From IMG/VR virus record IMGVR_UViG_3300050501_000322: a stretch of 64,000 nucleotides of DNA. One strand, given 5' to 3'. The position numbers and the translations under genes are program-made. Of this stretch, positions 1 to 64,000 are shown in pieces (positions within the stretch are counted from its first letter, which is position 1; each line of letters starts with the position of its first letter). Under the pieces are notes generated by a model, which saw nothing but the letters and a program-made list of their open reading frames with translations, was not told the DNA's origin and did not search any database. This stretch comes from a virus.

Positions 1-9
1 CCCGTCAGG

Positions 10-630
10 GTGTTCAGTAAGGCGAGCTCAGTCGAACAGATCCTGGTCCGGCTCGACGACAAGCTCAGCCGGCTCGCGCGAGGCAACGAGGCCGACGAGG
101 ACGTCATTCTTGACTTGCTCGGCTACCTCGTGCTGCTCCGAATCGCGAGAAAGAGACAAGCGCCAAAGCACGACCTACAAGTGCACCTGATGGACGAGAC
201 CATGGCGAGCAGCACAAGGTGCGGAGTTTCTGGCTCAACGGCAGACAGAACCGAGCACGTAACATGTGGCAAGTGCCTGCACTCAGAGGGCCTGGTCCAA
301 CCGGTTCAGACCGTGCATCTGATCGAGTGGTCTGCATGGGTAAAAGCCATACACGACTCGACTGACGTTCTAACGTTCTGCGGAAAATCTGCGTTCAAAG
401 ACCTCCGTCGTGGTCAGGGAACCACGGACCCTGAACGCACGACCTGCCCGACATGCAAAGACGTCTACGATATTCAACACCCGGGCAAAGTCCCGCTCGT
501 TCAGACCGTACACATTGGTGGATTCGGTCCGGCACTGTGCGGCTACTTCGGTCCTGGAAAGTCCACCAGCGACCCCATGGCCGCGACCTGCGTCGAGTGC
601 AAGCGCGTCTACGAGGAGAAGAGCAAGTGA
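10..630 (+). CDS. DUF1599/Nmad1-like domain fused to three Cys/His zinc-finger-like repeats (probably 5'-truncated by the window edge)
   Basis: RLDDKLSRL...EDVILDLLGYLVL resembles DUF1599; then three H...CG...TCxxC repeats (TCGKC, TCPTC, TCVEC). Confidence 0.55.
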   Translation: MFSKASSVEQILVRLDDKLSRLARGNEADEDVILDLLGYLVLLRIARKRQAPKHDLQVHLMDETMASSTRCGVSGSTADRTEHVTCGKCLHSEGLVQPVQTVHLIEWSAWVKAIHDSTDVLTFCGKSAFKDLRRGQGTTDPERTTCPTCKDVYDIQHPGKVPLVQTVHIGGFGPALCGYFGPGKSTSDPMAATCVECKRVYEEKSK

Positions 631-899
631 ACAAGCCAATCGAGACCGCCTGGAAGAGGTTCGAGAGGATGGTCGTGCCCGCGGACGCGAGCGCGGTGCA
701 ACGCTCCGAGATGCGCAAATCCTTCTACGCCGGCGCCGCGATCGTGTTCAAAGTCATCACGCAGAACGTGAGCGAAGGCGAAGAAGTCCAAGAATCTGAC
801 CTGAAACTTCTGGACGACATCGCCCGCGAGGTCGATGAATTCGGAGTTGAGCTCGACGCTGCGGTCCTGGGGATCCGGCACGGAGGGCAGTCGTCGTGA
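627..899 (+). CDS. conserved phage hypothetical protein (90 aa)
   Basis: GTG at 627 overlaps the upstream stop (GTGA); contains EMRKSFYAGAA. Confidence 0.6.
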   Translation: MNKPIETAWKRFERMVVPADASAVQRSEMRKSFYAGAAIVFKVITQNVSEGEEVQESDLKLLDDIAREVDEFGVELDAAVLGIRHGGQSS

Positions 900-1300
900 G
901 TAAGGCCATCTTCGAGATCCGGGACGGTCGCTACGTAGCGGCCATCTTCTGGACCGCTATCGAAGGGACGAACGGGGCCATTATCGACATGCTCGGCATG
1001 CTGTGGCGCGACAGCCATCTAGGGCCGTGGACATTCAAGTTCCGCACGCGCATTCACGGCGACGGGTTCCCGGACGAGAAACAGACCGCCGAGGCCCAGC
1101 CGTCCGCTGAAGAAAACGAGGACGAGCTCGTCGAGACTCTGGTCCGTGTCTGGAAACGCGCCCAGGAACTCGGACTGGAAGCTGGAGTGATACGGCGGGT
1201 CCTCGACGAGCCAAAGGCCATCCCCGTGAAATCCAACCAGGCTGAGGTCGTATCGCGAATACTGCTGGCCCAGCCATTCTCGCAGGTGGTCGAAAAATGA
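896..1300 (+). CDS. hypothetical protein
   Basis: 134-aa ORF coupled to both neighbours by 4-nt overlaps. Confidence 0.6.
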   Translation: MSKAIFEIRDGRYVAAIFWTAIEGTNGAIIDMLGMLWRDSHLGPWTFKFRTRIHGDGFPDEKQTAEAQPSAEENEDELVETLVRVWKRAQELGLEAGVIRRVLDEPKAIPVKSNQAEVVSRILLAQPFSQVVEK

Positions 1301-2094
1301 AAATTCTCGACCACGGCTATCTCGAATACGTTGAACACTGGGGCTCTGACGAGTCAATCGTGCGTGCCGCGCGCATGAGCACGGACAAGGGCTTCCTCGG
1401 GTGGGGGCCGAAGGGTTGGAAATGCGACACTACTGGATGCGGCTGGAAAACCGATGACGTTGAGGGGCGTCCCGAATTCTGTCCAAAATGCGGCTGGCTG
1501 CGCTCGTCATTAGTGTCAATTCCAGGTGACGAGAAACTGCTCGCCTACATGTGGAAGCACGAGCACGGCACGCCGTTCGAGATGGCAGGGCTCACGATCG
1601 AGGTTCAGGCGCCCATCTTCGTCTTTCGAGAGTGGCACCGGCACCGCGTCCCGTTCGGTTACAACGAGCTCTCGGCTCGGTACACACCGATGCCAAACCT
1701 GAACTACGTGCCAACGGTCGAGCGCTGCATGATGGGCGGCGGCCACGTGACCAGGCAAGCCGGTACGGTCGAGTGGAGCGAGCCTCTCACTGACGAGGCT
1801 GCTGAGAACTGGCTGTCAAAACTCGAATGGCTCTACCGGCAGTGTGAGGACGTCTACCAGGAGGGCCTCAAAATCGGCATCCCGAAGGAGCTCGCTCGAT
1901 TGGCGGTCCCGGTCGGCCGCTACTCCCGCATGCGCGCTACGGGTAACCTCCGCGGCTGGCTCGCGTTCTGCAAGCTTCGAATGGCGAGTACCGCGCAATG
2001 GGAGATCAGACAGTACGCGAATTTCGTGGGTCAACTCCTATCCGAGCACTTCCCGCGCACGTGGGCGGTGAGCCAGGAGACGCGCAATGCCTGA
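1297..2094 (+). CDS. thyX: FAD-dependent thymidylate synthase with a Zn-ribbon-like insertion
   Basis: HGTPFE, APIFVFREWHRHR...NELSARY (ThyX signature), GNLRGW, AQWEIR; insert CDTTGC...CPKC. Confidence 0.95.
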   Translation: MKILDHGYLEYVEHWGSDESIVRAARMSTDKGFLGWGPKGWKCDTTGCGWKTDDVEGRPEFCPKCGWLRSSLVSIPGDEKLLAYMWKHEHGTPFEMAGLTIEVQAPIFVFREWHRHRVPFGYNELSARYTPMPNLNYVPTVERCMMGGGHVTRQAGTVEWSEPLTDEAAENWLSKLEWLYRQCEDVYQEGLKIGIPKELARLAVPVGRYSRMRATGNLRGWLAFCKLRMASTAQWEIRQYANFVGQLLSEHFPRTWAVSQETRNA

Positions 2095-2335
2095 ATTCAA
2101 GGCGGGCCTTTACAAGCACTACAAAGGCGGACTCTATCGTGCGCTCTTTCTGGCAACACACCACGAAACCGAAAAACAGTTCGTGGTCTACGTGGCGCTC
2201 GCCTACCCCGAGAGTGGCGTGCGAGTGCGAGAGCTTGAGGACTGGAACGCCGAAATCACTGAGACTCGATACAGAATGGACGGCGGCGATACTTACGAGC
2301 TTCACCAACATCGTTTCGAGCGGATCAGCGACTGA
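2087..2335 (+). CDS. DUF1653 family protein
   Basis: GLYKHYKGGLY...HHETEKQFVVY. Confidence 0.85.
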   Translation: MPEFKAGLYKHYKGGLYRALFLATHHETEKQFVVYVALAYPESGVRVRELEDWNAEITETRYRMDGGDTYELHQHRFERISD

Positions 2336-2336
2336 C

Positions 2337-2525
2337 GTGGCCCACCCTGAAGACGGCCGGCGCCCCGGCGACTCGTGTCGCCACAATAAGACCTTGGATA
2401 CCGGTTACTCGCACGGGATGCTCAAGTGGCGGTGTGGGTGCGGGCTCGAGTGGCTATCGGTTGCAGAGCCGGGGCAGGCGCCGCGGACGAGTCTCTTGTT
2501 TCCGAATCAGGGGAAGAAAAAATGA
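2337..2525 (+). CDS. small Cys/His hypothetical protein (62 aa)
   Basis: GTG 2337 fills the gap between coupled genes; CRH...WRCGCG. Confidence 0.4.
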   Translation: MAHPEDGRRPGDSCRHNKTLDTGYSHGMLKWRCGCGLEWLSVAEPGQAPRTSLLFPNQGKKK

Positions 2526-3796
2526 GTGAGCTACGCAAGGCAATCGAGGCCGCCGAGGAGTGGCGCAACGATCCGAACCGTCTCGGACTACCGATCGAAG
2601 AAGTCTGCGGCCTGATAGCCGCAGCCGAAGCCGCCGAGCAAGCCCTGCAAGCCGAACGCCTCCGCCGCGTCGACCCCGAGCGGCACGAGCAAGTCAGGAC
2701 GGAGCTGGCGGAGACGTCGCGGGCCCTGCAAGCCGAGAAAGAACTGCGATCACATGCTGTGCGAACAGGCATCGCGCTTGCGAAAGAACTGGAGGCGCTG
2801 CGGAAGGTGGAGCAGGCGGCGCGGGAGATGTACCGCACATGGATGGAACGCGCGGCGCTGGATTGGACCGACCTGCTGCAAGCCCTCGCTGCAGCCCGCG
2901 CCACCCGGGGGCAGACCGACCCTCCTGGTGTTGGAGACACGATCGACGGCGCTAGCGTCGAGGTAGTCGAAAACGTCGTAAGCATCTCGGTTACCGGTCA
3001 AAGACTTGTGCCAGCGGCCCGTTCGGAGGCAACTCCGATCGACGGCACTCACTCCGGGAGAGCGGGCCTGCAACCCCGTAGTGCGTCACGGCTCGACGTA
3101 GGCGACCCAACCGCAGGGGACTGTGAGCCGCGCGGTGACAGCCGGGAGAGACCGGCACTTTCCGAGCCCCAGCCCACCCCGCAGCCGGACGCGGGGGCTG
3201 ACCGCTGCGCACGGTTCAACGACACGACTGGCGCGCTCACCTGGAACTACCAAAGCGCAAGCCTGCACCCGGATCGTTGCAAGTGTCAGGGAAACGAAAC
3301 CACGCCACACAAGCACTACGCCTATCCGCCGTACGCATGCGCGCGGTGCTCAGACTGCAAGGCATACGAGCCCGCTGTCGCCGCCTCCCACCGGGCAGCG
3401 GAAGGCGCGGTGGGTGATCCGCTGGTCGTCACGAGGTCCGGGGCCGGCGTGCATGTCCTAGCGGACTGCCTAATCGAGATCGGCCAGCTTCGCGAGATGC
3501 TGCGAAAGGCAGAGGCGGATGCCGTTTACCACTCTGGACAGCGGCAGAAGCTGCACGAGGAGCTGAAAGCTGCCGAGGCGCACCTCTTGGCCTGGGCCGG
3601 GGTGGCGCGTGAGAAACAAGCCAGGATTCAAGCGGCCGAAGCGGAGCGGGATGAGCTTCGCGCGAAGCTCTTCACCACAGAAACCCATTTGCTGGCCTAC
3701 TGGATAGGCCGACCCAGCTTCGAAACTGCAGAGCTCGCAAGAACCATCTTCGAAAATCGAGAAAGAGGAGTATCGAATGACCAAAAAGATCGATGA
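2522..3796 (+). CDS. coiled-coil hypothetical protein with a Cys-rich patch
   Basis: ATG 2522 overlaps the upstream stop; heptad-rich ends; CARCSDC in the middle. Confidence 0.55.
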   Translation: MSELRKAIEAAEEWRNDPNRLGLPIEEVCGLIAAAEAAEQALQAERLRRVDPERHEQVRTELAETSRALQAEKELRSHAVRTGIALAKELEALRKVEQAAREMYRTWMERAALDWTDLLQALAAARATRGQTDPPGVGDTIDGASVEVVENVVSISVTGQRLVPAARSEATPIDGTHSGRAGLQPRSASRLDVGDPTAGDCEPRGDSRERPALSEPQPTPQPDAGADRCARFNDTTGALTWNYQSASLHPDRCKCQGNETTPHKHYAYPPYACARCSDCKAYEPAVAASHRAAEGAVGDPLVVTRSGAGVHVLADCLIEIGQLREMLRKAEADAVYHSGQRQKLHEELKAAEAHLLAWAGVAREKQARIQAAEAERDELRAKLFTTETHLLAYWIGRPSFETAELARTIFENRERGVSNDQKDR

Positions 3797-4457
3797 CCGT
3801 TTCAGCCCGGCCCGACTCTACGACCGCTATCGCGTCACCATCTCCGTTCGCGACCGCATCTGCGGCGGGATGCCCAAGAACCCGGACCTGATCAAGAACT
3901 GGGTCGAGGCGACGACCGGCTACGCCGACGAGATCTCAGAGAAGCTCGTCCAGGAGAACGCCGAGCTCGTCGTCAATGAAGTCGCGGAGAAGTGCTGGAA
4001 CGGGTTTCCGGAAGACCCTGTGCGTGGCCTCTTCGTGCCGTGCCGAAACATCAAGGCATGCTTGAAGCAGTCAGCGCAACTCCTCGGCATCTACAAGCAA
4101 AAACGCGGCTCGAAGCAGATCATGGCCGAAGGCATGGAGGTGAAGGGTCAAGAGCTCGACGGACGCACCGATCGCGTTTACTTGCAGGGCAAGAAACAGC
4201 CCGACGGTACCGACGAGAGCGCGATCCATGTGATGACCGCGCAAGGACCGCGGACAGCTTTGAGAAGAATGGACTACGTCACGCAGCCGACGCTCTCGTT
4301 CGAGATCTGGGTCCTGAAGACCGCCGCGCAAGAGACCAGGCACATCGGCGAAGAGCAGCTCGTCGAGATTCTGACACACGCCCAGGAGAACGGCCTTGGA
4401 GCTTCAAGGAGCCAAGGCGAAGGCAAATTTTCAGTCGTCGAGTTTCAGAAGATCTGA
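3777..4457 (+). CDS. stand-alone Cas7-like RAMP (RRM-fold) protein
   Basis: SD AGAGGAG; N-terminal strand YRVTISVRDRICGG, LFVPCRNIKACLKQSA (RAMP IPxxxxKG-like helix), C-terminal Gly-rich loop NGLGASRSQGEGKF; no other cas gene in the window. Confidence 0.8.
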   Translation: MTKKIDDRFSPARLYDRYRVTISVRDRICGGMPKNPDLIKNWVEATTGYADEISEKLVQENAELVVNEVAEKCWNGFPEDPVRGLFVPCRNIKACLKQSAQLLGIYKQKRGSKQIMAEGMEVKGQELDGRTDRVYLQGKKQPDGTDESAIHVMTAQGPRTALRRMDYVTQPTLSFEIWVLKTAAQETRHIGEEQLVEILTHAQENGLGASRSQGEGKFSVVEFQKI

Positions 4458-5074
4458 CCGAAGCGACACTCCGAGTCGGCGCCTTCCAACGCGACTACCC
4501 ATCCCGAGCCGCGACCTTCCGAGTTCCTTCCGAATCGACAAGCCACTCCTCGCCCACCCCAAACTGCGCGACCTACCAACTCGCGGCCGCGCCCATGACC
4601 AATCCCGAGCCGCGACCTTCCAGCGCGACACTCCGAATCTAACCCCGCCAACGCGACGTTCCGTAACCGATCGTTCCAACGCGACTACCCACGCCGCGTC
4701 AAGCCAACCCAACGCGACGAGACTGTCCGAGTTCCTTCCGACGCGACGAACCGAGCCACGACCATTTCCACCCATCACGACCTACCAACTCGGCCCTGCA
4801 CGAAGCGACAAGCCACTCCTCGTCCACCCCAAACTGCACGACGTACCAGACCTTTTCTCTCCTACGCGACAAACCGGGTCGTTCCGAACCAACGCGACGT
4901 TCCGTAACCGATCGTTCCAACGCGACGTTCCGTAACCGACCAACGCGACACGCCCCCTACCTGCGCGACACGCTACGCCGTTCCGTCCCCAAGCACGAGC
5001 CGGCGCGACGATACTGTCCGGGCCACTCCCATTCCTACTTCTACGCGACATTCCAGGCCTAACCAACCCAAACC
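4458..5074 (+). repeat. pentamer-periodic array: (NNN-CC)n-NNN-GCGAC units of mostly 23-33 nt; candidate guide-RNA array
   Basis: About 22 (G/A/T)CGAC delimiters (e.g. 4463, 4491, 4568, 4653, 4681, 4714, 4805, 4866, 4894, 4922, 4945, 5045) separated by 5-nt blocks ending in CC/TC/AC; spans RAMP stop to the next ATG. Confidence 0.9.
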
Positions 5075-5728
5075 ATGACCACCCCTCCCGCCCTGCACTC
5101 GAGCACCACCCAGGAACACCTCACTCCCGCCGACGTCGTCGAAGCAGGGCGCGCGACGCTCGGCGGGTTTGACCTCGACCCAGCCACGACACCGTTCGCG
5201 AACGAGCTCGTCCAGGCGACCAAGATCTACACGCGCGCCGACGACGGCCTGGTCCAGCCCTGGCACGGCCGCGTGTTCCTGAACCCGCCGGGAGGCTCGC
5301 TCGACGAGGTCGTCTGCGGCACGCGTTCGAACCAGGCGCTCTGGTGGGGGCGCCTGGCGAGCGCCTGGGCGTCCGGCGAGGTCGAAGCGGCCATCTTCGT
5401 CGGCTTCTCCCTCGAGCTCCTGCAGGCCGCCCAGAGCCTCGTTCCGGCCGTCCCACAGCCGCTCGACTTCCCGGTCTGCATCCCGAAGAAGCGCATCAAG
5501 TTCGACGTGCTGGCCGACGACCTCCTCGCCCGGCTCCGGGCCGAGTATGAGACCATCCCGGCCGGCAAAGTCGACCGGCTCGCGAGGATGACCAACCAGA
5601 TGGTTCGCCTCGAGCAGCTCCGGGGCCAGCGAGTCTCTGGCGACCAGCCGACGCATGGGAACATCATCGTCGGCGTGGGCGTCCGCGATCTGTCGGCGTT
5701 CAACGAAATTGGTTACGTTCGCTATTGA
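5075..5728 (+). CDS. phage N6-adenine DNA methyltransferase (Dam-like family)
   Basis: FDLDPA (motif I-like), DDGLVQPWHGRVFLNPPG (motif IV-like). Confidence 0.8.
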   Translation: MTTPPALHSSTTQEHLTPADVVEAGRATLGGFDLDPATTPFANELVQATKIYTRADDGLVQPWHGRVFLNPPGGSLDEVVCGTRSNQALWWGRLASAWASGEVEAAIFVGFSLELLQAAQSLVPAVPQPLDFPVCIPKKRIKFDVLADDLLARLRAEYETIPAGKVDRLARMTNQMVRLEQLRGQRVSGDQPTHGNIIVGVGVRDLSAFNEIGYVRY

Positions 5729-6206
5729 ACGCAAACGACCGGCCGAACGGCCGAACGGGCGCTTCGCCTAACAAGTCGCCTAACAATAACGCGCTGCATT
5801 ATGAAAATAAACCCCAAAATGATCGTTTTTCTGCGGTGCATTATGAAAAATAATTCTGTGCGTCAATTTGAGACGCAACGCGCTAATTCGGGAGGTCAAA
5901 ACAAGAAACATTCGGCCGGCTCATCAAAAAATATTTGTTTGGTGATTTGTTAGTTACTTATGTATTTGATATTCTTTATTTATTCTACATAGTCTAATAA
6001 ATAACATGAAATTTGATAAAAAATAGAAAGGGTAGATAAAATAGATAGATGTAGGATATTTTAGTTTTTAGATGTAAGTATTTATCCTACAGTTTGACAT
6101 GTACGGGGGGGACCTAGTATAAGTAGTGGATCGACTGACCCCTCTTCCCCCCAAATCGTTGAATAAATACCTGGAGGCCAGAAAGCTTGACTAACTGAAC
6201 GGGGGC
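5729..6206. other. AT-rich non-coding region, candidate replication origin
   Basis: Only strongly AT-rich tract in a GC-rich genome; TGCATTATGAAAA at 5795 and 5837; inverted repeat TGTAGGATA (6050-6058) / TATCCTACA (6083-6091); directly upstream of the primase-helicase. Confidence 0.6.
6094..6123 (+). promoter_or_regulatory. sigma70-like promoter for the replication operon
   Basis: TTGACA (6094-6099), 18 nt, TATAAG (6118-6123). Confidence 0.5.
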
Positions 6207-9026
6207 GTGGCAGACAGAAAAGTCCCTTCCCGGTGCCTAACCCGGGCCGAGACTTCAAGCCTGAAAGGGCGAGCGCGGGTGCAGAGCGACTCAACCCACG
6301 GAAACAATAGCGACAAAGTCACGGTCTTGCAAGCCGCGCCTGGGTTCACCACGGCGAAGGTTATCCGGCCGGACGGCGTCCAGCAGTACAATGCTGGCGA
6401 ATGGTTCGCTGTAAATTCTGTTGATGTTTCAGATATTTACGACCTCGCCGCGCTGCTTGAAGAAGTCGGTCAGCCGGAGAACCGGATGCTGGTCATTCGG
6501 GGGGAGCTTTTGCCGGGCAAAACAGCGCCGGTACAGCGTAGAAAGACTTGGTTCGGGGCCGCGGCGCGCCGGTGGATTTGCCTCGACTTCGACTCGGTCG
6601 AGGTCGATGGGGACGCGACCCGGGACCCGGAGGGCGTCGCCTGTGAGGTCGTCGAAAGATACCTCCCCGACCGTTTTTCAGGCCCCACGTTCTACTTTCA
6701 GTATTCGAGTCGGGCTTGCCTAGGGGGCGATCGGCGCGCGCGCCTGCACGTCTGGTTTTGGCTCGACCGGCCCGTGTCCGACGACGAAGCGGCGGCGTGG
6801 GCGGAAGCCGAAGCCCCTGACGTTGACGCTTCGGTCTTTCGCGTCGTTCAGCCGCATTACGTCGCTCGGCCGGTGTTCGAGGGTGTAGAGGACCCGTTAG
6901 CGCTTCGTTCTGGGGTCTTTCACGGCCGATCTGATGTTGTTCTGTTCCCGCTGCCCGGCGAGTACGCGAGTCAAAGCGCCGTTTCGACGCCAAAAACGTA
7001 CGAAGAACGGATGGCCGAGCTCGGCGACGGTGAAGGGCTCGGGGGTTTTCATGCCGTTCTGCTTTCAGGCATCTGGACGTACCTAGCGCGCGGCGGGCGC
7101 GACCTCGACTGGTTGAAGTCTGATTTGCGCCGGCGGATTTCTGAGGCGCCGGCGGGCGTTGGGCGAAACGGCGATATCGAGCGGTATACGTCTGACTACT
7201 ACCTCGACGATTCGATCGCCGGTGCGAAGCGAAAACTCGCCGAACAGCGGGAGGGGCTCCGGCTCACGCGCGACAGTTTGAAGCCGTTCGCGCAGCGCGT
7301 GAGCCGGAAGATGAACGATCGCGAAGCTGAGCTCGGGCGCGCGCTGCTCTCGGCTTGCGACGGAGAGAAGTTCGAGTCGCACCTCGGACCGCGGGTCATG
7401 CAGTGTCTTGCCGAAAGATTCGATCAAGTGAACCCGGAGTCGATACGGCCTGTGTTTGCTCCGAGTGCTCAGGCGATGCGCGTGAGCCTCGACGAGCTCG
7501 TGCAAGAATTTTCTCGCGCGCAGGAAGAAGTTCGACAGCGTGCGCTTTTCAAAGACGAAGCGAGCTCTGCACGCGTTCGTGAAGCGTTCGGCAACGGTCG
7601 CGATCACCCGTACACACCTGGCGAGCTCGCAAGCGCACCGCCGAGAAGATGGATCCTGCAGCGTGCGAGGTCGTTTTATTTGCGCTTTCGCGACACGTAC
7701 CGCGGGCCGTACACGATGGAAGAAATTCAGAATGCCGCAGTCGTTCATCTTGCGCCGGCGAGCTCAGCCGGTGTCGAGCTTTTCAAGCTCGGAAAAAACG
7801 GCGAGGTCATTCAGAAGACGTCAACGGAGCTCGTTCGCGAGTACGGCACGGTCATCGACCGAGTCATCGCCGATCTTCGCGCGCAGCGGGCGAGTTACGA
7901 CGAGAAGTCGAGAACGCTCACGGAGGCGCCGTGTCCGCTTCGAGACATCAAGCCAGTTTTTCACGAAGAGATTCATTACTGGCTCGCGATCATGGCCGGC
8001 AGTCCAGACAAATTTCACAAGCTCTGCTGCTGGATCGCTTCGGTGACGTGGCTCGATCGCGTGGCGGTCGCGCTCTTGCTTACTGGCAAGAAAGGATCCG
8101 GAAAGAGCATGCTCGCGCAGGGGCTCTCGCGGCTCTTCGCGACGACGGGGCCGACGCCGCTCAAGAACGCTTTCGATACATTCAACGACGACTTGGCGCG
8201 TTGCCCACTTTGCTTCGCTGACGAAAAATTACCGGAGGACTTTCGAGGCTGGACGAAGAACGCCGAGCTTCGAGTGCACATTCAGGAACTCGAGCGGCCA
8301 CTCAAGAGAAAGTTCTTGCCCGTTGCGAAACTTCTCGGTGCTACGCGCACGATCGTTGCTGCGAATTCGGAGGACGTTCTTGCGACCAAGGAGAACCTCA
8401 CTGCGAGCGACGTCGACGCGATCAGCGACCGTTATTTCCACATTCACGTAAACCCTCAGGCGCATGAGTTCTTGAAGCTCGTCGATACGTGGGCCGACGG
8501 TGGTTGGGTCGAGGGAGACAAGATCGCCGAGCATGCACTCTGGCTTCGTGACAATTACAAGTGGGAGGCGAAGGGGAGGTTTTTGATCGAGGTCGACGAC
8601 GATGGTCTTCATGCCTCGCTCGCCACGCGGACCGGCGTTTCGAGCGCGGTGTGTCAGTGGCTGGTTTCATATCTTCAGGACCCGAACAGGTTTCACGGCC
8701 ACGCCTCGAGTCAGCTACATGTCAGAAAAAAGAACGGGAAGCTTCTCGTGAATGTGCGCGGGATTCTCCGGTGCTGGGACCTTTACGTCGGAAACGAAAA
8801 ATGTCCGTCGACCGGGATCCTGTCTCGCGCCATGAAGGGTCTTTGTTCGGACGGCCGGCTTCAATATCCGGATTCGCGGGGAATTGCGACGGCATACCGA
8901 ATCATCGACCTGAAATTTTTGAGCCAGTGGGCTGTCGACAAGGGCTTCATCGCGGACGAGGACGAGCTGAAGTCACTCGTCGCGGTTGACACCGAAGAGC
9001 AGGTGATGAGTCTGAAACTCAACTGA
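6207..9026 (+). CDS. primase-helicase (N-terminal AEP/prim-pol-like, C-terminal SF3/D5-like helicase)
   Basis: WICLDFD and RLHVWFWL primase motifs; Walker A LTGKKGSGKS; Walker B CFADE. Confidence 0.85.
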   Translation: MADRKVPSRCLTRAETSSLKGRARVQSDSTHGNNSDKVTVLQAAPGFTTAKVIRPDGVQQYNAGEWFAVNSVDVSDIYDLAALLEEVGQPENRMLVIRGELLPGKTAPVQRRKTWFGAAARRWICLDFDSVEVDGDATRDPEGVACEVVERYLPDRFSGPTFYFQYSSRACLGGDRRARLHVWFWLDRPVSDDEAAAWAEAEAPDVDASVFRVVQPHYVARPVFEGVEDPLALRSGVFHGRSDVVLFPLPGEYASQSAVSTPKTYEERMAELGDGEGLGGFHAVLLSGIWTYLARGGRDLDWLKSDLRRRISEAPAGVGRNGDIERYTSDYYLDDSIAGAKRKLAEQREGLRLTRDSLKPFAQRVSRKMNDREAELGRALLSACDGEKFESHLGPRVMQCLAERFDQVNPESIRPVFAPSAQAMRVSLDELVQEFSRAQEEVRQRALFKDEASSARVREAFGNGRDHPYTPGELASAPPRRWILQRARSFYLRFRDTYRGPYTMEEIQNAAVVHLAPASSAGVELFKLGKNGEVIQKTSTELVREYGTVIDRVIADLRAQRASYDEKSRTLTEAPCPLRDIKPVFHEEIHYWLAIMAGSPDKFHKLCCWIASVTWLDRVAVALLLTGKKGSGKSMLAQGLSRLFATTGPTPLKNAFDTFNDDLARCPLCFADEKLPEDFRGWTKNAELRVHIQELERPLKRKFLPVAKLLGATRTIVAANSEDVLATKENLTASDVDAISDRYFHIHVNPQAHEFLKLVDTWADGGWVEGDKIAEHALWLRDNYKWEAKGRFLIEVDDDGLHASLATRTGVSSAVCQWLVSYLQDPNRFHGHASSQLHVRKKNGKLLVNVRGILRCWDLYVGNEKCPSTGILSRAMKGLCSDGRLQYPDSRGIATAYRIIDLKFLSQWAVDKGFIADEDELKSLVAVDTEEQVMSLKLN

Positions 9027-9376
9027 TGGCCTACTTCATTGGAAAATTCCCGTTCGTGCACAAGGGCGCTGCGCGCCAGGAGGTGAGGCGCATCCTGCAC
9101 TCGCATCGAGCCGGTTATACGCTGAAGAAAAACGATTTCGAGTTGATCGCTTCGCTCGTCGCGATGCACCCGGAGGCCGAGAGGAAGATTGGTCCAGGGA
9201 TTCGATCGATCAGCGTCGGACCGCGCTGGCGCTGGAACTGGGCGACTCGAAAACACGACCTGAAGACGGCGGAATTTTGCTTCTGGGTTCATCGCTTGGA
9301 CGGGACTCGGGCTACGTTCAGCTACAAAAAATGTTTTACTGAAGAAAAAGTTGTGCTAGACGAGGCTAGACCGTGA
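9026..9376 (+). CDS. DUF3223 (DCL-like) protein
   Basis: HPEAERKIGPGI...CFWVHRLDGTRATFSYKKC. Confidence 0.75.
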   Translation: MAYFIGKFPFVHKGAARQEVRRILHSHRAGYTLKKNDFELIASLVAMHPEAERKIGPGIRSISVGPRWRWNWATRKHDLKTAEFCFWVHRLDGTRATFSYKKCFTEEKVVLDEARP

Positions 9377-10581
9377 CCGCCGTTCTCTACGAGTGGAGCT
9401 ATTTCCAGATCGCCGATGCCGAGGATTGCCTCCGGAAGTGGGCGTGGGAGCGGCTCGAGGGCGTCGAGCGAGAACGAAACAAACACGCCGCGTTCGGTAT
9501 CGACGGCCACGATATTTTGAAAAACTGGCTTGCGAAAAGAGAGTTCGACTGGAAGCGCCCGGCGAGCAAGGCCGCTGCGGAGCTCGCGAAGTACTTGCCC
9601 ATGCCGCAGGAGATTGAACCGAAGCACGTCGAGCTCGAGTTCGGGTTTGAGATTCTCGGAGAGAAGTTCATCGGCGGGGCGGATCTTTTTGTAGAAGTCG
9701 GACGGCTCGGTCGACCGGTCATCTACGACCACAAGTTCACGACCGACCCGTACAAGTGGGCGCTTGCGCCAGAGTCGTTCAAGGACGATATCCAGGCGAC
9801 GATTTATGCGACGTACGCGATCATCAAGACGCGCGCGCCGGCGGTCGATGTGCAATGGACGTATTCGGCGAGCTCAGGCAAACCAAGAGCGCGACCGGTC
9901 ACCGCGACGCTCACGGCAACTGACATCACGCCGCGTATGGAGCGGACCCTTACGACTGCCAAGGTTCTTCGAACTCTTTACGAAGAAAATCCCCGGGCAC
10001 TCGATCTGCCGCCGAACGTCGCGATGTGTGAAGCGTACGGCGGATGTCCGTTCAGAAAGTGCTGCAACCTAACACCGAGTCAGATGATGGAGGCGATCAT
10101 GGCCCAAGGACAGACGATGGCAAAGACACCAGAGGAATATCTCGCAGAGCTCAGAGCCCGAAGAAATGGACAAGCAATTCAGCAGCCGGTGAATCCGCCG
10201 GGCGGCGCTCCAGCGCCGATTGACGTGAGTCAACCGGTGCAGACTCAGCCGGTGAGTGATCTCGCGGCTCGGATGGCGGAAAGGCGAAAGGCAATGCAAG
10301 CAGCAGCTCCGGCGCCAGCGGCAGCGGCAGCGGTTCAGGAAATTTCGCCAAGCCCTCCGCCGCCTGCTGAAGAAAAGCCTGCTCGTGCACCAGGTCGCCC
10401 GAAGAAAGACACTTCAACGCCGGTCGCGGACGTGTTCATGGAGTTTTTGAAGGTCACGTGGCCGGTGACGCACGCCGAGGTCCTGCCACGAAGTGAAGAC
10501 GATGAGCAACTTGTGGCCGAGCTCGCGGCGTCGCGGGCGGACAAGCTCGTCATGCAGCAGCTCAAGAGGTTCGCGGGGTGA
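9373..10581 (+). CDS. PD-(D/E)XK (RecB/Cas4-like) exonuclease with a low-complexity C-terminus
   Basis: VELEF...GGADL...YDHKF...QATIYA and a C-terminal Cys cluster CEAYGGCPFRKCC. Confidence 0.8.
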   Translation: MTAVLYEWSYFQIADAEDCLRKWAWERLEGVERERNKHAAFGIDGHDILKNWLAKREFDWKRPASKAAAELAKYLPMPQEIEPKHVELEFGFEILGEKFIGGADLFVEVGRLGRPVIYDHKFTTDPYKWALAPESFKDDIQATIYATYAIIKTRAPAVDVQWTYSASSGKPRARPVTATLTATDITPRMERTLTTAKVLRTLYEENPRALDLPPNVAMCEAYGGCPFRKCCNLTPSQMMEAIMAQGQTMAKTPEEYLAELRARRNGQAIQQPVNPPGGAPAPIDVSQPVQTQPVSDLAARMAERRKAMQAAAPAPAAAAAVQEISPSPPPPAEEKPARAPGRPKKDTSTPVADVFMEFLKVTWPVTHAEVLPRSEDDEQLVAELAASRADKLVMQQLKRFAG

Positions 10582-11027
10582 AACTCGTCGCGATTGTCAG
10601 CGGCGGTCAGACGGGCGCAGATCGCGGCGGGCTAGACGCCGCGATCTCGCTCGGTCTGAACCACGGCGGATACGTGCCTGCCGGTCGCGGCGCCGAGGAC
10701 GGCCGCGTGCCCGACTGCTACGAGATGATCGAATGTTCGAGTTCAAAGTATCCGGATCGAACGCGACTCAATGTTGAACTCGGGCAGGCGACAGTGATCT
10801 TCTACCGAGGTGAGATGTCGCGAGGCAGCATGCTCACGCTCGGGATTGCAGACCACTTAGGTAAGCCGCTGATGACTGTGAATTTAGAGTGCTCTGTTTC
10901 GACGATGCTCAGAGAGTTCCTTGACGTGACCAATGTTGAAGTCCTGAACGTCGCCGGGACGCGCGAGTCTCGAGCGCCTGGCATCCAGAAGCAGGTTCGG
11001 GATTTTATCGTGGAGGCTCTCAGGTGA
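10578..11027 (+). CDS. SLOG-family 'putative molybdenum carrier' protein
   Basis: IVSGGQTGADRGGLDAA...RTRLNV...VLNVAGTRES. Confidence 0.85.
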   Translation: MKLVAIVSGGQTGADRGGLDAAISLGLNHGGYVPAGRGAEDGRVPDCYEMIECSSSKYPDRTRLNVELGQATVIFYRGEMSRGSMLTLGIADHLGKPLMTVNLECSVSTMLREFLDVTNVEVLNVAGTRESRAPGIQKQVRDFIVEALR

Positions 11028-11704
11028 AGAACGTGCTCATCGTCGACGTCGAGACCACGGGACTCGATCGCGAAAACGACAAGATCGTCGAGCTCGCGTA
11101 TTGCCTCTGGTCAGTCGAGCACCGGTCGATTGTCGAGGCCTACTCGACGCTCCTCTGGCAGGAGAAAAACCCGGCTGAGCCGTTCAATCGAATTTCGGAA
11201 CGACTTCTCTGGGATGAGGGTCGGTCTCCGGATTTGCCGCGCGAGATTTTCCTGACCGCAGTTCTGGGCGCTCAGGCGATAGTTGGGCATCAAGTTGATT
11301 TTGATCAGGCGTTTCTGGAGAGGTTCATGGGCTCCAAACTTCAAAGCACGCCTTGGATCTGCACCCGCGACGATTTCGAGTGGCCGCTCTCGCTCACGAG
11401 CCGGCACTTGGTCGACATCGCGCTTCGGCACGGCGTCGCCGTCACGAGTGCGCACCGAGCGCTTTCAGACGTGCTCTTGATCGCTCAACTCTTCGAGCGT
11501 GTGAGGGACATCGCCGAGCGACTCGAGCGGGCGCTCGTTCAGTCGCAGAAGCCGAAGGCTGATTTCGTCGCGACCGAGCCACCCGAGAAAAATGACGAGC
11601 TCAAGATGGCGGGGTTCCGCTGGACCGACAATTCCTGGAAACGGCGGATGACGATCGAGGACGCCGAGAATTCACCGTTCAGGCTCGTGAGGGTTGAAAC
11701 ATGA
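11024..11704 (+). CDS. DEDDh 3'-5' exonuclease (DnaQ-like)
   Basis: DVETTG, GHQVDFD, HRALSD. Confidence 0.9.
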   Translation: MKNVLIVDVETTGLDRENDKIVELAYCLWSVEHRSIVEAYSTLLWQEKNPAEPFNRISERLLWDEGRSPDLPREIFLTAVLGAQAIVGHQVDFDQAFLERFMGSKLQSTPWICTRDDFEWPLSLTSRHLVDIALRHGVAVTSAHRALSDVLLIAQLFERVRDIAERLERALVQSQKPKADFVATEPPEKNDELKMAGFRWTDNSWKRRMTIEDAENSPFRLVRVET

Positions 11705-12024
11705 TCAATGAGATTGAACAGTGGGCAGATGAGTGCTCAAAACTAGCAAAATTGTTGATGGGCGTTGATCCTAACAGGAAATTCAACGGAATTGATCTTT
11801 ACCGTTTTGAACAATATCACGAGAAGAGTAAAGCAGTTGTTTGGCAATGGATTGCATCTGTAAAAATGCTTGGTGATCGTGAAACTAGATATTCTTCACA
11901 GCATCTTGATTTAGGAGGGGCTATGAATGGGTTGCTCAGTCAATTGAAATCGGAAACTGAGCGTCTCATAAAATATGAGCGAGAAAAGCTCAACGAGCTA
12001 GAAGCCGCCATTCGAGGAAAATAG
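11701..12024 (+). CDS. hypothetical protein (low-GC segment)
   Basis: 107-aa coupled ORF; visibly AT-richer DNA. Confidence 0.55.
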   Translation: MINEIEQWADECSKLAKLLMGVDPNRKFNGIDLYRFEQYHEKSKAVVWQWIASVKMLGDRETRYSSQHLDLGGAMNGLLSQLKSETERLIKYEREKLNELEAAIRGK

Positions 12025-12026
12025 GA

Positions 12027-13757
12027 TTGCCTGACCTCTTCGCCGCCAATGACACCCGCGTCCGGTACTCGCCGGAGCTCCAGCGCATCGTGCGCGTGCC
12101 GAGGCGGATGTATTCCGAGGAGGACGAGCAGCGCTTCGCGCGCGAGATGACCGAGGCATTCAAGACGCCCTACGGCAAGATGGAACTTTGGCCGAAGCAG
12201 GCGACCATTCTGATGGAGTTCGGAATGTACGGCGGAGCTTTCGGTCCGCTGCCTGTGGGGAAAGGCAAGACACTGCCGTCGCTCCTGGCCGCCGAAGTGG
12301 TCCAAGCAAAACGGCCGCTCATTATCATCCCGGCCAAGCTCCTCGAGAAGACTCGCCGGGATGCGCGTCAGCTACGCGAGCATTTCGTATTCCCTGATTG
12401 GCAGCGGATCATGACCTACGAGTGGCTCGGCCGGATGCCGGCAGCCGAGGCACTCATCCAGTACGACCCTGACTGTGTCGCGCTCGATGAGGCACACAAG
12501 CTTCGCAATCTGAAAGCCGCCGTCACGCGACGCGTGCGACGGTTCTTCGCGCTGAAGGCGAAGCAGGGCTTGCCCGTTCCCGTGCTCGTGATGTCCGGCA
12601 CGATGACGAAGCGGTCGCTTCACGACTTCTGGCATTTCTTGATGTGGGTGTTCGCGCGCGATCAGGAGTCCATGCCTCTCCCCCGCGAGCATCGCGACCT
12701 TGAAGAATGGGCCGACGCCATCGACGAGCGTAAGGGGCAGGTCAAGCGCGCCGACCCTGAGGCCCTTCAGATTTTCTGCAACGAAGAAGAAAATCGAATC
12801 TGGACGCTCGATCGTCGAGCTGCAGCCCGGATGGCATTTCGGCGCCGGCTCGTCGAGACGCCGAGGGTCGTCGCCGCCGAAGAAGGTTCGTGCGACGCGA
12901 CGCTCACAATTAGCGCAGTCGAGTACGACCTCGCACCGAACCTGAAAGAAGCGTTTCAGAATCTTCGTCAGACGTGGACGCTGCCTGACGGGCGGTGGTG
13001 CATGGACGGGCTCGAGGCGAGTCGGCACGCCCGCGAGCTCGCGCTCGGCTTCTACTACCACTGGGACCCGCCAGCGCCGACGGAGTGGAAGGAGAAACGG
13101 AAGGCTTGGGCGAAGTTCGTGAGAGAGGTCCTGAAGCACTCTCGGCGCTGGGACAGCGAGCTTCAAGTTCGGCGCGCGCATCCGGAGGAGACGCTTTTGA
13201 AAGAGTGGCAGGCGATCCAGCCGAGCTTCACGCCGGCGACGGTGCCCGTGTGGCTTGACGACGCAGCTCTGAAGTACTGCGCGGCGTGGGCTGAGCGCGA
13301 GCGCGGCATCATCTGGACCGAACATGTCGTGTTCGGCGAGCGGCTCGAGCGGGACTTCGGCATCGTGTACTACGGTCGGAAGGGTCGGAGTATCGCGGGC
13401 AAATTCATCGACGACCACCCGAAAGACCAGCCGTTCGCGGCGAGTATTCAATCAAACGCGGAGGGGCGAAATCTCCAGGGCTGGTCGACGGCGCTCGTGA
13501 CGAGTCCGCCTCCGAACGGCAAGGGCTGGGAACAGCTCCTCGGACGGAATCATCGGCCGGGCCAGGACGCTGACGAGGTCGAAGTCGACACGTTTTTTCT
13601 CTGCCTCGAGCACGCGACTGCATTTTGGCAGGGCGTGAATGACGCGCTCTTCGTTGAGCAAACGACCGGATCGCGGCAGAAGATTCTGCTTGCGGGTCAT
13701 GACGTGCCGACACTCGACGAAGTGGCAAACCGGGGAGGGCACCTCTGGAGGAAATAA
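12027..13757 (+). CDS. superfamily 2 helicase
   Basis: TTG start; motif I GKGKT, motif II LDEAH, motif III MSGT, motif VI EQLLGRNHRPGQ. Confidence 0.85.
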   Translation: MPDLFAANDTRVRYSPELQRIVRVPRRMYSEEDEQRFAREMTEAFKTPYGKMELWPKQATILMEFGMYGGAFGPLPVGKGKTLPSLLAAEVVQAKRPLIIIPAKLLEKTRRDARQLREHFVFPDWQRIMTYEWLGRMPAAEALIQYDPDCVALDEAHKLRNLKAAVTRRVRRFFALKAKQGLPVPVLVMSGTMTKRSLHDFWHFLMWVFARDQESMPLPREHRDLEEWADAIDERKGQVKRADPEALQIFCNEEENRIWTLDRRAAARMAFRRRLVETPRVVAAEEGSCDATLTISAVEYDLAPNLKEAFQNLRQTWTLPDGRWCMDGLEASRHARELALGFYYHWDPPAPTEWKEKRKAWAKFVREVLKHSRRWDSELQVRRAHPEETLLKEWQAIQPSFTPATVPVWLDDAALKYCAAWAERERGIIWTEHVVFGERLERDFGIVYYGRKGRSIAGKFIDDHPKDQPFAASIQSNAEGRNLQGWSTALVTSPPPNGKGWEQLLGRNHRPGQDADEVEVDTFFLCLEHATAFWQGVNDALFVEQTTGSRQKILLAGHDVPTLDEVANRGGHLWRK

Positions 13758-13811
13758 GACTCAGCCGGGATCCATCTGTCGGTCCCGGGGAGAAAACAGG
13801 AGAAAAAGAAA

Positions 13812-14315
13812 ATGACGATTGCAAACATGTGGGACGGAATTGAAAAGGCCCAGCTCTTCGAGCGTGGTCGGTTCATGTCGGACGGATTCAAGGGCAAGGT
13901 GGAGGTCAAAAAGACCATCGCCAAGCAAACGCGCCGGAGCGGTCTCGGCTTCATCGTCGAGTTCGTCATTCGCGAGACGAACATGCCGGAGAAGCACGCG
14001 GTCGGTTCGAAAGCGTCTTGGTTCCAGAAGATGATCGATCCGTCGGTCGCGTTTCCAGCAGTGGCAGCGTGGGCGGCGGCGATGAACGGCTACGATCCGA
14101 ATAGTCAGAAGGAAAAGATCGAAGCAGAAGTGATGCCCATCTTGCGCCAGCTCATGACGGTAGCAACGGACAACCCTGATAACCCCGAGGTCAACCCGTT
14201 CCTCGGAATGTGGGTTGCACTCGAGTGTTGGCAGAAGAAGACGCAGAACGATCGCGACTTCACCGTGTACAACTTCTACCCGTGTGAGCAGCCGAAGACA
14301 CAGGCAGCAGCATGA
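13812..14315 (+). CDS. putative single-stranded DNA-binding protein
   Basis: SD AGGAG; lies between helicase and PolA; beta-rich, OB-like pattern. Confidence 0.45.
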   Translation: MTIANMWDGIEKAQLFERGRFMSDGFKGKVEVKKTIAKQTRRSGLGFIVEFVIRETNMPEKHAVGSKASWFQKMIDPSVAFPAVAAWAAAMNGYDPNSQKEKIEAEVMPILRQLMTVATDNPDNPEVNPFLGMWVALECWQKKTQNDRDFTVYNFYPCEQPKTQAAA

Positions 14316-14593
14316 AGAAGCTGAACGGCTCCCCCGTTAAAGACCTCCTGTTAAAGGCGGGGGAGCCAGTTCATTTTGGCGCAGCGGTGCCCTCTCTCAG
14401 TGAAGTCTCGATTGGTGGGGCAGCAGCCACTTACGATTGCCCTGGTTACGTTCCGGAAATGGGGGTGGTGACGAGTTGCCCGAAGATGATGGGCCTCGGC
14501 ATTCGGTGTCCAACTTGCAATGACACGGGTAAGACCACGGCAGCGAAACTCCGTGCACTCGGGGAGAGGTTTCGTGGAGCGATTCGACCCTGA
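14312..14593 (+). CDS. hypothetical Cys-containing protein
   Basis: Coupled ORF; CPTC motif. Confidence 0.4.
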   Translation: MKKLNGSPVKDLLLKAGEPVHFGAAVPSLSEVSIGGAAATYDCPGYVPEMGVVTSCPKMMGLGIRCPTCNDTGKTTAAKLRALGERFRGAIRP

Positions 14594-14831
14594 CACAGTG
14601 TTCTTGGTCGTTTTGCGGGTCATACGAACGACGGAGTTGGCGATTTTATTTCAACTAGGTAGCCGCAAATCGATTTGGGTGCCCAAGGCTTGCGTCTTGC
14701 GGGGTAGTAGATGTTTCGGTTGCGGTACAGAACATCTTGGTGACCATTGGGTGATGTTTTGTCACGGTGAGATTTGCGTTCCGGGGTGGCTCGCTGAGGA
14801 GAAGCTCGGGAGAGTAAGTTTCAAGACATGA
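14520..14831 (+). CDS. hypothetical protein (start uncertain)
   Basis: Ends overlapping the polA start (ATGA). Confidence 0.35.
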   Translation: MTRVRPRQRNSVHSGRGFVERFDPDTVFLVVLRVIRTTELAILFQLGSRKSIWVPKACVLRGSRCFGCGTEHLGDHWVMFCHGEICVPGWLAEEKLGRVSFKT

Positions 14832-16654
14832 CCGTTAGCTTCGACACCGAAACCGAACTCATTCGACCGGGCCGTCACGCCCCGCCGCTCGTGTGCGTTC
14901 AGTACGCTTTTTCACAATCGAATAATTACGGAGTTATTCATCAAAGCGAAGCGAAGGCCTTCGTCCAGGAACTGCTTGAGGGACCGGAGTTGATCGTCGG
15001 TTTCAACATTGCGTTCGACATGAGCGTTGTGTGTGCCGAGTGGCCTGACTTGATTCCACTCGTCTTCGACAAGTACTGGCGCAACGAGATCACCTGTTGT
15101 GAGCTCCGTGAAAAGCTCATCCATCTTGCTCGCGGACATCTTCGATGGCTTCGATTGGGTGGCGGTCAGGTCCGTCACCTCGTCTACTCCCTTGACGAGG
15201 TCGCCGAGCTCCGGCTCGGGATCAAGATGAGCGCGGAGTGGCAGCTCAAGTTCGCGGAGCTCCGGAACGTGCCGCTTTCTTTTTGGCCGAAAGAGGCGAT
15301 CGACTACGCAACCGGCGATGTCACTGTCCCGCTTCAGATCTACGAAAGTCAGGAGGCCGACGCGCACTTCCTCGACGACCAGTTCCGGTCGGCGCGAGCG
15401 GCGTTCTGGCTTCAGCTCATGAGCTGCTGGGGGATGCGCGTCGATGAACCGAGCGTCCGGGAGTTCGCCAGAAAGACTCAGCAGGAGTACGACGCGATAA
15501 AGCTCGAGCTCATGGCTGCCGGGCTCGTGCGCCGCGACGGCTCGCGGAACGTGAAGGCCGTGCAGCGGCGAGTGTTAGCAGCCTATGTCGCAAAGAAAGC
15601 GAAGACCATTCCGGCGACAAAGACTGGGATCAAGACCGACTCCGACACGTGCGAGCGCTCGGGTGACCCGCTCTTGAAGAAATATTCGGATTTTTCATCA
15701 CTCGGAAAGACACTCTCGACGGACGTGAAGCTCCTGAGCCGCGGTCTGATCCAGACGCGCTTCGAGCCTCTCGCTGAGACCGGTCGCACGACGAGCTCGC
15801 CAAACGTCCAAAACTGGCCGACTGATGAAGGCATGCGTGAATGCATCAAGGCGCCGCTCGGTTGGGTGTTTGCGGTCAGCGACTATTCGGCGTTCGAGCT
15901 CCGGACGTGGTCGCAGCTCTGCCTCAAGTACTTGGGTGTGAGCCGCATGTCGGAGTTTTTGAATGGCGGAGGCGACCCGCACTGTGAGCTCGCCAGCAAG
16001 ATGCTCGGCATCAGCTACCTGGACGCGGTCAACGAGTTCAACGCTGACCGAAAGGGCCGCGTGTACAAACCGCGGCAGGCGAGCAAGGCGGGCAACTTTG
16101 GTTTCCCCGGTGGGCTGACGCCGCCGCCGTTCAAGGAGTACGCGCGTAAGAACTATGGCGTCGACCTGACTCTTGAACGGTGTGAGGAGTGTCGAGCTCA
16201 TTGGCTCTCGGCGTGGCCCGAGTCTCAGCTCTGGCTCGATTGGGTTGGCGACCTCGGCGACACGATCCTTCACCCCTGCTCGAATCGGTATCGCGGTGAC
16301 GTGAGTTACACGCAGGCGGCGAACGGGTTTTTCCAAACGCTTGCGGCCGACGCGGCAAAGAATGCCGGGTTTTTGCTCGCGCGCGCGTGCTACGCCGATC
16401 CGGAGTCGGTGCTCTACGGTTGCCGGCCGTTCAACTTCGTTCACGACGAGTTCGTGACGTTGGTCCCGGACGATGAGCGAGCGGCAGACGCGGCCGAGGA
16501 GCAGGCGCGGATCATGGTTGCCGGAGCGGCTCCGTTTCTGCCGGACGTGCCGCCGGTCGTCGAAACGCTCTTGTGCAGGAGATGGAGCAAGGCTGCGAAG
16601 CCGGTGCGCGACAAAGACGGGAGGCTGATTCCATGGGATCTGAGGGCGGCGTGA
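14828..16654 (+). CDS. polA: family A DNA polymerase with 3'-5' exonuclease domain
   Basis: SFDTET and FNIAFD (Exo I/II); TGRTTSSPNVQN; motif A DYSAFELR; motif B RQASKAGNFG; motif C VHDE. Confidence 0.95.
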   Translation: MTVSFDTETELIRPGRHAPPLVCVQYAFSQSNNYGVIHQSEAKAFVQELLEGPELIVGFNIAFDMSVVCAEWPDLIPLVFDKYWRNEITCCELREKLIHLARGHLRWLRLGGGQVRHLVYSLDEVAELRLGIKMSAEWQLKFAELRNVPLSFWPKEAIDYATGDVTVPLQIYESQEADAHFLDDQFRSARAAFWLQLMSCWGMRVDEPSVREFARKTQQEYDAIKLELMAAGLVRRDGSRNVKAVQRRVLAAYVAKKAKTIPATKTGIKTDSDTCERSGDPLLKKYSDFSSLGKTLSTDVKLLSRGLIQTRFEPLAETGRTTSSPNVQNWPTDEGMRECIKAPLGWVFAVSDYSAFELRTWSQLCLKYLGVSRMSEFLNGGGDPHCELASKMLGISYLDAVNEFNADRKGRVYKPRQASKAGNFGFPGGLTPPPFKEYARKNYGVDLTLERCEECRAHWLSAWPESQLWLDWVGDLGDTILHPCSNRYRGDVSYTQAANGFFQTLAADAAKNAGFLLARACYADPESVLYGCRPFNFVHDEFVTLVPDDERAADAAEEQARIMVAGAAPFLPDVPPVVETLLCRRWSKAAKPVRDKDGRLIPWDLRAA

Positions 16655-17025
16655 ATCTGGATGATCTTTTTTCAAAGCCTGAATTTTCTGAAGTCGGGCC
16701 CAGGTACGACCGCAGTAAGTCGTCGCTCGCCGTGCTCGCCTATAACGACGATGGCAAGGGTTGCGTGCTGTGGACCGTGGGAGCCCACGTCCGGATGGAG
16801 ATGGAGGAGGGTGGTCTTTGGACGCTAGAAGAGCTCGGGCTCGAGCCGCCGGAACCGGGTATTTGGATCTGGGAGGGCAAATACATTTACAGCCGTTGCG
16901 GTCCGTATGGTGAGGACTGCGAGACTGATCCGAAGGGAGAATTTCGGCAGCCGACTGACGAGGAGTGGAAGTTGATTCGCGAGGGCTGCTGTCCGTGGAA
17001 TGACGAGGATTGGAAGATCAAGTGA
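16651..17025 (+). CDS. hypothetical protein
   Basis: GTG 16651 overlaps the polA stop; acidic, Trp-rich. Confidence 0.55.
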   Translation: MNLDDLFSKPEFSEVGPRYDRSKSSLAVLAYNDDGKGCVLWTVGAHVRMEMEEGGLWTLEELGLEPPEPGIWIWEGKYIYSRCGPYGEDCETDPKGEFRQPTDEEWKLIREGCCPWNDEDWKIK

Positions 17026-17441
17026 CCAAGCTCCTCGCCATCGATCCCGGTGAGCGAACGGGCTGGGCGTACTTCTACGGCGACGAGCTTGCGCGCGCAG
17101 GTTACGGGACAAAGGAAGAAGTGCTCAGGTTTGCCGAGGCCATTGACCTTGTCGTGATTGAACGGCCTATGTGGTATGGCCGTGACAACAAGGTCGATGT
17201 GAACGATCTGATTGAGCTCGCAATCTTTGTCGGCGAGGTCAAGCATCAGTACCGGCGAATCGCCCGCGTCGAGCTTGTGATGCCGGTGACGTGGAAGGGG
17301 ACGGTGCCGAAGGAGATCCACAATCAGCGGGTGCTTCAGACGCTCCGTGGTTTTGAGCCAGACAAACTACCCGCGAAAAAAGATCACAACATGCTCGATG
17401 CCGTTGGGCTCGGGCTATGGAAGCTTAGGAGACTTGGATGA
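17022..17441 (+). CDS. RuvC-like Holliday junction resolvase (RNase H fold)
   Basis: LLAIDPGERTGWA, VVIERP, HNMLDAVGLG. Confidence 0.8.
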   Translation: MTKLLAIDPGERTGWAYFYGDELARAGYGTKEEVLRFAEAIDLVVIERPMWYGRDNKVDVNDLIELAIFVGEVKHQYRRIARVELVMPVTWKGTVPKEIHNQRVLQTLRGFEPDKLPAKKDHNMLDAVGLGLWKLRRLG

Positions 17442-18001
17442 TCGACCAACAAGTAAAGAAAGAGGCCCTCGCCTACGAGAACAGTGCGAACGGGACGCTG
17501 CTCGAAATCGAGCTCATGCCTTGGGAGTCGGATGCGGACGCAGAGTTTGGCGCGCAGGTGCTTCGCGAGGTCAAGGCGAACTTCAAGTCCATTGACGAGC
17601 GCCGGAAGGAGATCACCGTCCCGCTCAACGCGGCGCTGAACTCCGTGAACGGCCTCTTCCGACCGGCGCTCGACGTGCTTTCACGTTGTGAGAAGAATTT
17701 GAAGATGAAGCTCGCTGGTTATCAGGAGCGGAAGGAGCTCGCCAACCGGGCGGCGCTCGAGCTTGCTGCCGTGGCGCCGACGGCTGAAGAAGCCCGCGAA
17801 GCCGTGCAGCTTGTCGATCAGTCCGGTCCGCCGAAAGGGACTAGCGTCCGCTACGTCACGAAGTTCCGGGTCGTGAACCCGGAGCTCGTGCCGCGCGAGT
17901 ACTGCTCGCCCGACCCTGCGAAGATCAAGGCCGCGGCTCCCGGAACGGTGCCGGGCGTTGAGTGGTTCGAAGAACCGATCGTGAGCTCGAGGCGAGCATG
18001 A
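17438..18001 (+). CDS. coiled-coil phage protein (Gam/Gp157-like region)
   Basis: Helical N-terminus; C-terminal VNPELVPREY...IKAA...VPGVEW. Confidence 0.45.
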   Translation: MIDQQVKKEALAYENSANGTLLEIELMPWESDADAEFGAQVLREVKANFKSIDERRKEITVPLNAALNSVNGLFRPALDVLSRCEKNLKMKLAGYQERKELANRAALELAAVAPTAEEAREAVQLVDQSGPPKGTSVRYVTKFRVVNPELVPREYCSPDPAKIKAAAPGTVPGVEWFEEPIVSSRRA

Positions 18002-18198
18002 CCTTCGGACGGCTCCTCGCCGACGCCGCCAAGCGGCAGAACGTTTCGAAGTACCGACTCGCTGAGCTCTGGGACACGACTCCGAGTGACGTGAACAGGA
18101 TTCTGAATCGGAACTCGATCACCGAGCGGACGTTCAAGCGCTGCGCCCGTGCGCTCGGGATGGAAGTTTCGTGCAAGCTCGTCAGGAGGAAGAAGTGA
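17998..18198 (+). CDS. XRE/Cro-like HTH regulator
   Basis: SKYRLAELWDTTPSDVNRIL...ARALG. Confidence 0.7.
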   Translation: MTFGRLLADAAKRQNVSKYRLAELWDTTPSDVNRILNRNSITERTFKRCARALGMEVSCKLVRRKK

Positions 18199-18608
18199 TC
18201 CCCTCCGTGTACGTGGCTGGCGCGAGTAAGGAGCTCGAGCGCTGCAAGCGCTGGATCGCCGAGCTCGAGAAGACCGGCATCCGGGTCACGACTGACTGGA
18301 CGAAGCCGGTCGAGAAGTACGGCTCGGCAGGGCTCGAGCTCTCGCAGCCCGAGAAGTGGTTTTTCGCTCGCGGGAATCTCAGGGGCATCGACGAGGCGAC
18401 GTTGGTCTGGCTGCTCGCGCCGCCGCTAGAGGCGACGTCGGTCGGGATGTGGATCGAGTTTGGTTACGCGCTCTATGCGACGAATCGGAAGAAGATCTTG
18501 GTCAGCCCGCCGGTCTCGAACCGGTGCATCTTCGCGACGCTGCCGCAGGTGGTCGAGTTCGCGACTGACGAAGAGGTGTTTGCTTTTATCCAGGAGTACG
18601 GAGGCTAG
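18195..18608 (+). CDS. nucleoside 2-deoxyribosyltransferase-like protein
   Basis: VYVAG...NLRGIDEA...GMWIEFGYA. Confidence 0.7.
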   Translation: MIPSVYVAGASKELERCKRWIAELEKTGIRVTTDWTKPVEKYGSAGLELSQPEKWFFARGNLRGIDEATLVWLLAPPLEATSVGMWIEFGYALYATNRKKILVSPPVSNRCIFATLPQVVEFATDEEVFAFIQEYGG

Positions 18609-18610
18609 CT

Positions 18611-19207
18611 ATGAACATCGATATCCAGACCATGGACCCGGAGATTGCTAGGACGCACTATCTCGAGTACCGGCGTTCGGTTCGACAGCTTCGCGATAAG
18701 CGTCGTCGTGAGGCGGTGATGGAGGCCGACCGCGTGCACACAAAGCGCACGCAGATCGAGCGCGAGGAGAATGACCTCCGCGCAGCGTACCGTGCGATGA
18801 GCCTCGGCCAGCGCGTGATCGTCCTGCCGAGCGCGCTCCGGAAGGCCGGCTTCAACGAGCAGGGTCTCCCGAAGCTCGCCGTCGCGCGGGCGCACTGGGA
18901 GTGGTGTGAGTACGATTGCCACGCAGGAATCAGCCGTTTCATGGACGGAGCGTGCAAGATCGAAGTGCAGACTGGAGGTAGGGATTTTTGGCGTTATCGA
19001 TGCCGCGCGCTCGTGCCACCGGTACCGCCGCGCTTCAGGCCTGAGAAGCTTTACGACTATCACGTACTCTGGGAGGCCGAGTGGCAGAAGGCGCCTCCGG
19101 TCGACCCGATTCTCTTGAAGAAGGTCAGCGATAACGTTTACGTCGTGCTCGCGCAGTGGGACCTCACGGACCTCGAGCGGGCCGTGCTCGAGGGCAGGTT
19201 CGCGTGA
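18611..19207 (+). CDS. conserved phage hypothetical protein
   Basis: SD GGAGG; ILWE-like YHVLWEAEW...DPILLK...VLAQWDLT. Confidence 0.65.
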   Translation: MNIDIQTMDPEIARTHYLEYRRSVRQLRDKRRREAVMEADRVHTKRTQIEREENDLRAAYRAMSLGQRVIVLPSALRKAGFNEQGLPKLAVARAHWEWCEYDCHAGISRFMDGACKIEVQTGGRDFWRYRCRALVPPVPPRFRPEKLYDYHVLWEAEWQKAPPVDPILLKKVSDNVYVVLAQWDLTDLERAVLEGRFA

Positions 19208-19494
19208 CCAATGAACAGTACGACCACGTAGTCCAGCAGTGCATGTTGCTTGCCGGACTCGCAAACATACTTGATGGCAAGGAGATTGCCGTTGCGCTTG
19301 AGATGGCCGAGCGCTGTGACACGACCGGACCGATAGTGAACCCGACGCTCTGGCGCGCGGCCTCGCCAAGGCTCGAAGTGATCAAGCGGGTCATGCGCGC
19401 GATTCTTTCGATGAAGGGAAAGCTCCCGACCAGGGAGCAGTGCGAGCAGGCCGACGAAGAGAGTGACGCGCTCAGAAAGTTCTCGGGGATATGA
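19204..19494 (+). CDS. hypothetical protein
   Basis: GTG overlapping the upstream stop. Confidence 0.5.
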   Translation: MTNEQYDHVVQQCMLLAGLANILDGKEIAVALEMAERCDTTGPIVNPTLWRAASPRLEVIKRVMRAILSMKGKLPTREQCEQADEESDALRKFSGI

Positions 19495-19661
19495 TCTGCA
19501 AGGTCTACGACTGTAACGAGAAGGTGTCGGCGCACGGGTACTGCGGCGAGCACCACCGGAGAAAGATCTTGAGGCTCAAGGTAAAGCTTAGGAAGGTTCG
19601 CGAGGAGGAGCGGCGAGTCGGCGCCGAGCTCGCTCGGCTCTACTCGAGGAGCGGGCGGTGA
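19491..19661 (+). CDS. small zinc-binding protein (56 aa, below the ORF-track cutoff)
   Basis: MICKVYDC...HGYCGEH; 4-nt overlaps at both ends. Confidence 0.5.
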   Translation: MICKVYDCNEKVSAHGYCGEHHRRKILRLKVKLRKVREEERRVGAELARLYSRSGR

Positions 19662-19918
19662 CCGAACACGCGCTCAAGACCTGGCCGGTCTTCTTTGACG
19701 ACGTGCTTTCGGGCCGAAAGACTTTTGAGGTCCGGAAGAACGACCGAAACTTCCAGGAAGGCGACACGCTCCTGCTCGAGGAATGGGCGCCGGACGCTTA
19801 CGGCCCGAGCGGCGCGTATACGGGCCGGAAGATGCGCGTCGTCGTCCGGAGTGTGCTCCGTGGGCCGATACTTGGAATTCAAAAGGGATGGTGCGTGATG
19901 GGAGTGGGGCTGCTGTGA
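19658..19918 (+). CDS. ASCH/DUF3850-like protein
   Basis: LKTWPVFFDDVLSGRKTFEVRKNDRNFQEGDTLLLEEW. Confidence 0.85.
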   Translation: MTEHALKTWPVFFDDVLSGRKTFEVRKNDRNFQEGDTLLLEEWAPDAYGPSGAYTGRKMRVVVRSVLRGPILGIQKGWCVMGVGLL

Positions 19919-20112
19919 AAGTCTCCGACCTCCCGAAGCAGCCAGCCCCGCGCGGCACCTGCTGCGCGATGAAGCTCTCGACGAGGCACAATTCTCACGA
20001 CTCGAGCACCGACGACTGCCCATGGCGTCCGATCGTGATGCTCGCAGGAAAACCGCTCTGCTGGACGCACTTCAAGGCCGTCGAGGCCGGCTACCGCTCG
20101 CTGCCGACTTAA
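19915..20112 (+). CDS. small Cys-rich protein
   Basis: GTG overlap start; CC...C...CxxH. Confidence 0.4.
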   Translation: MKVSDLPKQPAPRGTCCAMKLSTRHNSHDSSTDDCPWRPIVMLAGKPLCWTHFKAVEAGYRSLPT

Positions 20113-20429
20113 TGGTAGACTCGAACTCGGTGTCCTTCCTGCCCGAGAGCCGAGCTCGCGAGAAGCGCGGAGTCGTGCGCTCTTCTGAGCACGGCAACCT
20201 GATTCCGATCTACTGCGCCAACTGCGGCAAGGCGTGGGGTCTCGTGCCCGAGCACCACGTGACGTTCGCGTTCGCCCTCTGCGACCCGTGCGCGGAGACC
20301 CACGGGGACGTCGCTCACTTGTACAAGGAGCCCGACTCGGTCTTCTGGGAGCGCGTTCAGAATGCCGAACGCGAGAGTGACCTCTCGAAGATCGCTCGCG
20401 AGTGGGAGGAGCACGTTGCCCGCTCCTAA
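20112..20429 (+). CDS. zinc-ribbon protein
   Basis: TAATG coupling; CANC...CDPC. Confidence 0.55.
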   Translation: MVDSNSVSFLPESRAREKRGVVRSSEHGNLIPIYCANCGKAWGLVPEHHVTFAFALCDPCAETHGDVAHLYKEPDSVFWERVQNAERESDLSKIAREWEEHVARS

Positions 20430-20628
20430 GGCTGATCCTGTCCCGTGTGACGTCTGGGGTTGCGGCCACCTCGCATCCCGCTGCACGGACGGCAGCGAGG
20501 AGGACGTGCAGGGTCTCGGTAGGAAGGCCCTGCCGAACTTGAACGTCTGTGACCATCACCTGAACTGGCCGCACTCGGACGACGCCAGGACCTTCGCCGC
20601 CAGCGAGCGATACCGCGGAAGGAAATAG
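20416..20628 (+). CDS. small Cys/His protein
   Basis: GGAGGA then TTG 20416; CDVWGC...C...CDHH. Confidence 0.4.
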   Translation: MPAPKADPVPCDVWGCGHLASRCTDGSEEDVQGLGRKALPNLNVCDHHLNWPHSDDARTFAASERYRGRK

Positions 20629-20630
20629 CC

Positions 20631-21113
20631 GTGCCTCTCTTCTACACGTGCGTCCCGGGCGCGATCCAGACCACGAACGCGGCTCCGCTCACCGCCAACG
20701 ACTGCTTCTTCGTTAGTCCCGGAGCGACGCGTACGGTGTGGGTGAACGCGATCTACCCGACCGGTCGCGGAGCTTCCCTGACCTCGATCTCGGGCATCAG
20801 CTACCGACTCGAGAAGTGGACTACGACGAAGAGCTCGGGAGGCTCGGCCATCACTCCGTCGCCGAAGGATCCAGGCTATCAGGCAGCGCTTCACACCTCG
20901 GCCTTCGCTGTCGGCGCGCTCACGTCCGGCACGGGAGGCCCGACCCTCATGCTCTCGATCGGTAGCGGCGCCACGAGCCCCGGTAACTGGATCGCGCCCA
21001 CGCTCGACCAGGCCTACTCGCTCGCTGCGGCCGCGAACCAGAGCCTCGACATCTTCAGCGCTTCGGGTGCGGCGTCGCAGAACTTCGAGCTCTCGGTCGA
21101 CACGGTCGAGTAG
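20631..21113 (+). CDS. putative virion protein (beta-rich)
   Basis: Ser/Thr/Gly/Ala-rich 160 aa with alternating hydrophobic strands. Confidence 0.5.
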   Translation: MPLFYTCVPGAIQTTNAAPLTANDCFFVSPGATRTVWVNAIYPTGRGASLTSISGISYRLEKWTTTKSSGGSAITPSPKDPGYQAALHTSAFAVGALTSGTGGPTLMLSIGSGATSPGNWIAPTLDQAYSLAAAANQSLDIFSASGAASQNFELSVDTVE

Positions 21114-21116
21114 TCA

Positions 21117-21461
21117 ATGGGGGCTTCCGGCTCGACCACGATCGATTTCGGGGCGTTTCCCGGTAATCTCGACGCAACGGTCACGATCACGGGCCAGGCC
21201 GGCATCATCGCCTCGTCACTCGTCGAGGCTTGGGTGATGCCAAAGGACACGGCGGACCACTCGGCCGACGAGCACATGGTCGAGCAGCTCGAGGTCTACG
21301 CAAACGCGCAGAGCATTGTCCCGGGGACGGGCTTCGACATTCGGGGATTCCTGAAGCAAGACATATTTATGCGTGAGCCGATGCTCAATAGAGAGCAATT
21401 TCACGCCTTGACGCACCCGAAGATCTGGGGCCTCTGGACTGTTGGGTGGGTATGGATCTGA
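21117..21461 (+). CDS. putative virion protein
   Basis: TIDFG...TVTITGQAGI...WV pattern typical of fibre/spike accessory proteins. Confidence 0.5.
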   Translation: MGASGSTTIDFGAFPGNLDATVTITGQAGIIASSLVEAWVMPKDTADHSADEHMVEQLEVYANAQSIVPGTGFDIRGFLKQDIFMREPMLNREQFHALTHPKIWGLWTVGWVWI

Positions 21462-21462
21462 C

Positions 21463-22113
21463 ATGGCTATTCAAGGTGCAGGGAACAGTGGCGTCATTTG
21501 GGAAGTCAGCTCCTACAAACGTGGGCTGGCAGTTTGTCCTGTTGGTCGGGCTCCTTCGTACTCGACTGCAAACATTACTGGCACGATGGCTGCGGCGCTC
21601 GGCGCTAACAGCTCCATCTTCGCGATGCGACTCGACCCGGCAGCGGGAGCCTCATACAAGGCGTACATCGAGCAGATCCGAATTCAGTTCACGACCATCG
21701 TCGCGTTCACGACACCGATCACGGCTGGTAGGAGGCTTGCTCTCTTCCGTGGTTCCGGAGCGGCCACTACCGGCGGCACGGCCGTTGCTCTGGCCGCGAA
21801 GAAGGACACGGCGGACGGAAACAGCCAGTTCAACTCAGGTGAAGGCGGTGACATCCGGATCGCGACGACGGCGGCACTCGGAGTTGCCGGAATAACTTTT
21901 GAGGCCGATCCGCTGCGGCTGATGACGCTCGTTCACGTAGGGACTGCCGGAGCCCACTACGAGGCGGTCTGGGAATTTAGCGCGAACGTTTCGGGCGGTT
22001 CTTGTGTCTTGAATCAGGGCGAGCTCTTCGCGATTCGAAATCCGGCCGCGATGGACGCCGCTGGAACCTGGCAGCTCGGCGTGAGCGTCGACTGGTACGA
22101 GGGTAACATCTAG
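21463..22113 (+). CDS. putative virion protein (beta-rich)
   Basis: Ala/Gly/Thr-rich, strand-rich; ends LGVSVDWYE. Confidence 0.5.
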   Translation: MAIQGAGNSGVIWEVSSYKRGLAVCPVGRAPSYSTANITGTMAAALGANSSIFAMRLDPAAGASYKAYIEQIRIQFTTIVAFTTPITAGRRLALFRGSGAATTGGTAVALAAKKDTADGNSQFNSGEGGDIRIATTAALGVAGITFEADPLRLMTLVHVGTAGAHYEAVWEFSANVSGGSCVLNQGELFAIRNPAAMDAAGTWQLGVSVDWYEGNI

Positions 22114-22124
22114 GATCGGGAGCG

Positions 22125-23399
22125 GTGTCGCTCCTCCTCTCGCAGCTCGCCCCGGCCGCTGACTTTCCCGGCGAGGAGCACTCGCCGTTTGTCGCGACCT
22201 TCGTCGCGGCAGCTCTCATCCTCACTCCGGTATCTGAGGAGTTTGGCGGGGCACTCCCGACCGAAGACGTCGGCACGTCTTCCGATGTTGCTGCGTTCAT
22301 CGTGTTGCCGCCGGTCCTCGCGTCGGTCTCGGAAGAGTTTGTAGAGACACCCGTCGTAACAGTCGCGGCAGAGGAGACGGGGTCTCTGCCGGCGCTGATT
22401 CCGGTCGACAGTCCGGCTCCGCAAGCGTTGGCGGCCGAAGACGTATTCGCCGGGTCGCTGCCATTCGAAGAAGTTTCAAATCAGCAGACGATCACTCAGC
22501 CGGTTTGGATTTCGTGGTCTTTTGCCGAGCCCTTCGTTGAAGAGCTGCCCAGTGTGCTCCCGCTCGAAGAGTGGTCCTCACCTCCGACGTTTCAGGAGCC
22601 AATTTGGATCGGAATCAACTTCTCTGAAGAGTTCGTCGGGGAGGAGATTCCTCCGCCACCGCCTCCGCCGCCTCCGCCACCTCCACCTCTGACTCGCGAA
22701 CGGCAGATCGTTCATGCTTCGGGTAGAGGGTTCAACCTCACAGACTGCATTGAAGCCGTGGGTGAGGAGGTCGTTGAGTGCCTGACCGTCGACGACGTCC
22801 GGTGCCTGGTCGACGAGATCCGCGCTCGCTCCGAGACTGATGAAGTGAGGAGTTGGACGAAGAAGAAGCTAGCCGGAACTGAGGGTGAGACGCCGCGTGC
22901 GCGCGTGCTGCTTCGAGAAGTGCAGGAGGTCCCGTCGATTGATCCCATCTGCGGGAGCGCTCCGCTCGCGCGCGTCGCACTCTACGGGGCAGCCGCGGTC
23001 TCGGACGGGCTCGACGTTCGGGTCGCGGTGCATTCGTATTCGGGAAACAGGGTCGACCGGGTTCTGATCGCGCTTCGGGCCGACAGCACCTGGCACTACG
23101 CCGATCCGAACGGAAGCTTGCCGTTCGGGCACGCGATGCCGTTTTTGTCGGTCAGGTTCTACGAGCCGGCTCGCAGACGGGAGGTGAAGATAGCCACCGC
23201 TGCGATTGATCAGAATCTTCAGCAGATGGTGAACGCTATTTTGACCGAGTCGCCGACAGAAATGCGAGCCATTGAGCGAGTCAAATCGCGTAGAATTCCG
23301 GGGATCTGGTTGGTCCTAGTCGGTGTCCTGGTCGGCCTCGCGCTCGCGCCTTCTTTCCCATCGCCGAAGCGTCGGAAGAGGCGCCGGCGCCGCCGGTAA
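22125..23399 (+). CDS. membrane-anchored protein with a degenerate transglutaminase-like domain
   Basis: Acidic N-half, poly-Pro linker, GLDVRVAVHSY...WHYADP matching the protease at 25936, C-terminal TM then KRRKRRRRRR. Confidence 0.6.
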   Translation: MSLLLSQLAPAADFPGEEHSPFVATFVAAALILTPVSEEFGGALPTEDVGTSSDVAAFIVLPPVLASVSEEFVETPVVTVAAEETGSLPALIPVDSPAPQALAAEDVFAGSLPFEEVSNQQTITQPVWISWSFAEPFVEELPSVLPLEEWSSPPTFQEPIWIGINFSEEFVGEEIPPPPPPPPPPPPPLTRERQIVHASGRGFNLTDCIEAVGEEVVECLTVDDVRCLVDEIRARSETDEVRSWTKKKLAGTEGETPRARVLLREVQEVPSIDPICGSAPLARVALYGAAAVSDGLDVRVAVHSYSGNRVDRVLIALRADSTWHYADPNGSLPFGHAMPFLSVRFYEPARRREVKIATAAIDQNLQQMVNAILTESPTEMRAIERVKSRRIPGIWLVLVGVLVGLALAPSFPSPKRRKRRRRRR

Positions 23400-23401
23400 A
23401 C

Positions 23402-23956
23402 TTGACGCCGTTCTGGTATCGAAGCTACCCTATTCCGGTGCCACTCATTACCAGGGTCGTGTTGAAGAGCGGGGAGACGTACGAACTCGGCAAGGCGTGG
23501 CCGGTCTTGAACCAGAAGGAGGGGAGCAAGGGGCTCGTTCTGGTCGGCCTGATCTGGCTCTGTCCGGCCGAGCAGGACGAGGACGGGGCGACGGTCTTAC
23601 CGCCCCATTACGAGATCTGGGGCGTCCCGAAGAGCCTGCTCGAGAACTTCTTCAACCCGGCGCAGCGCGCGCTTTTCAAGACTGATCCGACTGAGCTCGA
23701 GGTCTGGAAACAGGATCTCTTCGCCCAGGACCTCGCCGCGCACAAGATCGTCTATCGCAGGAACATCTACTTTCACCAGGTGGCCTACGACGAAGAGAGC
23801 TGGCCGACCGAGTCGGCGCTCAAGGAAATTATCGAGCAGGTCATTAACCCAGTCTTCGCACCCGAAGACGACGGAGACGACGAGCCGCCGTCCGGGACCG
23901 TTCAAGTCGTTCCGACGAACGGGACTGAATCGAAGTCGGCGGAGCCGGTGGCGTGA
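23402..23956 (+). CDS. hypothetical protein
   Basis: 184-aa ORF, TTG start, coupled. Confidence 0.55.
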   Translation: MTPFWYRSYPIPVPLITRVVLKSGETYELGKAWPVLNQKEGSKGLVLVGLIWLCPAEQDEDGATVLPPHYEIWGVPKSLLENFFNPAQRALFKTDPTELEVWKQDLFAQDLAAHKIVYRRNIYFHQVAYDEESWPTESALKEIIEQVINPVFAPEDDGDDEPPSGTVQVVPTNGTESKSAEPVA

Positions 23957-24141
23957 ATCGAGAGCCTGGTCAGCGGCTTGTAGTGACCTTGAGGCCGCGG
24001 ACGAGGGCGCTCTTGCTCCAGCTTTCAGAGGAATACGGCTTGTCTCAGAGCGCGATCGTGAACACTGCTATCTTGGAGATGCACAGGCGCGCTGAGCTCG
24101 GTCGCCGAAAGGAAGAAAAACGTGGCAACGGTCACCCTTGA
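23953..24141 (+). CDS. ribbon-helix-helix (CopG/Arc-like) regulator
   Basis: RLVVTL strand then LLQLSEEYGLSQSAIVNTAI. Confidence 0.65.
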   Translation: MNREPGQRLVVTLRPRTRALLLQLSEEYGLSQSAIVNTAILEMHRRAELGRRKEEKRGNGHP

Positions 24142-24436
24142 GTACGCAATTTCGGCGGGAGTCCATCCGCTCGCGAGCCTCGTGACGAAGGTCGCTGGCG
24201 TGCCGCTTTTTCGCGGCGAGCTCGATCTGATCGGCATGACCGTCTCGAGCGACGACACGGTCATCAATGGTAGCGAAGTCAAGCGAACGATCGTGCTCGA
24301 GACAACCGATGAAGGCGACGAGAATTTTCCGACCGCCGAGGCTCTGACGTACGCGACGAAGGGGCTCTACGGTCAGTCGCTAGCGCTCTGCGTGCCCGCG
24401 CAGGTGACCGAAGAAGCGCCAGTGGTCGTGCTCTGA
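24122..24436 (+). CDS. hypothetical protein
   Basis: 104-aa ORF with purine-rich SD. Confidence 0.55.
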   Translation: MATVTLEYAISAGVHPLASLVTKVAGVPLFRGELDLIGMTVSSDDTVINGSEVKRTIVLETTDEGDENFPTAEALTYATKGLYGQSLALCVPAQVTEEAPVVVL

Positions 24437-24444
24437 GAGAGACA

Positions 24445-25896
24445 ATGGCCAAAGACGAAGAAGTTGACGAGACCGAGGCGGAGGACGAGGTCGAAGAGGA
24501 GGAAGAGGAGCGCCCGCCGCCGAAGAAGAAGCACAGGGTCAAGCGCCAGTACAATTTCTCGACGCGCGCTCACGGCTCCCCCGGAGGGAAAAATCTCTAC
24601 CCGAAGGGGACGCCGGTAGACGCCCGCGGCATCCCGCTCGAAAATGTGGACCTCGATCGTGAAACGTTTCAGCGAATCGGCGGTCTAGATCCCGAGAGCG
24701 CTCGGCTGAACGAGCAGAGTAAGCGCGTGCTCGAGAGAAAAGCGCGCGGCGAGACGATGGTGAAATGGAACTCCGACGCGCACACGCGTTACTGGGAGGC
24801 CAGGCGCATCTATCCGCGAGCCAAAATCGCAATCTGGCAGGAGCTGCCTGTTAAGGACGACGGTCTAGCTCCGGTAAGTTTCTCCATTTGTCCGACGTTC
24901 GACGACCTGAAGCAGCACGTGCGCGAGAGGTACTGGAAAGGCAATCACGCCATCTACGGGTGGAGAGTCTACGAGGACAACTACGCGAATCTGGCCATTG
25001 GAAGTTTCGAGTTTGCGGAGAACTACGACTGGGAGCCGAATGGTCGGCGCGAGCCCGCTCCTAGCCCGCAGCAGGCTGCGCCTCAGCAGCAACAGAATCC
25101 ATTCGGTCAGTTCGGGATGCCCGGCGTGATGATGCCTGGAGCTAATGGTATGCCGCCGATCTTCATGCCGCAGCCGCAGCAGCAGCAGAATCCGGTCGCA
25201 GCGCCGGCCGCTCCAGCGCAACCTGGCGACCCGATGGCCGTGATTGGCCCGCTGCTCAACTATCTCTTGCCGCTGATCAGCAATCAGGCCCAGCAGGCGG
25301 CGTATCTCCAGAACCTGCCCCAGGTCATTGAGGCAAAGGTGAAGGAGGCCGCTCCGCCACCGGCGCCGCCAGCTCCTCCCGCTCCACCTCCGCCCACGCC
25401 CGTCGAGCAGATGGAGCAGGCCGCATCGATCATCTCGACCGTGAATCGAGCAGGGCGAGCCATTGCGACTTCGCTCGGTTTCCAGCAGAACCAGCAAGCG
25501 AACGAAGCTCCGCCCGCTGACGGCGAGGACGACTTCCCGCTCCAGGTGCGGCGCATTCCCGGAACGCCCTTCAACGCCGCGGCTCAGGACGGCAAGGTCG
25601 TTAATAGCCTGCTGATGCAGGGAGCAGTGAATGCTGGGCCTGTGATTGGTATCGTTGACAACTTCTTCAAGCGCTTGGCCGACTCGAAGAAGGAAGCCGC
25701 GGAGATCGAGCTCAAGACTATCGAGGCCAAGCGGCAGTGGGAGGAGCAGCGACTCGCGAATCTCGAGCGAGCAGCGAGCCTGCAGCGCGAGATGCAGGCG
25801 CCAAAGGCTACTGAACCTGAAGACTGGAAGGCACCGCCGTGGGCGGTCGAGCGAGGGCCCGCAGTTCCGCCTCAGGATCCGGAGCCGACGAGCTGA
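24445..25896 (+). CDS. large Gln/Pro-rich protein, possible scaffold or membrane organiser
   Basis: Acidic N-terminus, central aromatic domain, QQQ/PPAP tracts, C-terminal coiled coil. Confidence 0.6.
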   Translation: MAKDEEVDETEAEDEVEEEEEERPPPKKKHRVKRQYNFSTRAHGSPGGKNLYPKGTPVDARGIPLENVDLDRETFQRIGGLDPESARLNEQSKRVLERKARGETMVKWNSDAHTRYWEARRIYPRAKIAIWQELPVKDDGLAPVSFSICPTFDDLKQHVRERYWKGNHAIYGWRVYEDNYANLAIGSFEFAENYDWEPNGRREPAPSPQQAAPQQQQNPFGQFGMPGVMMPGANGMPPIFMPQPQQQQNPVAAPAAPAQPGDPMAVIGPLLNYLLPLISNQAQQAAYLQNLPQVIEAKVKEAAPPPAPPAPPAPPPPTPVEQMEQAASIISTVNRAGRAIATSLGFQQNQQANEAPPADGEDDFPLQVRRIPGTPFNAAAQDGKVVNSLLMQGAVNAGPVIGIVDNFFKRLADSKKEAAEIELKTIEAKRQWEEQRLANLERAASLQREMQAPKATEPEDWKAPPWAVERGPAVPPQDPEPTS

Positions 25897-25935
25897 GCTT
25901 GTCGTCGGTCGCCTCTCGGTGGCACACTGGAGTTC

Positions 25936-28227
25936 GTGCTCGGCCAGACGCTCCAGGTAACGCAGCGCAATCATCCGACAGGAGAGGCCGGGGTTTTTAG
26001 CTCCTTGGAGCAGGTCGCGCGCCGAGTTTCTCAGGGATCGGTTCACCCGAAGGTTCGAGCTTGGTCGATTGAGCAGCTTGACAGGGCTCGAAAAGTCAAC
26101 GGCATTCCCTGCAACACCGATCGGCAGCGTGCGCAGGTTCTTCTGAGAGCCGTTCAGAAAAAGCTTTGGGTTCCGGACCCAACGCACAGCGAATACATGG
26201 TCGGCGCGCATCTCATGGCGTGCGACCGGTCGACGAAGGACGAGATCTGCTTTTTGAGCGGAGACTGTTTTGCAGAGGGCACGCTGATGCTGGCTCTCGG
26301 TCACGAGTTCGTTCCGGTAGAGCACCTGAAACCTGGAATGAAAATCTGGGGACTCGATCGATGGTCGGAAGTACAGCAGGTCACGTACAAGGGGACGCTC
26401 TCGGTCGATTACATTGAGCTGAACAATGGAGGTCAGCTCAAGCTCACCGGCGACCATCACGTTTACGTACTCGACTGCCGCGAGCATCCGATGCTCAGCG
26501 AAGACGGATTGGCGCTGCCTGAGGATCGAGCTTGGCGCGCTCCGAGCGAGGACAAGCCTCGTAACGGTAACGGGTGTTCTTGCGATCTTTCGGCGCGCGA
26601 TGAAAAGCGCATCCGAGTCTCCGAGCTTCGACGCGGCATGGTCTTGCCGACGCCAGAGCGAATCGCGTTCGGCCGAGAGGCGCTCGATCCGAAGCGTGCG
26701 TACGTCGAGGGGCTTTTTATTGCTGACGGTTGGGCCGAGAACTACCGTTTCGCCATTAGCGGCCAAGACAATTGCCCGAAGGAGGAGCAGAAGCGGGAAG
26801 TTCAGAAGATCTGCGAAGACCTTGGTCTGCACACGCGCTGGCATCGAAAATATTTGGCTGTGAATGACAAGGAGTGGGCGCTGCGAATGCAGCTCATGGG
26901 TAACGGAGCCACGAACAAGCACTTCTTGTCGCTTGATCTGAACGAAGACGCTGCTCTCGCTTCGCTCGTGGGCGTGATGGCGGACAGCGGCAAGAATACC
27001 AAGGGCGAGGGACGAACTTTCACGACGACGTCCCGGCTTTTGGCGCTCCAGGTTCGGGTGTTGCACAAGATGTTTGGAACGGATTGCGGATCACGTCGCA
27101 TCGAGAATCACGGGGGCTTGGGCAGCAACGCGATCTATCGTCTTGGCACTCGACCAACCAAGAGCATGCTGCTTCGCGTACGATCCATCGAGCGCGATGT
27201 GGCGGAGCTGCCGTGTTGGGATATCCAGACCGACGATCATCGCGTCTACTTGCCTGAGCACGACGTCACTGTATCGCAGTGCGACGATCTAGTTATTCTG
27301 CTCGGCTCTTGTTTCTTGTCGGTCGGTCTGAATGTGATGGTTGTAGGCCACGCCTACGGATCCTCAAAAAATATTTCTCACGTCCTCACGGCCGTTCGTG
27401 TTGACGGTCGATGGCACTACGCCGACCCGACCCCTGATGACTTCAATCTCGGTGAGTGTGTCGAATTTTCTCGCGAGCGCATTTTGAGCGTTCCGAACAT
27501 TCAAGTTTTGTGCGACGACGATGTTTGTTTGTCCGACAAGACGGCGTATCACCCAGAAAAGAACGACTTCGTGACCGAGGGCTACTCAGTTGGCGTCGAC
27601 GGCGTGCCGAAAAATGGCAAGCCAAAATTCTACTGGCTCCGAAAACCGACTCCCGAGATGCTCGGTCAGACTTTGAAAGAGCGGGGCGAGGCGGTGATGG
27701 ATGCTTGCCTCGACGTGAGTCTTCGGGCTGACGTCTCGACGGCCGCGGCTCGCGAGCGTTCGTTCGGCAGCGGCGCTCGTTGCGCGGCTGACGCCTATTG
27801 CGCGACGTTTGCCGTTCCTCCCGGAATTTGCTCGACGGTTGTCGGTCCGGTGGCTGACGCTATCGCAAATCTCTGGAGTGGCATCTTCGGCGGTGATCCG
27901 TCGGTTGACTGCTCGAAGGTGAGCACGTTTGATCCCTGCCACGACTGCAAGCTCCTCGCCGAGTGCGCTAAGCGGTACCCGATTCCTCCGGGTTTCCCAA
28001 ACTACCTCGAGGATCAGATCAGGACCCAGAACATCGCCCGGTGCCTGAGTGAGACGCGGAAGTCTTGTTACGAGGCTGAGCGAAAGAGGATTGCCGCGGC
28101 GACGCTCGAAGTTGCGCACCGAGCCGCAGCGGACGCGAAAAAGAAGCAGGATCAGAAGAAGCTCGTGGCCTCCGTTGGCGTCGGGGCAGCAGCCGGCGCG
28201 GCGCTGTGGTATTTCTGGTTGCGGTAA
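25936..28227 (+). CDS. transglutaminase-like cysteine protease interrupted by an intein; C-terminal TM anchor
   Basis: After splicing reads SGD|CDDLVILLGS...SHVL...YADP (Cys-His-Asp triad); ends AGAALWYFWLR. Confidence 0.85.
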   Translation: MLGQTLQVTQRNHPTGEAGVFSSLEQVARRVSQGSVHPKVRAWSIEQLDRARKVNGIPCNTDRQRAQVLLRAVQKKLWVPDPTHSEYMVGAHLMACDRSTKDEICFLSGDCFAEGTLMLALGHEFVPVEHLKPGMKIWGLDRWSEVQQVTYKGTLSVDYIELNNGGQLKLTGDHHVYVLDCREHPMLSEDGLALPEDRAWRAPSEDKPRNGNGCSCDLSARDEKRIRVSELRRGMVLPTPERIAFGREALDPKRAYVEGLFIADGWAENYRFAISGQDNCPKEEQKREVQKICEDLGLHTRWHRKYLAVNDKEWALRMQLMGNGATNKHFLSLDLNEDAALASLVGVMADSGKNTKGEGRTFTTTSRLLALQVRVLHKMFGTDCGSRRIENHGGLGSNAIYRLGTRPTKSMLLRVRSIERDVAELPCWDIQTDDHRVYLPEHDVTVSQCDDLVILLGSCFLSVGLNVMVVGHAYGSSKNISHVLTAVRVDGRWHYADPTPDDFNLGECVEFSRERILSVPNIQVLCDDDVCLSDKTAYHPEKNDFVTEGYSVGVDGVPKNGKPKFYWLRKPTPEMLGQTLKERGEAVMDACLDVSLRADVSTAAARERSFGSGARCAADAYCATFAVPPGICSTVVGPVADAIANLWSGIFGGDPSVDCSKVSTFDPCHDCKLLAECAKRYPIPPGFPNYLEDQIRTQNIARCLSETRKSCYEAERKRIAAATLEVAHRAAADAKKKQDQKKLVASVGVGAAAGAALWYFWLR
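26266..27279 (+). mobile_element. intein (338 aa) with LAGLIDADG homing endonuclease
   Basis: Block A CFAEGTLML, block B LTGDH, EN motifs VEGLFIADG and LVGVMADSG, TTTSRLLA, block F WDIQT, ends HDVTVSQ before Cys+1. Confidence 0.92.
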
Positions 28228-28367
28228 TGAAGCTCGTCTGGCTAGGTCAGGTCGACGTCCAGCGCGTTGATTCGCCGACGTGGACGCGCATGGAGAAGCT
28301 CACGGCCGCCGGGATCGCGCTCGGCGTGGCGAGCCTGATTTGGTCGATGTACCAGAGGGCGAAATGA
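28227..28367 (+). CDS. small membrane protein, WLGQ-tag family (46 aa)
   Basis: MKLVWLGQ...AGIALGVASLIW; coupled at both ends. Confidence 0.6.
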   Translation: MKLVWLGQVDVQRVDSPTWTRMEKLTAAGIALGVASLIWSMYQRAK

Positions 28368-29179
28368 ACCTTCAGTATCTCGCGGCTCCCGAGGATGTCG
28401 ATGTCGCGGCGTGGGGCAAGTACTTCCAGGGCGTTCGAAACCAACTTCAGGGCACGCTCGACGACATGCTCGGCGCGTATCGGACGTACAAGAAAATTCG
28501 CGAGTCGTTCGGGATGTCGTTGGTCGTCTCTCCCGGTGAGGGGATTTCTGCTGCGGGAGCCATCACTCGCTCATTGAGCCAGCAGGCGCTCGAGCTCGCT
28601 TCGATGGCGGACATTGGGATCATGGCGCTCGATGATGCGCTCGCGAACAAGAGAAAAATTGGTTGGGACCGAGCGGCCGAGACGTTTCAAATCGAGCGGC
28701 TGCCGACCGACGCGAGCAGGATCGAGACTCCGGGCGGAGTCCCGACGCTCATCTCGAACGCGACCAATCAACCGGTCCAGATCACGGGAACGCTCGGCAT
28801 TGCTCCGATTGTCTGGGTGGGGCTCGGCATCGCCGGCGTCGTCGTCACGGTGGGCGCGCTCTACACCGTGAACACGGCGATGGAGAGCGCGACAACGATC
28901 ATCCAGGAGCAGACGCGGAAGACGATCGCGCTGAAGTCGATGGAGCTCGTCGAGCAAGGCAAGGCGACTCCGGAAGAGGCGAAGAAGCTTCAGACCGCAA
29001 CGTACGAGGCGGCTGCTGATCTCGAAGCAGCCAAGGGAAGTGCCGCCGCGAAGACCGGGCTCACGCCCGACACAAACAAGACCATTCGGACCGTCGCGAT
29101 CGTCGCCCTGATTGGCGGCGGTCTCTACTTGGTCTCGAAGTTCGTTCCGAGCCGCGAGCCGCGGATCATTCCGGCTTGA
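28364..29179 (+). CDS. two-TM virion membrane protein
   Basis: MNLQYLAA start; TMs IVWVGLGIAGVVVTVGALY and VAIVALIGGGLYLV. Confidence 0.65.
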   Translation: MNLQYLAAPEDVDVAAWGKYFQGVRNQLQGTLDDMLGAYRTYKKIRESFGMSLVVSPGEGISAAGAITRSLSQQALELASMADIGIMALDDALANKRKIGWDRAAETFQIERLPTDASRIETPGGVPTLISNATNQPVQITGTLGIAPIVWVGLGIAGVVVTVGALYTVNTAMESATTIIQEQTRKTIALKSMELVEQGKATPEEAKKLQTATYEAAADLEAAKGSAAAKTGLTPDTNKTIRTVAIVALIGGGLYLVSKFVPSREPRIIPA

Positions 29180-29182
29180 GCG

Positions 29183-29743
29183 ATGGTCGCTCGCGTCGCC
29201 GAAGCCTGTAATTCGAAGCTCTGCGCGCACCTGCTCGTGCGCGGCGACCAGATCGAGTTCGTTTCACTAGAGCAAGCACGCCGTGTGAAGTGCGGTCCTA
29301 AGAGCTGCCCGACTGCGCTCGATGAAAAAGCCATGCCGAGCGACATCAAGCTCCCGCGAAGCTACGTGCTCGTCCACGACACGACGGGAGATCTGCTCAG
29401 CCGGTGCGAGTTTTACGTGGTCGATTACTATCCGACCAAAATTAACGACGTGTCAAAGCTACATCAAAATGACATCGAAGCTGCCCGTTCATATTTCTCC
29501 ATGGGAGACAATCCAACGGACACGATTCGCTTGGCAACTGGGCGCATCGTGCTGCCCAAAGGTCCGTGGAAGCGAACGGCCAAAATTAGGCTGATCCGCT
29601 ATCGCCGGCACAATTACGAGATGGGCTTCGAGCACCTCTACGATCCTCCCGTGTGGCTCTCATTTTCTGAGCGCTCGAGGGCGTGGAAATTGTCGCTACC
29701 AAATTCGTGCGTCGTGACTCAGGATGGATTCATAAAACCTTGA
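29183..29743 (+). CDS. hypothetical protein
   Basis: 186-aa ORF. Confidence 0.55.
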   Translation: MVARVAEACNSKLCAHLLVRGDQIEFVSLEQARRVKCGPKSCPTALDEKAMPSDIKLPRSYVLVHDTTGDLLSRCEFYVVDYYPTKINDVSKLHQNDIEAARSYFSMGDNPTDTIRLATGRIVLPKGPWKRTAKIRLIRYRRHNYEMGFEHLYDPPVWLSFSERSRAWKLSLPNSCVVTQDGFIKP

Positions 29744-29745
29744 CG

Positions 29746-29775
29746 TTGACAGTTTGAATTGCGCGAGACCATAAT
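29746..29775 (+). promoter_or_regulatory. sigma70-like promoter for the core/capsid operon
   Basis: TTGACA (29746-29751), 18 nt, CATAAT (29770-29775). Confidence 0.45.
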
Positions 29776-29893
29776 GCGACACACAAGGGCGTGGCTCCGT
29801 ATCCGGCAGCAGTTGAGATCGCGAAGACCGAATCCGGTCTCGTCGAACGCTGCCATTGCGGTGAGCGTTGCTTCGAAAGAGGAGAACCCCACA

Positions 29894-31372
29894 GTGGCTA
29901 GACGTATGCCGCCGAGAAACAAGAAGGGCCGTTTCATGAAGCGCGGATCGAAGCGTCGTCGGCGCCGAGGACGGAATCCAGTCGCCGTGGCGGCCACTCC
30001 CGCTGCTCGCCAGCCGAACCGCGCGCGCCGTCGCCGCCGCAAGCGCCGGAAGAATCCGGTCGCGGCCGCTCCCGCCGTCGCCCATCGCAGGACGAACCGC
30101 GTTCGTGCGCGTCGTTCAGCTCCGCGTCGCCGTCGTCGCCGGAAGAATCCGGTAACGCTCCGGGCGAACGCCGTTCGCCGGTCGCGTCGTACTGGTCGTT
30201 TCACCAGAGGCAAAGAGCGCCGTCGTCGTCGGCGCGGCAAGGTCTCGACTCGCTCGAGTCAATCGGGAGCGCGCCGAGTCGGCGCTCGTCGTCGAAACAC
30301 TCGATACAAGAGCGTGAGCGGCTACCGCCGCAAGGGTCGAGTTCGAGGACATCGCCGCCGAGTGAATCCCGTCGGTCTCGGCGGACTGATGAAGAATCAG
30401 TTCAGCCGAACCCGTCTCGCCGAGTACGGCGTAGGCGTCCTCGGTATCGGCATCGGCGTTACCGTTGCCGACCTCGTCGATCGTTGGGTTGCCACGATGC
30501 CGCCTGAGGGCGGCTCGAATCCGTGGTTCGGCCGTAATGCCGCCGCTGCGTACCAGCGTCGTCCGGACATCATGCGGTTCGGAGCTCAGGGCCTCGGCGC
30601 TCTGATCTCGATGGTCCTCACGTACGCGACCAGGAACATGAAGGGTCTGCCGTGGTTCTTCGGCGGTCTCGCCGGAGGCTTCGGCGTCAACATCGTCCAG
30701 CAGGGACTCCGCTGGTACGTGATGCCGATGCTCTTGAAGAGCGATAACCCGAACGAGGCGGTTCTCGCGAATCGCTTGTACCCGCTCGAGCAGAAGGTCG
30801 TTCAGGACCCGGTTGCAGCAGCGTTCGAAAGCTTGACTGGTCAGCTCGGTGCCGCGCAGGCGGCCGGTGTTCCGGTCTCGATCAGTCCGCTCGCTTCAGC
30901 GCCTCCGCCTGGCGGCGTCTACTCACTCGGCAAGCAAGGCAACGGTCAGCGTTACTTGATTCCGACCGGCAAGCTCGGCATGTGCGAGAGCTGTGGCGGC
31001 AACGGTGGCTGCTACAACGACTGCCCCGACTACAACTGTGATGGTTGTGGCAAGGGCGAGGCCGAGTACGAGATGGAGCACGGAGACGACATGGGCACGA
31101 TGATGGCGGAAGCCGGCGTCGCACCCGCAGTCGTCTACGGCCTGAACCAAGGCAGGACCTCCTTCGCCAAGGGCGAGATGGTGCGCGTGCCCCACGCGCT
31201 CGGTCGCTACCTCGTTCGGCGCGACGCCGAGAGGCAGCGGCTCGCCGGAGTTCCTCACGGCACTCCGAACCGCATCATCGACGAAGATGACGAGCACTTC
31301 GCGAACGGAAAGCACTTCAGCGCCGGCAACGACGCTGCCATGTCGCTCATGATGGACTCGGTCGCCGAGTAA
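29894..31372 (+). CDS. Arg-rich 'RxNP' putative core protein with membrane segments, Cys cluster and LysM-like C-terminus
   Basis: SD GAGGAG then GTG 29894; poly-Arg blocks ending GRNP/RKNP/RVNP; hydrophobic segments; CESC...C...C...CDGC; YEMEHGDD...VYGLN...KGEMVRVP. Confidence 0.65.
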   Translation: MARRMPPRNKKGRFMKRGSKRRRRRGRNPVAVAATPAARQPNRARRRRRKRRKNPVAAAPAVAHRRTNRVRARRSAPRRRRRRKNPVTLRANAVRRSRRTGRFTRGKERRRRRRGKVSTRSSQSGARRVGARRRNTRYKSVSGYRRKGRVRGHRRRVNPVGLGGLMKNQFSRTRLAEYGVGVLGIGIGVTVADLVDRWVATMPPEGGSNPWFGRNAAAAYQRRPDIMRFGAQGLGALISMVLTYATRNMKGLPWFFGGLAGGFGVNIVQQGLRWYVMPMLLKSDNPNEAVLANRLYPLEQKVVQDPVAAAFESLTGQLGAAQAAGVPVSISPLASAPPPGGVYSLGKQGNGQRYLIPTGKLGMCESCGGNGGCYNDCPDYNCDGCGKGEAEYEMEHGDDMGTMMAEAGVAPAVVYGLNQGRTSFAKGEMVRVPHALGRYLVRRDAERQRLAGVPHGTPNRIIDEDDEHFANGKHFSAGNDAAMSLMMDSVAE

Positions 31373-31450
31373 TTTTTCAACAAAGACCAGTAACCAAGAA
31401 CTGGGAGCGACCTGGTACAGGAACCTGGGAGCTCCCGAGGACGAGATCAG

Positions 31451-32749
31451 ATGCAGAAGAAGACAGCACTCACCAAGAGACTCTCGGGCAAGGAGTCGAT
31501 CGTCGCCAAGCCCGGTGACTTTCAGAGTCTCTCCTCGATCAAGGGTCTCGGGCAGATGCTCGGGCAGGCCAATCAGTACAAGATTCCGACGTACTACTAC
31601 GACTACACGTGCTTCGATCTCCCGCTCACGGACGAAGAGTTCGACGCGGAGTTTATGAGCACGCGGAACGTCTTCGACTGCGGACCCGGGACCGAGGTGA
31701 ACTGCGGCCGGCAAACCAACGCGCTCTGCGGCTCGGGCGTCGGAGCGCCGTTCGTGGCGACCGGCATCTGCATCCTCGCCATCGGCGAGGGGCGCTCGTT
31801 CGCGATCCACGGCGCGACCGTGCCTGCGCCGACCGCGGCCGGCTCGGCTCAGCCTGAGCTCCAGTCCGTCGCGCTCACGACTCCTGGAAACCTCCAGGGT
31901 GTCGTAGACATCAACGCCTCTCCGGCCGGAGTCGGCGCGCTTGCCGCGACGCTCTGGTGGGGAGGTCCGACGCACCTCTTCATCGAGAAGTACTTCCAGG
32001 CTTTCCGCCTGAATGTGCTCATGAACCGCCGATTCTTGTTCGTCGACGAGGCGCTTCAAGATGTCGGCATGTGCCCGAACATCCCGACCTTCGAGGGTGC
32101 CTCGAGCTCGCAGATCCCGACCCAGCCGTTCATCCGCGCGGTCAACGACGTCCTCAGCGAGAAGGGTCAGACTCGCCGGTTTCTTCCGGCCAACACTGGA
32201 GTCGCTGGCACCGGTCCCGACTGTTTGCCGCCCCCCATCGCCGGCGTCACTTACGGTCACAACCAGATCCAGCACCTGGCGAACAGGCTCTACTGCTTCC
32301 CGCAACCGTTGCTATTTTTGCCGGGTATGCGGTTCGATATCCAGTTCGTGCCGATCGAGGACGCGGCGTGTTTCAGAGCACTCCGGAGTGCAGTCACCTT
32401 CAACTGCCAGGGTCTCGACGAGAACTTCGGCGCCGGCATCAACAACGTCACGGCCACGGCATCTTGCGGCACGAGCTGCACGGTTCCCGGTGGCCGCATC
32501 TGCCTCGGTGTCATCCTGAAGGGCTACGAGCTCTGGCCTTCGGCGTGCATCGAGTACATGCAGCAGTACGTTTCGGCGGGCAGCGTCACGGCCGCGATGG
32601 TCGCTGGCGTTCCGGCCGGTCGCCAGCTTCTCGATCAGGCAATCAAGAAGGGTTACGATTTGGCGACGATGCCGAGTGGCCAGAAAAACGAGAATCCGGG
32701 CCGTCTCGCTGGCATCTTGAACACTAGGGAGCCGAACCCGAACACCTGA
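31451..32749 (+). CDS. candidate major capsid protein (jelly-roll type)
   Basis: Beta-rich 432 aa after the Arg-rich gene; final strand ICLGVILKGYEL; strong hairpin immediately downstream; no HK97 features. Positional and compositional inference only. Confidence 0.5.
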   Translation: MQKKTALTKRLSGKESIVAKPGDFQSLSSIKGLGQMLGQANQYKIPTYYYDYTCFDLPLTDEEFDAEFMSTRNVFDCGPGTEVNCGRQTNALCGSGVGAPFVATGICILAIGEGRSFAIHGATVPAPTAAGSAQPELQSVALTTPGNLQGVVDINASPAGVGALAATLWWGGPTHLFIEKYFQAFRLNVLMNRRFLFVDEALQDVGMCPNIPTFEGASSSQIPTQPFIRAVNDVLSEKGQTRRFLPANTGVAGTGPDCLPPPIAGVTYGHNQIQHLANRLYCFPQPLLFLPGMRFDIQFVPIEDAACFRALRSAVTFNCQGLDENFGAGINNVTATASCGTSCTVPGGRICLGVILKGYELWPSACIEYMQQYVSAGSVTAAMVAGVPAGRQLLDQAIKKGYDLATMPSGQKNENPGRLAGILNTREPNPNT

Positions 32750-32768
32750 TTTCGAGGTCCATTTTGAA

Positions 32769-32796
32769 GGGGCGTCACCGCTTGGTGTGACGCCCC
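32769..32796 (+). terminator. GC-rich stem-loop (attenuator or mRNA stabiliser) after the capsid candidate
   Basis: GGGGCGTCAC-N8-GTGACGCCCC, perfect 10-bp stem, no U-tract. Confidence 0.6.
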
Positions 32797-32808
32797 CCGG
32801 AGAAGCGC

Positions 32809-33498
32809 GTGAACGCACCTGCCATCGTCAAAGGCGCCTCGATTCTCAGGCCGGAGACCAAGATCTACGGCGTGGGGCTCGGAGAGCTGGCTCTGGCCGA
32901 CCCTAGGCTCGCTCGGAGCTTTGCGCTCCGTCCGGACCTTTTCGGGACCTGCACACCCGCGTGCGGTTGGGGCGGGATCGAATGGGTAAACATCTCCGGC
33001 TGCTTCACCTCTGGAGCAATTCAGACCGTCAAGGGTGAGGTCTGCGGCATCACGACCGATCTCTGGGTGCGGTTCATCAAATACACGGTGCGCCGGCCGA
33101 ACGCGTTCGCAGGAAATATCCTGAAGGCGCAGAGCGATTACTACAACGCGCTCAATCCCAACATTGACTTCACGCTCATCATCAAGAGCCGCTGCAAGTA
33201 CATTCTCTCGCCCGATCCAACGCCGCTCGAGAACATCACCGATACATTCGACTGCATCTGTCCGGTCGGTTTCGAGATTGGCTGCGCGGCGATCCTCCAG
33301 GCGGAGTTCACGAACAAGCGCGAGCTCGCGGCAGATGAGATCCCGACCGAGGTCGTCGTGACGCTCGGAACGATCCCGCTCCCGACGCCCTACGAGGCTT
33401 GCACGCAGATCGATGCGATTCGTGAGCTCGCGGCTCAGGGCCTGCTCCCGAGCGACTGCTGTCCTGTCGGTCCGGGCGGACACGCCGGGAGTTACTAG
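32809..33498 (+). CDS. putative second or minor capsid protein (beta-rich)
   Basis: 229 aa, Cys-rich, strand-like FTLIIK and EVVVTLG. Confidence 0.45.
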   Translation: MNAPAIVKGASILRPETKIYGVGLGELALADPRLARSFALRPDLFGTCTPACGWGGIEWVNISGCFTSGAIQTVKGEVCGITTDLWVRFIKYTVRRPNAFAGNILKAQSDYYNALNPNIDFTLIIKSRCKYILSPDPTPLENITDTFDCICPVGFEIGCAAILQAEFTNKRELAADEIPTEVVVTLGTIPLPTPYEACTQIDAIRELAAQGLLPSDCCPVGPGGHAGSY

Positions 33499-33503
33499 TC
33501 CCC

Positions 33504-34370
33504 ATGGAGCCGGGTAAGCTCCGGCTGGCGACGGGGACGCACGAGGATCTCCCGTGTGAGGTGGTCCAGATCCAGTCGGGGGCGTCGTTCGATGCAGACC
33601 TGACGGGTATCGGTGGCTCTCCCGCCCGAGGCGACATGGGCCAGACGGGCGTCGTAGTCCCGCCCGAAGCGACGACCGGCCAGGACAATCGCTACCTCTT
33701 TCGGCTTGCCGTCGTCACGATCCCGAGCGGGTCGGCTATCGCCATCCGCGGGCTCATGCAGGCAGCGACGATCCGCGCGCTCGTCACGACAACTGCGACG
33801 ATCAGCGGAGCGACAGTCACGGGTCCGACGATTCCGTTCGAGCAGGACATCACGAGTCCTTTCTGGCACTTACCGTTCGGTAACATCAGTTGGCACCTCC
33901 GGCACAAGCAAACGAAGGCTGCCGCCGACGTCCATGACCCCGCTCAGGTTGCGGGAACGAGTCCGAAGATCGATGGCATGGACGCCACGCTCTTCTACGC
34001 GCAGCTCTTTCCGTACGTGACGCTCCGAGGCGGCATACCTCCAGGGAAAGCTATCGGCGATCTCGGAACGTTTCGCGACATCCGCTTCCCGTGGGGCACG
34101 ATGGACTTCGGTCTCAGTCACTTCGTGATGGGACCGGGTCAGGTCGCGCTCTACGCTTCGGTGTTCCAGCCCGACCGGAGCGTCTGGACGTTGACGGGGG
34201 CCGGTGGGGCGACGGGACAGGTCGCGATCACTGCGCGGGACGGCTGGCGCGAAGAGGACAAGTTCTTCGCGAGTAATGGCCCGTCGAACGTCGTCTACGG
34301 GCGCGTCGCGGGAGCAATCATCTACGAGCCGTTCCCTTGCTGCGAGGCAACTTTCAAAGGAAATTTATGA
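33504..34370 (+). CDS. putative minor capsid or vertex protein
   Basis: 288 aa beta-rich ORF in the same operon. Confidence 0.45.
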   Translation: MEPGKLRLATGTHEDLPCEVVQIQSGASFDADLTGIGGSPARGDMGQTGVVVPPEATTGQDNRYLFRLAVVTIPSGSAIAIRGLMQAATIRALVTTTATISGATVTGPTIPFEQDITSPFWHLPFGNISWHLRHKQTKAAADVHDPAQVAGTSPKIDGMDATLFYAQLFPYVTLRGGIPPGKAIGDLGTFRDIRFPWGTMDFGLSHFVMGPGQVALYASVFQPDRSVWTLTGAGGATGQVAITARDGWREEDKFFASNGPSNVVYGRVAGAIIYEPFPCCEATFKGNL

Positions 34371-34903
34371 TGAAACTCCAGTGGCTAGGTCAGCCTTCGT
34401 ACGAGACCTGCTTCGCTCAGGACCCGAACTTTGACGGGTGCTGGCGAAACTCGTTCCGCCAGGCGCAGCTCGAGTGTGACCAGACGACTCAGGGCTACCC
34501 GAACTACAACGCTTGCGTGGAAGGTCGAGCTCGGCGGATCGCGAACCAGGTCTGCATTCCCGCCTGCGAGGCGTATCTCCGCGGCGCTGACGAGTATCCC
34601 TGGGGCGTCAGGAACAACAACACGTGCGAGCTTCAACGCGATCTCAACACGGCCCTCGTCGCAGAGGGTTATAACCCCATCACGGTTGACTGCGTGCTCG
34701 GTCCCGCGACCTGCGGCGCATCTGACGCTCTCGGTCGCGGCGTGCCGGCGGGGTGCGTCGGTCGGCCAAGGACTCCGCCGACGCGCGGGCCTCAGGGAAG
34801 GCCGCCTCCGGCGCCAGTCGCCAAGAAAAGCCGCGCCGGTCTTCTCGCAGCTGGTGCAGCTCTACTCATCGGTGGGCTCGTCATCTACGCGCAGGGCGGA
34901 TGA
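34367..34903 (+). CDS. WLGQ-tag membrane protein with a peptidoglycan-binding-like domain
   Basis: MMKLQWLGQ; LQRDLN...GY...VDCVLGPATC; C-terminal TM. Confidence 0.6.
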   Translation: MMKLQWLGQPSYETCFAQDPNFDGCWRNSFRQAQLECDQTTQGYPNYNACVEGRARRIANQVCIPACEAYLRGADEYPWGVRNNNTCELQRDLNTALVAEGYNPITVDCVLGPATCGASDALGRGVPAGCVGRPRTPPTRGPQGRPPPAPVAKKSRAGLLAAGAALLIGGLVIYAQGG

Positions 34904-35232
34904 ACTTTCGGTGGCTCTCCCAGTTCGGCTATCGGCTGGCTCCTACTTTGGCTCCAGCCGGGCCGCCCGCGTACGTGGTTCAGGCGTATCGCCCTGAGTC
35001 TCCGTCGGGCGGCAAGTGGCTCCTGATGACGCAGTACACGAAATATTTTCCAGACTCCAATTACGTCGGAGCCTACTTCGATGATCTCTGTCGCCGGGGA
35101 CGCTCACTCGCTCCGACGGTCACTTCGAAGAGTTTGTTCTCGAGTAAGACCAGGAATTTTCCGGTCATCATCAAGCAGTTCATGAAGGACGCTTCAGGTA
35201 ACTGGGTTCTCCAGAGGGAGTGTCAAAAATGA
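34900..35232 (+). CDS. WLGQ-tag protein
   Basis: MNFRWLSQ; ATGA coupling. Confidence 0.6.
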   Translation: MNFRWLSQFGYRLAPTLAPAGPPAYVVQAYRPESPSGGKWLLMTQYTKYFPDSNYVGAYFDDLCRRGRSLAPTVTSKSLFSSKTRNFPVIIKQFMKDASGNWVLQRECQK

Positions 35233-35414
35233 AACTCCGATTCGCTGGTCAAGACGAGAGTATTCCCGGCATCTCGATCGAGTGCGCGAAATGTGAGGTT
35301 TGGGAGAAGCAGACCGGTTCGGTGACGACCGGATGCCAGTGTGGTCCTGACCCTCTGAAGATCGGCGGGGCACTCGCGGTCGCGGGTCTGGTCGCTTGGT
35401 ACTTCATGCGATGA
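35229..35414 (+). CDS. WLGQ-tag small membrane protein
   Basis: MKLRFAGQ; 4 Cys; C-terminal TM. Confidence 0.6.
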   Translation: MKLRFAGQDESIPGISIECAKCEVWEKQTGSVTTGCQCGPDPLKIGGALAVAGLVAWYFMR

Positions 35415-35620
35415 ACCTCCAGTTTCTCTCCCAGTGTGAGCGCCACCAGGGACTCAATCCCGAGACCGGGCGCTGCTACGACGTCTGCAAACCGGGAGAG
35501 GTTTATAAGGCTCAAGAGGGATGCGAGCCAGATAGCTTCGTAAAGCAATACGGAGTTTTGATGGGCACAGCGATTTTGTTCGGGACGATTTTTTGGCTCT
35601 CAACGAGGCGCAGCAGATGA
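35411..35620 (+). CDS. WLGQ-tag small membrane protein
   Basis: MNLQFLSQ; Cys-rich; C-terminal TM plus RRSR. Confidence 0.6.
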   Translation: MNLQFLSQCERHQGLNPETGRCYDVCKPGEVYKAQEGCEPDSFVKQYGVLMGTAILFGTIFWLSTRRSR

Positions 35621-36246
35621 AGCTCCAATTCCTCGGGCAGCAGACGCTCGGCCTCGTGAGTGGCCACGCCTATCAGGCGCGCTGGCTTGTGCCCGGAACG
35701 GCGGGAGACTTTCCCTGCCCGATTTCGGACGCGAAGGTGAACCAGGTCAAGGACATCCTCGGAACTCTCGGCAGCATGGTGACTCCGCAGTTCGCGACTT
35801 CGAACTGGGAGATTCCGGCGGTCTTGAAGCTGCCGAACCAGACCGTATTCGATCAGCTTCGCTGGCCAGCGGACCGACGTGAAGTTCCGCCGCCGACCCC
35901 TCAGGGGACGTGCCCGATCTGGACTCAGTCGGTGACGACGAACGACTTCAATCTCCCGCTCGCGGCTGTGCAGAACGCGCTCGCGCCTCTCGGCGGCATC
36001 CTCCTGAACTTCTGGGACAACACGACCGGGCAGCGCATCTACGATCGACCAGCCGCTCAGTTTGTGCCGGGCGGTGGCCAGGTGTCGCCGGGTCAGCCGC
36101 CGATCGTTCCAGGAACGCCTCCTGTGGTTCAGCCGCCGCCTCCGCAGACTCAGCCTCCCGCGACCGAAGAGAAGAAGGTGAGTCCGCTAGTTTGGCTGCT
36201 CGGCGGTGCAGTCTTGATCGGGGCCGTAGTTCTCGTAACGAGGTGA
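35617..36246 (+). CDS. WLGQ-tag membrane protein, paralog family A
   Basis: MKLQFLGQ; GHAYQARW...WPADRR...FWD; Pro-rich stalk; TM. Confidence 0.7.
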   Translation: MKLQFLGQQTLGLVSGHAYQARWLVPGTAGDFPCPISDAKVNQVKDILGTLGSMVTPQFATSNWEIPAVLKLPNQTVFDQLRWPADRREVPPPTPQGTCPIWTQSVTTNDFNLPLAAVQNALAPLGGILLNFWDNTTGQRIYDRPAAQFVPGGGQVSPGQPPIVPGTPPVVQPPPPQTQPPATEEKKVSPLVWLLGGAVLIGAVVLVTR

Positions 36247-36247
36247 A

Positions 36248-36430
36248 GTGATGTACGGATTTTTGAGTGAGGGCGTCGTGGTGAGACCGAGACCGCGAAA
36301 GAAGCCGCGCGTACTCTTCGGCCTCGCCGCGACCGGAATCGGCTACGCGCTCGGCGGTCTGCCTGGCGCCGCGATCGGCGCGGCCGCGGCTCTTCTGAAA
36401 GGAAGGCTCGATGAAACTCGAGTGGGCTGA
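36248..36430 (+). CDS. small Gly-zipper membrane protein
   Basis: GIGYALGGLPGAAIGAAAA. Confidence 0.55.
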   Translation: MMYGFLSEGVVVRPRPRKKPRVLFGLAATGIGYALGGLPGAAIGAAAALLKGRLDETRVG

Positions 36431-36743
36431 GGCCCGATCAGCCGTTCGCGTGCCGAACGGATCTATTTCAACGACGAAGAGACCTGAGACGCTCGGCCAG
36501 GTCGAGGTGGGTGGAGTCATGATCCCGCCCTGGTACGGGACCATCGCGCTTTTAACCGACATTGCTGGCGCCTATCACGGCTACAAGCGTGGTCGAAAGC
36601 ACCCGGTGTGGAACGCGATTGCATGGAGCTTCGCTGGTTGGGTGTGGCCTATCACGATTCCGGTCATGATTGCGCAGGGGTTCGGGAAGCCGAGTGGGCG
36701 ACGGTCGAATCCGAGACGTCGGAGGCGACGTCGTCGGCGATGA
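36411..36743 (+). CDS. membrane protein with a C-terminal SNP-poly-Arg tail
   Basis: MKLEWAE...TLGQ; two hydrophobic segments; RRSNPRRRRRRRR. Confidence 0.65.
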   Translation: MKLEWAEARSAVRVPNGSISTTKRPETLGQVEVGGVMIPPWYGTIALLTDIAGAYHGYKRGRKHPVWNAIAWSFAGWVWPITIPVMIAQGFGKPSGRRSNPRRRRRRRRR

Positions 36744-37405
36744 ATCTCCTCTGGCTTGGCGCCCTCAGCCATCGCCAGGCCCGAGACACTCTCGAGGCCG
36801 CGTTCCGCGACGTCTTCGGTCGCGCCGGCAAACTTCCCGAGCTCCAGTACGCGCAGGCCGTGAGCCTCGGCGAGGGCGGCCAGTATGGCTCTGGCTGCTA
36901 CAAGAACAGGCCAACGGGCCAGAGTATCTGCGACACGAACAACTGGGGCGCGCTCCAGTGCCGGCAGCTCCCGCCGTGCCCCGAGGGCTGCGTCGAGGCG
37001 ACCGACACTCACCGCGACGGGACGCCCTACCAGGCCTGCTTCAGGACGTTCGCGACGCCAGAGGCCGGCGCGGCAGCCTATTTACGCAGGCTCTACGGGA
37101 GCGGCGACACGCTCCGGCTAGCGGGCGCCGGCCGGTACGAGGACGCCGTCCACGCCCAACGCGCGACCGGCTACTTCGAGCTCGACCCTGACAAGTACTG
37201 GTCGTCTGTCGACAAGAACGTCGACCGGGTCGCTGCGGCCCTTGGTGAGCCCCGAGGCGACCACGGAGCTGTTGCCCTGGTTGCCCGCGGCAGGGCACTT
37301 CTCCCCTACGCGGCGGCCCTGGCTGCCGTGGGGGCCGGCGCTTACTACCTCTTTCCCGACGTTCGGCGGCTAGCCCGGCGGGGTGCCCGGGTGGTAGGAT
37401 TGTAG
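36740..37405 (+). CDS. membrane-anchored glucosaminidase/muramidase (GH73-like), WLGQ-tag
   Basis: MNLLWLGA; LGEGG...NNWGA...FRTFATPEAG...GYF; C-terminal TM. Confidence 0.65.
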   Translation: MNLLWLGALSHRQARDTLEAAFRDVFGRAGKLPELQYAQAVSLGEGGQYGSGCYKNRPTGQSICDTNNWGALQCRQLPPCPEGCVEATDTHRDGTPYQACFRTFATPEAGAAAYLRRLYGSGDTLRLAGAGRYEDAVHAQRATGYFELDPDKYWSSVDKNVDRVAAALGEPRGDHGAVALVARGRALLPYAAALAAVGAGAYYLFPDVRRLARRGARVVGL

Positions 37406-37413
37406 AGGCGAAG

Positions 37414-37683
37414 ATGCGACTTCAATGGGTCGGCCAGTTTGAGATGCCCGTCTGCCCGCCGGGTTCATTCCTCGATCCCTTCGCCCGCATCTGCGTCTCG
37501 CCGACCCAGGGCCAGGTTCCCGCAGTCAACCCCAACATTCCTCCGCCGGTGACGACTGTCCCCGTGGTGACGGTAACGCCGACTCAGGCCGAAAAAGAGA
37601 GGAGCCGCGCTCTGGTCTACGCAGCGGCCATCGTGGGCGCGGGCATCGTGACGGCCGTCGTCCTCTCGAAGGTCGTGTCTTGA
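37414..37683 (+). CDS. WLGQ-tag small membrane protein
   Basis: MRLQWVGQ; CPPG...C; C-terminal TM. Confidence 0.65.
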   Translation: MRLQWVGQFEMPVCPPGSFLDPFARICVSPTQGQVPAVNPNIPPPVTTVPVVTVTPTQAEKERSRALVYAAAIVGAGIVTAVVLSKVVS

Positions 37684-38282
37684 TGCTCAAGTGGCTCGGC
37701 CAGGAGGCGGGTACGATCGACCTCGAGCGCGGGCACATCTATCGCGCGCGCTGGGTCGTCATGAACCCGATCCCGCTCGTGACGTGCGCGTCGCTACCGG
37801 TCGGTCCCATCATCCAGCAGATCTTGAACCTCCCGGGAACTGGCACCGCGTTCCCGGCTGACCTCCGGGTTTTCACGACGCTCTCCGGGCTCCCCTCCGA
37901 CTGGCCCGCTGACCGCCGCGACTTTGCAGGTAGAGCCGCGAGTGAGTGCGTTGTGTGGGCCGAGATGCGTGCGGCGAGTGATGTCCCCGGGTTCGAAATC
38001 AACGCCATGCAGCAGGCGCTCTCTCCGTTCGGTGGCCGGCTCATAGATTTCTGGGACGAGACGACCGACGAGGTGCTGATCGATAACCAGGTCGGTCGTC
38101 CAGGTCCTCCTCCTCCGACGACTCCGCCTCCGCCGACGACTGAGCCACCTCCACCTGGATCAAAACCGCCGACGCCGATGACGCCGCCACCGAAACCCAA
38201 AAAGAAGCCCTCTGAGGTCATCATCCCCTGGGCCCTCGTGATCGGAGGCGCGTCGCTGCTCATTCGAGTTCTGAGGGGCTAA
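37680..38282 (+). CDS. WLGQ-tag membrane protein, paralog family A
   Basis: MMLKWLGQ; GHIYRARW...WPADRR...FWD; poly-Pro stalk; TM. Confidence 0.7.
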   Translation: MMLKWLGQEAGTIDLERGHIYRARWVVMNPIPLVTCASLPVGPIIQQILNLPGTGTAFPADLRVFTTLSGLPSDWPADRRDFAGRAASECVVWAEMRAASDVPGFEINAMQQALSPFGGRLIDFWDETTDEVLIDNQVGRPGPPPPTTPPPPTTEPPPPGSKPPTPMTPPPKPKKKPSEVIIPWALVIGGASLLIRVLRG

Positions 38283-38284
38283 TC

Positions 38285-38476
38285 ATGCACCCCGTGCTCG
38301 TGAACCTGTTCCACGGCCTCGCCGAAAAGATTGACGAGGACCCGGAGAAGTTCGAGCGCAAAGTGAAGACGTTGAAGCGCCGCCTGAAGAAGAAGCTCAA
38401 CTCGCCCGAGTTCAAGCAGGAGATCAAGGGCGTGCTCCTCCGTGTCGTCGCCCAGAAGATGAGGCAGTTCCGATGA
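38285..38476 (+). CDS. small basic protein
   Basis: 63-aa Lys/Arg-rich coupled ORF. Confidence 0.5.
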   Translation: MHPVLVNLFHGLAEKIDEDPEKFERKVKTLKRRLKKKLNSPEFKQEIKGVLLRVVAQKMRQFR

Positions 38477-38928
38477 AATTCAAGCTTCTGCCGGATGGTC
38501 GCGTGCAGATTCCGGACGAGTACCTGGATTTTCTGCCCGTCTACTACAACGAGAATCCAGAGGGCAGACCTACCACCTCGTTCAATATCCCTAGCGGCGA
38601 TATACCGACAGTGATCATCACTCGTCGAGTCGACGCTCCAGAGGGCTACGGGGCCATCGTCCGGGCAACGATCCGCGCAATCAATAGCTCCGGCAGTTCG
38701 GATGACTGCACTTGGGACGTGAGCCTCGACGGGACGATTATACGCGCTCACCTCTTCAACATCGCGACCAGCCCGTCGAACTCCGAGGGTTCCTTGCAGG
38801 CGGTCGTTCGCGAGCTTACTCCTGGACCCCGCGTTTTCACGCTGAACGCTCAGAGTAACGGCGGAATCGGCGTCATTGCCGAGATGACGATTCAGCTTGT
38901 TTCGTCAGTCAGACTGGTAGTGAACTGA
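38473..38928 (+). CDS. putative spike/vertex protein (beta-sandwich)
   Basis: Strand-rich 151 aa. Confidence 0.5.
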   Translation: MKFKLLPDGRVQIPDEYLDFLPVYYNENPEGRPTTSFNIPSGDIPTVIITRRVDAPEGYGAIVRATIRAINSSGSSDDCTWDVSLDGTIIRAHLFNIATSPSNSEGSLQAVVRELTPGPRVFTLNAQSNGGIGVIAEMTIQLVSSVRLVVN

Positions 38929-39441
38929 ATGCGCTGCGGCTGCACAGGAGGCGGTGGCATCGGGCAGCAGTGCCCGCCGTGTCCGCTCGCGGAATTTCTG
39001 AGCTATCTCGACGGCTCTCTTACGCCGCTGGACATCCCGCTCAGCACGACTCCGACCACTAGAAACCTGGCCAGCATCCCGATTAGCATCCCTGCAGCAG
39101 TCCCTGGTTTTGGGCTCTGGATGATGGGTTCTGCTTCGATGTCTCTTTTCGGTGAAAATACCGGAGCGATTGTCGTCACAGCCCTCAAAATCAATGCGAC
39201 TGTTTTGCAGGCTAGCGTTGTTGGTAACGTCGCTACGTTTGGACCGATGGCGACAAATACGACCGAGGTCGACGCCATAAACGGCGGCCAAAACAACATT
39301 ACTCCAGGAAACTACGCTCTTTTTTACGAGATCACCGCCCAGCTCATAGCTGCTGGAACCGGCACCTTGAGAGTGCACTCTGCTACTCTCTATGCACGGC
39401 TCCCTCGTGCCAATAACTACACAGTCTTTGGAGGTCCGTGA
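38929..39441 (+). CDS. putative spike protein
   Basis: MRCGC...CPPCP N-terminus; beta-rich; lower GC. Confidence 0.5.
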   Translation: MRCGCTGGGGIGQQCPPCPLAEFLSYLDGSLTPLDIPLSTTPTTRNLASIPISIPAAVPGFGLWMMGSASMSLFGENTGAIVVTALKINATVLQASVVGNVATFGPMATNTTEVDAINGGQNNITPGNYALFYEITAQLIAAGTGTLRVHSATLYARLPRANNYTVFGGP

Positions 39442-39929
39442 TGCGTTGTGGGTGCACGAGTCCCTGTCCTTCTTGCCCTCAGAGCGTCTACGTCGACCAC
39501 CTTGTGATCCCGCCTGGGGCCGCGACGTTCATCACGCTGAATCTGACGACAACGCCGCAGACATTTGACCTGGCTACAACGACTTTTAACATTCCGGCTG
39601 CGTTGCCGGGTCTGGGTTTTACGAACGTTGCCGAATGGAATGGCTTGGCCGGAGACGATCAGAACGAGCTCACTGCAGCCTGGCAAATTTTGCTGGATGG
39701 TGTCCCTCTAAATGCCCGATCTAAACTGAACTGGCAGGCCGATGAGGCAGAGAGCATGTCGATCATCACCGGGCGCCAGCAGTTAACATCAGGTAATAAC
39801 ACTCTTACGTTTCGCTTGACCGCTTTTATGGAGTTTGGAACCGGTCAACTGTTCATCCTCGGCGCTGCAATGCGAACTGACCTGATCCGTTCTGACAGCC
39901 TGGTTGTTACCGGCGCCCCAGTTCCGTGA
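39438..39929 (+). CDS. putative spike protein, paralog of 38929
   Basis: MMRCGC...CPSCP N-terminus; shared LxTTP motif; beta-rich. Confidence 0.5.
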   Translation: MMRCGCTSPCPSCPQSVYVDHLVIPPGAATFITLNLTTTPQTFDLATTTFNIPAALPGLGFTNVAEWNGLAGDDQNELTAAWQILLDGVPLNARSKLNWQADEAESMSIITGRQQLTSGNNTLTFRLTAFMEFGTGQLFILGAAMRTDLIRSDSLVVTGAPVP

Positions 39930-41038
39930 TCCGTCCGAGCCTCGGAGAGCTGCTCGAGGGAGCGACGCTTCGGACGAGACCCTCGAAGTCCGACAAGCCG
40001 ACCGTTCTCTTTCACACGCCCTTTACGCGCGTTGACGACGGCTGGTCGATTGCCGCCCGGCGCTACGCTCGAGCGATGCACGAGGCTGGGCTCGACGTCC
40101 GACTCGTCTCCTTCGACGAGACCGTGACGGAGCTCGACCAGCAAGTTGTCGCTGAAGTCGGGCCGTGCCTGAAGTACGCCGATCGCTGGGACCTGCACCT
40201 CCTGTCGACGGCCATCACGCACGTCAGGCACGCCTCCGCCTCGGTGTCAACGCTCGGCTACGACTCAGCGCCGAGTGCCATGCACGTCGTCTTCGAGCGC
40301 CTGAGAATCGAGCCGGCGATGGCGGAAGTCTTGAACAACTTGACGGGCGTCTGGGCGCAGTGCTCGAGCAACCGCGACGCGCTCGTCAAGGCTCACGTCC
40401 GCGACGTCGAACTTATCGGGATGCCGTGGTTCGACGATGATCCGCTGCTCGCGTTGCCGAAGCCTGAAAGGTGCGATCGGTTTCTCTACGTCGGCCGTGT
40501 CGAGTTCAGAAAATCTCCCGAGCGCCTCGTGAGGGCCTTCAGCCGCGCGTTCAAGCCAGGCGAGGCGTCGCTCACGATCAAGCTCAGCCGATACACTGGC
40601 TTGAGCTCGGTCGACCAGATTCGAGAGTTCGATGGCGCCGTGGCGGCCGACCCGAACGTGACCGTGTTTCAGAGCGAGCTCAGCCGCGAGCAAATGCTCC
40701 GACTCTACGCCGAGCACGACGTCTATTGCTCGGCGAGTCGCGGAGAGGGCTGGGACCTCCCGGCCTACCACATGAAGCTCGCCGGACGGCGCCTCGCGAT
40801 AACTGACTCGGGTGGGCCGAGAGACTTCGTTGGTGAGGGCGACACGCTCGTGCCAGTGACGGGCGAAGTGCTCGACGACTTCGGCCACCCCTACGCCGAC
40901 CACGACCTCGATCACCTCGTGATGGCGCTCCAGCTTGCGCGTTCGAAGCCGGGACCAGGAAGCAGACCGCCAACGCACCTGAACTCGCAAGAGATCGGCC
41001 GGAAATTCAAGGCCTGGGTCGAGCGGTTGACCGCGTAG
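39926..41038 (+). CDS. GT-B (GT4-like) glycosyltransferase
   Basis: FLYVGRVEFRKSPERL...DVYCSASRGEGWDLP...TDSGGPRDFV. Confidence 0.85.
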   Translation: MIRPSLGELLEGATLRTRPSKSDKPTVLFHTPFTRVDDGWSIAARRYARAMHEAGLDVRLVSFDETVTELDQQVVAEVGPCLKYADRWDLHLLSTAITHVRHASASVSTLGYDSAPSAMHVVFERLRIEPAMAEVLNNLTGVWAQCSSNRDALVKAHVRDVELIGMPWFDDDPLLALPKPERCDRFLYVGRVEFRKSPERLVRAFSRAFKPGEASLTIKLSRYTGLSSVDQIREFDGAVAADPNVTVFQSELSREQMLRLYAEHDVYCSASRGEGWDLPAYHMKLAGRRLAITDSGGPRDFVGEGDTLVPVTGEVLDDFGHPYADHDLDHLVMALQLARSKPGPGSRPPTHLNSQEIGRKFKAWVERLTA

Positions 41039-41063
41039 CACATTTGGTATACGTCGTTGGATC

Positions 41064-41243
41064 GTGGGAACTGAGACCACGACGACGATACGGCTGACCG
41101 ACCGCGACCGTCAGATTATTGAGCGGATGAAGAACGAACTCGGTCTGCTCACGAGGTCGGAAGTAATTCGCCACGCGCTCCGGATCTGGGACGCGATAAC
41201 AGCGCCTGGAAAGCCTTCAAAGCTAAAGAGGCGTCGGAAGTGA
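41064..41243 (+). CDS. CopG-like ribbon-helix-helix regulator (59 aa, not in the ORF track)
   Basis: GTG 41064; TTTIRLTDRDRQIIERMKNELGLLTRSEVIRHAL; TGGTATAC -10-like box at about 41045. Confidence 0.7.
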   Translation: MGTETTTTIRLTDRDRQIIERMKNELGLLTRSEVIRHALRIWDAITAPGKPSKLKRRRK

Positions 41244-42325
41244 GCCCCTTCGGTCCCCGTAAAGTTCCGACGCGGATCAGGCGTAAGCAGTATCCGCCGC
41301 GGGAAGAGCCTCAAGCAACTGAAGTCGAAGTCAAAAAGAAAAAACGCGACCGGTGGGGCAAAGTAATCGAGACTAAGATGAGCTCAGCGATCCAGTACTC
41401 GCCCGAGGCGTGTCGCGACTACCCGAGCATCGTTAAACAGTGTGAGAAAGGGGGCTTTCAGTTCCGCTGGGTGATTTCTGATCGGCTGCTTCCCGGACCT
41501 CATCACTATAACCCCGGTCTCATCGAGCGTGTCGACGGGCTCTGGATGGCCTACCGCGACCAAGACGAGCACCGAGACTCCCGCATCGGTATCTGCCGCC
41601 TCGCCGGCGACGAGGTACACCCCGAGGAGAATCGGGAGGTCAAGCTTCCGGATCACTTCGGTCGACTCGAGCAGCGCGAGGACCCGCGCCTCTTCTGGTT
41701 CCGTGGCGAGGTCTGGATGAACTACGTCGCTTGGAACAGAAAACGCTGCGCCGCGATGGCGATTGTCCGGCTGAGCGAGGACTGGGAGGTCATCGAGGAG
41801 CTGACGACGACGTGGGGCAGCAACTGGGACCTGAACGTGTTTCAGAAGAACTGGGCGTTCTTCGATCGGCCGGAGGGACTCACGATGATCTACTACGTGA
41901 GTCCAGCTCACGAAGTCGTGCGAGTCGACGAAGTCGGTCGAGGGACTGATCACATCAGAGAGAAGGGCGTGCAGTGGGCCTGGGGTCTGCCGCGGGGCGG
42001 AACGCCACCGGTCCTGGTCGAGGGACTCTACTGGACCTTCTTTCACTCGAGGCTCTTCACTTCTGGCCACCGCTTCCGCTACTTCGCCGGCGCGTATGCC
42101 TTTTCTCCGGAGCAGCCGTTCACGCCGGTCAAGATGACGGGGAGGCCCCTCTTCGCTGCGAGCGACGAGGATCCGAACATCTCGACGCTGCCGCTCGCGG
42201 TGTTCCCGTGTGGAGCTGTTCACAGAAGCGGCGAGTGGTGGGTGTCAATTGGCGTGAATGATACGCGGTGCGCGATCGTGCGAGTCGGTCACCAAGAACT
42301 TTTGAAGAGGATGGTCCCGTGCTGA
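41240..42325 (+). CDS. five-bladed beta-propeller glycosidase/phosphorylase-like protein (GH130-like)
   Basis: YNPGL, EDPRLF, QKNWAFF, RGGTPPV, VFPCGA, GVND. Confidence 0.7.
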   Translation: MSPFGPRKVPTRIRRKQYPPREEPQATEVEVKKKKRDRWGKVIETKMSSAIQYSPEACRDYPSIVKQCEKGGFQFRWVISDRLLPGPHHYNPGLIERVDGLWMAYRDQDEHRDSRIGICRLAGDEVHPEENREVKLPDHFGRLEQREDPRLFWFRGEVWMNYVAWNRKRCAAMAIVRLSEDWEVIEELTTTWGSNWDLNVFQKNWAFFDRPEGLTMIYYVSPAHEVVRVDEVGRGTDHIREKGVQWAWGLPRGGTPPVLVEGLYWTFFHSRLFTSGHRFRYFAGAYAFSPEQPFTPVKMTGRPLFAASDEDPNISTLPLAVFPCGAVHRSGEWWVSIGVNDTRCAIVRVGHQELLKRMVPC

Positions 42326-42945
42326 TCTCTGAGAGGCTGAAGAAGACCCTCGACGAGCACCTGTCAACGATGCACGGATGGTGCTCGCGTGAGAAGGCTT
42401 ATGCGATGGCAGAAATCGTGCTTGAGAGTAAACCCGAAGTCTCCGTTGAAATCGGCGTCTGGGGAGGCAAATCGTTTTTGGCGATGGCGCTTGCTCACGT
42501 ACAGCTTGCCAAGGGTCACGCCTACGGCATCGATCCGTGGTCAAAAGATGCCGCGCTCGACGGCGTGCAAGAAAAGGAGAATCTCGATTGGTGGGCCGCT
42601 CAGAACTACGACGCCATCTACGAGGGTTGTCTCCGCTCGATGCTGGACTCAGCGCCTGTCAACCGATGGACGATCTACCGGGCCACGTCACAGAAGGCCG
42701 TCGGGCTCTTCGATGCCATCGATTTTCTGCACATCGACGGAAATCACTCCGAAAAAGCCAGTACCGGCGACATCATGGCGTACCTTCCGAAGCTCGTATC
42801 TGGAGGTCACCTACTTTTTGACGACGTCGACTGGTTCTCGACGAAGAGGGCCGTGAGTCTCGTCGAGGAGCGCTGCGATGTAGTCAGAGCCGTTCCTTCG
42901 GTACCCAAGGTCAGCGCAGCGTGGACTCTATACAGGAAGCGATGA
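42319..42945 (+). CDS. class I SAM methyltransferase (Methyltransf_24-like)
   Basis: VEIGVWGGKS, GIDPW, LHIDGNHS, GGHLLFDD. Confidence 0.85.
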   Translation: MLISERLKKTLDEHLSTMHGWCSREKAYAMAEIVLESKPEVSVEIGVWGGKSFLAMALAHVQLAKGHAYGIDPWSKDAALDGVQEKENLDWWAAQNYDAIYEGCLRSMLDSAPVNRWTIYRATSQKAVGLFDAIDFLHIDGNHSEKASTGDIMAYLPKLVSGGHLLFDDVDWFSTKRAVSLVEERCDVVRAVPSVPKVSAAWTLYRKR

Positions 42946-43874
42946 TGTTCCTCGACGGAAAATCGGTGCTCATTACGGGCGGAACCGGGTCGCTTGGGCA
43001 CGCTCTCGTCAAGAGGCTCGTGGATACTGATGTCGAGCTCCGTGTCTTCTCGCGCGACGAGGCGAAGCAAGACGCGATGCGGCAGCTCTATCCGAAAGTC
43101 GACTACATCACCGGTGACATCAGAGACCCCGTGGCGCTCACTGACGCCATGGAGGGTGCCGATTACGTTTTTCACGCGGCAGCTCTGAAGCAGGTTCCGA
43201 ACTGCGAGCGATTCCCGGTCGAGGCGATACGAACGAATACTCTGGGAGCTCTGAACCTCGCCGAAGCAGCCAAAAAATGTCGCCCGCGGGCCGTGATCGC
43301 CATCTCGACCGACAAAGCCGTCGAGCCGCTAAACACGATGGGCCTCACGAAGGCTCTCATGGAGCGGATCGTTCTCAGCCGAGACACTCCCGAAATGATG
43401 GTCGTCCGGTACGGCAACGTGATTGGTTCGCGTGGCTCGGTCGTCCCGCTCTTCCTCGACTGCATCGCGAACGGGAGATCACTGCCGATCACGAACCGCC
43501 ACATGACGAGGTTTCTCTTTTGTCTCTCGGATGCGGTCGATTTGCTGCTTCGAGTTGCCGAGGACGGCGTCGGCGGTCAGCTCTGGGTGAAGAAGATGCC
43601 AGCTGCGACGGTAGACACGATTGCTCAGGCTTGCCTCAAATTTCGAGGTCAGGAGCGTCGTAGCACCGAACAATTCGGCATTCGGCCCGGCGAGAAGATG
43701 CACGAAGTGCTCGTTACCTCTGACGAGCGGCGAAGAGCGAAGGAGACCGGCGAGCACTTCATAATTTACCAGGGATTTGAAGTCTTCGGCACGATGGACG
43801 AGTACACGTCGGAGAACACCGAGCGCCTCGACGTCGACGGCGTCGTGAAGCTGCTCGAGAAGGCTGGGTTATGA
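42942..43874 (+). CDS. UDP-GlcNAc 4,6-dehydratase/5-epimerase (FnlA/CapE/WbjB-like)
   Basis: ITGGTGSLG, FSRDEAKQ, HAAALKQVP, STDKA, MGLTKALME (Met at the SDR Tyr position), RYGNVIGSRGSV, GIRPGEKMHE. Confidence 0.9.
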   Translation: MMFLDGKSVLITGGTGSLGHALVKRLVDTDVELRVFSRDEAKQDAMRQLYPKVDYITGDIRDPVALTDAMEGADYVFHAAALKQVPNCERFPVEAIRTNTLGALNLAEAAKKCRPRAVIAISTDKAVEPLNTMGLTKALMERIVLSRDTPEMMVVRYGNVIGSRGSVVPLFLDCIANGRSLPITNRHMTRFLFCLSDAVDLLLRVAEDGVGGQLWVKKMPAATVDTIAQACLKFRGQERRSTEQFGIRPGEKMHEVLVTSDERRRAKETGEHFIIYQGFEVFGTMDEYTSENTERLDVDGVVKLLEKAGL

Positions 43875-44656
43875 GAGTTGCTGTACTCGGGGCGAACGGG
43901 ATGCTCGGCGCTCGTGTCGTCGAGGAGCTTGAGCGAGCAAATCACTTGGTCTTTGCGCTGAAGAGGCAGCAGGGCGACCTAAGCAACAAGGATCATGTAC
44001 TGAATCTCGCCTGGACGGATGTGGATTGGTTCGTGAATTGTGCCGGCATCGTCAAGAGTCGAGAAGCAGAGGCTGTCCAGATGGTTCTCGTCAATTCGGC
44101 AGCACCCCATTGGCTAGAAAATGAAGTGATGCAGCGCGGTGAACCGCCTCGCATCCTTCACGTCTCTACGGACTGCGTGTTCAGCGGGCGAGGCCATCTT
44201 TATTTGCCTACCGACGAGCCAGATCCGGTCGACCTTTACGGCGCGACGAAGTTAGCTGGAGAGCTCACTGGTTCGCAGTCGATCACGATTCGAACATCGT
44301 TCATTGGTTGGGAAAATGCCACTCAGCGCGGTCTTCTCGAATGGTTCGTGAGGCAGAAGAAGGTCCAGGGATATGCGAACGCTTTCTGGTCTGGCCTATC
44401 TGCTCGCGAAGTGGCTCGATCGATTACGAGAATAGTCAGCCACTCCCCTGACTTGTCCTGTGGCAGGGTCTATCACATCACCGGTAGTGTAATTTCGAAG
44501 TTAAATCTGCTTCGTACACTCAGAGACGCACTAGAGCTCGACGTGGAGATCGAGGAAGTCTTCGAACCACACATCGACCGGAGTTTGAGCCCAAACATCG
44601 GGGCCCCATCCTGGGAAGAAATGGCCGCCGAACTCGCACAGGAGCGGCCGAAGTGA
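43871..44656 (+). CDS. RmlD-like NDP-4-keto-6-deoxyhexose reductase
   Basis: GANGMLG, NCAG, STDCVFSG, YGATKLAGE, IRTSFIG. Confidence 0.9.
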   Translation: MRVAVLGANGMLGARVVEELERANHLVFALKRQQGDLSNKDHVLNLAWTDVDWFVNCAGIVKSREAEAVQMVLVNSAAPHWLENEVMQRGEPPRILHVSTDCVFSGRGHLYLPTDEPDPVDLYGATKLAGELTGSQSITIRTSFIGWENATQRGLLEWFVRQKKVQGYANAFWSGLSAREVARSITRIVSHSPDLSCGRVYHITGSVISKLNLLRTLRDALELDVEIEEVFEPHIDRSLSPNIGAPSWEEMAAELAQERPK

Positions 44657-45750
44657 AGCCGAACATCTCGGTCTTGATCTACACGGCCCGGGAGAATCAT
44701 CCCTATCCAGAACGTCCGGATCTGCATTGTTTCACTCCAGTTTTAGAGACTCTCTCAGCTCAGACTTTTCGCTATTTCGAGCTCGTTATCGTCGACGCGC
44801 TCTATGACTGGCGTCCCGACTACTTCAAAGGCTTCAAGAGTTTCTTCCCGATCACGCACGTCCCGTCATCGCCGAACGTTTGGCACTCGCGAGGACGACC
44901 TGGCCTCTGCGCTCAGCTAAACAAGGGTCTCGCTTGGTGTGACGGCGAGCTCGTCTGGGTCGGAGCTGAGAACAATCTTTTCCCGCCGCACTTTCTTCAG
45001 ACCGCCTGGGAGCTCCACCACGAACGAGGGAAGGTGCCGGTCGCCTGGTATGCCATCCTGAGCAACAACCCTCGTCGTCGTCCGAGCCGACTTCATCCGG
45101 TAGTAGAGTTCGAGATGTGCGGCTGGGACCAGAGAGCGATCAGCGACGTCGACCATCGGGCCGAGCGTTTTGTAGACGAGCCGAAGCTCTCCCACAGCAA
45201 CTGCCATCACCAGAATTATTTTCAGTACGCTGGCATCCCGCTCGACCTGGCTTACGAACTGAACGGATTCGACGAAAGTCTCGATGGCGATTTGAGCGCC
45301 GTAGACGTCGACATGGGAAGCAGGATTCAACTGCTTCGCGGCGATGATGCAATCGCGATGCACCGCAATCTGTGGCTTATGGAGCCACCGACAGTCAACG
45401 AATGGACGCCTGGCATCCAGCGCGGTCAGGTCATCAAATGTACTTATGCGATCTGGCAGTATAACCGCATCAAGATGAGGACTCGCGTCAACACCCCGAA
45501 GCCGGACGGCTGGGTCGACGACATCAAAACGAACATTTGTCGAAACGCTTGTCCGGTGAGAGACCGCTGCGAGGGGCACGAGCCTGGATGGGGCGAGAGT
45601 ATCCTCTTTCCGTTCTGCGAGGGGCCAGAACGGGAGGCGACCAAGTTCTGGATCGAGAATCAACCGGTACGCGACCTGCTCGCTGACGCCGAAGCAAGGA
45701 GACGAGGAGAGTCGCCTTTCAACGTCTTTACGAAGGCTGAACTGTGCTGA
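44653..45750 (+). CDS. GT-A (GT2-like) glycosyltransferase
   Basis: ISVLIYT...FELVIVD...NKGLAWCDGELV...LNGFDE...DVDMGSR. Confidence 0.7.
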   Translation: MKPNISVLIYTARENHPYPERPDLHCFTPVLETLSAQTFRYFELVIVDALYDWRPDYFKGFKSFFPITHVPSSPNVWHSRGRPGLCAQLNKGLAWCDGELVWVGAENNLFPPHFLQTAWELHHERGKVPVAWYAILSNNPRRRPSRLHPVVEFEMCGWDQRAISDVDHRAERFVDEPKLSHSNCHHQNYFQYAGIPLDLAYELNGFDESLDGDLSAVDVDMGSRIQLLRGDDAIAMHRNLWLMEPPTVNEWTPGIQRGQVIKCTYAIWQYNRIKMRTRVNTPKPDGWVDDIKTNICRNACPVRDRCEGHEPGWGESILFPFCEGPEREATKFWIENQPVRDLLADAEARRRGESPFNVFTKAELC

Positions 45751-46691
45751 CCGTCTTGGTAGCGACTGCGCGAGGGCCGAACTGTTTCACGCATCACCCA
45801 GAATGGAACCAGTTCGAGGTGCTCGGTCAGCAACTCGCAAAGCAGACGTACCGAGATTTCGAGCTTGTGCTCGTGACGCCGTTTGTAGAACAGGCGACGA
45901 GTGTCCTTTCGCACTGGCGACTGAAAGTCGTCGAACCAAGAATTACTCCCTGGAGGCGAGAGAAGCTATTTGCGGCGGCATCTGCGAGGAATACGGGTCT
46001 CGTGCACGCGAAGGGTGCCTGGGTGCTTGTGATGGACGACTGCTGCGAAATCGAGTCTGATTTTCTCGAACGCGTTGTCCACTACGCCGACCGAGGATCA
46101 GGGGTTGCCGTGATGTACAAGAAAGACGGGCAGGTCATTGACGGCAGATGGCGTCTCTTTTTGCAGGCAGCCGGAAAGAACGACCACGTCACTATTCGAG
46201 GCAATCAGGGGCCAGTTCCTTATGGGTTCATCTCGTTCCCGATCGACAGAGCGATTGCTGTCAACGGCTACGACGAGCTCCACTTCGACGGCGCTCGCGG
46301 CCTAGAAGACATGAACTTTGCTCGGCGGTTGATGCAAAACGGCCTGGCCTTCGTCATGGACCAACGCATCATGGCGACCTTGCACGATCATCTCGGCTAC
46401 CCGCCCGAGGTGATCGACAACGAGAACCAGACCGCTCGCTGCTGCAACACGGCTCACCATTTTTCAGTAAACAGCCAGGTCGCAAATCGGTCACGCTACA
46501 CTGCCGACGAGAAGCTCCAGGTTTTGAATTGCAAGTTCTGGAAAACTGACGGCAAGTGCGGCTTTCACGGCAAGGACTGTGCCTATCCGAAATGGGCGGC
46601 GAGCGGTCACCCCGTCGCCCGGCGCATTCTCGAAAATAACGAGGAAGAGCTCTTCGACCTAGCTGCCGCTCGACGAGAGATCGGCCTTTGA
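45744..46691 (+). CDS. GT-A (GT2-like) glycosyltransferase
   Basis: ARNTGLVHAKGAWVLVMDD (DxD), VNGYDE, GLEDMNF. Confidence 0.8.
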   Translation: MLTVLVATARGPNCFTHHPEWNQFEVLGQQLAKQTYRDFELVLVTPFVEQATSVLSHWRLKVVEPRITPWRREKLFAAASARNTGLVHAKGAWVLVMDDCCEIESDFLERVVHYADRGSGVAVMYKKDGQVIDGRWRLFLQAAGKNDHVTIRGNQGPVPYGFISFPIDRAIAVNGYDELHFDGARGLEDMNFARRLMQNGLAFVMDQRIMATLHDHLGYPPEVIDNENQTARCCNTAHHFSVNSQVANRSRYTADEKLQVLNCKFWKTDGKCGFHGKDCAYPKWAASGHPVARRILENNEEELFDLAAARREIGL

Positions 46692-47497
46692 AAGTCGCCG
46701 TCCTCGCCAGCGGATTTCTTCACGGAGCTTCGGCTTCCGCGAAGAACTTCAGGAAGTGCCTGCTCGACCCTCTCGACGCCGACGTCTACATTTTCACATC
46801 GAGGGAGAATGTCACAAGGGAAGTAGGATCGAAGCACCCTTCGCGGCTAACGGATAGCGACTTGAACGATGTATATGCTTCCTGGTCTCCGTACGTGAAG
46901 ACGTTCTCCTTCACAGAAGAAAATCCAAATTATGCAGGTGAGCTCTCACTGGTACTCTCAGAATACGACACGCACCTAAGAGAAAATTTCAGACCAATTG
47001 CCCCTCCGGAGTACGTGGCTCCCGAGTACCGGATGTCTTGCATCGACCAGTACCTACGGCTGGCCTACTGCTGGGACCTGCTCTATGACGAACCCTACGA
47101 TGTCGTCATCCGAGCTCGACCGGACCTGGTGTTCGAGAAGCCTCTCGAGATTGGCAAGGTCGACGAAGGTGTGCTTTACGTCCCCTGCAAAGAGGCCTTC
47201 TACAGCTCCGAAACGTCGGCGACTTATCTGAAGGAGTTTCTTTTCTGGGGTTCGAAACAAGTGATGGAGCAGATCTGCTCTCAGTGGGTCTACGCCTACG
47301 GAATTCCCGAACCTCTTTTCGCTCCCGGCGGTTCCGATTACACGCTTTGTCCCGAGCATCAGTTCGGGCTCTACGTGAAGAGCCTCGGGTTAGAAGTCGA
47401 GTTCGTGCCACTCACCGTCAGATACTCTGACGAGCATCGCGCCTACCTCATCGTCGACGGACCAGAAATCGACGGTCCCAATCGGGTGCAACTTTGA
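46688..47497 (+). CDS. putative glycosyltransferase-like protein
   Basis: KVAVLASG...YDVVIRARPDL pattern seen in viral glycan-cluster proteins. Confidence 0.55.
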   Translation: MKVAVLASGFLHGASASAKNFRKCLLDPLDADVYIFTSRENVTREVGSKHPSRLTDSDLNDVYASWSPYVKTFSFTEENPNYAGELSLVLSEYDTHLRENFRPIAPPEYVAPEYRMSCIDQYLRLAYCWDLLYDEPYDVVIRARPDLVFEKPLEIGKVDEGVLYVPCKEAFYSSETSATYLKEFLFWGSKQVMEQICSQWVYAYGIPEPLFAPGGSDYTLCPEHQFGLYVKSLGLEVEFVPLTVRYSDEHRAYLIVDGPEIDGPNRVQL

Positions 47498-48039
47498 TCA
47501 CAGGCGATCCAGGCACCTTCATCCCCCTCGTGGCGTCCTACTTCGGGCCGCACGACAACATGCTCGACGTCGGCAGCGGAGGAGGAATCGTCGGACTCGA
47601 TCACTGGCAAGTTCCTCACGACCAAATCTGGACGCTCGACATCTTTCCACCTGCCACTCCGTGGAGAAATTTCAAGCCAGGAAACGCGCTAAATACAGTA
47701 GAAATCTTCGGCGAAAAGAGCTTCGACGTTGTTATGGCCTGCGAAATACTCGAGCACCTGGAAAAAGAAGACGGACCGAGACTGCTCGGCGTGCTCGAGA
47801 AGGTCGCCCGAAGGCTCGTGATCGGCACGACTCCAAACGGCTTCCTCGAGCAGGATCCTGAGAAAGCTCCGAATGAGCCGTGGGCGAAGAATCCGTACCA
47901 GAAACATTTGTGTGGATGGTCGGCTCCGGAACTCATCGATCTCGGATACTGCGTGGTCGCAAACGGCGCTCCGCCGGTGGATCGCCGCGACATCTTCCCC
48001 GGCGCCTCTTCGCTGATCTTCTGGAAGCAGGTTTACTGA
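47494..48039 (+). CDS. class I SAM methyltransferase
   Basis: MLDVGSGG, LDI, FDVVMACEILEHL. Confidence 0.85.
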   Translation: MITGDPGTFIPLVASYFGPHDNMLDVGSGGGIVGLDHWQVPHDQIWTLDIFPPATPWRNFKPGNALNTVEIFGEKSFDVVMACEILEHLEKEDGPRLLGVLEKVARRLVIGTTPNGFLEQDPEKAPNEPWAKNPYQKHLCGWSAPELIDLGYCVVANGAPPVDRRDIFPGASSLIFWKQVY

Positions 48040-48668
48040 TCGCAGGCTGACCCGTTCTCGAACCCCCAGCTCGCATCTTGGATGCTGACGTCGTCGACGT
48101 CGCCCGAACCCTCAACGCGTGCGGGCTTGCTGCAGGCCGGGAAGGGCCACGCGCCGCGCGGCTTGGGTGCGACGCCAACCGGTGAGCCGTCGACCATGAT
48201 CGTCGAGAGCTCGCCATCGTAGCGCCAAGCAACGCGGTGCCATCCCGTGCCGGCCATCGGCACGTCGGCGAAGTGATCAAAGAGCGCCGTCACCGTCGCC
48301 TTGACGGTCGTGCCGCGAACCGTGAGGCTCCAGCCGCACGGGTTCTCCGGGCCGTCCCTAACGACGCGAACTTCTGGGTCGCTCGGCTCCAGGCGGAATG
48401 TCCCCGAGACCATGAAGGGCGGCGAGAGGTTCGGGCAAAAGAGCTCAGTAGCGTCGCCCGGAAGGCTCAGGTAGCGGTCGGTGCAAGGCGGGGAGACCTC
48501 GGGGCCGGTCCCGGTCTCCTCGTGAACGGGAGACCCCTCCGGCTGAACGATCGGCCCCGTTTCTTGAACGCTCCCCCCGTCCCGCTCCCCCTGGGTGAAC
48601 AGATCCGACTCGAACGCCTCGCCGCCGCAACCGGCGCAGAACAGGCCAATTAATGCTAGGTTTCTCAT
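48033..48668 (-). CDS. lipoprotein with a concanavalin A/LamG-like domain
   Basis: MRNLALIGLFCAGC lipobox, DGG linker, GWHRVAWRYDG...MVDG. Confidence 0.65.
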   Translation of the reverse strand: MRNLALIGLFCAGCGGEAFESDLFTQGERDGGSVQETGPIVQPEGSPVHEETGTGPEVSPPCTDRYLSLPGDATELFCPNLSPPFMVSGTFRLEPSDPEVRVVRDGPENPCGWSLTVRGTTVKATVTALFDHFADVPMAGTGWHRVAWRYDGELSTIMVDGSPVGVAPKPRGAWPFPACSKPARVEGSGDVDDVSIQDASWGFENGSACDQ

Positions 48669-48741
48669 CAGGTTCGGGCCTCCTTTCAGGCTCGTATTCC
48701 TAGCTCCGCTCGGGCGACTGAGACCGTCCGAGCGGGGCGCT

Positions 48742-48769
48742 TTCAAGATTAACCGGTTGACGGTAGAAT
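48742..48769 (+). promoter_or_regulatory. possible promoter giving a near-leaderless mRNA
   Basis: TTCAAG, 16 nt, TAGAAT ending 6 nt before ATG 48776. Confidence 0.35.
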
Positions 48770-48775
48770 GCAAAT

Positions 48776-49258
48776 ATGGCTGTCCAGAAGGAGAAGATCT
48801 TCAAGCCCGCTCCCCCCAAATTCTCGAAAGAGCTCGCCGAGAACGGAGCGAACGACCCCGAGCCGCTGTTCCTCCGCCAGCTCATTGCCGGCGACAGGGC
48901 GCTCGAATGCCGGCGAGCCGGCGAGCTCGAGCTCGCCGCCGCAGAAGGTCTGAGTTCGGCCATCAAAGTCTCGGTCATCGCTCTTTTACTCTCGCTAGTG
49001 ATGGGCGGCGTCGTGCTGATCTTTCATCTGCCAGCGTGGGCCGTACTCGCTGTCTCGTCGGGAGGGATGGCCTCTGCGGTTCTCGTGTGCCTCTCTTTGA
49101 GAGCCGACGCCAAGAAGCGCGGCGACACTCTTCTGTTCGAAGCCAAGATGGCCGATATGGAAAGTCGAGCGCTCGTCGCCGAGGGCGAGGCAAAAATCAA
49201 AGTACTGCCGCTGCCGCCCGAAGAAGAGGAACCTCAGCCGGTCGTCAAGAGCGCCTGA
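48776..49258 (+). CDS. two-TM membrane protein
   Basis: Two adjacent hydrophobic helices. Confidence 0.6.
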   Translation: MAVQKEKIFKPAPPKFSKELAENGANDPEPLFLRQLIAGDRALECRRAGELELAAAEGLSSAIKVSVIALLLSLVMGGVVLIFHLPAWAVLAVSSGGMASAVLVCLSLRADAKKRGDTLLFEAKMADMESRALVAEGEAKIKVLPLPPEEEEPQPVVKSA

Positions 49259-49569
49259 TGATTCGGTGGCTCGGCCAGCAAGAGATAGATCCGTCGGAGC
49301 TCCTCCGACGACTGCCTTCTTGCTACTCCGAGGAGTTCCAGCTCTGCTTCGACGCCTTTGACTCTCCGAATGCCGACCCAAACACCTTCACGCCCGAGTG
49401 CAAGAAGTACTACGACCTTCGGGCTTCCACATCAAGAATGGTCTGGGACGCCGCGCTCGAAGCAATGCCTTATTGCCCGGCGCCGAAGGCCGAGAAGAGC
49501 AAAACCGCGCCGCTGTGGCTCCTCGGAGCGGGGTTTGCCGGACTCTTTCTCGGCACGCTAATCAGGTAA
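49258..49569 (+). CDS. WLGQ-tag membrane protein
   Basis: MIRWLGQ; 4 Cys; C-terminal TM. Confidence 0.65.
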   Translation: MIRWLGQQEIDPSELLRRLPSCYSEEFQLCFDAFDSPNADPNTFTPECKKYYDLRASTSRMVWDAALEAMPYCPAPKAEKSKTAPLWLLGAGFAGLFLGTLIR

Positions 49570-49580
49570 AAAAGGAGAGG

Positions 49581-49859
49581 ATGATGAACTACAGTTTTTT
49601 GGCCCAAGATGGAACGATGACAGTGACCCCGAGTTCATCGGGCTTTCGGGGCTTTTTCCGGCCTTTCACACGGTTCTTCTTTCCACCGCCTCAGTTTTTT
49701 CCCCAGAACGTAGCCGCCTGCATCCCCGTCGGACCGCTCCCGGCCGGAACGCTCGGCCGTGACGCGAACGGCAATCTCACCGTCGACGGCCAGACGTACT
49801 GCAATCCGCAGGCCTCGCGCGTGGTCGCTCGTCCCTACGGACCCATCTATTATCCGTGA
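49581..49859 (+). CDS. WLGQ-tag-like protein
   Basis: SD AAGGAGAGG; MMNYSFLAQ. Confidence 0.6.
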   Translation: MMNYSFLAQDGTMTVTPSSSGFRGFFRPFTRFFFPPPQFFPQNVAACIPVGPLPAGTLGRDANGNLTVDGQTYCNPQASRVVARPYGPIYYP

Positions 49860-50092
49860 CCGCGGAGAAGATCTTCGAGCAGAAGCTCCGTAGCAGGAAT
49901 CTCACTCAGACTGCTTTTCCGCCGCGGAGCGAGGATGACGATTGGGTCGTCTGGCTCTGGTGCATCGACGACCCGGGACTCGGGGCATTCGTCGGATCAG
50001 GCGAGAAGTACGAAGACGCCTTCAGGGCGGCGCTCGACGGCTACGATCAGAACGAGGCGGCACCGGAGGAAAAGAATGCCGCTACCGCCTGA
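49856..50092 (+). CDS. hypothetical protein
   Basis: 78-aa coupled ORF. Confidence 0.5.
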   Translation: MTAEKIFEQKLRSRNLTQTAFPPRSEDDDWVVWLWCIDDPGLGAFVGSGEKYEDAFRAALDGYDQNEAAPEEKNAATA

Positions 50093-50996
50093 CTGGCCAA
50101 GTGGCCACGGACCTGAGCGCGAGCGGCGCATCCTCGAAGAGGTCAAGCGCGGCAATTACGAGCTCGACTGGTGCGTGCTCGACCTCGGCGACCTGAAAGT
50201 CAAGGTCGGCTGCGACGCGCTCAAGATCAACGGCGTGCGCGTGAGCGCGAGCGCCGTCACTCAGCAGCTCATCGCCGATGAGCTCGGCGCGCTTCTTTTG
50301 ACGCCAAGGCTCTACGACTCGATCTGGCTCAAGACGGCACCGCAGAACCGACTCGACCCGAAGCCTCAGCCGATCACGAGCTCGACGGCGGGTACGATCA
50401 ACTACTCGGCGCGCATCGACGCTCACATCCAGCAGAAGGGCTCGACCGGAGTCCTCGCCAACGTCGGAAAAGCGTGGGTCATTACGAACAAGATCTTCAC
50501 GCCTCAGGCGCGCGCCGCCCGGAAGGCTGCAAATTATGGATGGATCCTGCCCTCGCAAGGTTTCCAGGGACTCCGTGGAGAAGCGAGCCAATCAACTCCT
50601 TCATTACTTGTCGTACAAGACGTTGGTACGGCGCACTCGTCAGATCATTCGGACTATTCACAAATCATCCTGCTCGCCGCGCGAGCCGCCCGCTTCGGCG
50701 AGTTACCGGTCGACCTCTCAGCGGTCTACACGGGTCACGCACCCGGAAACGCGCTCGTGAGCCACGAGGGGCCGCTCCAAGACTACCGCCAGCCGACCGA
50801 CGTCCCTCCCGACAGCGAGCCGCCTTCAACGCTTCCGGACCCAGGATCCAAGAGCACGAGCGGCACCCGGCGCGTCATCGTTGGAGCCGGATTAGGCGGC
50901 GTCATTGGTTACTTCATCGGCGAGACGACTGGAGCGGCCGTTGGAGGGGCTGTTGGGGCTATAATGGCCCTGGCGACTCGAAGGACCCTCGCATAA
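50076..50996 (+). CDS. membrane-anchored protein with a conserved bacterial His/Asp domain (candidate cell-wall enzyme)
   Basis: SD GGAGGA; DALKI...LLTP...K-WV...NYGW...VQ...H...HSDYSQ; C-terminal Gly-zipper TM. Confidence 0.55.
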   Translation: MPLPPDWPSGHGPERERRILEEVKRGNYELDWCVLDLGDLKVKVGCDALKINGVRVSASAVTQQLIADELGALLLTPRLYDSIWLKTAPQNRLDPKPQPITSSTAGTINYSARIDAHIQQKGSTGVLANVGKAWVITNKIFTPQARAARKAANYGWILPSQGFQGLRGEASQSTPSLLVVQDVGTAHSSDHSDYSQIILLAARAARFGELPVDLSAVYTGHAPGNALVSHEGPLQDYRQPTDVPPDSEPPSTLPDPGSKSTSGTRRVIVGAGLGGVIGYFIGETTGAAVGGAVGAIMALATRRTLA

Positions 50997-51007
50997 GGAG
51001 CAAGCGC

Positions 51008-51298
51008 ATGTACGACTTTCTAGAAGCCACTCCCCAGCAACAAATTCAGGCATGGAAGCGGCCAGAGCCCCTGTTCAGCGACGGAGCCACGCTCGCGCTC
51101 GGTGCAGCAGGCCTGGCGGCCGGCGGACTCCCGGGAGCCCTCGGCGCGGTCGTGATCACGCGGGTCGGAAACACGCTCGGTCAGACGCTCTGGGACGACA
51201 TCAAGAGTGAAGCTTGGCGCAAGCCGCTCACGGTCGGCGCGATAGGCGGCCTCGCGGTGGGCGGGCTCATCGGTTACATGGCCGGCAAGCGACGATGA
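51008..51298 (+). CDS. Gly-zipper membrane protein
   Basis: MYDFLEA; two Gly-rich hydrophobic segments. Confidence 0.55.
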   Translation: MYDFLEATPQQQIQAWKRPEPLFSDGATLALGAAGLAAGGLPGALGAVVITRVGNTLGQTLWDDIKSEAWRKPLTVGAIGGLAVGGLIGYMAGKRR

Positions 51299-51543
51299 AC
51301 CAAGGCCCGCTCGACGCTTGGACGGCTGCTCACGTCGCCACCGGGCTAGGCGCGGGAGCCGTCGGTCTCTCGTTCCCGTGGGCGATGGGCCTCGCCGTAG
51401 CCTACGAGGTCGTCGAGTACGCGCACGAGTGGCCGAAGGGATCGGTTCTCTTCGGGAGCAAGCGCCCCGAGAGCGGCGTGAACGTCGCCGTCGACCTCGC
51501 CGTGTTCGCGGCGGGGTGGTGGCTCGGGAGAAAAGTGCGATGA
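51295..51543 (+). CDS. small membrane protein
   Basis: DAWTAAHVATG...YEVVEY...NVAVDL. Confidence 0.6.
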   Translation: MNQGPLDAWTAAHVATGLGAGAVGLSFPWAMGLAVAYEVVEYAHEWPKGSVLFGSKRPESGVNVAVDLAVFAAGWWLGRKVR

Positions 51544-51770
51544 ACTTCCAGTGGCTCGGGATGGTCGGGATCTGCCCGGTCGAGCACTACCATTTGAACG
51601 ACCCGACGTGCGGGATGGGCGAACCACCTCCCGGAGCCCAGACCGGCCCGCACCGGCATGAAGGATCGACGACCTGCTACAAGGAGCGTTGCTGTGGCAA
51701 GCGAGCCCCAAGAGGAGCATGCGTCAGGCCGCACTGGCACCTGAACGATCCGAGCTGGAGACCGGCGTGA
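51540..51770 (+). CDS. His/Cys-rich WLGQ-tag protein
   Basis: MNFQWLGM; HxHLNDP twice; 6 Cys. Confidence 0.55.
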   Translation: MNFQWLGMVGICPVEHYHLNDPTCGMGEPPPGAQTGPHRHEGSTTCYKERCCGKRAPRGACVRPHWHLNDPSWRPA

Positions 51771-52391
51771 ATGGCGAACCAGGTCGAGCTCCCCGACGAC
51801 GTCGAGTTCTGGTCGCGCCAGCTCACCGAGCACGCGTTGTTCCTTCACCTGCTCTTCCAGGAGGAGCCGTGGCGGAGCCAGGCCAAGAGCCTCTACGACC
51901 TCTGGCAGTCGCCAGGCGGTGACGTCGAGCGAAAGACTACCGAGCTCGTCGCATTCAAGGAGCTCGCACTCGCGCGCCTAAAGAGCGGAGCTTGGCTCGG
52001 GTGGTGCCTTCCGAGCTTCCTCGAGCACATCTTGTTCGAGGCTAAGTACTTCCGCGCGCGCATCGGCGCGGGCACGCTCGCGAGCGGCGACTGTGCGGCA
52101 TGGTCAACGATCGTGCTCGGTCATGCACTCATTGGCCCAAAGCTCATCGACCCGAACGTTGAGCGCGAGGACGCAGCAGCGGGCGTTGCGAGCTCCATCG
52201 CTAGACTAATGGGCTGCTGCCCGTCTCCGAACCACGATTGTCTCTCGCAACTCGACAAGGAGTTCCAGAAGACCAACACCTGGGTGCGCGGCCTGCCCTC
52301 GGCCACGCACATCGTCCCGCCAACGCTCGCGGCGCACATCTTGCGCGAGAACGACCGCGGCTCGCTAATGGTGAAGAAAATCGGGCAATGA
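51771..52391 (+). CDS. DUF2935 family protein
   Basis: FWSRQLTEHALFL...LEHILFEAKYF; second half repeats with GHA...AHILRE. Confidence 0.75.
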   Translation: MANQVELPDDVEFWSRQLTEHALFLHLLFQEEPWRSQAKSLYDLWQSPGGDVERKTTELVAFKELALARLKSGAWLGWCLPSFLEHILFEAKYFRARIGAGTLASGDCAAWSTIVLGHALIGPKLIDPNVEREDAAAGVASSIARLMGCCPSPNHDCLSQLDKEFQKTNTWVRGLPSATHIVPPTLAAHILRENDRGSLMVKKIGQ

Positions 52392-52564
52392 TGTTCTACT
52401 ACCCGAACCCGAACCGGCCTCCAAAGAAGTGGTTTCGCGACTGCGTGCGCGGAGTGAGGGCACGCGGCGGAGCTCGAGACGCTGAAGCGGTCTGCGGAGC
52501 GGTCTGGTACCACGAGCTTTCGCCGGCTGCTCGCCGTCGCATCTCGAGGAAACGTGAGCGGTGA
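52388..52564 (+). CDS. small basic 'NP' protein (58 aa)
   Basis: MMFYYPNPNRPPKKWFRDCV...AVCGAVWYH; coupled at both ends. Confidence 0.55.
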   Translation: MMFYYPNPNRPPKKWFRDCVRGVRARGGARDAEAVCGAVWYHELSPAARRRISRKRER

Positions 52565-52686
52565 GGCTCCACTGGATCGGTCAGCAGGGCGAGGTTCCGC
52601 GAAGTAGCGCGGTCCCACTCGCACTCGCCATCGCCGGCGTCGGGCTCGTCATATTCTTTGCAACATTGAAACAAGTAAAAGAATGA
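52561..52686 (+). CDS. WLGQ-tag small membrane protein (41 aa)
   Basis: GTG start; MRLHWIGQ...LALAIAGVGLVIFF. Confidence 0.55.
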   Translation: MRLHWIGQQGEVPRSSAVPLALAIAGVGLVIFFATLKQVKE

Positions 52687-53336
52687 GCGACTGCGGCACA
52701 GGATGTCCTCCAGCCCAACCAGGGCCGCCTGGACCGCGGGGGCCGGCCGGGCCTCAGGGACCTCCCGGACCGGCTGGCAGTGGCGGAGTCGGCCCTGAGG
52801 GACCGCCTGGCCCAGCGGGGGCGGACGGAGCGCCAGGAGCAGCAGGAGCGCCAGGAGCAGCAGGAGCTGCCGGGCCGACACTGGTCGCGATTCCGGTCTA
52901 CGCCTACGAAGCCATCGGCGCCGGCACGCCCGAGCTCGTTCAGCGTAACGGCCACCAACTCGTCGCCTTCGCTACTGGCGAGAGCGTAGACCTAAAGGGT
53001 CGATTGCCGGCGAACTACAATTCCGCAGTGAATCTAACTGTTCAGGTTAACGGCATCTCAGCGACTGCGACCACCGGCAATGTCACCATCGGCCTCGAGT
53101 TCGACTCACTCAACACCCAAGACTTCGACGCTAACACCTTCGCCGCCCAGCAAACGAACACGACAGCCGCCAGCGGGACGAGCGGGGTGATCTTCACACA
53201 CACCTTCTCCCTCACCGCCGCCCAGATCGACAGTATTCCGGCGAGCGGCCTCTTCCGGCTCAGACTCGCTCGGGTTGCTACAGGAGACACCATGACAGGC
53301 GACTGGCAGGGTGTGGACGTAGTGATATTCCAGTAA
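52683..53336 (+). CDS. collagen-like spike/fibre protein
   Basis: MSDCGTGCPP, about 18 Gly-X-Y triplets, beta-rich head. Confidence 0.75.
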   Translation: MSDCGTGCPPAQPGPPGPRGPAGPQGPPGPAGSGGVGPEGPPGPAGADGAPGAAGAPGAAGAAGPTLVAIPVYAYEAIGAGTPELVQRNGHQLVAFATGESVDLKGRLPANYNSAVNLTVQVNGISATATTGNVTIGLEFDSLNTQDFDANTFAAQQTNTTAASGTSGVIFTHTFSLTAAQIDSIPASGLFRLRLARVATGDTMTGDWQGVDVVIFQ

Positions 53337-54133
53337 TGGCACTAGTTGATCTAAATTGCACCGGTGGGGTCAACAACACGACATACGGCACTCCCTCGAT
53401 CAGCCGGACAACCAGCGTTCCGACGAGTGAGAGCTACACGGCCTGCGCGTGGATCAAGGTCATCTCCGACCCATACGTTGACTTCCTGCACTTCTTCGCG
53501 AGCGAGGGCTCGCCGCAGTCGCGCAGCATGTTCGTCGAGGGCAACATCAACGGCGACGTCTACAACTACGAGAACACCGGCGGCACGACGGCCGATTATT
53601 GGATTGACGACGACAACGGCTGGAACTTTCTCGCCTCGGTCGGCAGGACCGCGAACATCATCGGTTACTGGCTGAGGGCCGGCACCTGGACCACGACAGG
53701 AACCATCACTAGCCCCGCCGGCGCCCACGATCGCATGAGCTGGGGGAGCCAGTTCCAGTTTGCCGCCGATGCGAGCGGCCGGCATCTGGTGAGATCGCTC
53801 AGAATCTGGAACGTTGAGCTCACCCTGCAAGAAATCAAGGCTGAATCCCAGAGCGTCAAACCGAGGAGGCTATCGGGTCTCACGTTCTGGACCAGTTGCC
53901 TGATTCCAGCGAGCTTCAACGTCGATCTATCGGGAACGGGCGGCAATTTCACCATGAACGGAGCAGCCGCGTCCTCGCAAGACGACCCAGGTATCCCCTG
54001 GCAACGAAACCGCACTTACAGCTATGCTTGGTGAACGATGAGCTCCTGCGGCACAGGTTGCCCCCCAGCCCAGCCAGGACCCGCCGGACCGCGGGGGCCG
54101 GCCGGGCCTCAGGGACCTCCCGGACCGGCTGGC
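52731..54133 (+). repeat. 48-bp exact direct repeat pair (52731-52778 and 54086-54133)
   Basis: GGACCGCGGGGGCCGGCCGGGCCTCAGGGACCTCCCGGACCGGCTGGC twice, inside about 90 bp of near-identical 5' ends. Confidence 0.9.
53336..54034 (+). CDS. concanavalin A/LamG-like lectin domain protein
   Basis: YTACAWIK...GWNFLASV...LRIWNVELTLQEI. Confidence 0.7.
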   Translation: MALVDLNCTGGVNNTTYGTPSISRTTSVPTSESYTACAWIKVISDPYVDFLHFFASEGSPQSRSMFVEGNINGDVYNYENTGGTTADYWIDDDNGWNFLASVGRTANIIGYWLRAGTWTTTGTITSPAGAHDRMSWGSQFQFAADASGRHLVRSLRIWNVELTLQEIKAESQSVKPRRLSGLTFWTSCLIPASFNVDLSGTGGNFTMNGAAASSQDDPGIPWQRNRTYSYAW

Positions 54134-54478
54134 CCCAGTGGCGGCGGAGACGGTGGTGGCAACATCATAACGGCCGCGATCACATCTGACCAGAATGACT
54201 GGAACCCGACCGGACTCAGTACGGCATCCATCATCCGAGTTTCGAGCGACGCCTCGCGAACCATCACCGGATTTCTCTCGACCTCGTTCGCTTCCCCATT
54301 CGATCGCAAACTGCTCGTTAACACGGGATCAAATCCAATCGTCCTCGCTCATGAGAATGCCGGTTCGGCCGCAATCGATCGAATCATCGTTCCCGGAGCC
54401 GTCAATCTGACGCTGCAACCAAACGAATCGGCAGAACTCTGGTACGACGCAATCACGGCTCGCGTGAGGATTGTATGA
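54038..54478 (+). CDS. collagen-like spike/fibre protein, paralog of 52683
   Basis: MSSCGTGCPP, Gly-X-Y run, head ending ELWYD. Confidence 0.75.
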   Translation: MSSCGTGCPPAQPGPAGPRGPAGPQGPPGPAGPSGGGDGGGNIITAAITSDQNDWNPTGLSTASIIRVSSDASRTITGFLSTSFASPFDRKLLVNTGSNPIVLAHENAGSAAIDRIIVPGAVNLTLQPNESAELWYDAITARVRIV

Positions 54479-55395
54479 CGACTATAGCTCGAGGACTCTT
54501 CGGGAGCCCTGGTGGGCGCGGCGCGCAGAGCACCGCTAACCGCATCTGGGAAGTGGGTAAGGCTTCCTGGATGTACCCATCAGTAGCCGATGCAGTAACT
54601 GCCATCAACGCTGACCCGAGCCCGCCAACGACCACGAACCGCGCCATCATCTGGGTGCATCCAGGAAAATATACATCCACGACCCCGACGGTCATTCCCG
54701 CGTACACCGGAGTAAAGGGCGACAGCAAGTACCTTGTCCAGTTCCAGAACGACGTCGGCACACTCTTCCAGGCCGGAGGCAGCAACGTCTTCTTCGAAGA
54801 CTTCCTGGTTGAAGGGAGTCCTACCGCGGGAATCTACGCCTTCGACGGCAACAACCAAAATGCGGTGCACATCCGAAACGTCGACATGCTTGACAATGGG
54901 CTCACTGCCCGCCAGCGCTTCCTGATTCAGGAAGGAGCGACCTGGAGCATCCTCACGATTGATCAGTGCGTGGTGAACTACCGAGGGCTCGATGAATTCG
55001 CCTGCCGTCTGACGAACAGCGGCGCGGCCGCCCGGTTCGTGGACGTTTGGGTGCAGTACAGCTTCTTCGACGCATTTCAGCTCACGAACTTCGGCGGATC
55101 GTTTGACCTCCGCGGACTACAAGACATCCGGTTTTGGTACACGACTATTCGCGGCACCAACGCTCCCGGCGCAGCCTCTTTCTTTAATACCGGCATTCGC
55201 CACAGACTCGGCGGCGTCACTGGCACGCCGACGGTCGAGATCGCGCACGGGACCATGTCGGGCGTGCTCGCCGGCTCAGGTGGTGTCGCGTGCTTCGGCG
55301 ACGCCGGGACCGCGATCATCATCGACAACAGTCTAGCTAGAGGCGCCGGATCGAGCGGTACGCTCACGGTGCGAAACAGCTTCATCACACAGTAA
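54475..55395 (+). CDS. pectin-lyase-like beta-helix protein (receptor binding or depolymerase)
   Basis: SVADAV...IWVHPGKY...VKG followed by parallel beta-helix-like repeats. Confidence 0.6.
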   Translation: MTTIARGLFGSPGGRGAQSTANRIWEVGKASWMYPSVADAVTAINADPSPPTTTNRAIIWVHPGKYTSTTPTVIPAYTGVKGDSKYLVQFQNDVGTLFQAGGSNVFFEDFLVEGSPTAGIYAFDGNNQNAVHIRNVDMLDNGLTARQRFLIQEGATWSILTIDQCVVNYRGLDEFACRLTNSGAAARFVDVWVQYSFFDAFQLTNFGGSFDLRGLQDIRFWYTTIRGTNAPGAASFFNTGIRHRLGGVTGTPTVEIAHGTMSGVLAGSGGVACFGDAGTAIIIDNSLARGAGSSGTLTVRNSFITQ

Positions 55396-55398
55396 AAA

Positions 55399-56904
55399 AT
55401 GGCCGACACCCTAAAACTCATGCTTCGAAAGGGCTTTCGTTGCTGCCCGTTCGTCGAGCTGCCGCTCGACCTCATTCGAAGCATCGCGGAGCAGGCCTCA
55501 ATCGAGGCGGGCTTCGGGGTGGTCGAGACGATCGAGTTCAGTCCGAGCACCTCGCGGCTCGTGGACGTTCCTACGGATAGCCTCCCGAACGGAGCACTGA
55601 TGAAGGTGCTCAGCGTCGAAGACTTGTTTCAACTCGTGAAGAGCCCGACTACCGAGCTCATGACCCTCGCCAACACGACTCCCATGGTGGCAATTGAGAG
55701 CGTTGCTAATCCTGGCGAGGTCTGGATCAGGCTCGAGCTCGGCTCTAACCGCTGGCGCACTCAGACGTCGTGGGTCATCGACCCGATTAACGGCAACGAA
55801 GAGAACACCGGAGCACCAGGATCTCCTATTCAGACGTTCCGCGAATTTTCCCGGAGGATGGGCCCGGCCGGCGAAATTCCGGCAACGATGGACGTGACAC
55901 TTACTTCGGACTCCTCGGCAACCGACACGCTTTTTCTGCGCAATCTGCTCATTCGACCAGACGCGATGTTTCGATTTTTCGGTACACCGACGGTACTTGA
56001 TTCGGGGACCATCACGGCAAAAACCGACATCAACTCTGCGACGCAGACACCGCCATCAATCACTGATGCAGCTCAAGACTTCACGACGTACATCGACCGT
56101 CGCCTCCGCATCACGACTCCCGGTCCGCGATTTGGTGCAGTTGCTTGGGCTAGCAAGCTGATCGCGGCTACCCAGGTCAGAACCAGTCCATGGGGGCTGA
56201 GCGACCCCCTCGCGGTCCCTTACTCGGTCGTACCCACCCTCGTCAACCCGCAGGTCGGAGACGCATACGTGGTCGAGAGCCTCCCGATTCTCAGCAGCGC
56301 TTCCATTCAAGTCTCTAAGGTCAATTCAGCAGCGCAAGGACCGACGGCGTGCTTGTTCGCGGACATGCAGCTCGCGAGGACTTCGGTCACAACGGACCGA
56401 TTCGATTACGGCAACAGCGACGTGGCGATGTCGAAGTGTAGCCAAGCCGCGCGAAATGTATACGGCCGCAACATAGAAGCAGCGCTCTGTTTACTACTTC
56501 CAAGTGTGTTTCACTTGTCAGCTTTCCAGTGGAGAGGGTGCTCCTACCGCGGAGTCAATCGAGGCCGGCACGGCTCTACGTTTTACATATCCGACTCCAC
56601 GATCTGCCAAGGAAGTTTCTTTTTCATTAATGAAGGTGCTTTTTGCCAAGTCTTTGACGCCGCTTCATTCGACGGCGGCGGAATGGTCGTCTCAATGGAC
56701 AGTCAACTAGAATGCGTAGGTTTATTGTGGGGCAACAATAATACAACCTTCGGTTTAACTGCTGATGGTCGCGTACACTACACCGTCAAACCTACAATCA
56801 CAGGACTCACTGCTGACACCAGAATTGGAGGCACTAACACTGCCTACGCTGGAATCCCTTTTTTCAATGTCGCCAACGGGGCCATGATAGTAGCTACTCC
56901 ATGA
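55399..56904 (+). CDS. large fibre/spike protein
   Basis: 501 aa, beta-rich; AT-richer 3' third. Confidence 0.55.
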   Translation: MADTLKLMLRKGFRCCPFVELPLDLIRSIAEQASIEAGFGVVETIEFSPSTSRLVDVPTDSLPNGALMKVLSVEDLFQLVKSPTTELMTLANTTPMVAIESVANPGEVWIRLELGSNRWRTQTSWVIDPINGNEENTGAPGSPIQTFREFSRRMGPAGEIPATMDVTLTSDSSATDTLFLRNLLIRPDAMFRFFGTPTVLDSGTITAKTDINSATQTPPSITDAAQDFTTYIDRRLRITTPGPRFGAVAWASKLIAATQVRTSPWGLSDPLAVPYSVVPTLVNPQVGDAYVVESLPILSSASIQVSKVNSAAQGPTACLFADMQLARTSVTTDRFDYGNSDVAMSKCSQAARNVYGRNIEAALCLLLPSVFHLSAFQWRGCSYRGVNRGRHGSTFYISDSTICQGSFFFINEGAFCQVFDAASFDGGGMVVSMDSQLECVGLLWGNNNTTFGLTADGRVHYTVKPTITGLTADTRIGGTNTAYAGIPFFNVANGAMIVATP

Positions 56905-57434
56905 TCGGTCACAACGAAGTCCTCCAGGTGCTCCTCTCGTTTCCGCCGTACTATGCGGACCGCTTCGACACGCTCGAGCAGCGGACCGAGCTCTTCACGC
57001 CGAGTGCCGTCGCGATCGCCAGAGCGGCCAACGGAAATCGGACACGCGCCGCCGCGCTCGTCGCCGTCTGGAAGCACGAGTCGGGCAACGGTGCAAGATA
57101 TGTCCTGGAAGGAAGGTGCCAGGACGGCCCGAGGGGCGCGCGCTGCGACTGGGACTACAAGCTCAAGCGCCCGAAGTCGATCACGGCGTTTCAGGTGCAG
57201 AGCTGGTGCACCGAGGCGTGGGACGCGCCCCACAACAGCCAGGAGCAACTGAACGCTGCCGCGCGCTGCGTGATCCGCCAGTGGGAGGGGGGACGGAAGC
57301 GATGCGGCAAGCTGGTCGGCGACTGGGCCGGCGGCTTCGCAGGGCTCACCGGCGGCGCGTGCATCTGGCCCGGCTCGGCCCCCCGCGTCAAGACGATGGA
57401 GCTCGCCCGAATGAGGCTATCGCGGGCACAATGA
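56901..57434 (+). CDS. lytic transglycosylase-like (lysozyme fold) protein
   Basis: AALVAVWKHESG (catalytic Glu context), AFQV. Confidence 0.5.
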   Translation: MIGHNEVLQVLLSFPPYYADRFDTLEQRTELFTPSAVAIARAANGNRTRAAALVAVWKHESGNGARYVLEGRCQDGPRGARCDWDYKLKRPKSITAFQVQSWCTEAWDAPHNSQEQLNAAARCVIRQWEGGRKRCGKLVGDWAGGFAGLTGGACIWPGSAPRVKTMELARMRLSRAQ

Positions 57435-58243
57435 CGCCGGCCGAGCTCCACCGCTGGGCCCGGCCAATCATCCTCAACGGACTCGCAGACGCGGAAATTC
57501 TCATCGACAGTCCCATCGTGGTCCTCGCGATCCATGGCATCGGGTGGCTCGAGACGCACTACGGGTTCGCGTGGAAGGGCGCCGGCAAGGGGAGCCGGAA
57601 CTGGGGCGCAGACCAAGCCGGATTGCCACCGTGTCCGCTCGCCACGAGTTTCGAGTATGTCGACACCCACCCGAACCCCGACGGCACGTCGACGACCTAC
57701 CGAATCTGCTTTAGGCGCTATGCCGACGATCGGGCGGGCTGTTTCGGCCTCATTAAACAGGAGTTCTTACGTCGACCAACTGTCCTCGCAGCCGCGCGAC
57801 GTGGAGACCTCTACGGCGTGAGCCGTGCCCTCTACGAAACCAGGTACTACGAAGGTCACGGCAAGACTCCCGCCGACCGCATCGCGAACCACTACAAACT
57901 CCTCTTCTCGAGCGTCAAGGCAGCGGCTAACGCCAACGGTGACGATCCGGTACACGAATGGATGCCGCCAACCGAGCCCTGGATGCACGACCTCGCCGCC
58001 GAGCATCCGACACTCCGTCGCGGATCACGCCACATCGAGCACGTGAAGGTCTGGCAGCGCTCAGTTCTAAACGTCGAGCTCGAAGGCATCGGCGCCCAAA
58101 CGCTCGTGGTCGACGGACGCTTCGGGTCGATGACTGAGGGCGCCACTCGCGTCTGGCAGGCGCAGCGCAATCTCAAGGCCGACGGCATCGTCGGTCCGCG
58201 GAGCTGGACCAAGGCGGAAGAAGAGTTTGACGAGGCCGCATGA
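57431..58243 (+). CDS. endolysin: GH73-like catalytic domain plus peptidoglycan-binding domain
   Basis: LETHYG...RNWGA...FRRY...RYY; C-terminal LRRGS...VKVWQ...DGRFG...DGIVGPRSW. Confidence 0.8.
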   Translation: MTPAELHRWARPIILNGLADAEILIDSPIVVLAIHGIGWLETHYGFAWKGAGKGSRNWGADQAGLPPCPLATSFEYVDTHPNPDGTSTTYRICFRRYADDRAGCFGLIKQEFLRRPTVLAAARRGDLYGVSRALYETRYYEGHGKTPADRIANHYKLLFSSVKAAANANGDDPVHEWMPPTEPWMHDLAAEHPTLRRGSRHIEHVKVWQRSVLNVELEGIGAQTLVVDGRFGSMTEGATRVWQAQRNLKADGIVGPRSWTKAEEEFDEAA

Positions 58244-58668
58244 CCGATCCCGAGCGCGACTTGGCCGACTTCACCTACGGCAAAGGGTGGGGTTCGTGGA
58301 TGGAAGACCGTGTGAGTAAACTCGAATCACTGCCTGAGCAATTGCGTGTTGATCGTCAAAAACTCGACGACATCAAGAGAGGTATTGACAAACTCGGAAG
58401 TGAGTGGGTGGAGTTTCAGTACAACGAAAAAAAGAAGTTTGCGAAACTCGAAAAGCGTCTTGAATCTCTCGAGAGCGATGAATTCGATGACCAGGAGGAA
58501 ATCACCGGAGTTCAGAGCGTCGACAAACTCCAGCGAAATGCCCGTAGCCAGCGTGCTCGAACACGGCGCTGGAAGCGAAACGCCAAGATCATCGCTCCGA
58601 TTCTGGTCGGAGCAGGTGCAGCCTTGGTCGAATTCGTCAGAGCTATCCTGGCAGCGAGCGGCAGATGA
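58240..58668 (+). CDS. coiled-coil protein with a C-terminal TM (holin/lysis-accessory candidate)
   Basis: Follows the endolysin; IIAPILVGAGAALV. Confidence 0.5.
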   Translation: MTDPERDLADFTYGKGWGSWMEDRVSKLESLPEQLRVDRQKLDDIKRGIDKLGSEWVEFQYNEKKKFAKLEKRLESLESDEFDDQEEITGVQSVDKLQRNARSQRARTRRWKRNAKIIAPILVGAGAALVEFVRAILAASGR

Positions 58669-58886
58669 CCAGAAAGCAGTCCGTACAGCAGCTCGTAAAC
58701 TTCGCCAGATATTTGATGGGCCAACTACCGGCCAACGAGTGGCGCGAATTCGCACACGAAGCCGCATTCGAGATCATGAGACTCTCGCAAGAGAAGACCA
58801 GCCAGAGCGGTCGTTACCACGTAACGAAACCCGACTTTCTAGAGGACGCGGACACAGAACCACCGCCACCCGAAAAAAAGGCCTAA
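58665..58886 (+). CDS. hypothetical protein
   Basis: Last + strand ORF of the block. Confidence 0.45.
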   Translation: MTRKQSVQQLVNFARYLMGQLPANEWREFAHEAAFEIMRLSQEKTSQSGRYHVTKPDFLEDADTEPPPPEKKA

Positions 58887-59059
58887 TTTTCTCCGTTGCT
58901 GCGGCGCAGGAGATCGAACGCTGTCTCAGCCGACCCTTGGCTCTTACCCAGCATGAAGACGATCTCAAGAATTCTGGCGACCGCAGCCACGCGAATCTCG
59001 GCGGGCAGAGAATCGCTGGCGACGAGCTCAGCGAGCTCCTGACACTCTTCCCTGGTCAT
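58883..59059 (-). CDS. hypothetical protein (58 aa)
   Basis: MTREECQELAELV...; converges on the + operon. Confidence 0.4.
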   Translation of the reverse strand: MTREECQELAELVASDSLPAEIRVAAVARILEIVFMLGKSQGSAETAFDLLRRSNGEN

Positions 59060-59065
59060 TTAGCT

Positions 59066-59302
59066 TTAAGGACAACTCTGAGCCGTCCAGCGGAGATCTT
59101 CCCACTGGTCCTGAGGGCGGCCGCGGTGGCGATACGTGTGTACCGTGAAGGGCGTGTTCGTCATACCGGAGTAGTACACGAGATCATTCACGTACCGCTC
59201 GGCGTCGCGGTCGCTCTTCCACTCGGGACCCTTCACGAACGCCGGTCTCCAGACCGGAGGCGGGTGATCGCAGCGATACACGAAGAAGTAGTACCAAGCC
59301 AT
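59066..59302 (-). CDS. hypothetical aromatic-rich protein
   Basis: GGAG then ATG 59302 (MAWYYFF). Confidence 0.45.
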   Translation of the reverse strand: MAWYYFFVYRCDHPPPVWRPAFVKGPEWKSDRDAERYVNDLVYYSGMTNTPFTVHTYRHRGRPQDQWEDLRWTAQSCP

Positions 59303-59303
59303 C

Positions 59304-59816
59304 TCAGCGCCGACTCCGGAAGGCGAAGTACGCACCGACGATCGCGAGACCGACGACAACCAGCGGCACGTACGACTGGGTCTCTGGCCTCGCGCCCTGC
59401 GTCCCTGGCGGCTGCTCTGTCGAGCTCGGCCGCGAAGGCGCGGGACCTGGCGGAGGCGTTTGCGGTGCCGGCAGCCGGGAGACGTCGTAGAGGACCTCGT
59501 TCGCGGTCACGTCCACGATTTTCTGTGGCAAAAGAGCGCTCACGCCCGGCACCTGGGAAACCTCGGGGTCGATCACCGCGTCCGGCGCCGACCACACGCC
59601 GTCAGCTTCGAAACGGCAGCTCGAGACGGTCGCTGCGGAAGTCGAGAAGCTCATGTTCGTCCACGGCGCCGACTGGCCGACCTGCGATCCGACGGCCTGA
59701 AGTGCTGCCGACGCGACCTGCGCCGGGATAAGCACGCACGGAACCGGAGCGAGCCAGGTCGTCTGGTAGCGGTGGCCCTGGGTGAGCCGGACGACGGGGC
59801 TACCCGTAGCGGGCAC
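59304..59816 (-). CDS. tail-anchored membrane protein, divergent member of paralog family A
   Basis: LTQGHRYQTTW...EVLYD, Pro-rich stalk, TM plus RSRR. Confidence 0.6.
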   Translation of the reverse strand: MPATGSPVVRLTQGHRYQTTWLAPVPCVLIPAQVASAALQAVGSQVGQSAPWTNMSFSTSAATVSSCRFEADGVWSAPDAVIDPEVSQVPGVSALLPQKIVDVTANEVLYDVSRLPAPQTPPPGPAPSRPSSTEQPPGTQGARPETQSYVPLVVVGLAIVGAYFAFRSRR

Positions 59817-60063
59817 GAATTTTCTCTCTCAGTTGAACGACGTCCTTCGTAAGCGGCATGAGCTCGCTCACTCTAACGAAGAACGGTCGTATTTCGCCAC
59901 CGACACTGATCTCCGGCTTCACTACCGTGGCGCAGCCAACGCAAACGCCGTAGTGGCTCTGATTGTTCGGAACGGCGACCTGCCTGCCACCGCAAACGGG
60001 ACAGTAAGGCGGTGGTCCCGGATCAATCGTCTTCGTCGAAGTCGTCGTCTCCGTCATCGTCAT
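59800..60063 (-). CDS. zinc-ribbon protein
   Basis: CPVC...CVGC. Confidence 0.55.
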   Translation of the reverse strand: MTMTETTTSTKTIDPGPPPYCPVCGGRQVAVPNNQSHYGVCVGCATVVKPEISVGGEIRPFFVRVSELMPLTKDVVQLREKIRARYG

Positions 60064-60334
60064 CCTCTTCTTCGTCCTCGTTTTGCTCGTCCTCGTACTC
60101 GTACCCGAGCTGTTGTCGCATCTCGGCCTGCTTCAGGTTTGCGCATCGAGGAGAATCGCAGAGGTCGTCACGCGCGATCACGAACTCCTCACCCTCTTCA
60201 TCGCGCACGACGTACGGGTGCTTGACCTTGTTCTTGAGCACGCGGCTACCCGAGCCCTTCGCCACGATCTCGACCTTCTCGATGGTCTCGACAAAGGCGA
60301 GCCACATGCGCTGACCAGGCGGGAAGTCCTCCAC
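60023..60334 (-). CDS. hypothetical protein with an acidic tail
   Basis: C-terminal poly-D/E. Confidence 0.5.
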   Translation of the reverse strand: MEDFPPGQRMWLAFVETIEKVEIVAKGSGSRVLKNKVKHPYVVRDEEGEEFVIARDDLCDSPRCANLKQAEMRQQLGYEYEDEQNEDEEEDDDDGDDDFDEDD

Positions 60335-60529
60335 CCCCCGAGAATATCACGAGCCCGACGAGTGGGTGGCGCGTGGCCTTTTTACGGGCAACTTTCCTAA
60401 AAGTTGTTTGCGTGTAGGCGCCGCCCGGCAGTCGGGGCTCGTGAGGGACAAGACCTAGCACAGGGGAGGCCGCCCCGCGAGCGCGCGGGAGTATCGCGCT
60501 ATCGCGCGCCCGCGAGGCTCGGCCAGAAT

Positions 60530-60871
60530 TCAGGGCGCGTTGCAGGTCCAGGCACCGGAGTACACGGGCTGGCCGTACTTGGGATTCGGGCACCATCCTG
60601 CCGCGCAACACGTCTTGCAACCGGCGGGCTTGACCAGTGTTGGCGCCGGGTTCGCGAACTGCCAGGCGGAGTTTCGCCACGCGCACACGATGTCCTGGTT
60701 CAGCGACGGGTTCACGCTCGAGTAGAAGATCGGGTAGCCGGGCGGAGCCGTGCATTGAAGGGACGCGGGACAGATCGCCTGCTCGACCTCGCCGACTTTT
60801 TCTTGCGGGAGTGATTCAGATCCGCACGCGGTGAACGACAACATGGCGAACATCAAGATCAGCTTTTTCAT
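60530..60871 (-). CDS. Cys-rich lipoprotein (myxobacterial style)
   Basis: MKKLILMFAMLSFTAC lipobox; VGEVEQAI; 8 further Cys. Confidence 0.7.
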   Translation of the reverse strand: MKKLILMFAMLSFTACGSESLPQEKVGEVEQAICPASLQCTAPPGYPIFYSSVNPSLNQDIVCAWRNSAWQFANPAPTLVKPAGCKTCCAAGWCPNPKYGQPVYSGAWTCNAP

Positions 60872-62013
60872 TTGGGGCTTCCTTTCTCGTCGTAGAGCTC
60901 GGCCAGGTCGTCTGAGACGCTGGCGTCGCGTTGCTGGCGATTGTCGTCGTAGAGCGCCACGGTCTCAAGCTTGGCGTGGCGCGAAAGCGAGCGGACGTTC
61001 TGAATCGGGTGGTCATGATTAAGCGCCACGGTCACTGTCGAGTGCCGAAGCGCGTGCGCCCACGCCTTCACCCCAGCGCGCTCGGCGATCTCGTGAACGA
61101 TATGGTTCACGCCCGCGCCGCTGAGGCGCTCGCCCTGGTTCTGCTTCGCGAGCGAAGATACAAGAGGAGAGCCGCCAGCAGGCGTCGTCGCACCGAACCA
61201 AGGTGTTCGTCGATGTTTCAGCTCCTCGATCGCGCGCGCTACCGGCTGCGGCACGTGCAGCCACTTTTCGACGCCTCCCTTGCCGAGCACGCGGAGCCTC
61301 TTTCCCTCTTGGTCGTAGTCGCCAACGTTGAGCCCCGCGACCTCGTGCCGGCGAAGGCCGAGCACCGCGAGCAGGAACAGGATCACGCGGTTCCGAGCGC
61401 CCTCGAGTCCGTCACCAGCAGCCGCGAACATCTTCCGGACCCCCTCCTCGGGCACGCCGCGCGTGTCGCGGTAGGGCTGGACCTTCGGGCCCTTGAGCTC
61501 GAGCGTCCAAGTGACCAGACCCGCCGCGCGCGCCGCGCGCCCGAAGCTTCGGAGCGTCACGAGGCGCCGCGCACGCGTTGCGGGAGAGAGGCCGGCCATG
61601 GAATCGAGCCAGCGCGCCGCCAGGGCGTTCAAACCCCCCTGCGAGGACTTCAGGAGCTCCTGGACGAGCGCCGGCACCGTGAGGCCGCAGAAGGCGCCTA
61701 GCGCGGCCATGTCTTGCTGGTAGGCCTTCTTCGAGAGCGGGGACAGTCCGGCGTAGAAATGCTCGAGGACCTGCTCAGGGGTGAGCTGCTGCGGGGTCAA
61801 CAAATGAATCGTTTGCACCCGGCGCTCAATGCTGCCGACCGGAAATTCTTCCATGGTAGCGGCTGGTGCCAGCGTCACCGCCGGGTCCAGAGCCTCTTCG
61901 GGGTAGTACTCTCGAAAGACGCGAGGACTTGCCGCCTCGAGCGCGCGATCGAAATTGGGCGTCGCGACCTCTTTTCGAGCCCCCCGACGTCGCCCCAGGT
62001 GCTTCAACCTCAC
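60868..62013 (-). CDS. tyrosine recombinase/integrase (start may be 61854)
   Basis: RNRVIL...LGLRRHEV (R), GKGG (K), HALRH (HxxR), SRHAKLETVALY (H, Y). Confidence 0.92.
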   Translation of the reverse strand: MRLKHLGRRRGARKEVATPNFDRALEAASPRVFREYYPEEALDPAVTLAPAATMEEFPVGSIERRVQTIHLLTPQQLTPEQVLEHFYAGLSPLSKKAYQQDMAALGAFCGLTVPALVQELLKSSQGGLNALAARWLDSMAGLSPATRARRLVTLRSFGRAARAAGLVTWTLELKGPKVQPYRDTRGVPEEGVRKMFAAAGDGLEGARNRVILFLLAVLGLRRHEVAGLNVGDYDQEGKRLRVLGKGGVEKWLHVPQPVARAIEELKHRRTPWFGATTPAGGSPLVSSLAKQNQGERLSGAGVNHIVHEIAERAGVKAWAHALRHSTVTVALNHDHPIQNVRSLSRHAKLETVALYDDNRQQRDASVSDDLAELYDEKGSPK

Positions 62014-62218
62014 TGGAACCTGGTGCTTACGATACTGGATATTATCGAAAGCAGCAAGGTGCTATAGTGGTCCTCGCCGGCGCCTGGTACCAGGAGCTCT
62101 CGCCGGTAATCCCGTCCCGCAGGTTCGTCCTCGCTGCCAAGTGGAGCCGGAGAGGCTGTGAAGCTCGGCACCGAAACAGGAGCTGGAAAACCTGCCGGGG
62201 CGGGGCGTTAATACCCCC

Positions 62219-62515
62219 TTATCGCGGACCGTCAAACTGGAAAAATCGGCGTCGCTTCTTCGGAGCCGGCAAACGCAGATACTCGTACCAGCCCGAGTAG
62301 TACCACCACGTCCAACCCTCGGGCATCGCGAATGCGCAGGACAAGCAGACGTGGAGCTCGACGTCGGCTTCCGGCGGTCTCACACGCCGCAGGTCGTCTT
62401 GCCGGTCGCAGAGCTCACAAATTCCGACGATACCACCGGATTGCTTGGCAAGACCTGAGAGCGGCGGCGGAGGCGGCCAGGGATTCCGAGGGCGCGGCAC
62501 GGGCTTCATCCCCAC
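62219..62515 (-). CDS. zinc-finger protein
   Basis: CELC...CLSC. Confidence 0.5.
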   Translation of the reverse strand: MGMKPVPRPRNPWPPPPPLSGLAKQSGGIVGICELCDRQDDLRRVRPPEADVELHVCLSCAFAMPEGWTWWYYSGWYEYLRLPAPKKRRRFFQFDGPR

Positions 62516-62853
62516 GAAACAGCCCTGGGAGGACCCCTGACCCGGTAACCGGCAGCGAGAGAGCAGGTTCGGCCGACGCGCTCGAACGAGGGCGTGGACC
62601 TCGTCGCTCGCACGGCGTGGAGCCAGCGCCGGATCAGACCCATTTCCCAGCGCGTGAAGCGCGCGAGCGCCGCGAGCAGCGTCAAAAGCCGCTTGATTTG
62701 CCGGGCCAGGTCGTAGGACAGGATCTTCCCCTCGAGCAGCTTCAGTCCGGCGGGCGGCTCGAAATTCGGCCCCCGCCGCGGGAGCCCGAAAATGGCCACC
62801 GGTAGCTCAAAATTCGGATTGGTTGTGAACGTGGGCGATGTCTGAAAATACAT
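62506..62853 (-). CDS. hypothetical protein
   Basis: 115-aa ORF within the minus-strand run. Confidence 0.4.
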   Translation of the reverse strand: MYFQTSPTFTTNPNFELPVAIFGLPRRGPNFEPPAGLKLLEGKILSYDLARQIKRLLTLLAALARFTRWEMGLIRRWLHAVRATRSTPSFERVGRTCSLAAGYRVRGPPRAVSWG

Positions 62854-63047
62854 CTTATCAAGTACTTTGCAGCGGTGGCTCCACCGGTGGTTACCCTATT
62901 CAGATGCTAGCTGTTCTCTTCGTCCTGCTCTTGGTCATTGTGTGCCTGATCATCATGGCGGCCCCGGCGAAAAACTGGCCGGTGCTGCTCATCTCCGGGC
63001 TCGCCTTCGTCATCACGGCGATTTTGGCGGTTCGATCGCTGACCTGA
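62838..63047 (+). CDS. small two-TM membrane protein
   Basis: Two hydrophobic helices; lone + strand gene in the block. Confidence 0.45.
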   Translation: MSENTSYQVLCSGGSTGGYPIQMLAVLFVLLLVIVCLIIMAAPAKNWPVLLISGLAFVITAILAVRSLT

Positions 63048-63219
63048 CTGAACACGTTCTCCTGTTGTGCCCGAGCTCGCCACATTCGCCGCACCGATAC
63101 ATGCCGCGGACGGCCCGGGGATTCCTGAGCCTTTCGAGCTGGTAGCGGATGGTGCGCCGGCTTACGCCTAGCTCGGCGGCAATTTCGCGCTGAAACGGCC
63201 TCCAGGTCCTCACCGCCAC
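63013..63219 (-). CDS. HTH plus CCHC zinc-knuckle protein
   Basis: REIAAELGVSRRTIRYQL; CGECGELGHNRRTC. Confidence 0.7.
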   Translation of the reverse strand: MAVRTWRPFQREIAAELGVSRRTIRYQLERLRNPRAVRGMYRCGECGELGHNRRTCSVRSAIEPPKSP

Positions 63220-63292
63220 ATGAGCGCGAGAAGCGCCAGGACCACGGCGCCGAACAGGAATCCGAGGACGAACACGCCGACGGCGCGCACGT

Positions 63293-63616
63293 TCACGCCC
63301 GCCTCCCCGGCGGCTTGAGCGGCCGGCTCTGGAGGCCCTTCTCCCAGGGGAGGACCACGGCAGCCGCCCGGGCGCGCTCAGCGCGCTGGCGCTGCTCTGG
63401 GAGGCCGGAAAACAGGTTCTCGGCCTTCTTAGCGTAGAGGTCCAGCCGCTCGGCCGCGATCAAGACCCACTCCATCTGCTTCGGCGTGAGTTTCCGGCCA
63501 CTTTCCAGCATGTCCGGGAAGGCCTCGAGCTCGCGCTCGGTGAGAAGCGGCGGATCGTGGTCCTTCAGGGCGACGAGCTCGCGGAGGAGCTCCAGGACTT
63601 CGACCTCCGATTTCAT
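63293..63616 (-). CDS. hypothetical protein
   Basis: 107-aa coupled ORF. Confidence 0.55.
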   Translation of the reverse strand: MKSEVEVLELLRELVALKDHDPPLLTERELEAFPDMLESGRKLTPKQMEWVLIAAERLDLYAKKAENLFSGLPEQRQRAERARAAAVVLPWEKGLQSRPLKPPGRRA

Positions 63617-63921
63617 TGGCCGTCGATATGCGGCAGGTCAGGACCGCTCCAGCGGTCGAGACACGCGATGAACATGGCGCCGATCAGGGACAAAACCCCA
63701 GCCATACAGCCAAATCCGAGGACCTGGAGCCAGTAGCCGTAGTGCGCCGCCGGCGGCGAGTGCAGGACGTAGAGCGCTCCGCCGACCCAAGTCCCCAGGC
63801 AAAGCGAGCAGGAAACGAGCTGCCGCCAGAGCGCCGGCCCGAAGGTCCTGAGCTTGGCGAAGATCGAGCCTTCGGTTACGACCAGCGTGATCGCCGCGGC
63901 CTGGAAAAGAAGCCAGATCAT
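63613..63921 (-). CDS. DUF1360-like membrane protein
   Basis: LVSCSLCLGTWVG with flanking TMs. Confidence 0.65.
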   Translation of the reverse strand: MIWLLFQAAAITLVVTEGSIFAKLRTFGPALWRQLVSCSLCLGTWVGGALYVLHSPPAAHYGYWLQVLGFGCMAGVLSLIGAMFIACLDRWSGPDLPHIDGQ

Positions 63922-64000
63922 CGACTGAGCCGGTCCTGCAGGTAACGGAGCAGGATCTCCGCCTGCTCGCGCGTCATCCGCACGCGTCCGGGATTGATTT

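What the first reader, a model, noticed from the sequence alone, without database searches (positions are those of the whole stretch)
3777..5074. Solitary Cas7-like RAMP plus a pentamer-coded repeat array: candidate non-CRISPR RNA-guided system
Seen: a 226-aa protein with RAMP hallmarks (IPxxxxK-like helix; G-loop GLGASRSQGEGKF) is followed, from the base after its stop, by 617 bp that parse into 5-nt blocks of three variable bases plus CC (sometimes TC or AC). Blocks are grouped mostly 3-5 at a time and closed by NNN-GCGAC, e.g. gta.cc aga.cc ttt.tc tct.cc tac.gcgac (4843-4870) and aaa.cc ggg.tc gtt.cc gaa.cc aac.gcgac (4871-4898). There is no repeat-spacer alternation and no cas1/2/5/6/8 in the window. 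Known: Cas7-family RAMPs polymerise on RNA with a fixed footprint per subunit. Inference: each unit is a processed guide; each CC is a protein-bound register mark and the triplets spell a gapped DNA or RNA target, probably in rival viruses or host defence genes. From memory, unverified here, phage RAMP + GGY-NN pentamer RNAs with a non-contiguous code (VIPR-type) have been reported. This array differs: C-rich on the gene strand, three variable positions, and a CGAC delimiter. It may be a new code variant.
Basis: partly seen in the sequence, partly recalled or inferred. Interest (0 to 1): 0.95.

Follow-up and report, generated by a model that had tools for sequence, protein, structure and literature searches.

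The report
Phage VIPR system with cytosine-phased guide array
A roughly 74-kb soil phage carries a lone Cas7-like protein gene followed by a 617-base array of five-base repeats, which makes it a member of the VIPR RNA-guided DNA-silencing systems described in 2026 preprints, with an unusual array layout whose transcribed strand is still open.

Summary
ORF 3777-4457 (226 aa) is followed from base 4458 by 617 bp with a strict 5-nt rhythm. The lag-5 cytosine autocorrelation is 0.315 (z 7.6), GCGAC occurs 18 times against 3.1 expected, and AACGCGAC 7 times against 0.16.

The protein folds confidently (pLDDT 88) as a single-RRM RAMP. All five AlphaFold DB entries that the VIPR preprint names as its founding Vipr proteins rank in its top six fold matches; Cas7 and Csm3 follow.

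Eighteen of 21 independent homologous loci, including cultured Microcystis phage Mae-JY09, carry the same kind of array beside the gene. The array is always C-phased on the coding strand. Its flanks are conserved and its interior is hypervariable.

So this is a VIPR system, a known kind. This scan has already noted about 60 VIPR-type findings on other DNA.

It differs from the characterised SUSP1 type in these ways:
- Polarity is inverted (CC, not GG, on the gene strand).
- Each pentamer has three variable bases.
- Guides are short units of 5k+3 nt closed by (AAY)GCGAC.
- There is no structured tail and no accessory gene.

The preprint's methods already mention NNNGG repeats and staggered arrays.

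I found no targets under any gapped rule, and the transcribed strand could not be tested. I favour the sense strand, about 65:35.

The parts
3777..4457 (+). vipr gene: 226-aa single-RRM RAMP with beta1 at 15-24, helix-1 at 89-102, a thumb hairpin at 144-169 and a G-loop at E204-K217
   Evidence: AF2 model has pLDDT 88 and pTM 0.81. AlphaFold DB cluster ranks 1, 2, 4, 5 and 6 are the five Vipr seed entries named in the preprint. PDB matches are type VII Cas7, Csm3 and Cmr at E about 4e-8. PADLOC gives Csm4 at E 7e-6 over residues 140-225. There are 180+ close homologues and 1419 cluster representatives.
4458..5074 (+). vrRNA array: 23 CGAC-closed units plus a trailer. Unit grammar is (NNN[C>T,A]C)k + AAY-GC-GAC. 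It is written here on the C-rich strand; the transcribed or bound strand is not determined.
   Evidence: No Rfam family matches. Neither strand is more structured than its shuffles.
4843..4898 (+).
   Evidence: Unit 4843 recurs in the 90%-identical relative with exactly one pentamer missing (L027 3109).
4540..4572 (+). 33-nt unit, duplicated at 4810-4842. All six triplets are identical and the only two changes fall at pentamer position 4.
4658..4685 (+). 28-nt unit repeated exactly at 4899-4926, with a truncated third copy at 4927-4949
5050..5086 (+). Conserved array trailer. It keeps the pentamer phase, runs into the first codons of the next ORF, and is identical in a relative whose downstream gene is different.
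5075..5728 (+). Dam-like DNA methyltransferase ORF. It starts with no spacer and no Shine-Dalgarno sequence after the array. It is not part of the system in relatives.
   Evidence: phrog_111 at 3.9e-14 and Pfam Dam below threshold. Not conserved next to vipr in other loci.
2426..3796 (+). Upstream ORF of unknown function that overlaps the vipr start by 20 nt. It is not a conserved accessory (vap) gene.
   Evidence: No Pfam, PHROG, PADLOC or NCBIfam hit. No homologue next to vipr in 16 other loci.

Best explanation
This is a VIPR (Viral Interference Programmable Repeat) system in the replication module of a roughly 74-kb uncultured soil phage. It consists of one Vipr-family RAMP gene and, abutting it, its guide-RNA (vrRNA) array.

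Shown here:
- The protein has the Vipr/Cas7 fold.
- The array has two fixed and three variable positions per 5 nt.
- The gene and the array travel together across a large phage family.
- Array interiors turn over quickly, in whole units and 5-nt steps, between conserved flanks.

Inferred by analogy with the SUSP1 system:
- The array RNA is cut at or near each (AAY)GCGAC into guides of 3-8 pentamers.
- One Vipr protomer binds each pentamer through the fixed dinucleotide and exposes the variable bases.
- The filament pairs with double-stranded DNA of competing mobile elements in a gapped register, most plausibly three paired bases plus one skipped target base, and blocks their transcription.

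My own inference, at about 65%: the functional RNA is the sense, C-rich strand, 5'-(NNNYC)k-AACGCGAC-3', co-transcribed with vipr. The antisense NNNGG strand is the alternative.
For: Fold: all five AlphaFold DB entries that the preprint lists as Vipr rank in the top six Foldseek matches, with E from 2.6e-13 to 4e-7. Cas7, Csm3 and Cmr chains follow in the PDB search.

Linkage: a 5-nt-phased array abuts the gene in the window and in 18 of 21 independent homologous loci, at 27-90% identity. These include isolated Microcystis phage Mae-JY09 and four distant cluster representatives.

Shared grammar: units are 5k+3 nt long and end in CGAC in all clades.

Hypervariability:
- A relative with a 90%-identical protein has the same start and trailer but almost entirely different units.
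- L002 and L004 differ only by a 210-nt (42 x 5) indel.
- L010 and L011 keep their flanks and replace the inner units.
- Of 159 regular units, few are shared between different phages.

No self-targets were found, as the preprint also reports for its systems.

For the sense strand:
- Nearly all long ORFs in the 64-kb window are on the + strand.
- The array fills the whole gap between two + strand ORFs.
- In upstream-array loci the last pentamer ends about 16 nt before the vipr start codon, so the vipr mRNA must contain the C-rich strand.
- In SUSP1 the experimentally defined vrRNAs lie on the vipr coding strand.
- On the sense strand the conserved element is 3' of the repeats and the last pentamer base is the invariant one, as in published vrRNAs.
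- SUSP1's G-contacting residues D177, W178 and R179 have no counterpart in this family's shorter G-loop, by my manual comparison.
Against:
- No target was found. Two local scans were at control level, using nine gapped rules in the first and four in the second. Six exact 3+1 scans covering five units gave 0 hits: five in IMG/VR and one in species genomes. A seventh, in the metagenome collection, is uninformative because that collection failed its positive control. The single 3+0 hit is at chance level with no convergence of other guides.
- Profile comparison with SUSP1 Vipr is not significant, so membership rests on fold and context.
- All published vrRNA motifs accessible to me are written with G, which favours the antisense NNNGG reading.
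- There is no conserved accessory gene and no structured tail.
- A 28-nt unit carries only about 12 variable bases, which is low specificity.
Confidence: 0.85

Rival explanations
1. It is the same VIPR system, but the guides are transcribed antisense to vipr and read 5'-GUCGCGUU-(G[G/A/U]NNN)k-3'. That would be the NNNGG-type vrRNA of the preprint with an 8-nt 5' handle, reminiscent of class 1 crRNA tags.
For: The preprint says all seven VIPR types use GGY/NN or a related consensus and lists NNNGG, YNNNG and NNNNG. The SUSP1 structure shows dedicated guanine pockets. The reverse complement of the array fits G-G/D-N-N-N. In some relatives the array lies between convergent genes, so antisense read-through is possible.
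Against: It needs a dedicated antisense promoter in a genome transcribed almost wholly on one strand, and no promoter-like site was found on either strand near three arrays. In upstream-array loci such a promoter would have to lie inside vipr. Polarity would then be opposite to SUSP1 in every one of about 18 loci. The invariant base would be G1 rather than G2. SUSP1's guanine-binding residues are not conserved.
Confidence: 0.3
2. The tract acts at another level than as guides. It could be a set of DNA iterons or protein-binding sites near the replication genes, or a C-rich untranslated leader (a Rho-loading or regulatory region) that Vipr merely coats to regulate itself.
For: It sits in the replication module next to a primase, helicase, polymerase and methyltransferase. 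A 617-nt C-rich, G-poor, unstructured RNA is what a Rho loading site looks like (established knowledge). No targets were found.
Against: The tract follows vipr, not the replication genes, across unrelated neighbourhoods. Three of every five positions are hypervariable while the phase is strictly kept, which neither iterons nor a Rho loading site require. The published homologous systems are proven guides.
Confidence: 0.06
3. It is low-complexity sequence or a chance pattern, or a translated proline/threonine-rich ORF.
For: An ORF caller placed a 179-aa ORF across part of it.
Against: A period of 5 is incompatible with coding. The z-score is 7.6 against shuffles. The same grammar recurs in about 18 independent loci.
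Confidence: 0.01

Closest known systems
VIPR type II system of Escherichia phage SUSP1 (Vipr + vap1 + vrRNAs; bioRxiv 10.64898/2026.04.26.720920 and .720927)
   Same: It is phage-encoded. It has a lone small RAMP with an RRM core, thumb and G-loop. Arrays of 5-nt repeats with fixed and hypervariable positions lie directly up- or downstream of the gene. There is no CRISPR array, and array polarity is fixed relative to the gene.
   Different: - SUSP1 has GGY fixed plus NN variable on the coding strand. Here (Y)C is fixed plus NNN variable, C-rich on the coding strand.
- SUSP1 vrRNAs have 9-16 repeats and a structured pseudoknot tail of about 40 nt. Here units have 3-8 repeats closed by 8 nt (AACGCGAC), back to back.
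- SUSP1 has vap1. Here there is no conserved neighbour.
- The proteins are not alignable by profile comparison.
Other VIPR types in the same preprint: NNNGG / YNNNG / NNNNG repeats and 'staggered' arrays (methods and fig. S17-S18 legends)
   Same: There are two fixed and three variable positions per pentamer if read on the G-rich strand. Units abut with no spacer, so the end of one marks the start of the next.
   Different: I could not see the figures or tables (no supplements are held). Which type this clade belongs to, and which strand the authors assign, is therefore unknown. By the preprint's own text, staggered arrays were not among the architectures confirmed by small-RNA sequencing.
Non-canonical VIPR arrays found by a genomic language model (bioRxiv 10.64898/2026.10.21.760802)
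   Same: They are period-5 arrays beside Vipr-like folds with motifs other than GGY/NN. The GAC/NN motif listed there is what a distant relative of this protein carries (L035), and GCGAC, the delimiter here, is itself an NN-GAC pentamer.
   Different: The text lists GAC/NN, CAC/NN, WGT/NN and TGH/NN, all fixed trinucleotide plus NN. It does not list an NNNCC/NNNGG unit punctuated by GCGAC.
Class 1 CRISPR backbone subunits (Cas7 of type VII, Csm3, Cmr4)
   Same: The fold is shared (PDB Foldseek E about 4e-8 to 1e-6). The presumed mode is one subunit per fixed RNA step, with a thumb breaking the duplex.
   Different: Identity is only 10-16%. The protein has a single RRM. There are no partner Cas proteins, no repeat-spacer array and no adaptation genes. 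The RNA step is 5 nt rather than 6.

Membership tests
VIPR | Vipr protein: a minimal RAMP with an RRM core, thumb and glycine-rich loop, related to the founding AlphaFold DB entries | tested here: met
   The model has pLDDT 88. The five seed entries rank 1, 2, 4, 5 and 6. G-loop residues E204, N205, G206, G208, R211, S212, G214, G216 and K217 are invariant in 42 sequences.
VIPR | A tandem 5-nt repeat tract with conserved and hypervariable positions lies beside vipr | tested here: met
   The lag-5 z-score is 7.6. Positions 4-5 are fixed and positions 1-3 are variable. The tract is linked to the gene in 18 of 21 homologous loci.
VIPR | The repeat motif is GGY/NN or a listed variant (NNNGG, YNNNG, NNNNG) on the RNA strand | tested here: inconclusive
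   It fits G-[G/A/T]-NNN only on the strand antisense to vipr. On the sense strand it is NNN-[C/T/A]-C. The RNA strand is unknown.
VIPR | It is mainly encoded by phages or proviruses, outside CRISPR loci | tested here: met
   The contig is about 74 kb with ThyX, primase, helicase, polymerase and exonuclease genes. Homologues occur in IMG/VR contigs and a cultured cyanophage, and none in 185,579 species genomes. There is no CRISPR array.
VIPR | An accessory vap gene is typical of the locus | tested here: not met
   No gene other than vipr is shared across 17 loci. The preprint says 'typically', so this does not exclude membership.
VIPR | [quoted passage not shown] | tested here: inconclusive
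   The only conserved element is AACGCGAC (8 nt, no structure). It is 3' of the repeats only on the sense strand.
VIPR | vrRNAs are expressed and bound by Vipr as a filament | not testable with these tools
VIPR | Guides match DNA of competing elements in a gapped register (1-nt skip) | tested here: inconclusive
   Nothing rose above controls locally. The exact-match 3+1 scans found no hit in IMG/VR or the species genomes. Mismatches could not be allowed, and 2-nt rules could not be tested at collection scale.
Class 1 CRISPR-Cas (Cas7/Csm3) | A repeat-spacer array plus a multi-subunit cas operon | tested here: not met
   There are no CRISPR-like repeats in 64 kb. The neighbours are not cas genes. 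The rest of the window was not scanned exhaustively.

The most novel reading that the evidence does not exclude
This large Vipr clade (about 1400 cluster representatives) uses sense-strand, cytosine-anchored guides, 5'-(NNN-Y-C)k-AACGCGAC-3'. That would be the letter-complement of the published GG-anchored code. Each protomer would present three bases rather than two, and the guides would be very short (12-21 informative nt), tail-less and made back to back from one transcript that also serves as the mRNA leader or trailer. If so, the RAMP pocket has switched base specificity and the pairing rule (probably 3 + 1 skip) differs from the published 2 + 1.
Probability: 0.35. Interest if true: 0.6.

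Novelty: new member of a known kind. Interest (0 to 1): 0.4.

Why it matters
The system confirms that VIPR reaches into GC-rich soil phages and a cultured cyanophage. The clade is large: 844 cluster representatives at E <= 1e-10.

It also gives a concrete, testable contrast with the one characterised type. The fold and 5-nt step are the same, but array polarity is opposite, each step has three free bases, and short guides are punctuated by an 8-nt mark.

If the sense strand is the guide, the family would show how a RAMP filament can be re-tuned to a different anchor base and a denser code. That is relevant to engineering minimal programmable DNA binders.

If the antisense strand is the guide, this is an ordinary NNNGG or staggered VIPR array.

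Tried and rejected
1. Sequence-only annotation. Pfam, PHROGs and NCBIfam gave nothing for the protein. A PDB profile search gave only a 0.47 E-value Cas7 fragment.

2. Self-targeting. Nine gapped rules (three or two read bases, skip 0-2) applied to 14 window units against the other 63 kb gave the same result as shuffled controls.

3. Targeting of relatives. 118 units from 13 arrays against 191 kb of window plus loci, with skip 0-3, showed no excess.

4. Exact collection scans.
- Rule 3+1: five units in IMG/VR and one in the species genomes gave 0 hits. One metagenome scan also gave 0.
- Rule 3+0: one hit in a 48.7%-GC tail gene. About 1-2 hits are expected by chance by my rough estimate of collection size, and no other guide converges there, so I rejected it.
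- Rule 3+2: only the array's own contig matched, which serves as a positive control for IMG/VR.
- The same control failed in the metagenome collection, so that collection does not hold this phage and its negatives carry little weight.

5. Codon-phase signal in the triplets was weak (p 0.01-0.09) and not used.

6. Promoter and terminator scans around three arrays were uninformative.

7. RNA folding showed neither strand more structured than its shuffles, and Rfam gave no match.

8. Profile comparison with SUSP1 Vipr was not significant.

No whole genome is held for this window.
Full report
**The observation**

ORF 3777-4457 encodes 226 aa. The next ATG-initiated ORF starts at 5075. The 617 bp between them are 43% C.

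Cytosine autocorrelation peaks at lag 5 (0.315) and lag 10 (0.191). Against 1000 dinucleotide-preserving shuffles these are z 7.6 and 4.7. GCGAC occurs 18 times (3.1 expected) and AACGCGAC 7 times (0.16 expected), against three copies per strand in the other 63 kb. No other part of the window shows comparable phasing; one window at 6001 was marginal at 0.23.

Cutting after CGAC gives 23 units and a trailer. Eleven units have length 5k+3 (28, 33 or 13 nt). In these, pentamer position 5 is C in 44/44 blocks, position 4 is C>T>A, and positions 1-3 are near uniform. The last eight bases are usually AACGCGAC. The remaining units are irregular. Some units are duplicated inside the array (4540/4810 and 4658/4899).

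**The protein**

No Pfam, PHROG or NCBIfam model matches it. PADLOC gives a weak Csm4 hit at 7e-6 over residues 140-225.

It has more than 180 close homologues, and a profile finds 1419 cluster representatives (844 at E <= 1e-10). A 42-sequence alignment shows the G-loop, E-N-G-x-G-x-x-R-S-x-G-x-G-K, as the most conserved stretch.

The AlphaFold2 model (pLDDT 88, pTM 0.81) has an RRM core, a helical insert, a long beta-hairpin thumb and the G-loop. Against AlphaFold DB clusters, ranks 1, 2, 4, 5 and 6 are A0A2D6XG06, A0A1F4YLN4, X1U2U4, A0A0F9A1L0 and A0A661D0E2. These are exactly the five entries the VIPR preprint names as its founding Vipr proteins. PDB matches are type VII Cas7, Csm3 and Cmr subunits.

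**What is published**

VIPR systems (bioRxiv 10.64898/2026.04.26.720920) pair a phage-encoded Vipr RAMP with vrRNAs made of GGY/NN pentamers. One protomer binds each repeat, and the NN bases pair with double-stranded DNA while skipping every third target base. The natural targets are competing phages and satellites.

The methods mention alternative NNNGG, YNNNG and NNNNG repeats. The text mentions staggered arrays, which were not among the architectures confirmed by small-RNA sequencing. A later preprint reports 21 clusters with other non-canonical pentamers. This scan has already logged about 60 VIPR-type findings on other DNA.

**Linkage across relatives**

Relatives came from IMG/VR, Microcystis phage Mae-JY09, metagenome contigs of a 90%-identical relative, and four distant representatives. 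Eighteen of 21 independent loci carry a 5-nt-phased array directly up- or downstream of the gene, sometimes on both sides. The array is always C-phased on the coding strand, and its units end in CGAC. One distant locus uses NN-GAC pentamers instead.

Unit lengths are 23, 28, 33, 38 or 43 nt, and 159 regular units were parsed. No neighbouring gene is conserved, so there is no vap gene. No homologue lies in 185,579 species genomes.

**Array dynamics**

- Four other assemblies of the window's phage carry an identical array.
- The 90% relative keeps the first bases and the trailer, which continues into the first codons of two different downstream genes. Nearly all its units are different. One shared unit differs by exactly one pentamer.
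- L002 and L004 differ only by a 210-nt indel, which is 42 pentamers.
- L010 and L011 keep their flanks and replace the interior units.

**Which strand**

In SUSP1 the YNNGG repeats lie on the vipr coding strand. Here the coding strand carries CC.

I favour the sense strand, about 65:35, for these reasons:
- The window is transcribed almost entirely on the + strand.
- The array leaves no room for promoters on either side.
- In upstream-array loci the last pentamer is about 16 nt from the start codon, so the vipr mRNA must contain the C-rich RNA.
- On the sense strand the conserved 8-mer is 3' of the repeats and the last pentamer base is the invariant one. Both match the layout of published vrRNAs.
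- SUSP1's guanine-contacting D177, W178 and R179 have no counterpart in this family's shorter G-loop, where invariant R211 and S212 lie. This rests on my manual alignment.

Against the sense strand, every published motif I could read is written with G. No RNA data could be obtained.

**Targets**

Local gapped searches gave nothing beyond shuffled controls. They covered the window's own units under nine rules, and 118 family units against 191 kb under four rules.

Exact scans of the public collections under the 3+1 rule gave no hit for five units. A contiguous (3+0) reading gave one chance-level hit with no convergence of other guides. A 3+2 pattern recovered only its own array. That validated the IMG/VR scan, while the same control failed in the metagenome collection.

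Mismatch-tolerant searches and two-base rules were beyond these tools. The code and the targets therefore remain unknown.

**Verdict**

This is a genuine VIPR system and a further member of a kind described in 2026 preprints. It belongs to a large phage clade with a distinctive punctuated, C-phased array. The only potentially new element is that the guides may be sense-strand and cytosine-anchored, with three read bases per step. That needs RNA data.

Noticed in passing
L035:1508-1785: A distant Vipr relative (profile E about 1e-33) has an array of NN-GAC pentamers on its coding strand. This matches the 'GAC/NN' non-canonical motif listed in bioRxiv 10.64898/2026.10.21.760802. The GCGAC delimiter of the window's array is itself such a pentamer, which hints that the punctuation mark derives from, or is read like, a second repeat flavour.
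   Followed up: partly
L016:3715-4120 (Microcystis phage Mae-JY09, PP395641, 38460-38865): A cultured cyanophage with a known host carries a 28%-identical Vipr, annotated as hypothetical, and an unannotated NNNCC/CGAC array at the right end of its genome. It is a tractable system for testing strand, processing and targets.
   Followed up: partly
window 5050-5086; L027:3491-3527: The array trailer and the first four codons (M-T-T-P) are identical in two phages whose downstream ORFs then diverge completely, into a methyltransferase in one and a 63-aa ORF in the other. The ORF start has no Shine-Dalgarno sequence and sits in a CA-rich leader.
   Followed up: partly
window 1-64000: Almost every long ORF is on the + strand. 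The contig (about 73.9 kb) appears in several rhizosphere assemblies with different start points, which suggests a complete, circularly permuted phage genome. It carries ThyX, DUF1653, a primase/DUF5906 ATPase, an exonuclease, a helicase and a DNA polymerase. Most structural genes have no PHROG match.
   Followed up: partly
window 6106-6159: There is a sub-threshold Rfam match to a retroviral frameshift element (blv_FSE, 29.7 bits against a gathering score of 34) in the AT-rich gap before the primase gene. It is probably chance.
   Followed up: no
L036:1195-1216: A perfect 8-bp hairpin with a 6-nt loop sits between the end of an upstream array and the vipr ribosome-binding site in one distant locus. 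It could be a processing or stability element.
   Followed up: no
window 30032-30153: Two 29-nt direct repeats lie 93 nt apart, ending in CGCCGGAAGAATCCGGT, inside a coding region. Their meaning is unknown.
   Followed up: no

Follow-up and report, generated by a model that had tools for sequence, protein, structure and literature searches.

Genes and features at the locus

The window analyzed here is a 64,000-nucleotide stretch of viral DNA (IMG/VR record IMGVR_UViG_3300050501_000322). It carries a gene for a 226-residue stand-alone RAMP protein, followed by a 617-base non-coding array that occupies the entire gap between the RAMP stop codon and the next ATG, the start of a Dam-like methylase gene (5075-5728). 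The array is C-rich and G-poor, with a GC skew of about -0.4 across its length. No Shine-Dalgarno motif precedes the ATG at 5075. The features are listed below, with the basis for each in parentheses.

3777-4457, + strand: Vipr-like stand-alone RAMP gene, 226 aa (AF2 model, structure matches, hhalign)
4458-5074, + strand: pentamer array of about 23 units (unit map, autocorrelation, GC skew)
4497-4520, + strand: 24-nt segment (repeated at 4598-4621, 96% identical)
4518-4533, + strand: 16-nt segment (repeated at 4726-4741)
4531-4578, + strand: 33-nt unit with flanking tags, copy 1 (92% identity to 4801-4848 over 48 nt)
4648-4685, + strand: tag-unit-tag block, copy 1, with the 28-nt unit at 4658-4685 (38-nt exact identity with 4889-4926)
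4801-4848, + strand: 33-nt unit with flanking tags, copy 2 (match to 4531-4578)
4843-4870, + strand: 28-nt unit with a TTTTC pentamer (homologues in related loci L015 and L016 are 23 nt long and lack TTTTC)
4889-4926, + strand: tag-unit-tag block, copy 2 (38-nt identity; TRF period-28 array)
4927-4949, + strand: third tandem copy of the 28-nt unit, shortened from 28 to 23 nt, with TCGTT missing (sequence comparison)
5044-5086, + strand: conserved last unit that extends into the beginning of the next gene (100% identical to L015)

Upstream of the RAMP gene lies a 456-aa ORF (2426-3796) with Cys-rich and coiled-coil segments. It shares 20 nt with the start of the RAMP gene, an arrangement that could mean translational coupling. 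This ORF has no Pfam or PHROG match and no counterpart beside the RAMP gene in relatives. Downstream, an AT-rich tract (5729-6206; GC down to 25%) separates the methylase gene from a primase-helicase gene. It contains sigma-70-like promoter matches at 5966-5993 and 6013-6042 and short tandem repeats at 5736-5786, and may be an origin, a promoter region, or a foreign insert. A Pfam scan of the 64 ORFs in the window matched a tyrosine integrase, a family A DNA polymerase, ThyX, a PD-(D/E)XK nuclease, a cpYpsA SLOG protein, and sugar-pathway genes. The virus looks tailless, and the integrase would hint at a temperate lifestyle.

Within 4458-5074, a repeat search found no inverted repeats, and the array folds no better than shuffled sequences on either strand (z-scores of +0.86 and +1.67). 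No promoter was predicted near the array, and promoter and terminator motifs occur there without excess. Several other identities were tried and rejected. A known RNA family was set aside as there is no Rfam match, and a coding repeat because the periods are 5, 23, 28, and 33. A 179-aa ORF at 4396-4935 was discarded as a gene, since it matches only inside the arrays of two related loci (L001 and L017; 57 aa) and no conserved ORF emerges. A CRISPR array was likewise dismissed, as there are no direct repeats of at least about 23 nt with near-constant unconstrained spacers.

The array is built of GCGAC tags and NNN-Y-C pentamers

Read on the gene strand, the array parses as GCGAC punctuation followed by pentamers of the form NNN-Y-C, with runs of three to six pentamers between successive GCGAC marks. 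The constant element measures 5 to 10 nt and the variable tracts 13 to 48 nt, with a C at each fifth base. A position matrix compiled across many arrays (296 distinct units, with lengths of 23, 28, 33, or 38 nt) gives C at 90 to 100% in pentamer position 5, C at about 77% and T at about 18% in position 4, and near-free positions 1 to 3. Read from the opposite strand, the pentamer becomes G-R-NNN, its third base weakly biased.

The GCGAC mark mostly shares two bases with the preceding pentamer, so that the distance from tag to tag is 5n+3; where the mark is in register, the distance is 5n (20 or 40 nt). In the window, 11 of the 17 tag spacings are 5n+3 (binomial p = 7.6e-5): seven of 28 nt, three of 33 nt, and one of 13 nt. 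Units off this rule measure 20, 24, 27, 17, 19, and 40 nt. Across about 40 related arrays, 360 of 613 spacings are 5n+3 against an expectation of 20% (p = 8e-98). The first-pass annotation of this DNA, made from the letters alone, had proposed that a 5-nt register is what is conserved in the array, and that the array evolves in whole units and exact 5-nt steps. The register holds, both in the window and in the related arrays; the word "exact" overstates it, since 41% of the 613 spacings are not 5n+3 and the second commonest class, 5n+4, makes up 19%. Autocorrelation of 4458-5074 bears out the same period, with z of 5.9, 3.2, and 2.7 at lags 5, 10, and 15 and of 4.8, 5.7, and 5.5 at lags 23, 28, and 33.

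The repeats on which the earlier proposal had been built were all recovered. The unit at 4658-4685 is identical over 28 nt to 4899-4926, and 4927-4949 is a copy of it from which 5 nt (TCGTT) are missing. The 33-nt stretches at 4540-4572 and 4810-4842 differ at two positions, one at a Y position and one in the tag. A 20-mer recurs at 4501 and 4602, and a 16-mer at 4518 and 4726. The 28-nt identity grows 10 nt leftwards through the preceding tag, to 38 nt, and ends exactly at the downstream tag, indicating that the copied piece is tag-unit-tag. Among 1000 shuffled versions with every tag and CC dinucleotide kept in place, exact repeats reached 22 nt at most, compared with the 38 nt observed; the repeats in the array thus exceed chance.

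The adjacent gene encodes a RAMP protein with a predicted Cas7 fold

Lone viral RAMP proteins with pentameric RNA arrays are known from the VIPR systems. According to the preprint that describes them, a VIPR pairs a lone viral RAMP (Vipr) with vrRNAs, each made of 9 to 16 GGY/NN pentamers and a structured tail; it recognizes double-stranded DNA by a gapped code and targets rival mobile elements (10.64898/2026.04.26.720920). The same preprint distinguishes seven types, some with NNNGG, YNNNG, or NNNNG repeats, and states that arrays may be staggered or interspersed with ribozymes. In a type II VIPR, cryo-EM shows one Vipr protomer per 5-nt repeat (10.64898/2026.04.26.720927). A later preprint adds further non-canonical motifs, among them GAC/NN and CAC/NN (10.64898/2026.10.21.760802).

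Neither Pfam nor PHROG gave a match for the 226-aa protein. Its fold from a single sequence was unusable (pLDDT 39), and an AF2 model built from a 120-sequence alignment reached a pLDDT of 87.7. The solved structures closest to this model are Csm3, Cmr4, and type VII Cas7: VIA gave a Z of 12.6 to Csm3 (9g9a_D), with an rmsd of 3.5 Å over 161 residues, and Foldseek gave E values of 4e-8 both to Cmr4 and to type VII Cas7. The protein is therefore predicted to have a Csm3/Cmr4-like Cas7 fold. A C-terminal glycine-rich loop (G-loop) is invariant across the 120 homologues. The family counts at least 180 homologues, and a profile search recovered 1554 clusters at 50% identity, of which 900 have E ≤ 1e-10.

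Profile comparison suggests a weak relationship of this family to bona fide Vipr proteins. Alignment by hhalign to the Vipr family of Escherichia phage SUSP1 gave an E value of 7e-4 at a probability of 26%, over 137 colinear columns that include helix 1 and the G-loop. Against the canonical Vipr of a related locus, L012, it gave an E value of 0.0028. A tblastn search from the 226-aa family did not reach SUSP1. The residues D177 and W178, with which SUSP1 Vipr contacts G, align to Ala and Ser in the 226-aa family; R179 is kept.

C-rich pentamer arrays accompany the RAMP gene across distant relatives

Scans of viral, metagenomic, and genomic collections yielded 54 loci with a RAMP homologue, a set that leaves out the closest relatives (P0003 to P0008, 85 to 90% identity). 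Among the first 53, period-5 C-rich arrays adjoin the gene, upstream and/or downstream, in 42, and array-bearing relatives extend to about 30% protein identity. In all 42, the C-rich strand is the gene strand. One to three array copies flank the RAMP gene per locus, and no neighbor of the gene other than the array is conserved across the 53 loci.

The relatives are mostly IMG/VR viral and metagenome contigs; among 185,579 species genomes there was one match, in a 5-kb MAG contig. This match, the 54th locus (CAZGRL010000209.1; 5.4 kb, binned in an Anaerolineaceae MAG), also has a C-rich pentamer array, with the tag consensus CATTGCGAC. This contig is probably a viral fragment and not evidence of a host. 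The RAMP homologue of an isolated phage, Microcystis phage Mae-JY09, is 28% identical and also has such an array after it. In this region (L056:3712-4231, at the right end of the genome), the array consists of C-rich pentamers with CGAC tags and ends in a perfect 14-bp GC-rich hairpin (~4135-4165), near the end of the linear record.

One locus carries both kinds of system. In L012 (positions 3025-4895; IMGVR_UViG_3300033150_000513), two RAMP paralogues lie adjacent on one strand. The first, at 3161-3736, is a canonical Vipr (E = 5.5e-12 to the SUSP1 family); its five GGC-NN vrRNAs have a common GGCAAGTCAAGG-type tail. The second, at 3974-4636, is a member of the 226-aa family and is followed by a short GCGAC/NNNCC array. 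Two array types side by side on one strand suggest two orthogonal codes in one virus. For reference, we checked the SUSP1 locus itself, where GGT-NN repeats lie on the vipr strand and flank a 195-aa gene.

Arrays change by duplication and exchange of tag-bounded units

The first-pass annotation held that the units diversify by duplication, slippage, and recombination rather than by Cas1-Cas2 acquisition. Duplication stands, in the form of the 38-nt copy in the window, and recombination is seen in cassette swaps and multi-unit indels between related arrays. L005 and L006 match at 100% for 217 nt leading up to a single site and for about 130 nt beyond it, where L005 ends. The site falls exactly between two tags: one array has a 43-nt unit there, and the other has two unrelated units, of 23 and 28 nt, in its place; no donor of either cassette was found among the related loci retrieved. 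L002 and L004 differ only by a 210-nt block bounded by two CCCGAG direct repeats. In a subfamily at about 30% identity, L048 and L049 differ by one replaced cassette and a net length of 81 nt in an otherwise identical array. Between L018 and L019, the differences come to no more than two neighboring substitutions and, just beyond the last unit, a 1-nt change in a homopolymer.

Slippage did not find the same support. The 5-nt TCGTT deletion has no flanking microhomology, and only the 210-nt indel of L002 and L004 lies between 6-nt direct repeats. The claim that Cas1 and Cas2 take no part agrees with the window, where neither is among the 25 listed of the 37 Pfam families matched by its 64 ORFs.

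The annotation also implied that related arrays should gain and lose multiples of five bases. In pairs of highly similar units that align with a single gap, the gap is 5 nt in six cases, 10 nt in three, and 15 nt in two, with one case each of 1, 4, and 9 nt; the resulting 11 of 14 is partly circular, because unit lengths are themselves quantized. Transitions between length classes do occur among homologous units. Duplication and recombination reshuffle units, and both leave the origin of new variable triplets unexplained.

The array of the window can be aligned to those of L015 and L016 at the last unit only, and the flanking genes are 81 to 84% identical in nucleotide sequence. This comparison does not demonstrate faster-than-neutral turnover, as that identity allows neutral drift alone to erase the alignment. 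The last unit and the first 12 nt of the next ORF (5044-5086) are 100% identical to L015:2669-2711. The RAMP genes of the window and L015 are 84% identical, and the genes downstream of the array then diverge.

A VIPR-type guide array is the favored interpretation

The locus shares its architecture with VIPR. Vipr proteins are RAMPs with an RRM core, a G-loop, and a thumb, and the Cas7 fold and invariant C-terminal G-loop of the 226-aa family fit this build. The RAMP gene stands alone outside a CRISPR locus, with no other cas gene among the listed Pfam matches of the window; tandem pentamers with fixed and hypervariable positions flank the gene; and the location is predominantly viral or proviral. 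The canonical GGY/NN repeat is absent from the family's arrays on either strand, as is the tract of 9 to 16 repeats with a structured 3' tail, and the 53 loci contain no conserved RAMP neighbor that could be an accessory vap gene. We therefore file the module as a VIPR variant. On balance we consider it likely that the array is a guide-RNA array of a VIPR-type system, with the 226-aa gene encoding its Vipr-like RAMP.

This interpretation draws on the strong period-5 and 5n+3 signals, the Cas7 fold, and the profile alignment with SUSP1 Vipr. It is further supported by the presence of arrays beside the gene in 42 of 53 loci while neighboring genes are not conserved, and by L012, in which a canonical Vipr with GGC-NN arrays lies directly beside a member of the 226-aa family with its C-type array. 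The position matrix, the modes of array change, the vipr-strand GGT-NN repeats of SUSP1, and the protomer-per-repeat binding and alternative consensuses in the VIPR preprints speak for it as well. It is weakened by the weak sequence homology to bona fide Vipr proteins and by Ala and Ser at the G-contact sites. The canonical motif, tract, and tail, a vap gene, a promoter, and targets were all unfound, and 41% of spacings are off the rule. An untranslated C-rich RNA would, moreover, be a good Rho substrate, which also counts against it.

The earlier description of the units as guides rests on homology to VIPR, and our searches found no target. For the SUSP1 VIPR, reprogrammed units have been shown to silence a reporter with the predicted target. 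Readings as triplets and as doublets with skips of 0 to 3, run against 295 kb of related loci, gave no excess over reversed or shuffled decoys, in a comparison of low power. Within the window, self-targets amounted to 12-nt matches at the level of chance and a single match of 17 nt that includes a mismatch.

By analogy with the published systems, we infer that the array would be expressed as RNA from one strand, that this RNA would be bound by one protomer per pentamer, and that the 226-aa family would target DNA. Each protomer would hold the fixed bases and present the variable ones for gapped pairing with the double-stranded DNA of rivals. The fixed part would be the pyrimidine-C dinucleotide on the gene strand and the free part the other three bases, in short runs of three to six pentamers set apart by the GCGAC mark. 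The 5-nt step would then be the footprint of one RAMP subunit, as shown for type II VIPR. If one protomer binds each repeat, array length should change in 5-nt quanta; an indel of another size would shift the pentamers after it out of register with the protein filament and so be removed by selection. The repertoire changes by copying of tag-bounded units, by swaps of entire cassettes among array variants, joined at shared tags, and by multi-unit deletions. In this scheme, the common GCGAC tags would supply the microhomology for unit duplication and cassette exchange, and adaptation enzymes would take no part.

Which strand is transcribed bears on the code. We favor the gene strand as the probable one, because all arrays are co-oriented with the gene and run from stop codon to start codon, and because the canonical vrRNAs that we checked are co-oriented with vipr. 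Should the functional RNA instead come from the opposite strand, G-R-NNN would equal the published NNNGG consensus with a short GTCGC 3' tail, and the system would belong to an ordinary listed VIPR type. This alternative has some appeal. NNNGG, YNNNG, and NNNNG repeats all appear in the VIPR preprint (10.64898/2026.04.26.720920), and on the minus strand each unit would open with a repeat tract and close with a constant element, the order found in canonical vrRNAs. A weak pyrimidine bias (51 to 82%) marks the base that follows the two purines, and two of the five canonical vrRNAs of L012 are preceded by TCGC. We nevertheless regard it as the less likely reading: the C-rich strand is the gene strand at 42 of 42 array loci, the stop-to-start extent of the arrays leaves no room for an antisense promoter, and the canonical vrRNAs of both SUSP1 and L012 are co-oriented with vipr. 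The two codes suggested by the same-strand array types of L012 and the lack of conservation of the G-binding residues also speak against it.

A second alternative keeps the RNA and changes its role, making the array a decoy or sponge that titrates a rival Vipr, host CRISPR Cas7 or Cas5 (by mimicry of the 8-nt crRNA 5' handle), or Rho. The tags do resemble those type III crRNA 5' handles that end in GCGAC. A literature search on the handle gave no CRISPR paper, and handle mimicry was set aside. RNA anti-CRISPRs and decoy vrRNAs do exist, and runs of three to six pentamers are short for a guide. Against this, relatives with as little as 30% protein identity still have the CGAC core, a conservation that points to co-evolution with the virus's own protein and not to mimicry of diverse hosts, and a sponge would have no need of hypervariable triplets or cassette turnover. 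We consider a decoy or sponge improbable.

The array could also act as double-stranded DNA, as iterons for a DNA-binding protein in replication, partition, or packaging. It does lie in the replication module, 1.1 kb upstream of the primase-helicase gene and next to an AT-rich tract. The primase, methylase, and other neighbors are, however, not conserved beside the arrays of relatives, where the RAMP gene alone is; one to three array copies flank that gene, and three hypervariable bases in every five are not iteron-like, so that we give this reading very little weight. A decaying pentanucleotide microsatellite without function, for which tandem duplication and 5-nt steps would be typical, is the least credible of all, given positions fixed at 90 to 100% beside free ones across relatives with 30% identical proteins, a strand and neighbor that are always the same, and a conserved tag that bounds the units.

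Returning to the VIPR-type guide array, we put forward, tentatively and as a minority view among the forms it could take, that the family constitutes a separate and very large VIPR class (about 900 clusters at E ≤ 1e-10). Such a class would use a code of Y-C and three free bases in GCGAC-punctuated mini-guides of three to six pentamers, would exchange tag-bounded cassettes between co-circulating viruses, and would be orthogonal to GGY/NN VIPR, as in L012.

The natural history of these arrays is a modest new contribution. The available parts of the VIPR preprint texts contain nothing that we found on indels, slippage, or diversification, and to that extent leave open how guides are gained without an adaptation machine. 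The natural variants described here offer an initial view: a swapped cassette or a block of units can be all that distinguishes two otherwise 100% identical arrays, sister units vary by complete pentamers, and tags serve as recombination junctions. The family further extends the known code, to a combination of two fixed with three free bases that is read in short, punctuated runs. If the gene strand is the functional one, the protein would be a Vipr that recognizes C rather than G, possibly with another target-skip rule, which would be of relevance to the engineering of orthogonal programmable DNA binders.

Comparison with known systems

The module resembles the Csm3/Cmr4 backbone of type III CRISPR-Cas in its closest solved folds, in the 8-nt constant element before a variable tract, and in an RNA length that would be laddered by subunit footprint. 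Type III crRNA lengths step by 6 nt, whereas the step here is 5 nt, and the variable tract here itself carries fixed bases. Long repeats, a Cas6 hairpin, Cas10, Cas5, or Cas11, and an adaptation module are all absent here. TIGR-Tas systems (PMC12045711) are similar as non-CRISPR guide arrays in phages without adaptation genes; they differ in having a Nop-domain effector and an 18-nt array period, and both protein and array are unrelated to the VIPR-like module described here.

The non-canonical VIPR arrays of the 720920 and 760802 preprints share with it the pentamer period, an adjoining Vipr-like fold, and a deviant fixed motif. A C-type repeat on the gene strand and GCGAC-punctuated short runs go unmentioned in the available texts of both preprints, and the arrays are set apart from them here by description rather than by comparison of logos, so that they may overlap with a published type.

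The closest likeness in organization is to the type II VIPR of SUSP1. Both are virus-borne, with a lone small RAMP that has a G-loop and a thumb, and in both, the gene is flanked upstream and downstream by non-coding 5-nt repeats in tandem, which combine fixed with hypervariable positions and lie on the gene strand; neither has CRISPR repeats or Cas1 and Cas2. In SUSP1, the fixed part is GGY with two free bases, the runs comprise 9 to 16 pentamers, a structured tail of about 30 nt is present, the array amounts to a few RNAs of about 100 nt, and the operon has an accessory vap gene. Here, the fixed part is Y-C with three free bases, the runs comprise three to six pentamers, the mark is a GCGAC element of 5 to 8 nt, each array holds 20 to 46 abutting units, no vap gene is conserved, and the G-contacting residues of the SUSP1 G-loop are replaced. 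VIPR as a kind has been known since the 2026 preprints, and the 226-aa family is a distinct variant of it.

Follow-up and report, generated by a model that had tools for sequence, protein, structure and literature searches.

The window analysed here, a stretch of 64,000 nt from IMG/VR virus record IMGVR_UViG_3300050501_000322, derives from an uncultured bacterial virus that is probably tailless and lipid-containing. It holds 17 + strand ORFs, for small and mostly unrelated membrane proteins, that begin with M-x-[L/F/Y]-x-[W/F/Y]-[L/I/V/A]-[G/S/A/E]-[Q/A/E/M], a shared N-terminal peptide of six to eight residues (Table 1). Tagged genes lie directly downstream of a candidate jelly-roll capsid gene. 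All 15 starts listed in a first-pass annotation, and the two that it had called weaker (36251 and 51008), are present where it placed them, with one adjustment: the ORF read from 37680 is indeed tagged, but translation more probably begins at the ATG of 37683.

Table 1. Tagged ORFs and associated features of the window (all on the + strand; TM, transmembrane segment)
Position	Strand	Length (aa)	Feature	Basis or remark
25936..28227	+		Transglutaminase-fold Cys-His-Asp enzyme, intein-interrupted, C-terminal TM; candidate tag partner or processing enzyme	Alignments A3, A4
27628..27672	+		Tag-like segment past enzyme catalytic domain: FYWLRKP then PEMLGQT	
28227..28367	+	46	MKLVWLGQ, C-terminal TM	Start overlaps stop of 25936-28227 by 1 nt
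28364..29179	+	271	MNLQYLAA (weak variant), TM both internal and C-terminal	
31451..32749	+		Candidate for the major capsid protein, of jelly-roll fold; GLGQMLGQ in N-terminal arm	AF2, structure matches
32809..33498	+	229	Conserved protein adjoining capsid candidate	Alignment A2
32863-32913	+		N-terminal arm of 229-aa protein, with degenerate motif copy GVGLGE	Alignment A2
34367..34903	+	178	M-MKLQWLGQ, Cys-rich body, Pro-rich linker, C-terminal TM	
34900..35232	+	110	MNFRWLSQ, without TM	
35229..35414	+	61	MKLRFAGQ; tag plus residues 152-206 of 206-aa L006:4161 protein	
35411..35620	+	69	MNLQFLSQ, four Cys, C-terminal TM	
35617..36246	+	209	MKLQFLGQ, Pro-rich linker, C-terminal TM	Paralog of 37683
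36251..36430	+	59	MYGFLSEG (weak variant), Gly-rich TM	
36411..36743	+	110	MKLEWAEA, TM region and poly-Arg tail	
36740..37405	+	221	MNLLWLGA, C-terminal TM	
37414..37683	+	89	MRLQWVGQ, C-terminal TM	
37683..38282	+	199	MLKWLGQ, Pro-rich linker, C-terminal TM	ATG 37683 preferred to TTG 37680
49258..49569	+	103	MIRWLGQ, C-terminal TM	
49581..49859	+	92	MMNYSFLAQ (weak variant), without TM	Strong SD upstream
51008..51298	+	96	MYDFLEAT (weak variant), two Gly-rich TM segments	
51540..51770	+	76	MNFQWLGM, Cys/His-rich, without TM	
52561..52686	+	41	(GTG) M-RLHWIGQ, C-terminal TM	

A relaxed regular expression for the tag, applied to ORF starts, picks out 17 different tagged ORFs from the + strand and one match from the - strand, against a mean of 0.3 and a maximum of 1 in 30 shuffles. 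When the six-frame translation is searched with [LF].[WF][LIV][GS]Q, eight of the nine matches fall right after M-x at a + strand start, and the DNA pattern RTGNNNYTNNNNTKBVTNDSNCAR occurs seven times where 0.06 are expected, a count reached in none of 100 shuffles. At every tagged start there is either an SD-like motif or an overlap with the preceding stop codon, in many cases an ATGA shared with the upstream gene (two neighbouring ATGs are found at 34367/34370), and these features, along with independent gene calls in relatives, argue against true starts elsewhere. The synonymous codon variation reported in the first-pass annotation is real: the Gly codons are GGT (4), GGC (4) and GGG (2), and those for the Leu that follows W are CTC (7), CTA (3), CTT (1) and TTG (2). 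A further relaxed match at 17121 (+) is likely due to chance.

Inspection of the translations places a C-terminal hydrophobic helix in 14 of the 17 tagged ORFs, in keeping with the earlier statement that most carry one; it is missing in 34900, 49581 and 51540. An N-terminal hydrophobic stretch, a twin-arginine motif and a lipobox are all absent from these ORFs, which bears out the view that the tag is not a Sec or Tat signal. The description of the genes as otherwise unrelated largely holds, since the bodies are dissimilar in all-against-all blastp without the tag, except for the clear paralogs 35617 and 37683 (1e-22); the other matches fall in Pro-rich linkers or TM segments.

The AF2 model of the capsid candidate (pLDDT 75; 52 homologs) has as its top structural matches the capsid proteins of membrane-containing viruses, at a weak Z of about 6, and the jelly-roll assignment is a weak one. 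Its N-terminal arm carries the motif D-F-x-x-L-G. In the adjoining 229-aa family, relatives have x-W-L-G-D/E at the GVGLGE site, behind a variable N-terminal extension (alignment A2); this site lies in an ordered part of the arm, and a conserved D-P-x-L-A segment comes after it. A packaging ATPase was not identified for this virus, which, like the weak fold assignment, counts against the assembly reading given below.

Absence of the motif from related viruses had been set beforehand as grounds for refutation. The tag core (hydrophobic-x-W-L/I) in fact recurs at N-termini in nine related metagenomic loci, whose genes were called independently, at 30 of 1773 N-terminal positions versus 69 of 43567 internal ones (OR 10.9, p=7e-19), and tagged proteins are richer in C-terminal TM segments (23/42 vs 24/187, OR 8.2, p=3e-8). 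Close relatives, with capsid proteins about 80% identical, share 5-7 of the 9 tag residues although the bodies are 29-44% identical, as in the ortholog of 34367 (L006:3249), with 7 of 9 tag residues retained and the remainder 32% identical. The tag of 35617 is retained in eight metagenomic homologs and the L006 ortholog, and within one orthologous family the tag persists down to 38% identity; the ortholog of 36411 (L006:6590) begins MMQLEWLGA, and L006:5028 begins MFIYAFLSEG, comparable to MYGFLSEG at 36251. The product of 35229 joins a tag to the last 55 residues of L006:4161 (71% identity over 55 aa), for which the junction in L006 reads GTLGQ|DESIPG. Taken with the synonymous codon variation, this conservation sustains the proposal of selection on the peptide, and the divergent bodies and the 35229 junction likewise sustain that of interchangeable cargo. 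In this window the core is joined to Gly-Gln, with Gln at position +3 in 11 of 17 tags, but neither residue is conserved in all lineages (EWIDE, RWLNE, KWIDN), whole lineages having Glu, Asp, Ala, Ser or Pro in place of Gln, and the universal part is only W-L/I. Relatives often have a second Leu/Val-Gly 5-10 residues past the core, and in some the tag is on proteins with different enzyme domains, SLT in L012 and Peptidase_M15_4 in L009 (weak precomputed matches).

The motif is also found in the enzyme encoded at 25936, the N-terminus of which is itself MLGQT. The family is invariant at D-C-D, two His and Y-A-D-P (alignments A3 and A4), and the AF2 model of the catalytic domain of an intein-free homolog (P0071:1-225; pLDDT 95) is matched in Foldseek by the putative Cys proteases 3isr and 3kd4, PNGase, TGase, LapG and PeiP/PeiW. 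Among 97 enzyme homologs, 75 carry hydrophobic-x-W-L/I/V 50-105 aa past the catalytic Asp (OR 20, p=5e-57); 20 of these proteins end within about 12 residues past the motif, in P0103 and P0108 the W-L or W-I is itself the C-terminus, and many tails also have Gln at position +3. The tag variant changes along with the enzyme's own motif from lineage to lineage: tags IEWLG/IEWI accompany the enzyme motif KIEWLGE in L001, VEWL/CEWI accompany RVEWLGV in L002, VRWI/VRWL accompany RIRWLGA in L010, and the double tags VTWVK...QWLG accompany VVWTKPRMQWLGQ in L013. L011, in which the enzyme is present without the W motif and clear W tags are missing, fits this co-variation but shows that the W motif is dispensable. 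The boundaries of gene fusion, splitting and deletion coincide with the motif, both in 35229 versus L006:4161 and in L014, in which the enzyme ends ...WWLGSRGRRA and the overlapping next gene, with a TM anchor, starts V-IRWLGQ, the two forming one fused protein in other genomes. These observations provide circumstantial support for a link between the tag and the enzyme.

The reading that is tentatively preferred, at somewhat less than even confidence, is that the tag is an assembly leader which a single common partner recognises and which the 25936 enzyme probably trims. A virus-lineage-specific N-terminal leader with the core hydrophobic-x-Trp/Phe-Leu/Ile would mark the tail-anchored membrane proteins encoded in the gene block for particle formation. 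Because these proteins combine a C-terminal anchor with the lack of a signal peptide, their N-termini would be expected to remain at the cytoplasmic side of the membrane, which in internal-membrane viruses is the capsid-covered side; there a single partner could recognise the tag during assembly, and the transglutaminase-fold Cys-His-Asp enzyme may trim it at or near L-G(-Q). We infer topology, virion incorporation, enzyme recognition and cleavage; virion association has indirect support from the position of the genes downstream of the capsid candidate, the motif in the 229-aa arm and the homology of the enzyme to gp34 of Salisaeta phage SSIP-1, which is annotated as a structural protein. A label for assembly or trimming is suggested because relatives, the capsid-associated protein and the cysteine enzyme also carry the peptide, and such a label would be of a kind not described for tailless lipid-containing bacterial viruses. 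The first-pass annotation had proposed a sorting, docking or cleavage signal that plugs cargo into the virion membrane; peptide-level selection and modular cargo stand, and the data leave the choice of mechanism undecided. That the transglutaminase-like fold matches proteases including LapG suggests trimming, but the purpose of losing only 6-7 residues is not obvious, and with only W-L/I universal the scissile bond cannot be placed. The fold also covers archaeal-virus cell-wall isopeptidases (PeiP/PeiW), amidases and true transglutaminases, so the enzyme could be a virion-borne entry lysin and merely another tagged cargo.

Nearly as likely, if rather doubtful when taken singly, is a docking motif that stays uncleaved, its Trp and Leu filling a pocket in the capsid lattice or another assembly protein and so tethering the membrane proteins, and the enzyme, beneath the shell. 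The restriction of the universal part to W-L/I favours it, as do the occurrence of the motif at N-terminal, internal and C-terminal sites (including the 20 enzyme tails) and its place before D-P-x-L-A in the arm of the capsid-adjacent 229-aa protein; enzymes whose last residues are the motif itself are as compatible with a docking tag as with a product-like end. Precedent exists in vaccinia, where the jelly-roll protein D13 has a Phe-rich pocket to which the A17 tail binds (PMC8971458). Docking leaves unexplained, however, the coincidence of gene boundaries with L-G-Q and the second hydrophobic-Gly element downstream in many relatives.

It is improbable that the tags are simply the inherited ends of an expanded paralog family, kept for expression or membrane insertion with no dedicated partner. 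The tagged genes are small and in tandem, 35617 and 37683 are true paralogs, and repeated tag-coding DNA could itself produce deletions such as that in 35229, but the remaining 15 bodies are dissimilar, conservation of the tag far exceeds that of the bodies, and the tag is also found in an unrelated enzyme, in the capsid-adjacent protein and on the different enzyme domains of relatives. A host-directed signal, read by a host insertase, chaperone, protease or secretion system instead of a viral partner, has a similarly small chance: tail-anchored proteins do require targeting, but in sequence the tag is unlike any known signal of the Sec, Tat, lipoprotein, prepilin or sortase type, and its variants shift together with the motif of the viral enzyme. 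Quite unlikely, too, is a transglutaminase substrate tag, in which the Gln of W-L-G-Q would be an acyl donor cross-linking N-termini to Lys of capsid or membrane proteins; the fold does match transglutaminases and Gln/Asn-amide-directed enzymes, and Gln is frequent in window tags and enzyme tails, but whole lineages have replaced it, and the bacterial members of the fold characterised so far are mostly hydrolases. A nucleic-acid-level signal at gene starts (re-initiation element, downstream box or recombination site) is scarcely credible, for although the motif begins at the start codon in all tagged ORFs, many of which overlap an upstream stop, and CTC encodes the Leu at position -2 in 9 of the 11 tags that have one, third positions vary, relatives retain residue classes and not bases, and the motif also lies far from starts within the enzyme and the 229-aa family.

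The capsid targeting sequence of phage T4 is removed by the head protease. Unrelated, fast-evolving internal proteins have this short N-terminal peptide in common, and it brings them into the particle during assembly (PMC3012670). The likeness lies in a short N-terminal peptide common to otherwise unrelated proteins; T4, with another motif, has an HK97-fold head, a scaffolding core, a serine protease and soluble cargo, whereas here there are a jelly-roll capsid candidate, membrane-anchored cargo and a candidate transglutaminase-fold cysteine enzyme, and cleavage is only proposed. Processing in vaccinia is the work of I7, an adenain-like protease outside the transglutaminase fold, and its site is A-G-X. 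The N-terminal tail of A17 tethers the D13 jelly-roll lattice to the viral membrane, and proteolysis frees the lattice (PMC8971458). A comparable tether may operate here, although vaccinia has a eukaryotic host and uses one protein, compared with about 17 in this window. LapG is periplasmic and calcium-dependent and cuts a di-alanine site. By cleaving the adhesin LapA close to the N-terminus, it releases this substrate from its anchor (PMC3032545). The 25936 enzyme shares its fold class (Foldseek probability 0.99-1.0) with no similarity at the sequence level. Double-glycine leaders, of 15-30 residues, have hydrophobic positions at set spacings and a Gly at the end; they finish in GG, GA or GS and are coupled to ABC export. 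These short N-terminal leaders are cut by C39 papain-like cysteine peptidases (PMC10885120). The tag is likewise short and N-terminal with spaced hydrophobics and Gly, and the enzyme here is a candidate cysteine type, but neither a C39 domain nor such an ABC transporter was seen in this virus.

A further comparison is with SSIP-1, a tailless, membrane-containing phage (PMC6356626). Its gp34, annotated as a structural protein, is homologous to the motif-bearing enzyme (profile match of 33.9 bits, with Cys, His and Asp aligned) and also has a C-terminal TM segment. None of the SSIP-1 proteins bears the W-L-G tag, and counterparts of the capsid candidate, the 229-aa protein and a 288-aa protein are not detectable in that phage, which does, however, encode many small C-terminally anchored proteins. 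The virus is proposed to belong to an undescribed group of jelly-roll-capsid bacterial viruses distantly linked to SSIP-1. One related contig was binned to a Gemmatimonadaceae MAG.

It is clear that the short N-terminal peptide reported by the first-pass annotation, M-x-[L/F/Y]-x-[W/F/Y]-[L/I/V/A]-[G/S/A/E]-[Q/A/E/M], is present as described at all 17 of the start sites that were named, each of which either lies 7-13 nt downstream of a Shine-Dalgarno-like GGAG, GAGG or AAGGA or shares bases with the stop codon before it (ATGA, TGATG, TAATG). In a six-frame translation of the 64-kb window the pattern [LF]-x-[WF]-[LIV]-[GS]-Q matches nine times, eight of these right after M-x at a + strand start codon, and the degenerate DNA form of the tag matches seven times against 0.06 expected from dinucleotide-preserving shuffles. 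Anchored at ORF starts, the relaxed pattern identifies 17 distinct ORFs on the + strand and one on the - strand, with a shuffle mean of 0.3; one additional + strand match is likely due to chance. The three tags regarded as weak are built in the same way as the rest, Tyr occupying position -2 and Phe replacing Trp. The conserved Gly is encoded by GGT (4), GGC (4) or GGG (2) and the Leu that follows the Trp by CTC (7), CTA (3), CTT (1) or TTG (2), and because these codons vary the constraint acts at the level of the peptide, as had been argued. An extra M-E-L-R-W-L-G-V upstream of one tagged start may be a relic, a chance match or an alternative start yielding a doubly tagged isoform, and may be compared with two tandem tags on a gene of a related locus (Table).

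The tagged proteins range in length from 41 to 271 aa, several have Cys-rich bodies, and inspection of the translations places a terminal hydrophobic helix on 14 of the 17, in agreement with the C-terminal TM segment first ascribed to most of them. A Pro-rich linker often leads into this helix and one to three basic residues often trail it, and since an N-terminal hydrophobic segment is absent from all 17, the proteins look tail-anchored. With the tag removed their bodies are, much as claimed, largely unrelated: there is one clear paralog pair (1e-22), other similarities are confined to linkers or TM segments, and neither a Pfam search of 10 tagged proteins nor a PHROGs search of 10 proteins of the module returned a match. 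Over their first 20-30 residues the proteins are polar and lack both an RR motif and a basic N-region leading into a hydrophobic core, which upholds the view that the tag is not a Sec or Tat signal. Nor does this stretch contain a lipobox Cys or a G↓F with a hydrophobic helix behind it, as a lipoprotein or prepilin signal would. At the other end of the proteins, the TM segment and short basic tail of a sortase or exosortase sorting signal are present and no common motif (LPXTG, PEP, GlyGly etc.) precedes them. Position and context are wrong for a WXG100/T7SS motif, and the spacing differs from that of LIR and clathrin-box motifs. Directly downstream of the last tagged ORF lie a collagen-repeat protein (Pfam Collagen, E 3e-6) and then a concanavalin/Laminin_G_3-like protein (E 2e-4), both candidate fibre or spike proteins.

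Table. Positions of features in the window and in related metagenomic loci (L001-L017), with the tag variants of each locus
Feature	Source	Position	Strand	Details
Additional relaxed-pattern match	window	17121	+	
Enzyme paralog	window	22125-23399		Domain aligned (A3); D-C-D nucleophile absent, Arg instead of the conserved H-V-L His; C-terminal TM and poly-Arg
Transglutaminase-fold enzyme	window	25936-28227	+	Interrupted by an intein
Capsid candidate	window	31451		432 aa
Capsid candidate, N-terminal arm	window	31514-31567		A1 columns 30-70
229-aa protein	window	32809-33498	+	Gene adjoins that of the capsid candidate
Tagged paralog pair	window	35617; 37683		
Weak tags	window	36251; 49581; 51008		
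M-E-L-R-W-L-G-V	window	36623-36646	+	Other frame within gene 36411-36743; ORF 36608-37405, in frame, upstream of tagged start 36740
Collagen-repeat and Laminin_G_3-like proteins	window	52683-54034		
Tags	L001			MIEWLGQ, MSVEWLGR, MMIEWIRE
Other shared start	L001	2691; 4551; 6024; 15923		M-[ST]-Y-F-W-Q/H
Tags	L002			AIVEWLPDEP, AICEWIDE
Other shared start	L002	5572; 6206; 6694		M-x-[YF]-A-R-F-S-N-P
Tags	L004			FKWLG / FKWID
Combined motifs	L004	8125		S-N-P-H-G-F together with K-W-L-P
Tags	L006			MKLEWLGQ, MTLQWLGQ, MKLEFLGQ, MRFQWLGQ
Tags	L009, L010			VRWL / VRWI
Tagged hydrolase-like protein	L009	10248-10817		TM-anchored
Tags	L011			Clear W tag absent
Tags	L012			VEWLG, one tandem instance
Capsid candidate paralogs	L012	734-4780		Three in tandem (446, 433, 420 aa)
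Two tandem tags	L012	6381		
Tagged hydrolase-like protein	L012	10182-10880		TM-anchored
Tags	L013			Double tag VTWVK...QWLG
Tags	L014			IRWLGQ, IEWLGS
Inteins in other genes (ThyX, UvrD-like helicase)	L014; L015	4985-6632; 2318-4879		
Tags	L017			LRWSGQ, LRWLGQ

Loci around capsid and enzyme homologs were fetched from JGI, ENA and Logan assemblies together with one Gemmatimonadaceae MAG contig, and the expectation that related viruses would keep the tag is borne out, variants being found in all of the fetched loci except one. In nine related loci, with genes taken as annotated by the databases themselves, a hydrophobic-x-W-[LIV] begins at 30 of the 1773 positions that make up the first nine residues, against 69 of 43567 elsewhere (OR 10.9, p=7e-19), and a terminal TM helix is 8 times likelier in tagged proteins. 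Many relatives carry a second Leu/Val-Gly 5-10 residues past the Trp (EWIDESPGTVG, RWLSEPGTLG, RWLEVISGRLG); in the window the Trp and Leu-Gly elements are contiguous as W-L-G. Compared with locus L006, identity is ~80% for the capsid protein of the window and 86% for the 229-aa protein, whereas tagged orthologs are 29-44% identical, yet retain 5-7 of their first nine residues. Evolution is much more rapid in the tagged proteins than in the capsid, as one would predict of proteins with a role in host interaction or entry. In the 35617 family the tag is retained in all 8 metagenomic homologs (8/8) and in the L006 ortholog. The 61-aa protein at 35229 consists of the tag plus residues 152-206 of a 206-aa protein at L006:4161 (71% identity), in which G-T-L-G-Q stands immediately before the junction and an internal V-R-W-L-G-S is also present. 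TM-anchored proteins of L009 and L012 that begin with the tag have precomputed matches, though weak ones, to the cell-wall hydrolase families Peptidase_M15_4 and SLT, which fits virion-borne entry enzymes. Other N-terminal motifs shared by small proteins upstream of the capsid gene in L001 and L002, and an S-N-P-H-G-F joined to K-W-L-P in L004, suggest that relatives have more than one class of tag.

The same motif is found on the enzyme encoded at 25936, a member of a family of at least 122 proteins in which D-C-D, two His and Y-A-D-P are invariant and C112, H135, H145 and D160 are unchanged in 50 sequences. An AlphaFold model of the catalytic domain of an intein-free homolog (P0071:1-225, alignment A4; pLDDT 95) matches the putative cysteine proteases 3isr and 3kd4, PNGase, TGase, LapG, the pseudomurein isopeptidases PeiP and PeiW and the CPR-C4 protease, with Foldseek E values of 4e-5 to 6e-4 against 3isr, 2f4o and 3kd4 and a further match to PNGase in AFDB. 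By sequence the Pfam Transglut_core match is weak (E 0.16) and the family profile gave no match in the PDB, such matches coming from the fold search alone. A Cys-His-Asp triad on a modelled transglutaminase core fold places the enzyme in the transglutaminase-like superfamily. Hydrophobic-x-W-[LIV] occurs 50-105 residues past the catalytic Asp in 75 of 97 homologs (OR 20, p=5e-57), often in two copies of which the second is x-x-W-L-G-Q/E/A. The C-terminus of 20 homologs lies at most ~12 residues past the motif, and P0103 and P0108 stop exactly at W-L or W-I. In the six genomes in which both parts are available, the variant on the enzyme is the variant on the same genome's tags (E, R or Q before the Trp; the double motif of L013). 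In L014 the enzyme stops right past the first motif and the overlapping next gene opens with the second and has a TM anchor, an arrangement of two genes that corresponds to a single fused protein in other genomes.

A third setting for the motif is the conserved 229-aa protein, which in relatives has a variable N-terminal extension followed by S-G-W-L-G-E, P-M-W-L-G-D, P-E-W-L-G-D or R-S-W-L-G-D and then a conserved D-P-x-L-A; the window copy is degenerate (G-V-G-L-G-E), and an ESM Atlas look-up of the protein was uninformative. Its neighbor, the capsid candidate, has 52 metagenomic homologs and a predicted jelly-roll fold (pLDDT 75). The top VIA matches of this model are the capsid proteins of SPV1, PRD1 (P3), HCIV-1, HHIV-2, FLiP and P23-77, at Z scores of 5.4-6.5 that fall within the tool's stated range of noise or chance, and Foldseek found no PDB match at E<=0.001, so that assignment to the jelly-roll capsid proteins of internal-membrane viruses is suggestive only. 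In its N-terminal arm the candidate shares with its whole family a D-F-x-x-L-G-x-I-G, after which comes W-A-K-I-P-T-Y-Y-Y-D; in the subclade of the window this region reads G-L-G-Q-M-L-G-Q, which may be an additional site of the tag code. The three tandem capsid paralogs on the 14-kb contig of L012 could represent several major proteins building the capsid.

The genes of the window lie almost all on the + strand, and replication proteins, one of them a family A DNA polymerase, are among their products. For the particle-forming block, relatives are absent from Pfam, PHROGs and GenBank phages. A tblastn search of 50,697 phage records with the capsid candidate, the 229-aa and 288-aa proteins and the enzyme domain returned no significant match, and the related-loci search found no relative of the capsid candidate among viral contigs. 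Portal, terminase, scaffold and prohead protease families were not detected by Pfam or PHROGs among the proteins tested, and no ATPase family match indicative of an FtsK/HerA-type packaging ATPase was obtained among the proteins scanned, which comprise part of the ORFs. A 33.9-bit match of the enzyme profile to gp34 of SSIP-1, a phage with an internal membrane and no tail (PMC6356626), brings the Cys, the Asp and one His into register. The gp34 protein is annotated as structural and has a C-terminal TM segment, and this link is the only experimental anchor for the block as a particle module with membrane proteins. SSIP-1 resembles the window in its many small C-terminally anchored proteins but differs in that the W-L-G tag was not found in its proteins, and its remaining particle proteins have no detectable relationship to those of the window. 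We infer a lipid membrane in the virus solely from the many TM proteins and the homology to gp34.

These observations show a peptide-level, lineage-wide and fast-co-evolving short motif common to tail-anchored proteins, a capsid-adjacent protein and a cysteine enzyme, the pattern one expects if a single partner reads many proteins. Our best guess, held tentatively, is that one partner would dock the many tag-bearing proteins and the 25936 enzyme would then trim the docked tag; trimming is favored because module boundaries fall at L-G-Q, a second hydrophobic-Gly element exists and the fold family is rich in proteases. Docking with no trimming comes close to this reading but is itself somewhat unlikely; W-L/I is the sole universal part of the tag, the motif is position-independent, and in the 229-aa protein it sits in an ordered arm, all of which favor docking by itself. 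The enzyme could instead be a virion-borne wall hydrolase, itself merely tagged cargo. That it is a true transglutaminase, with the tag as Gln donor and some 17 membrane-protein N-termini covalently stitched to capsid or membrane partners, is very improbable even in the lineage of the window, since other lineages do not have the Gln. A signal at the level of nucleic acid or RNA is rejected on two grounds: codons differ in their third positions, and copies of the motif lie within proteins, well away from any start.

Both tailed phages (T4) and eukaryotic jelly-roll viruses (adenovirus, poxvirus) use shared leaders to load or release particle proteins. T4 has an HK97-fold head, a scaffolding core and a prohead serine protease, and its leader is removed once the protein has been incorporated; the poxvirus tether, a membrane protein whose N-terminal tail binds a jelly-roll trimer at its base, is cut at A-G-X by I7, an adenain-like protease of clan CE; and the adenovirus protease recognizes (M/I/L)-X-G-G↓X or (M/I/L)-X-G-X↓G. 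In function the nearest analogues are the vaccinia A17-D13 tether with its proteolytic release (PMC8971458) and the T4 capsid targeting sequence (PMC3012670), and LapG is a transglutaminase-fold protease that frees a protein by cleaving near its N-terminus (PMC3032545). Like the T4 sequence, the tag is a short N-terminal peptide on otherwise unrelated proteins (17 ORFs with one paralog pair), but no sign of an HK97 head with a prohead serine protease was found among the proteins tested and the capsid candidate is a predicted jelly roll. In contrast to the A17/D13/I7 system, the enzyme model matches transglutaminase-fold proteins and the tags read L-G-Q rather than A-G-X, and the hydrophobic-to-Gly spacing of L-x-W-L-G-Q fits neither adenovirus consensus. 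The tag system belongs to none of the T4, vaccinia and LapG systems, because motif, enzyme class, capsid type or cargo type differs each time, and a limited literature search turned up no paper that describes a tag of this kind for jelly-roll or membrane-containing viruses of bacteria. If the conserved tag and its matching cysteine enzyme are as proposed, they would allow the virion membrane proteome to be predicted from sequence by a simple rule and would offer a testable handle on the coupling of capsid lattice to internal membrane, and the tag could serve as a portable label with which foreign proteins are loaded into such particles; the Gln-donor reading would instead imply an enzyme-made covalent link between viral membrane and shell.

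The virus belongs to a large, uncultured group, probably of bacterial jelly-roll type, its size being judged from the numbers of enzyme and capsid homologs. A search of 185,579 species genomes for members of the enzyme family yielded a single match, L017, a 73.7-kb contig (DASRAP010000433.1) of a Gemmatimonadaceae MAG that has the whole module, tags included; this is a weak hint of the host phylum, or else a viral contig was mis-binned. Inteins seem common in the group, being found in the enzyme of the window and in other genes of relatives.
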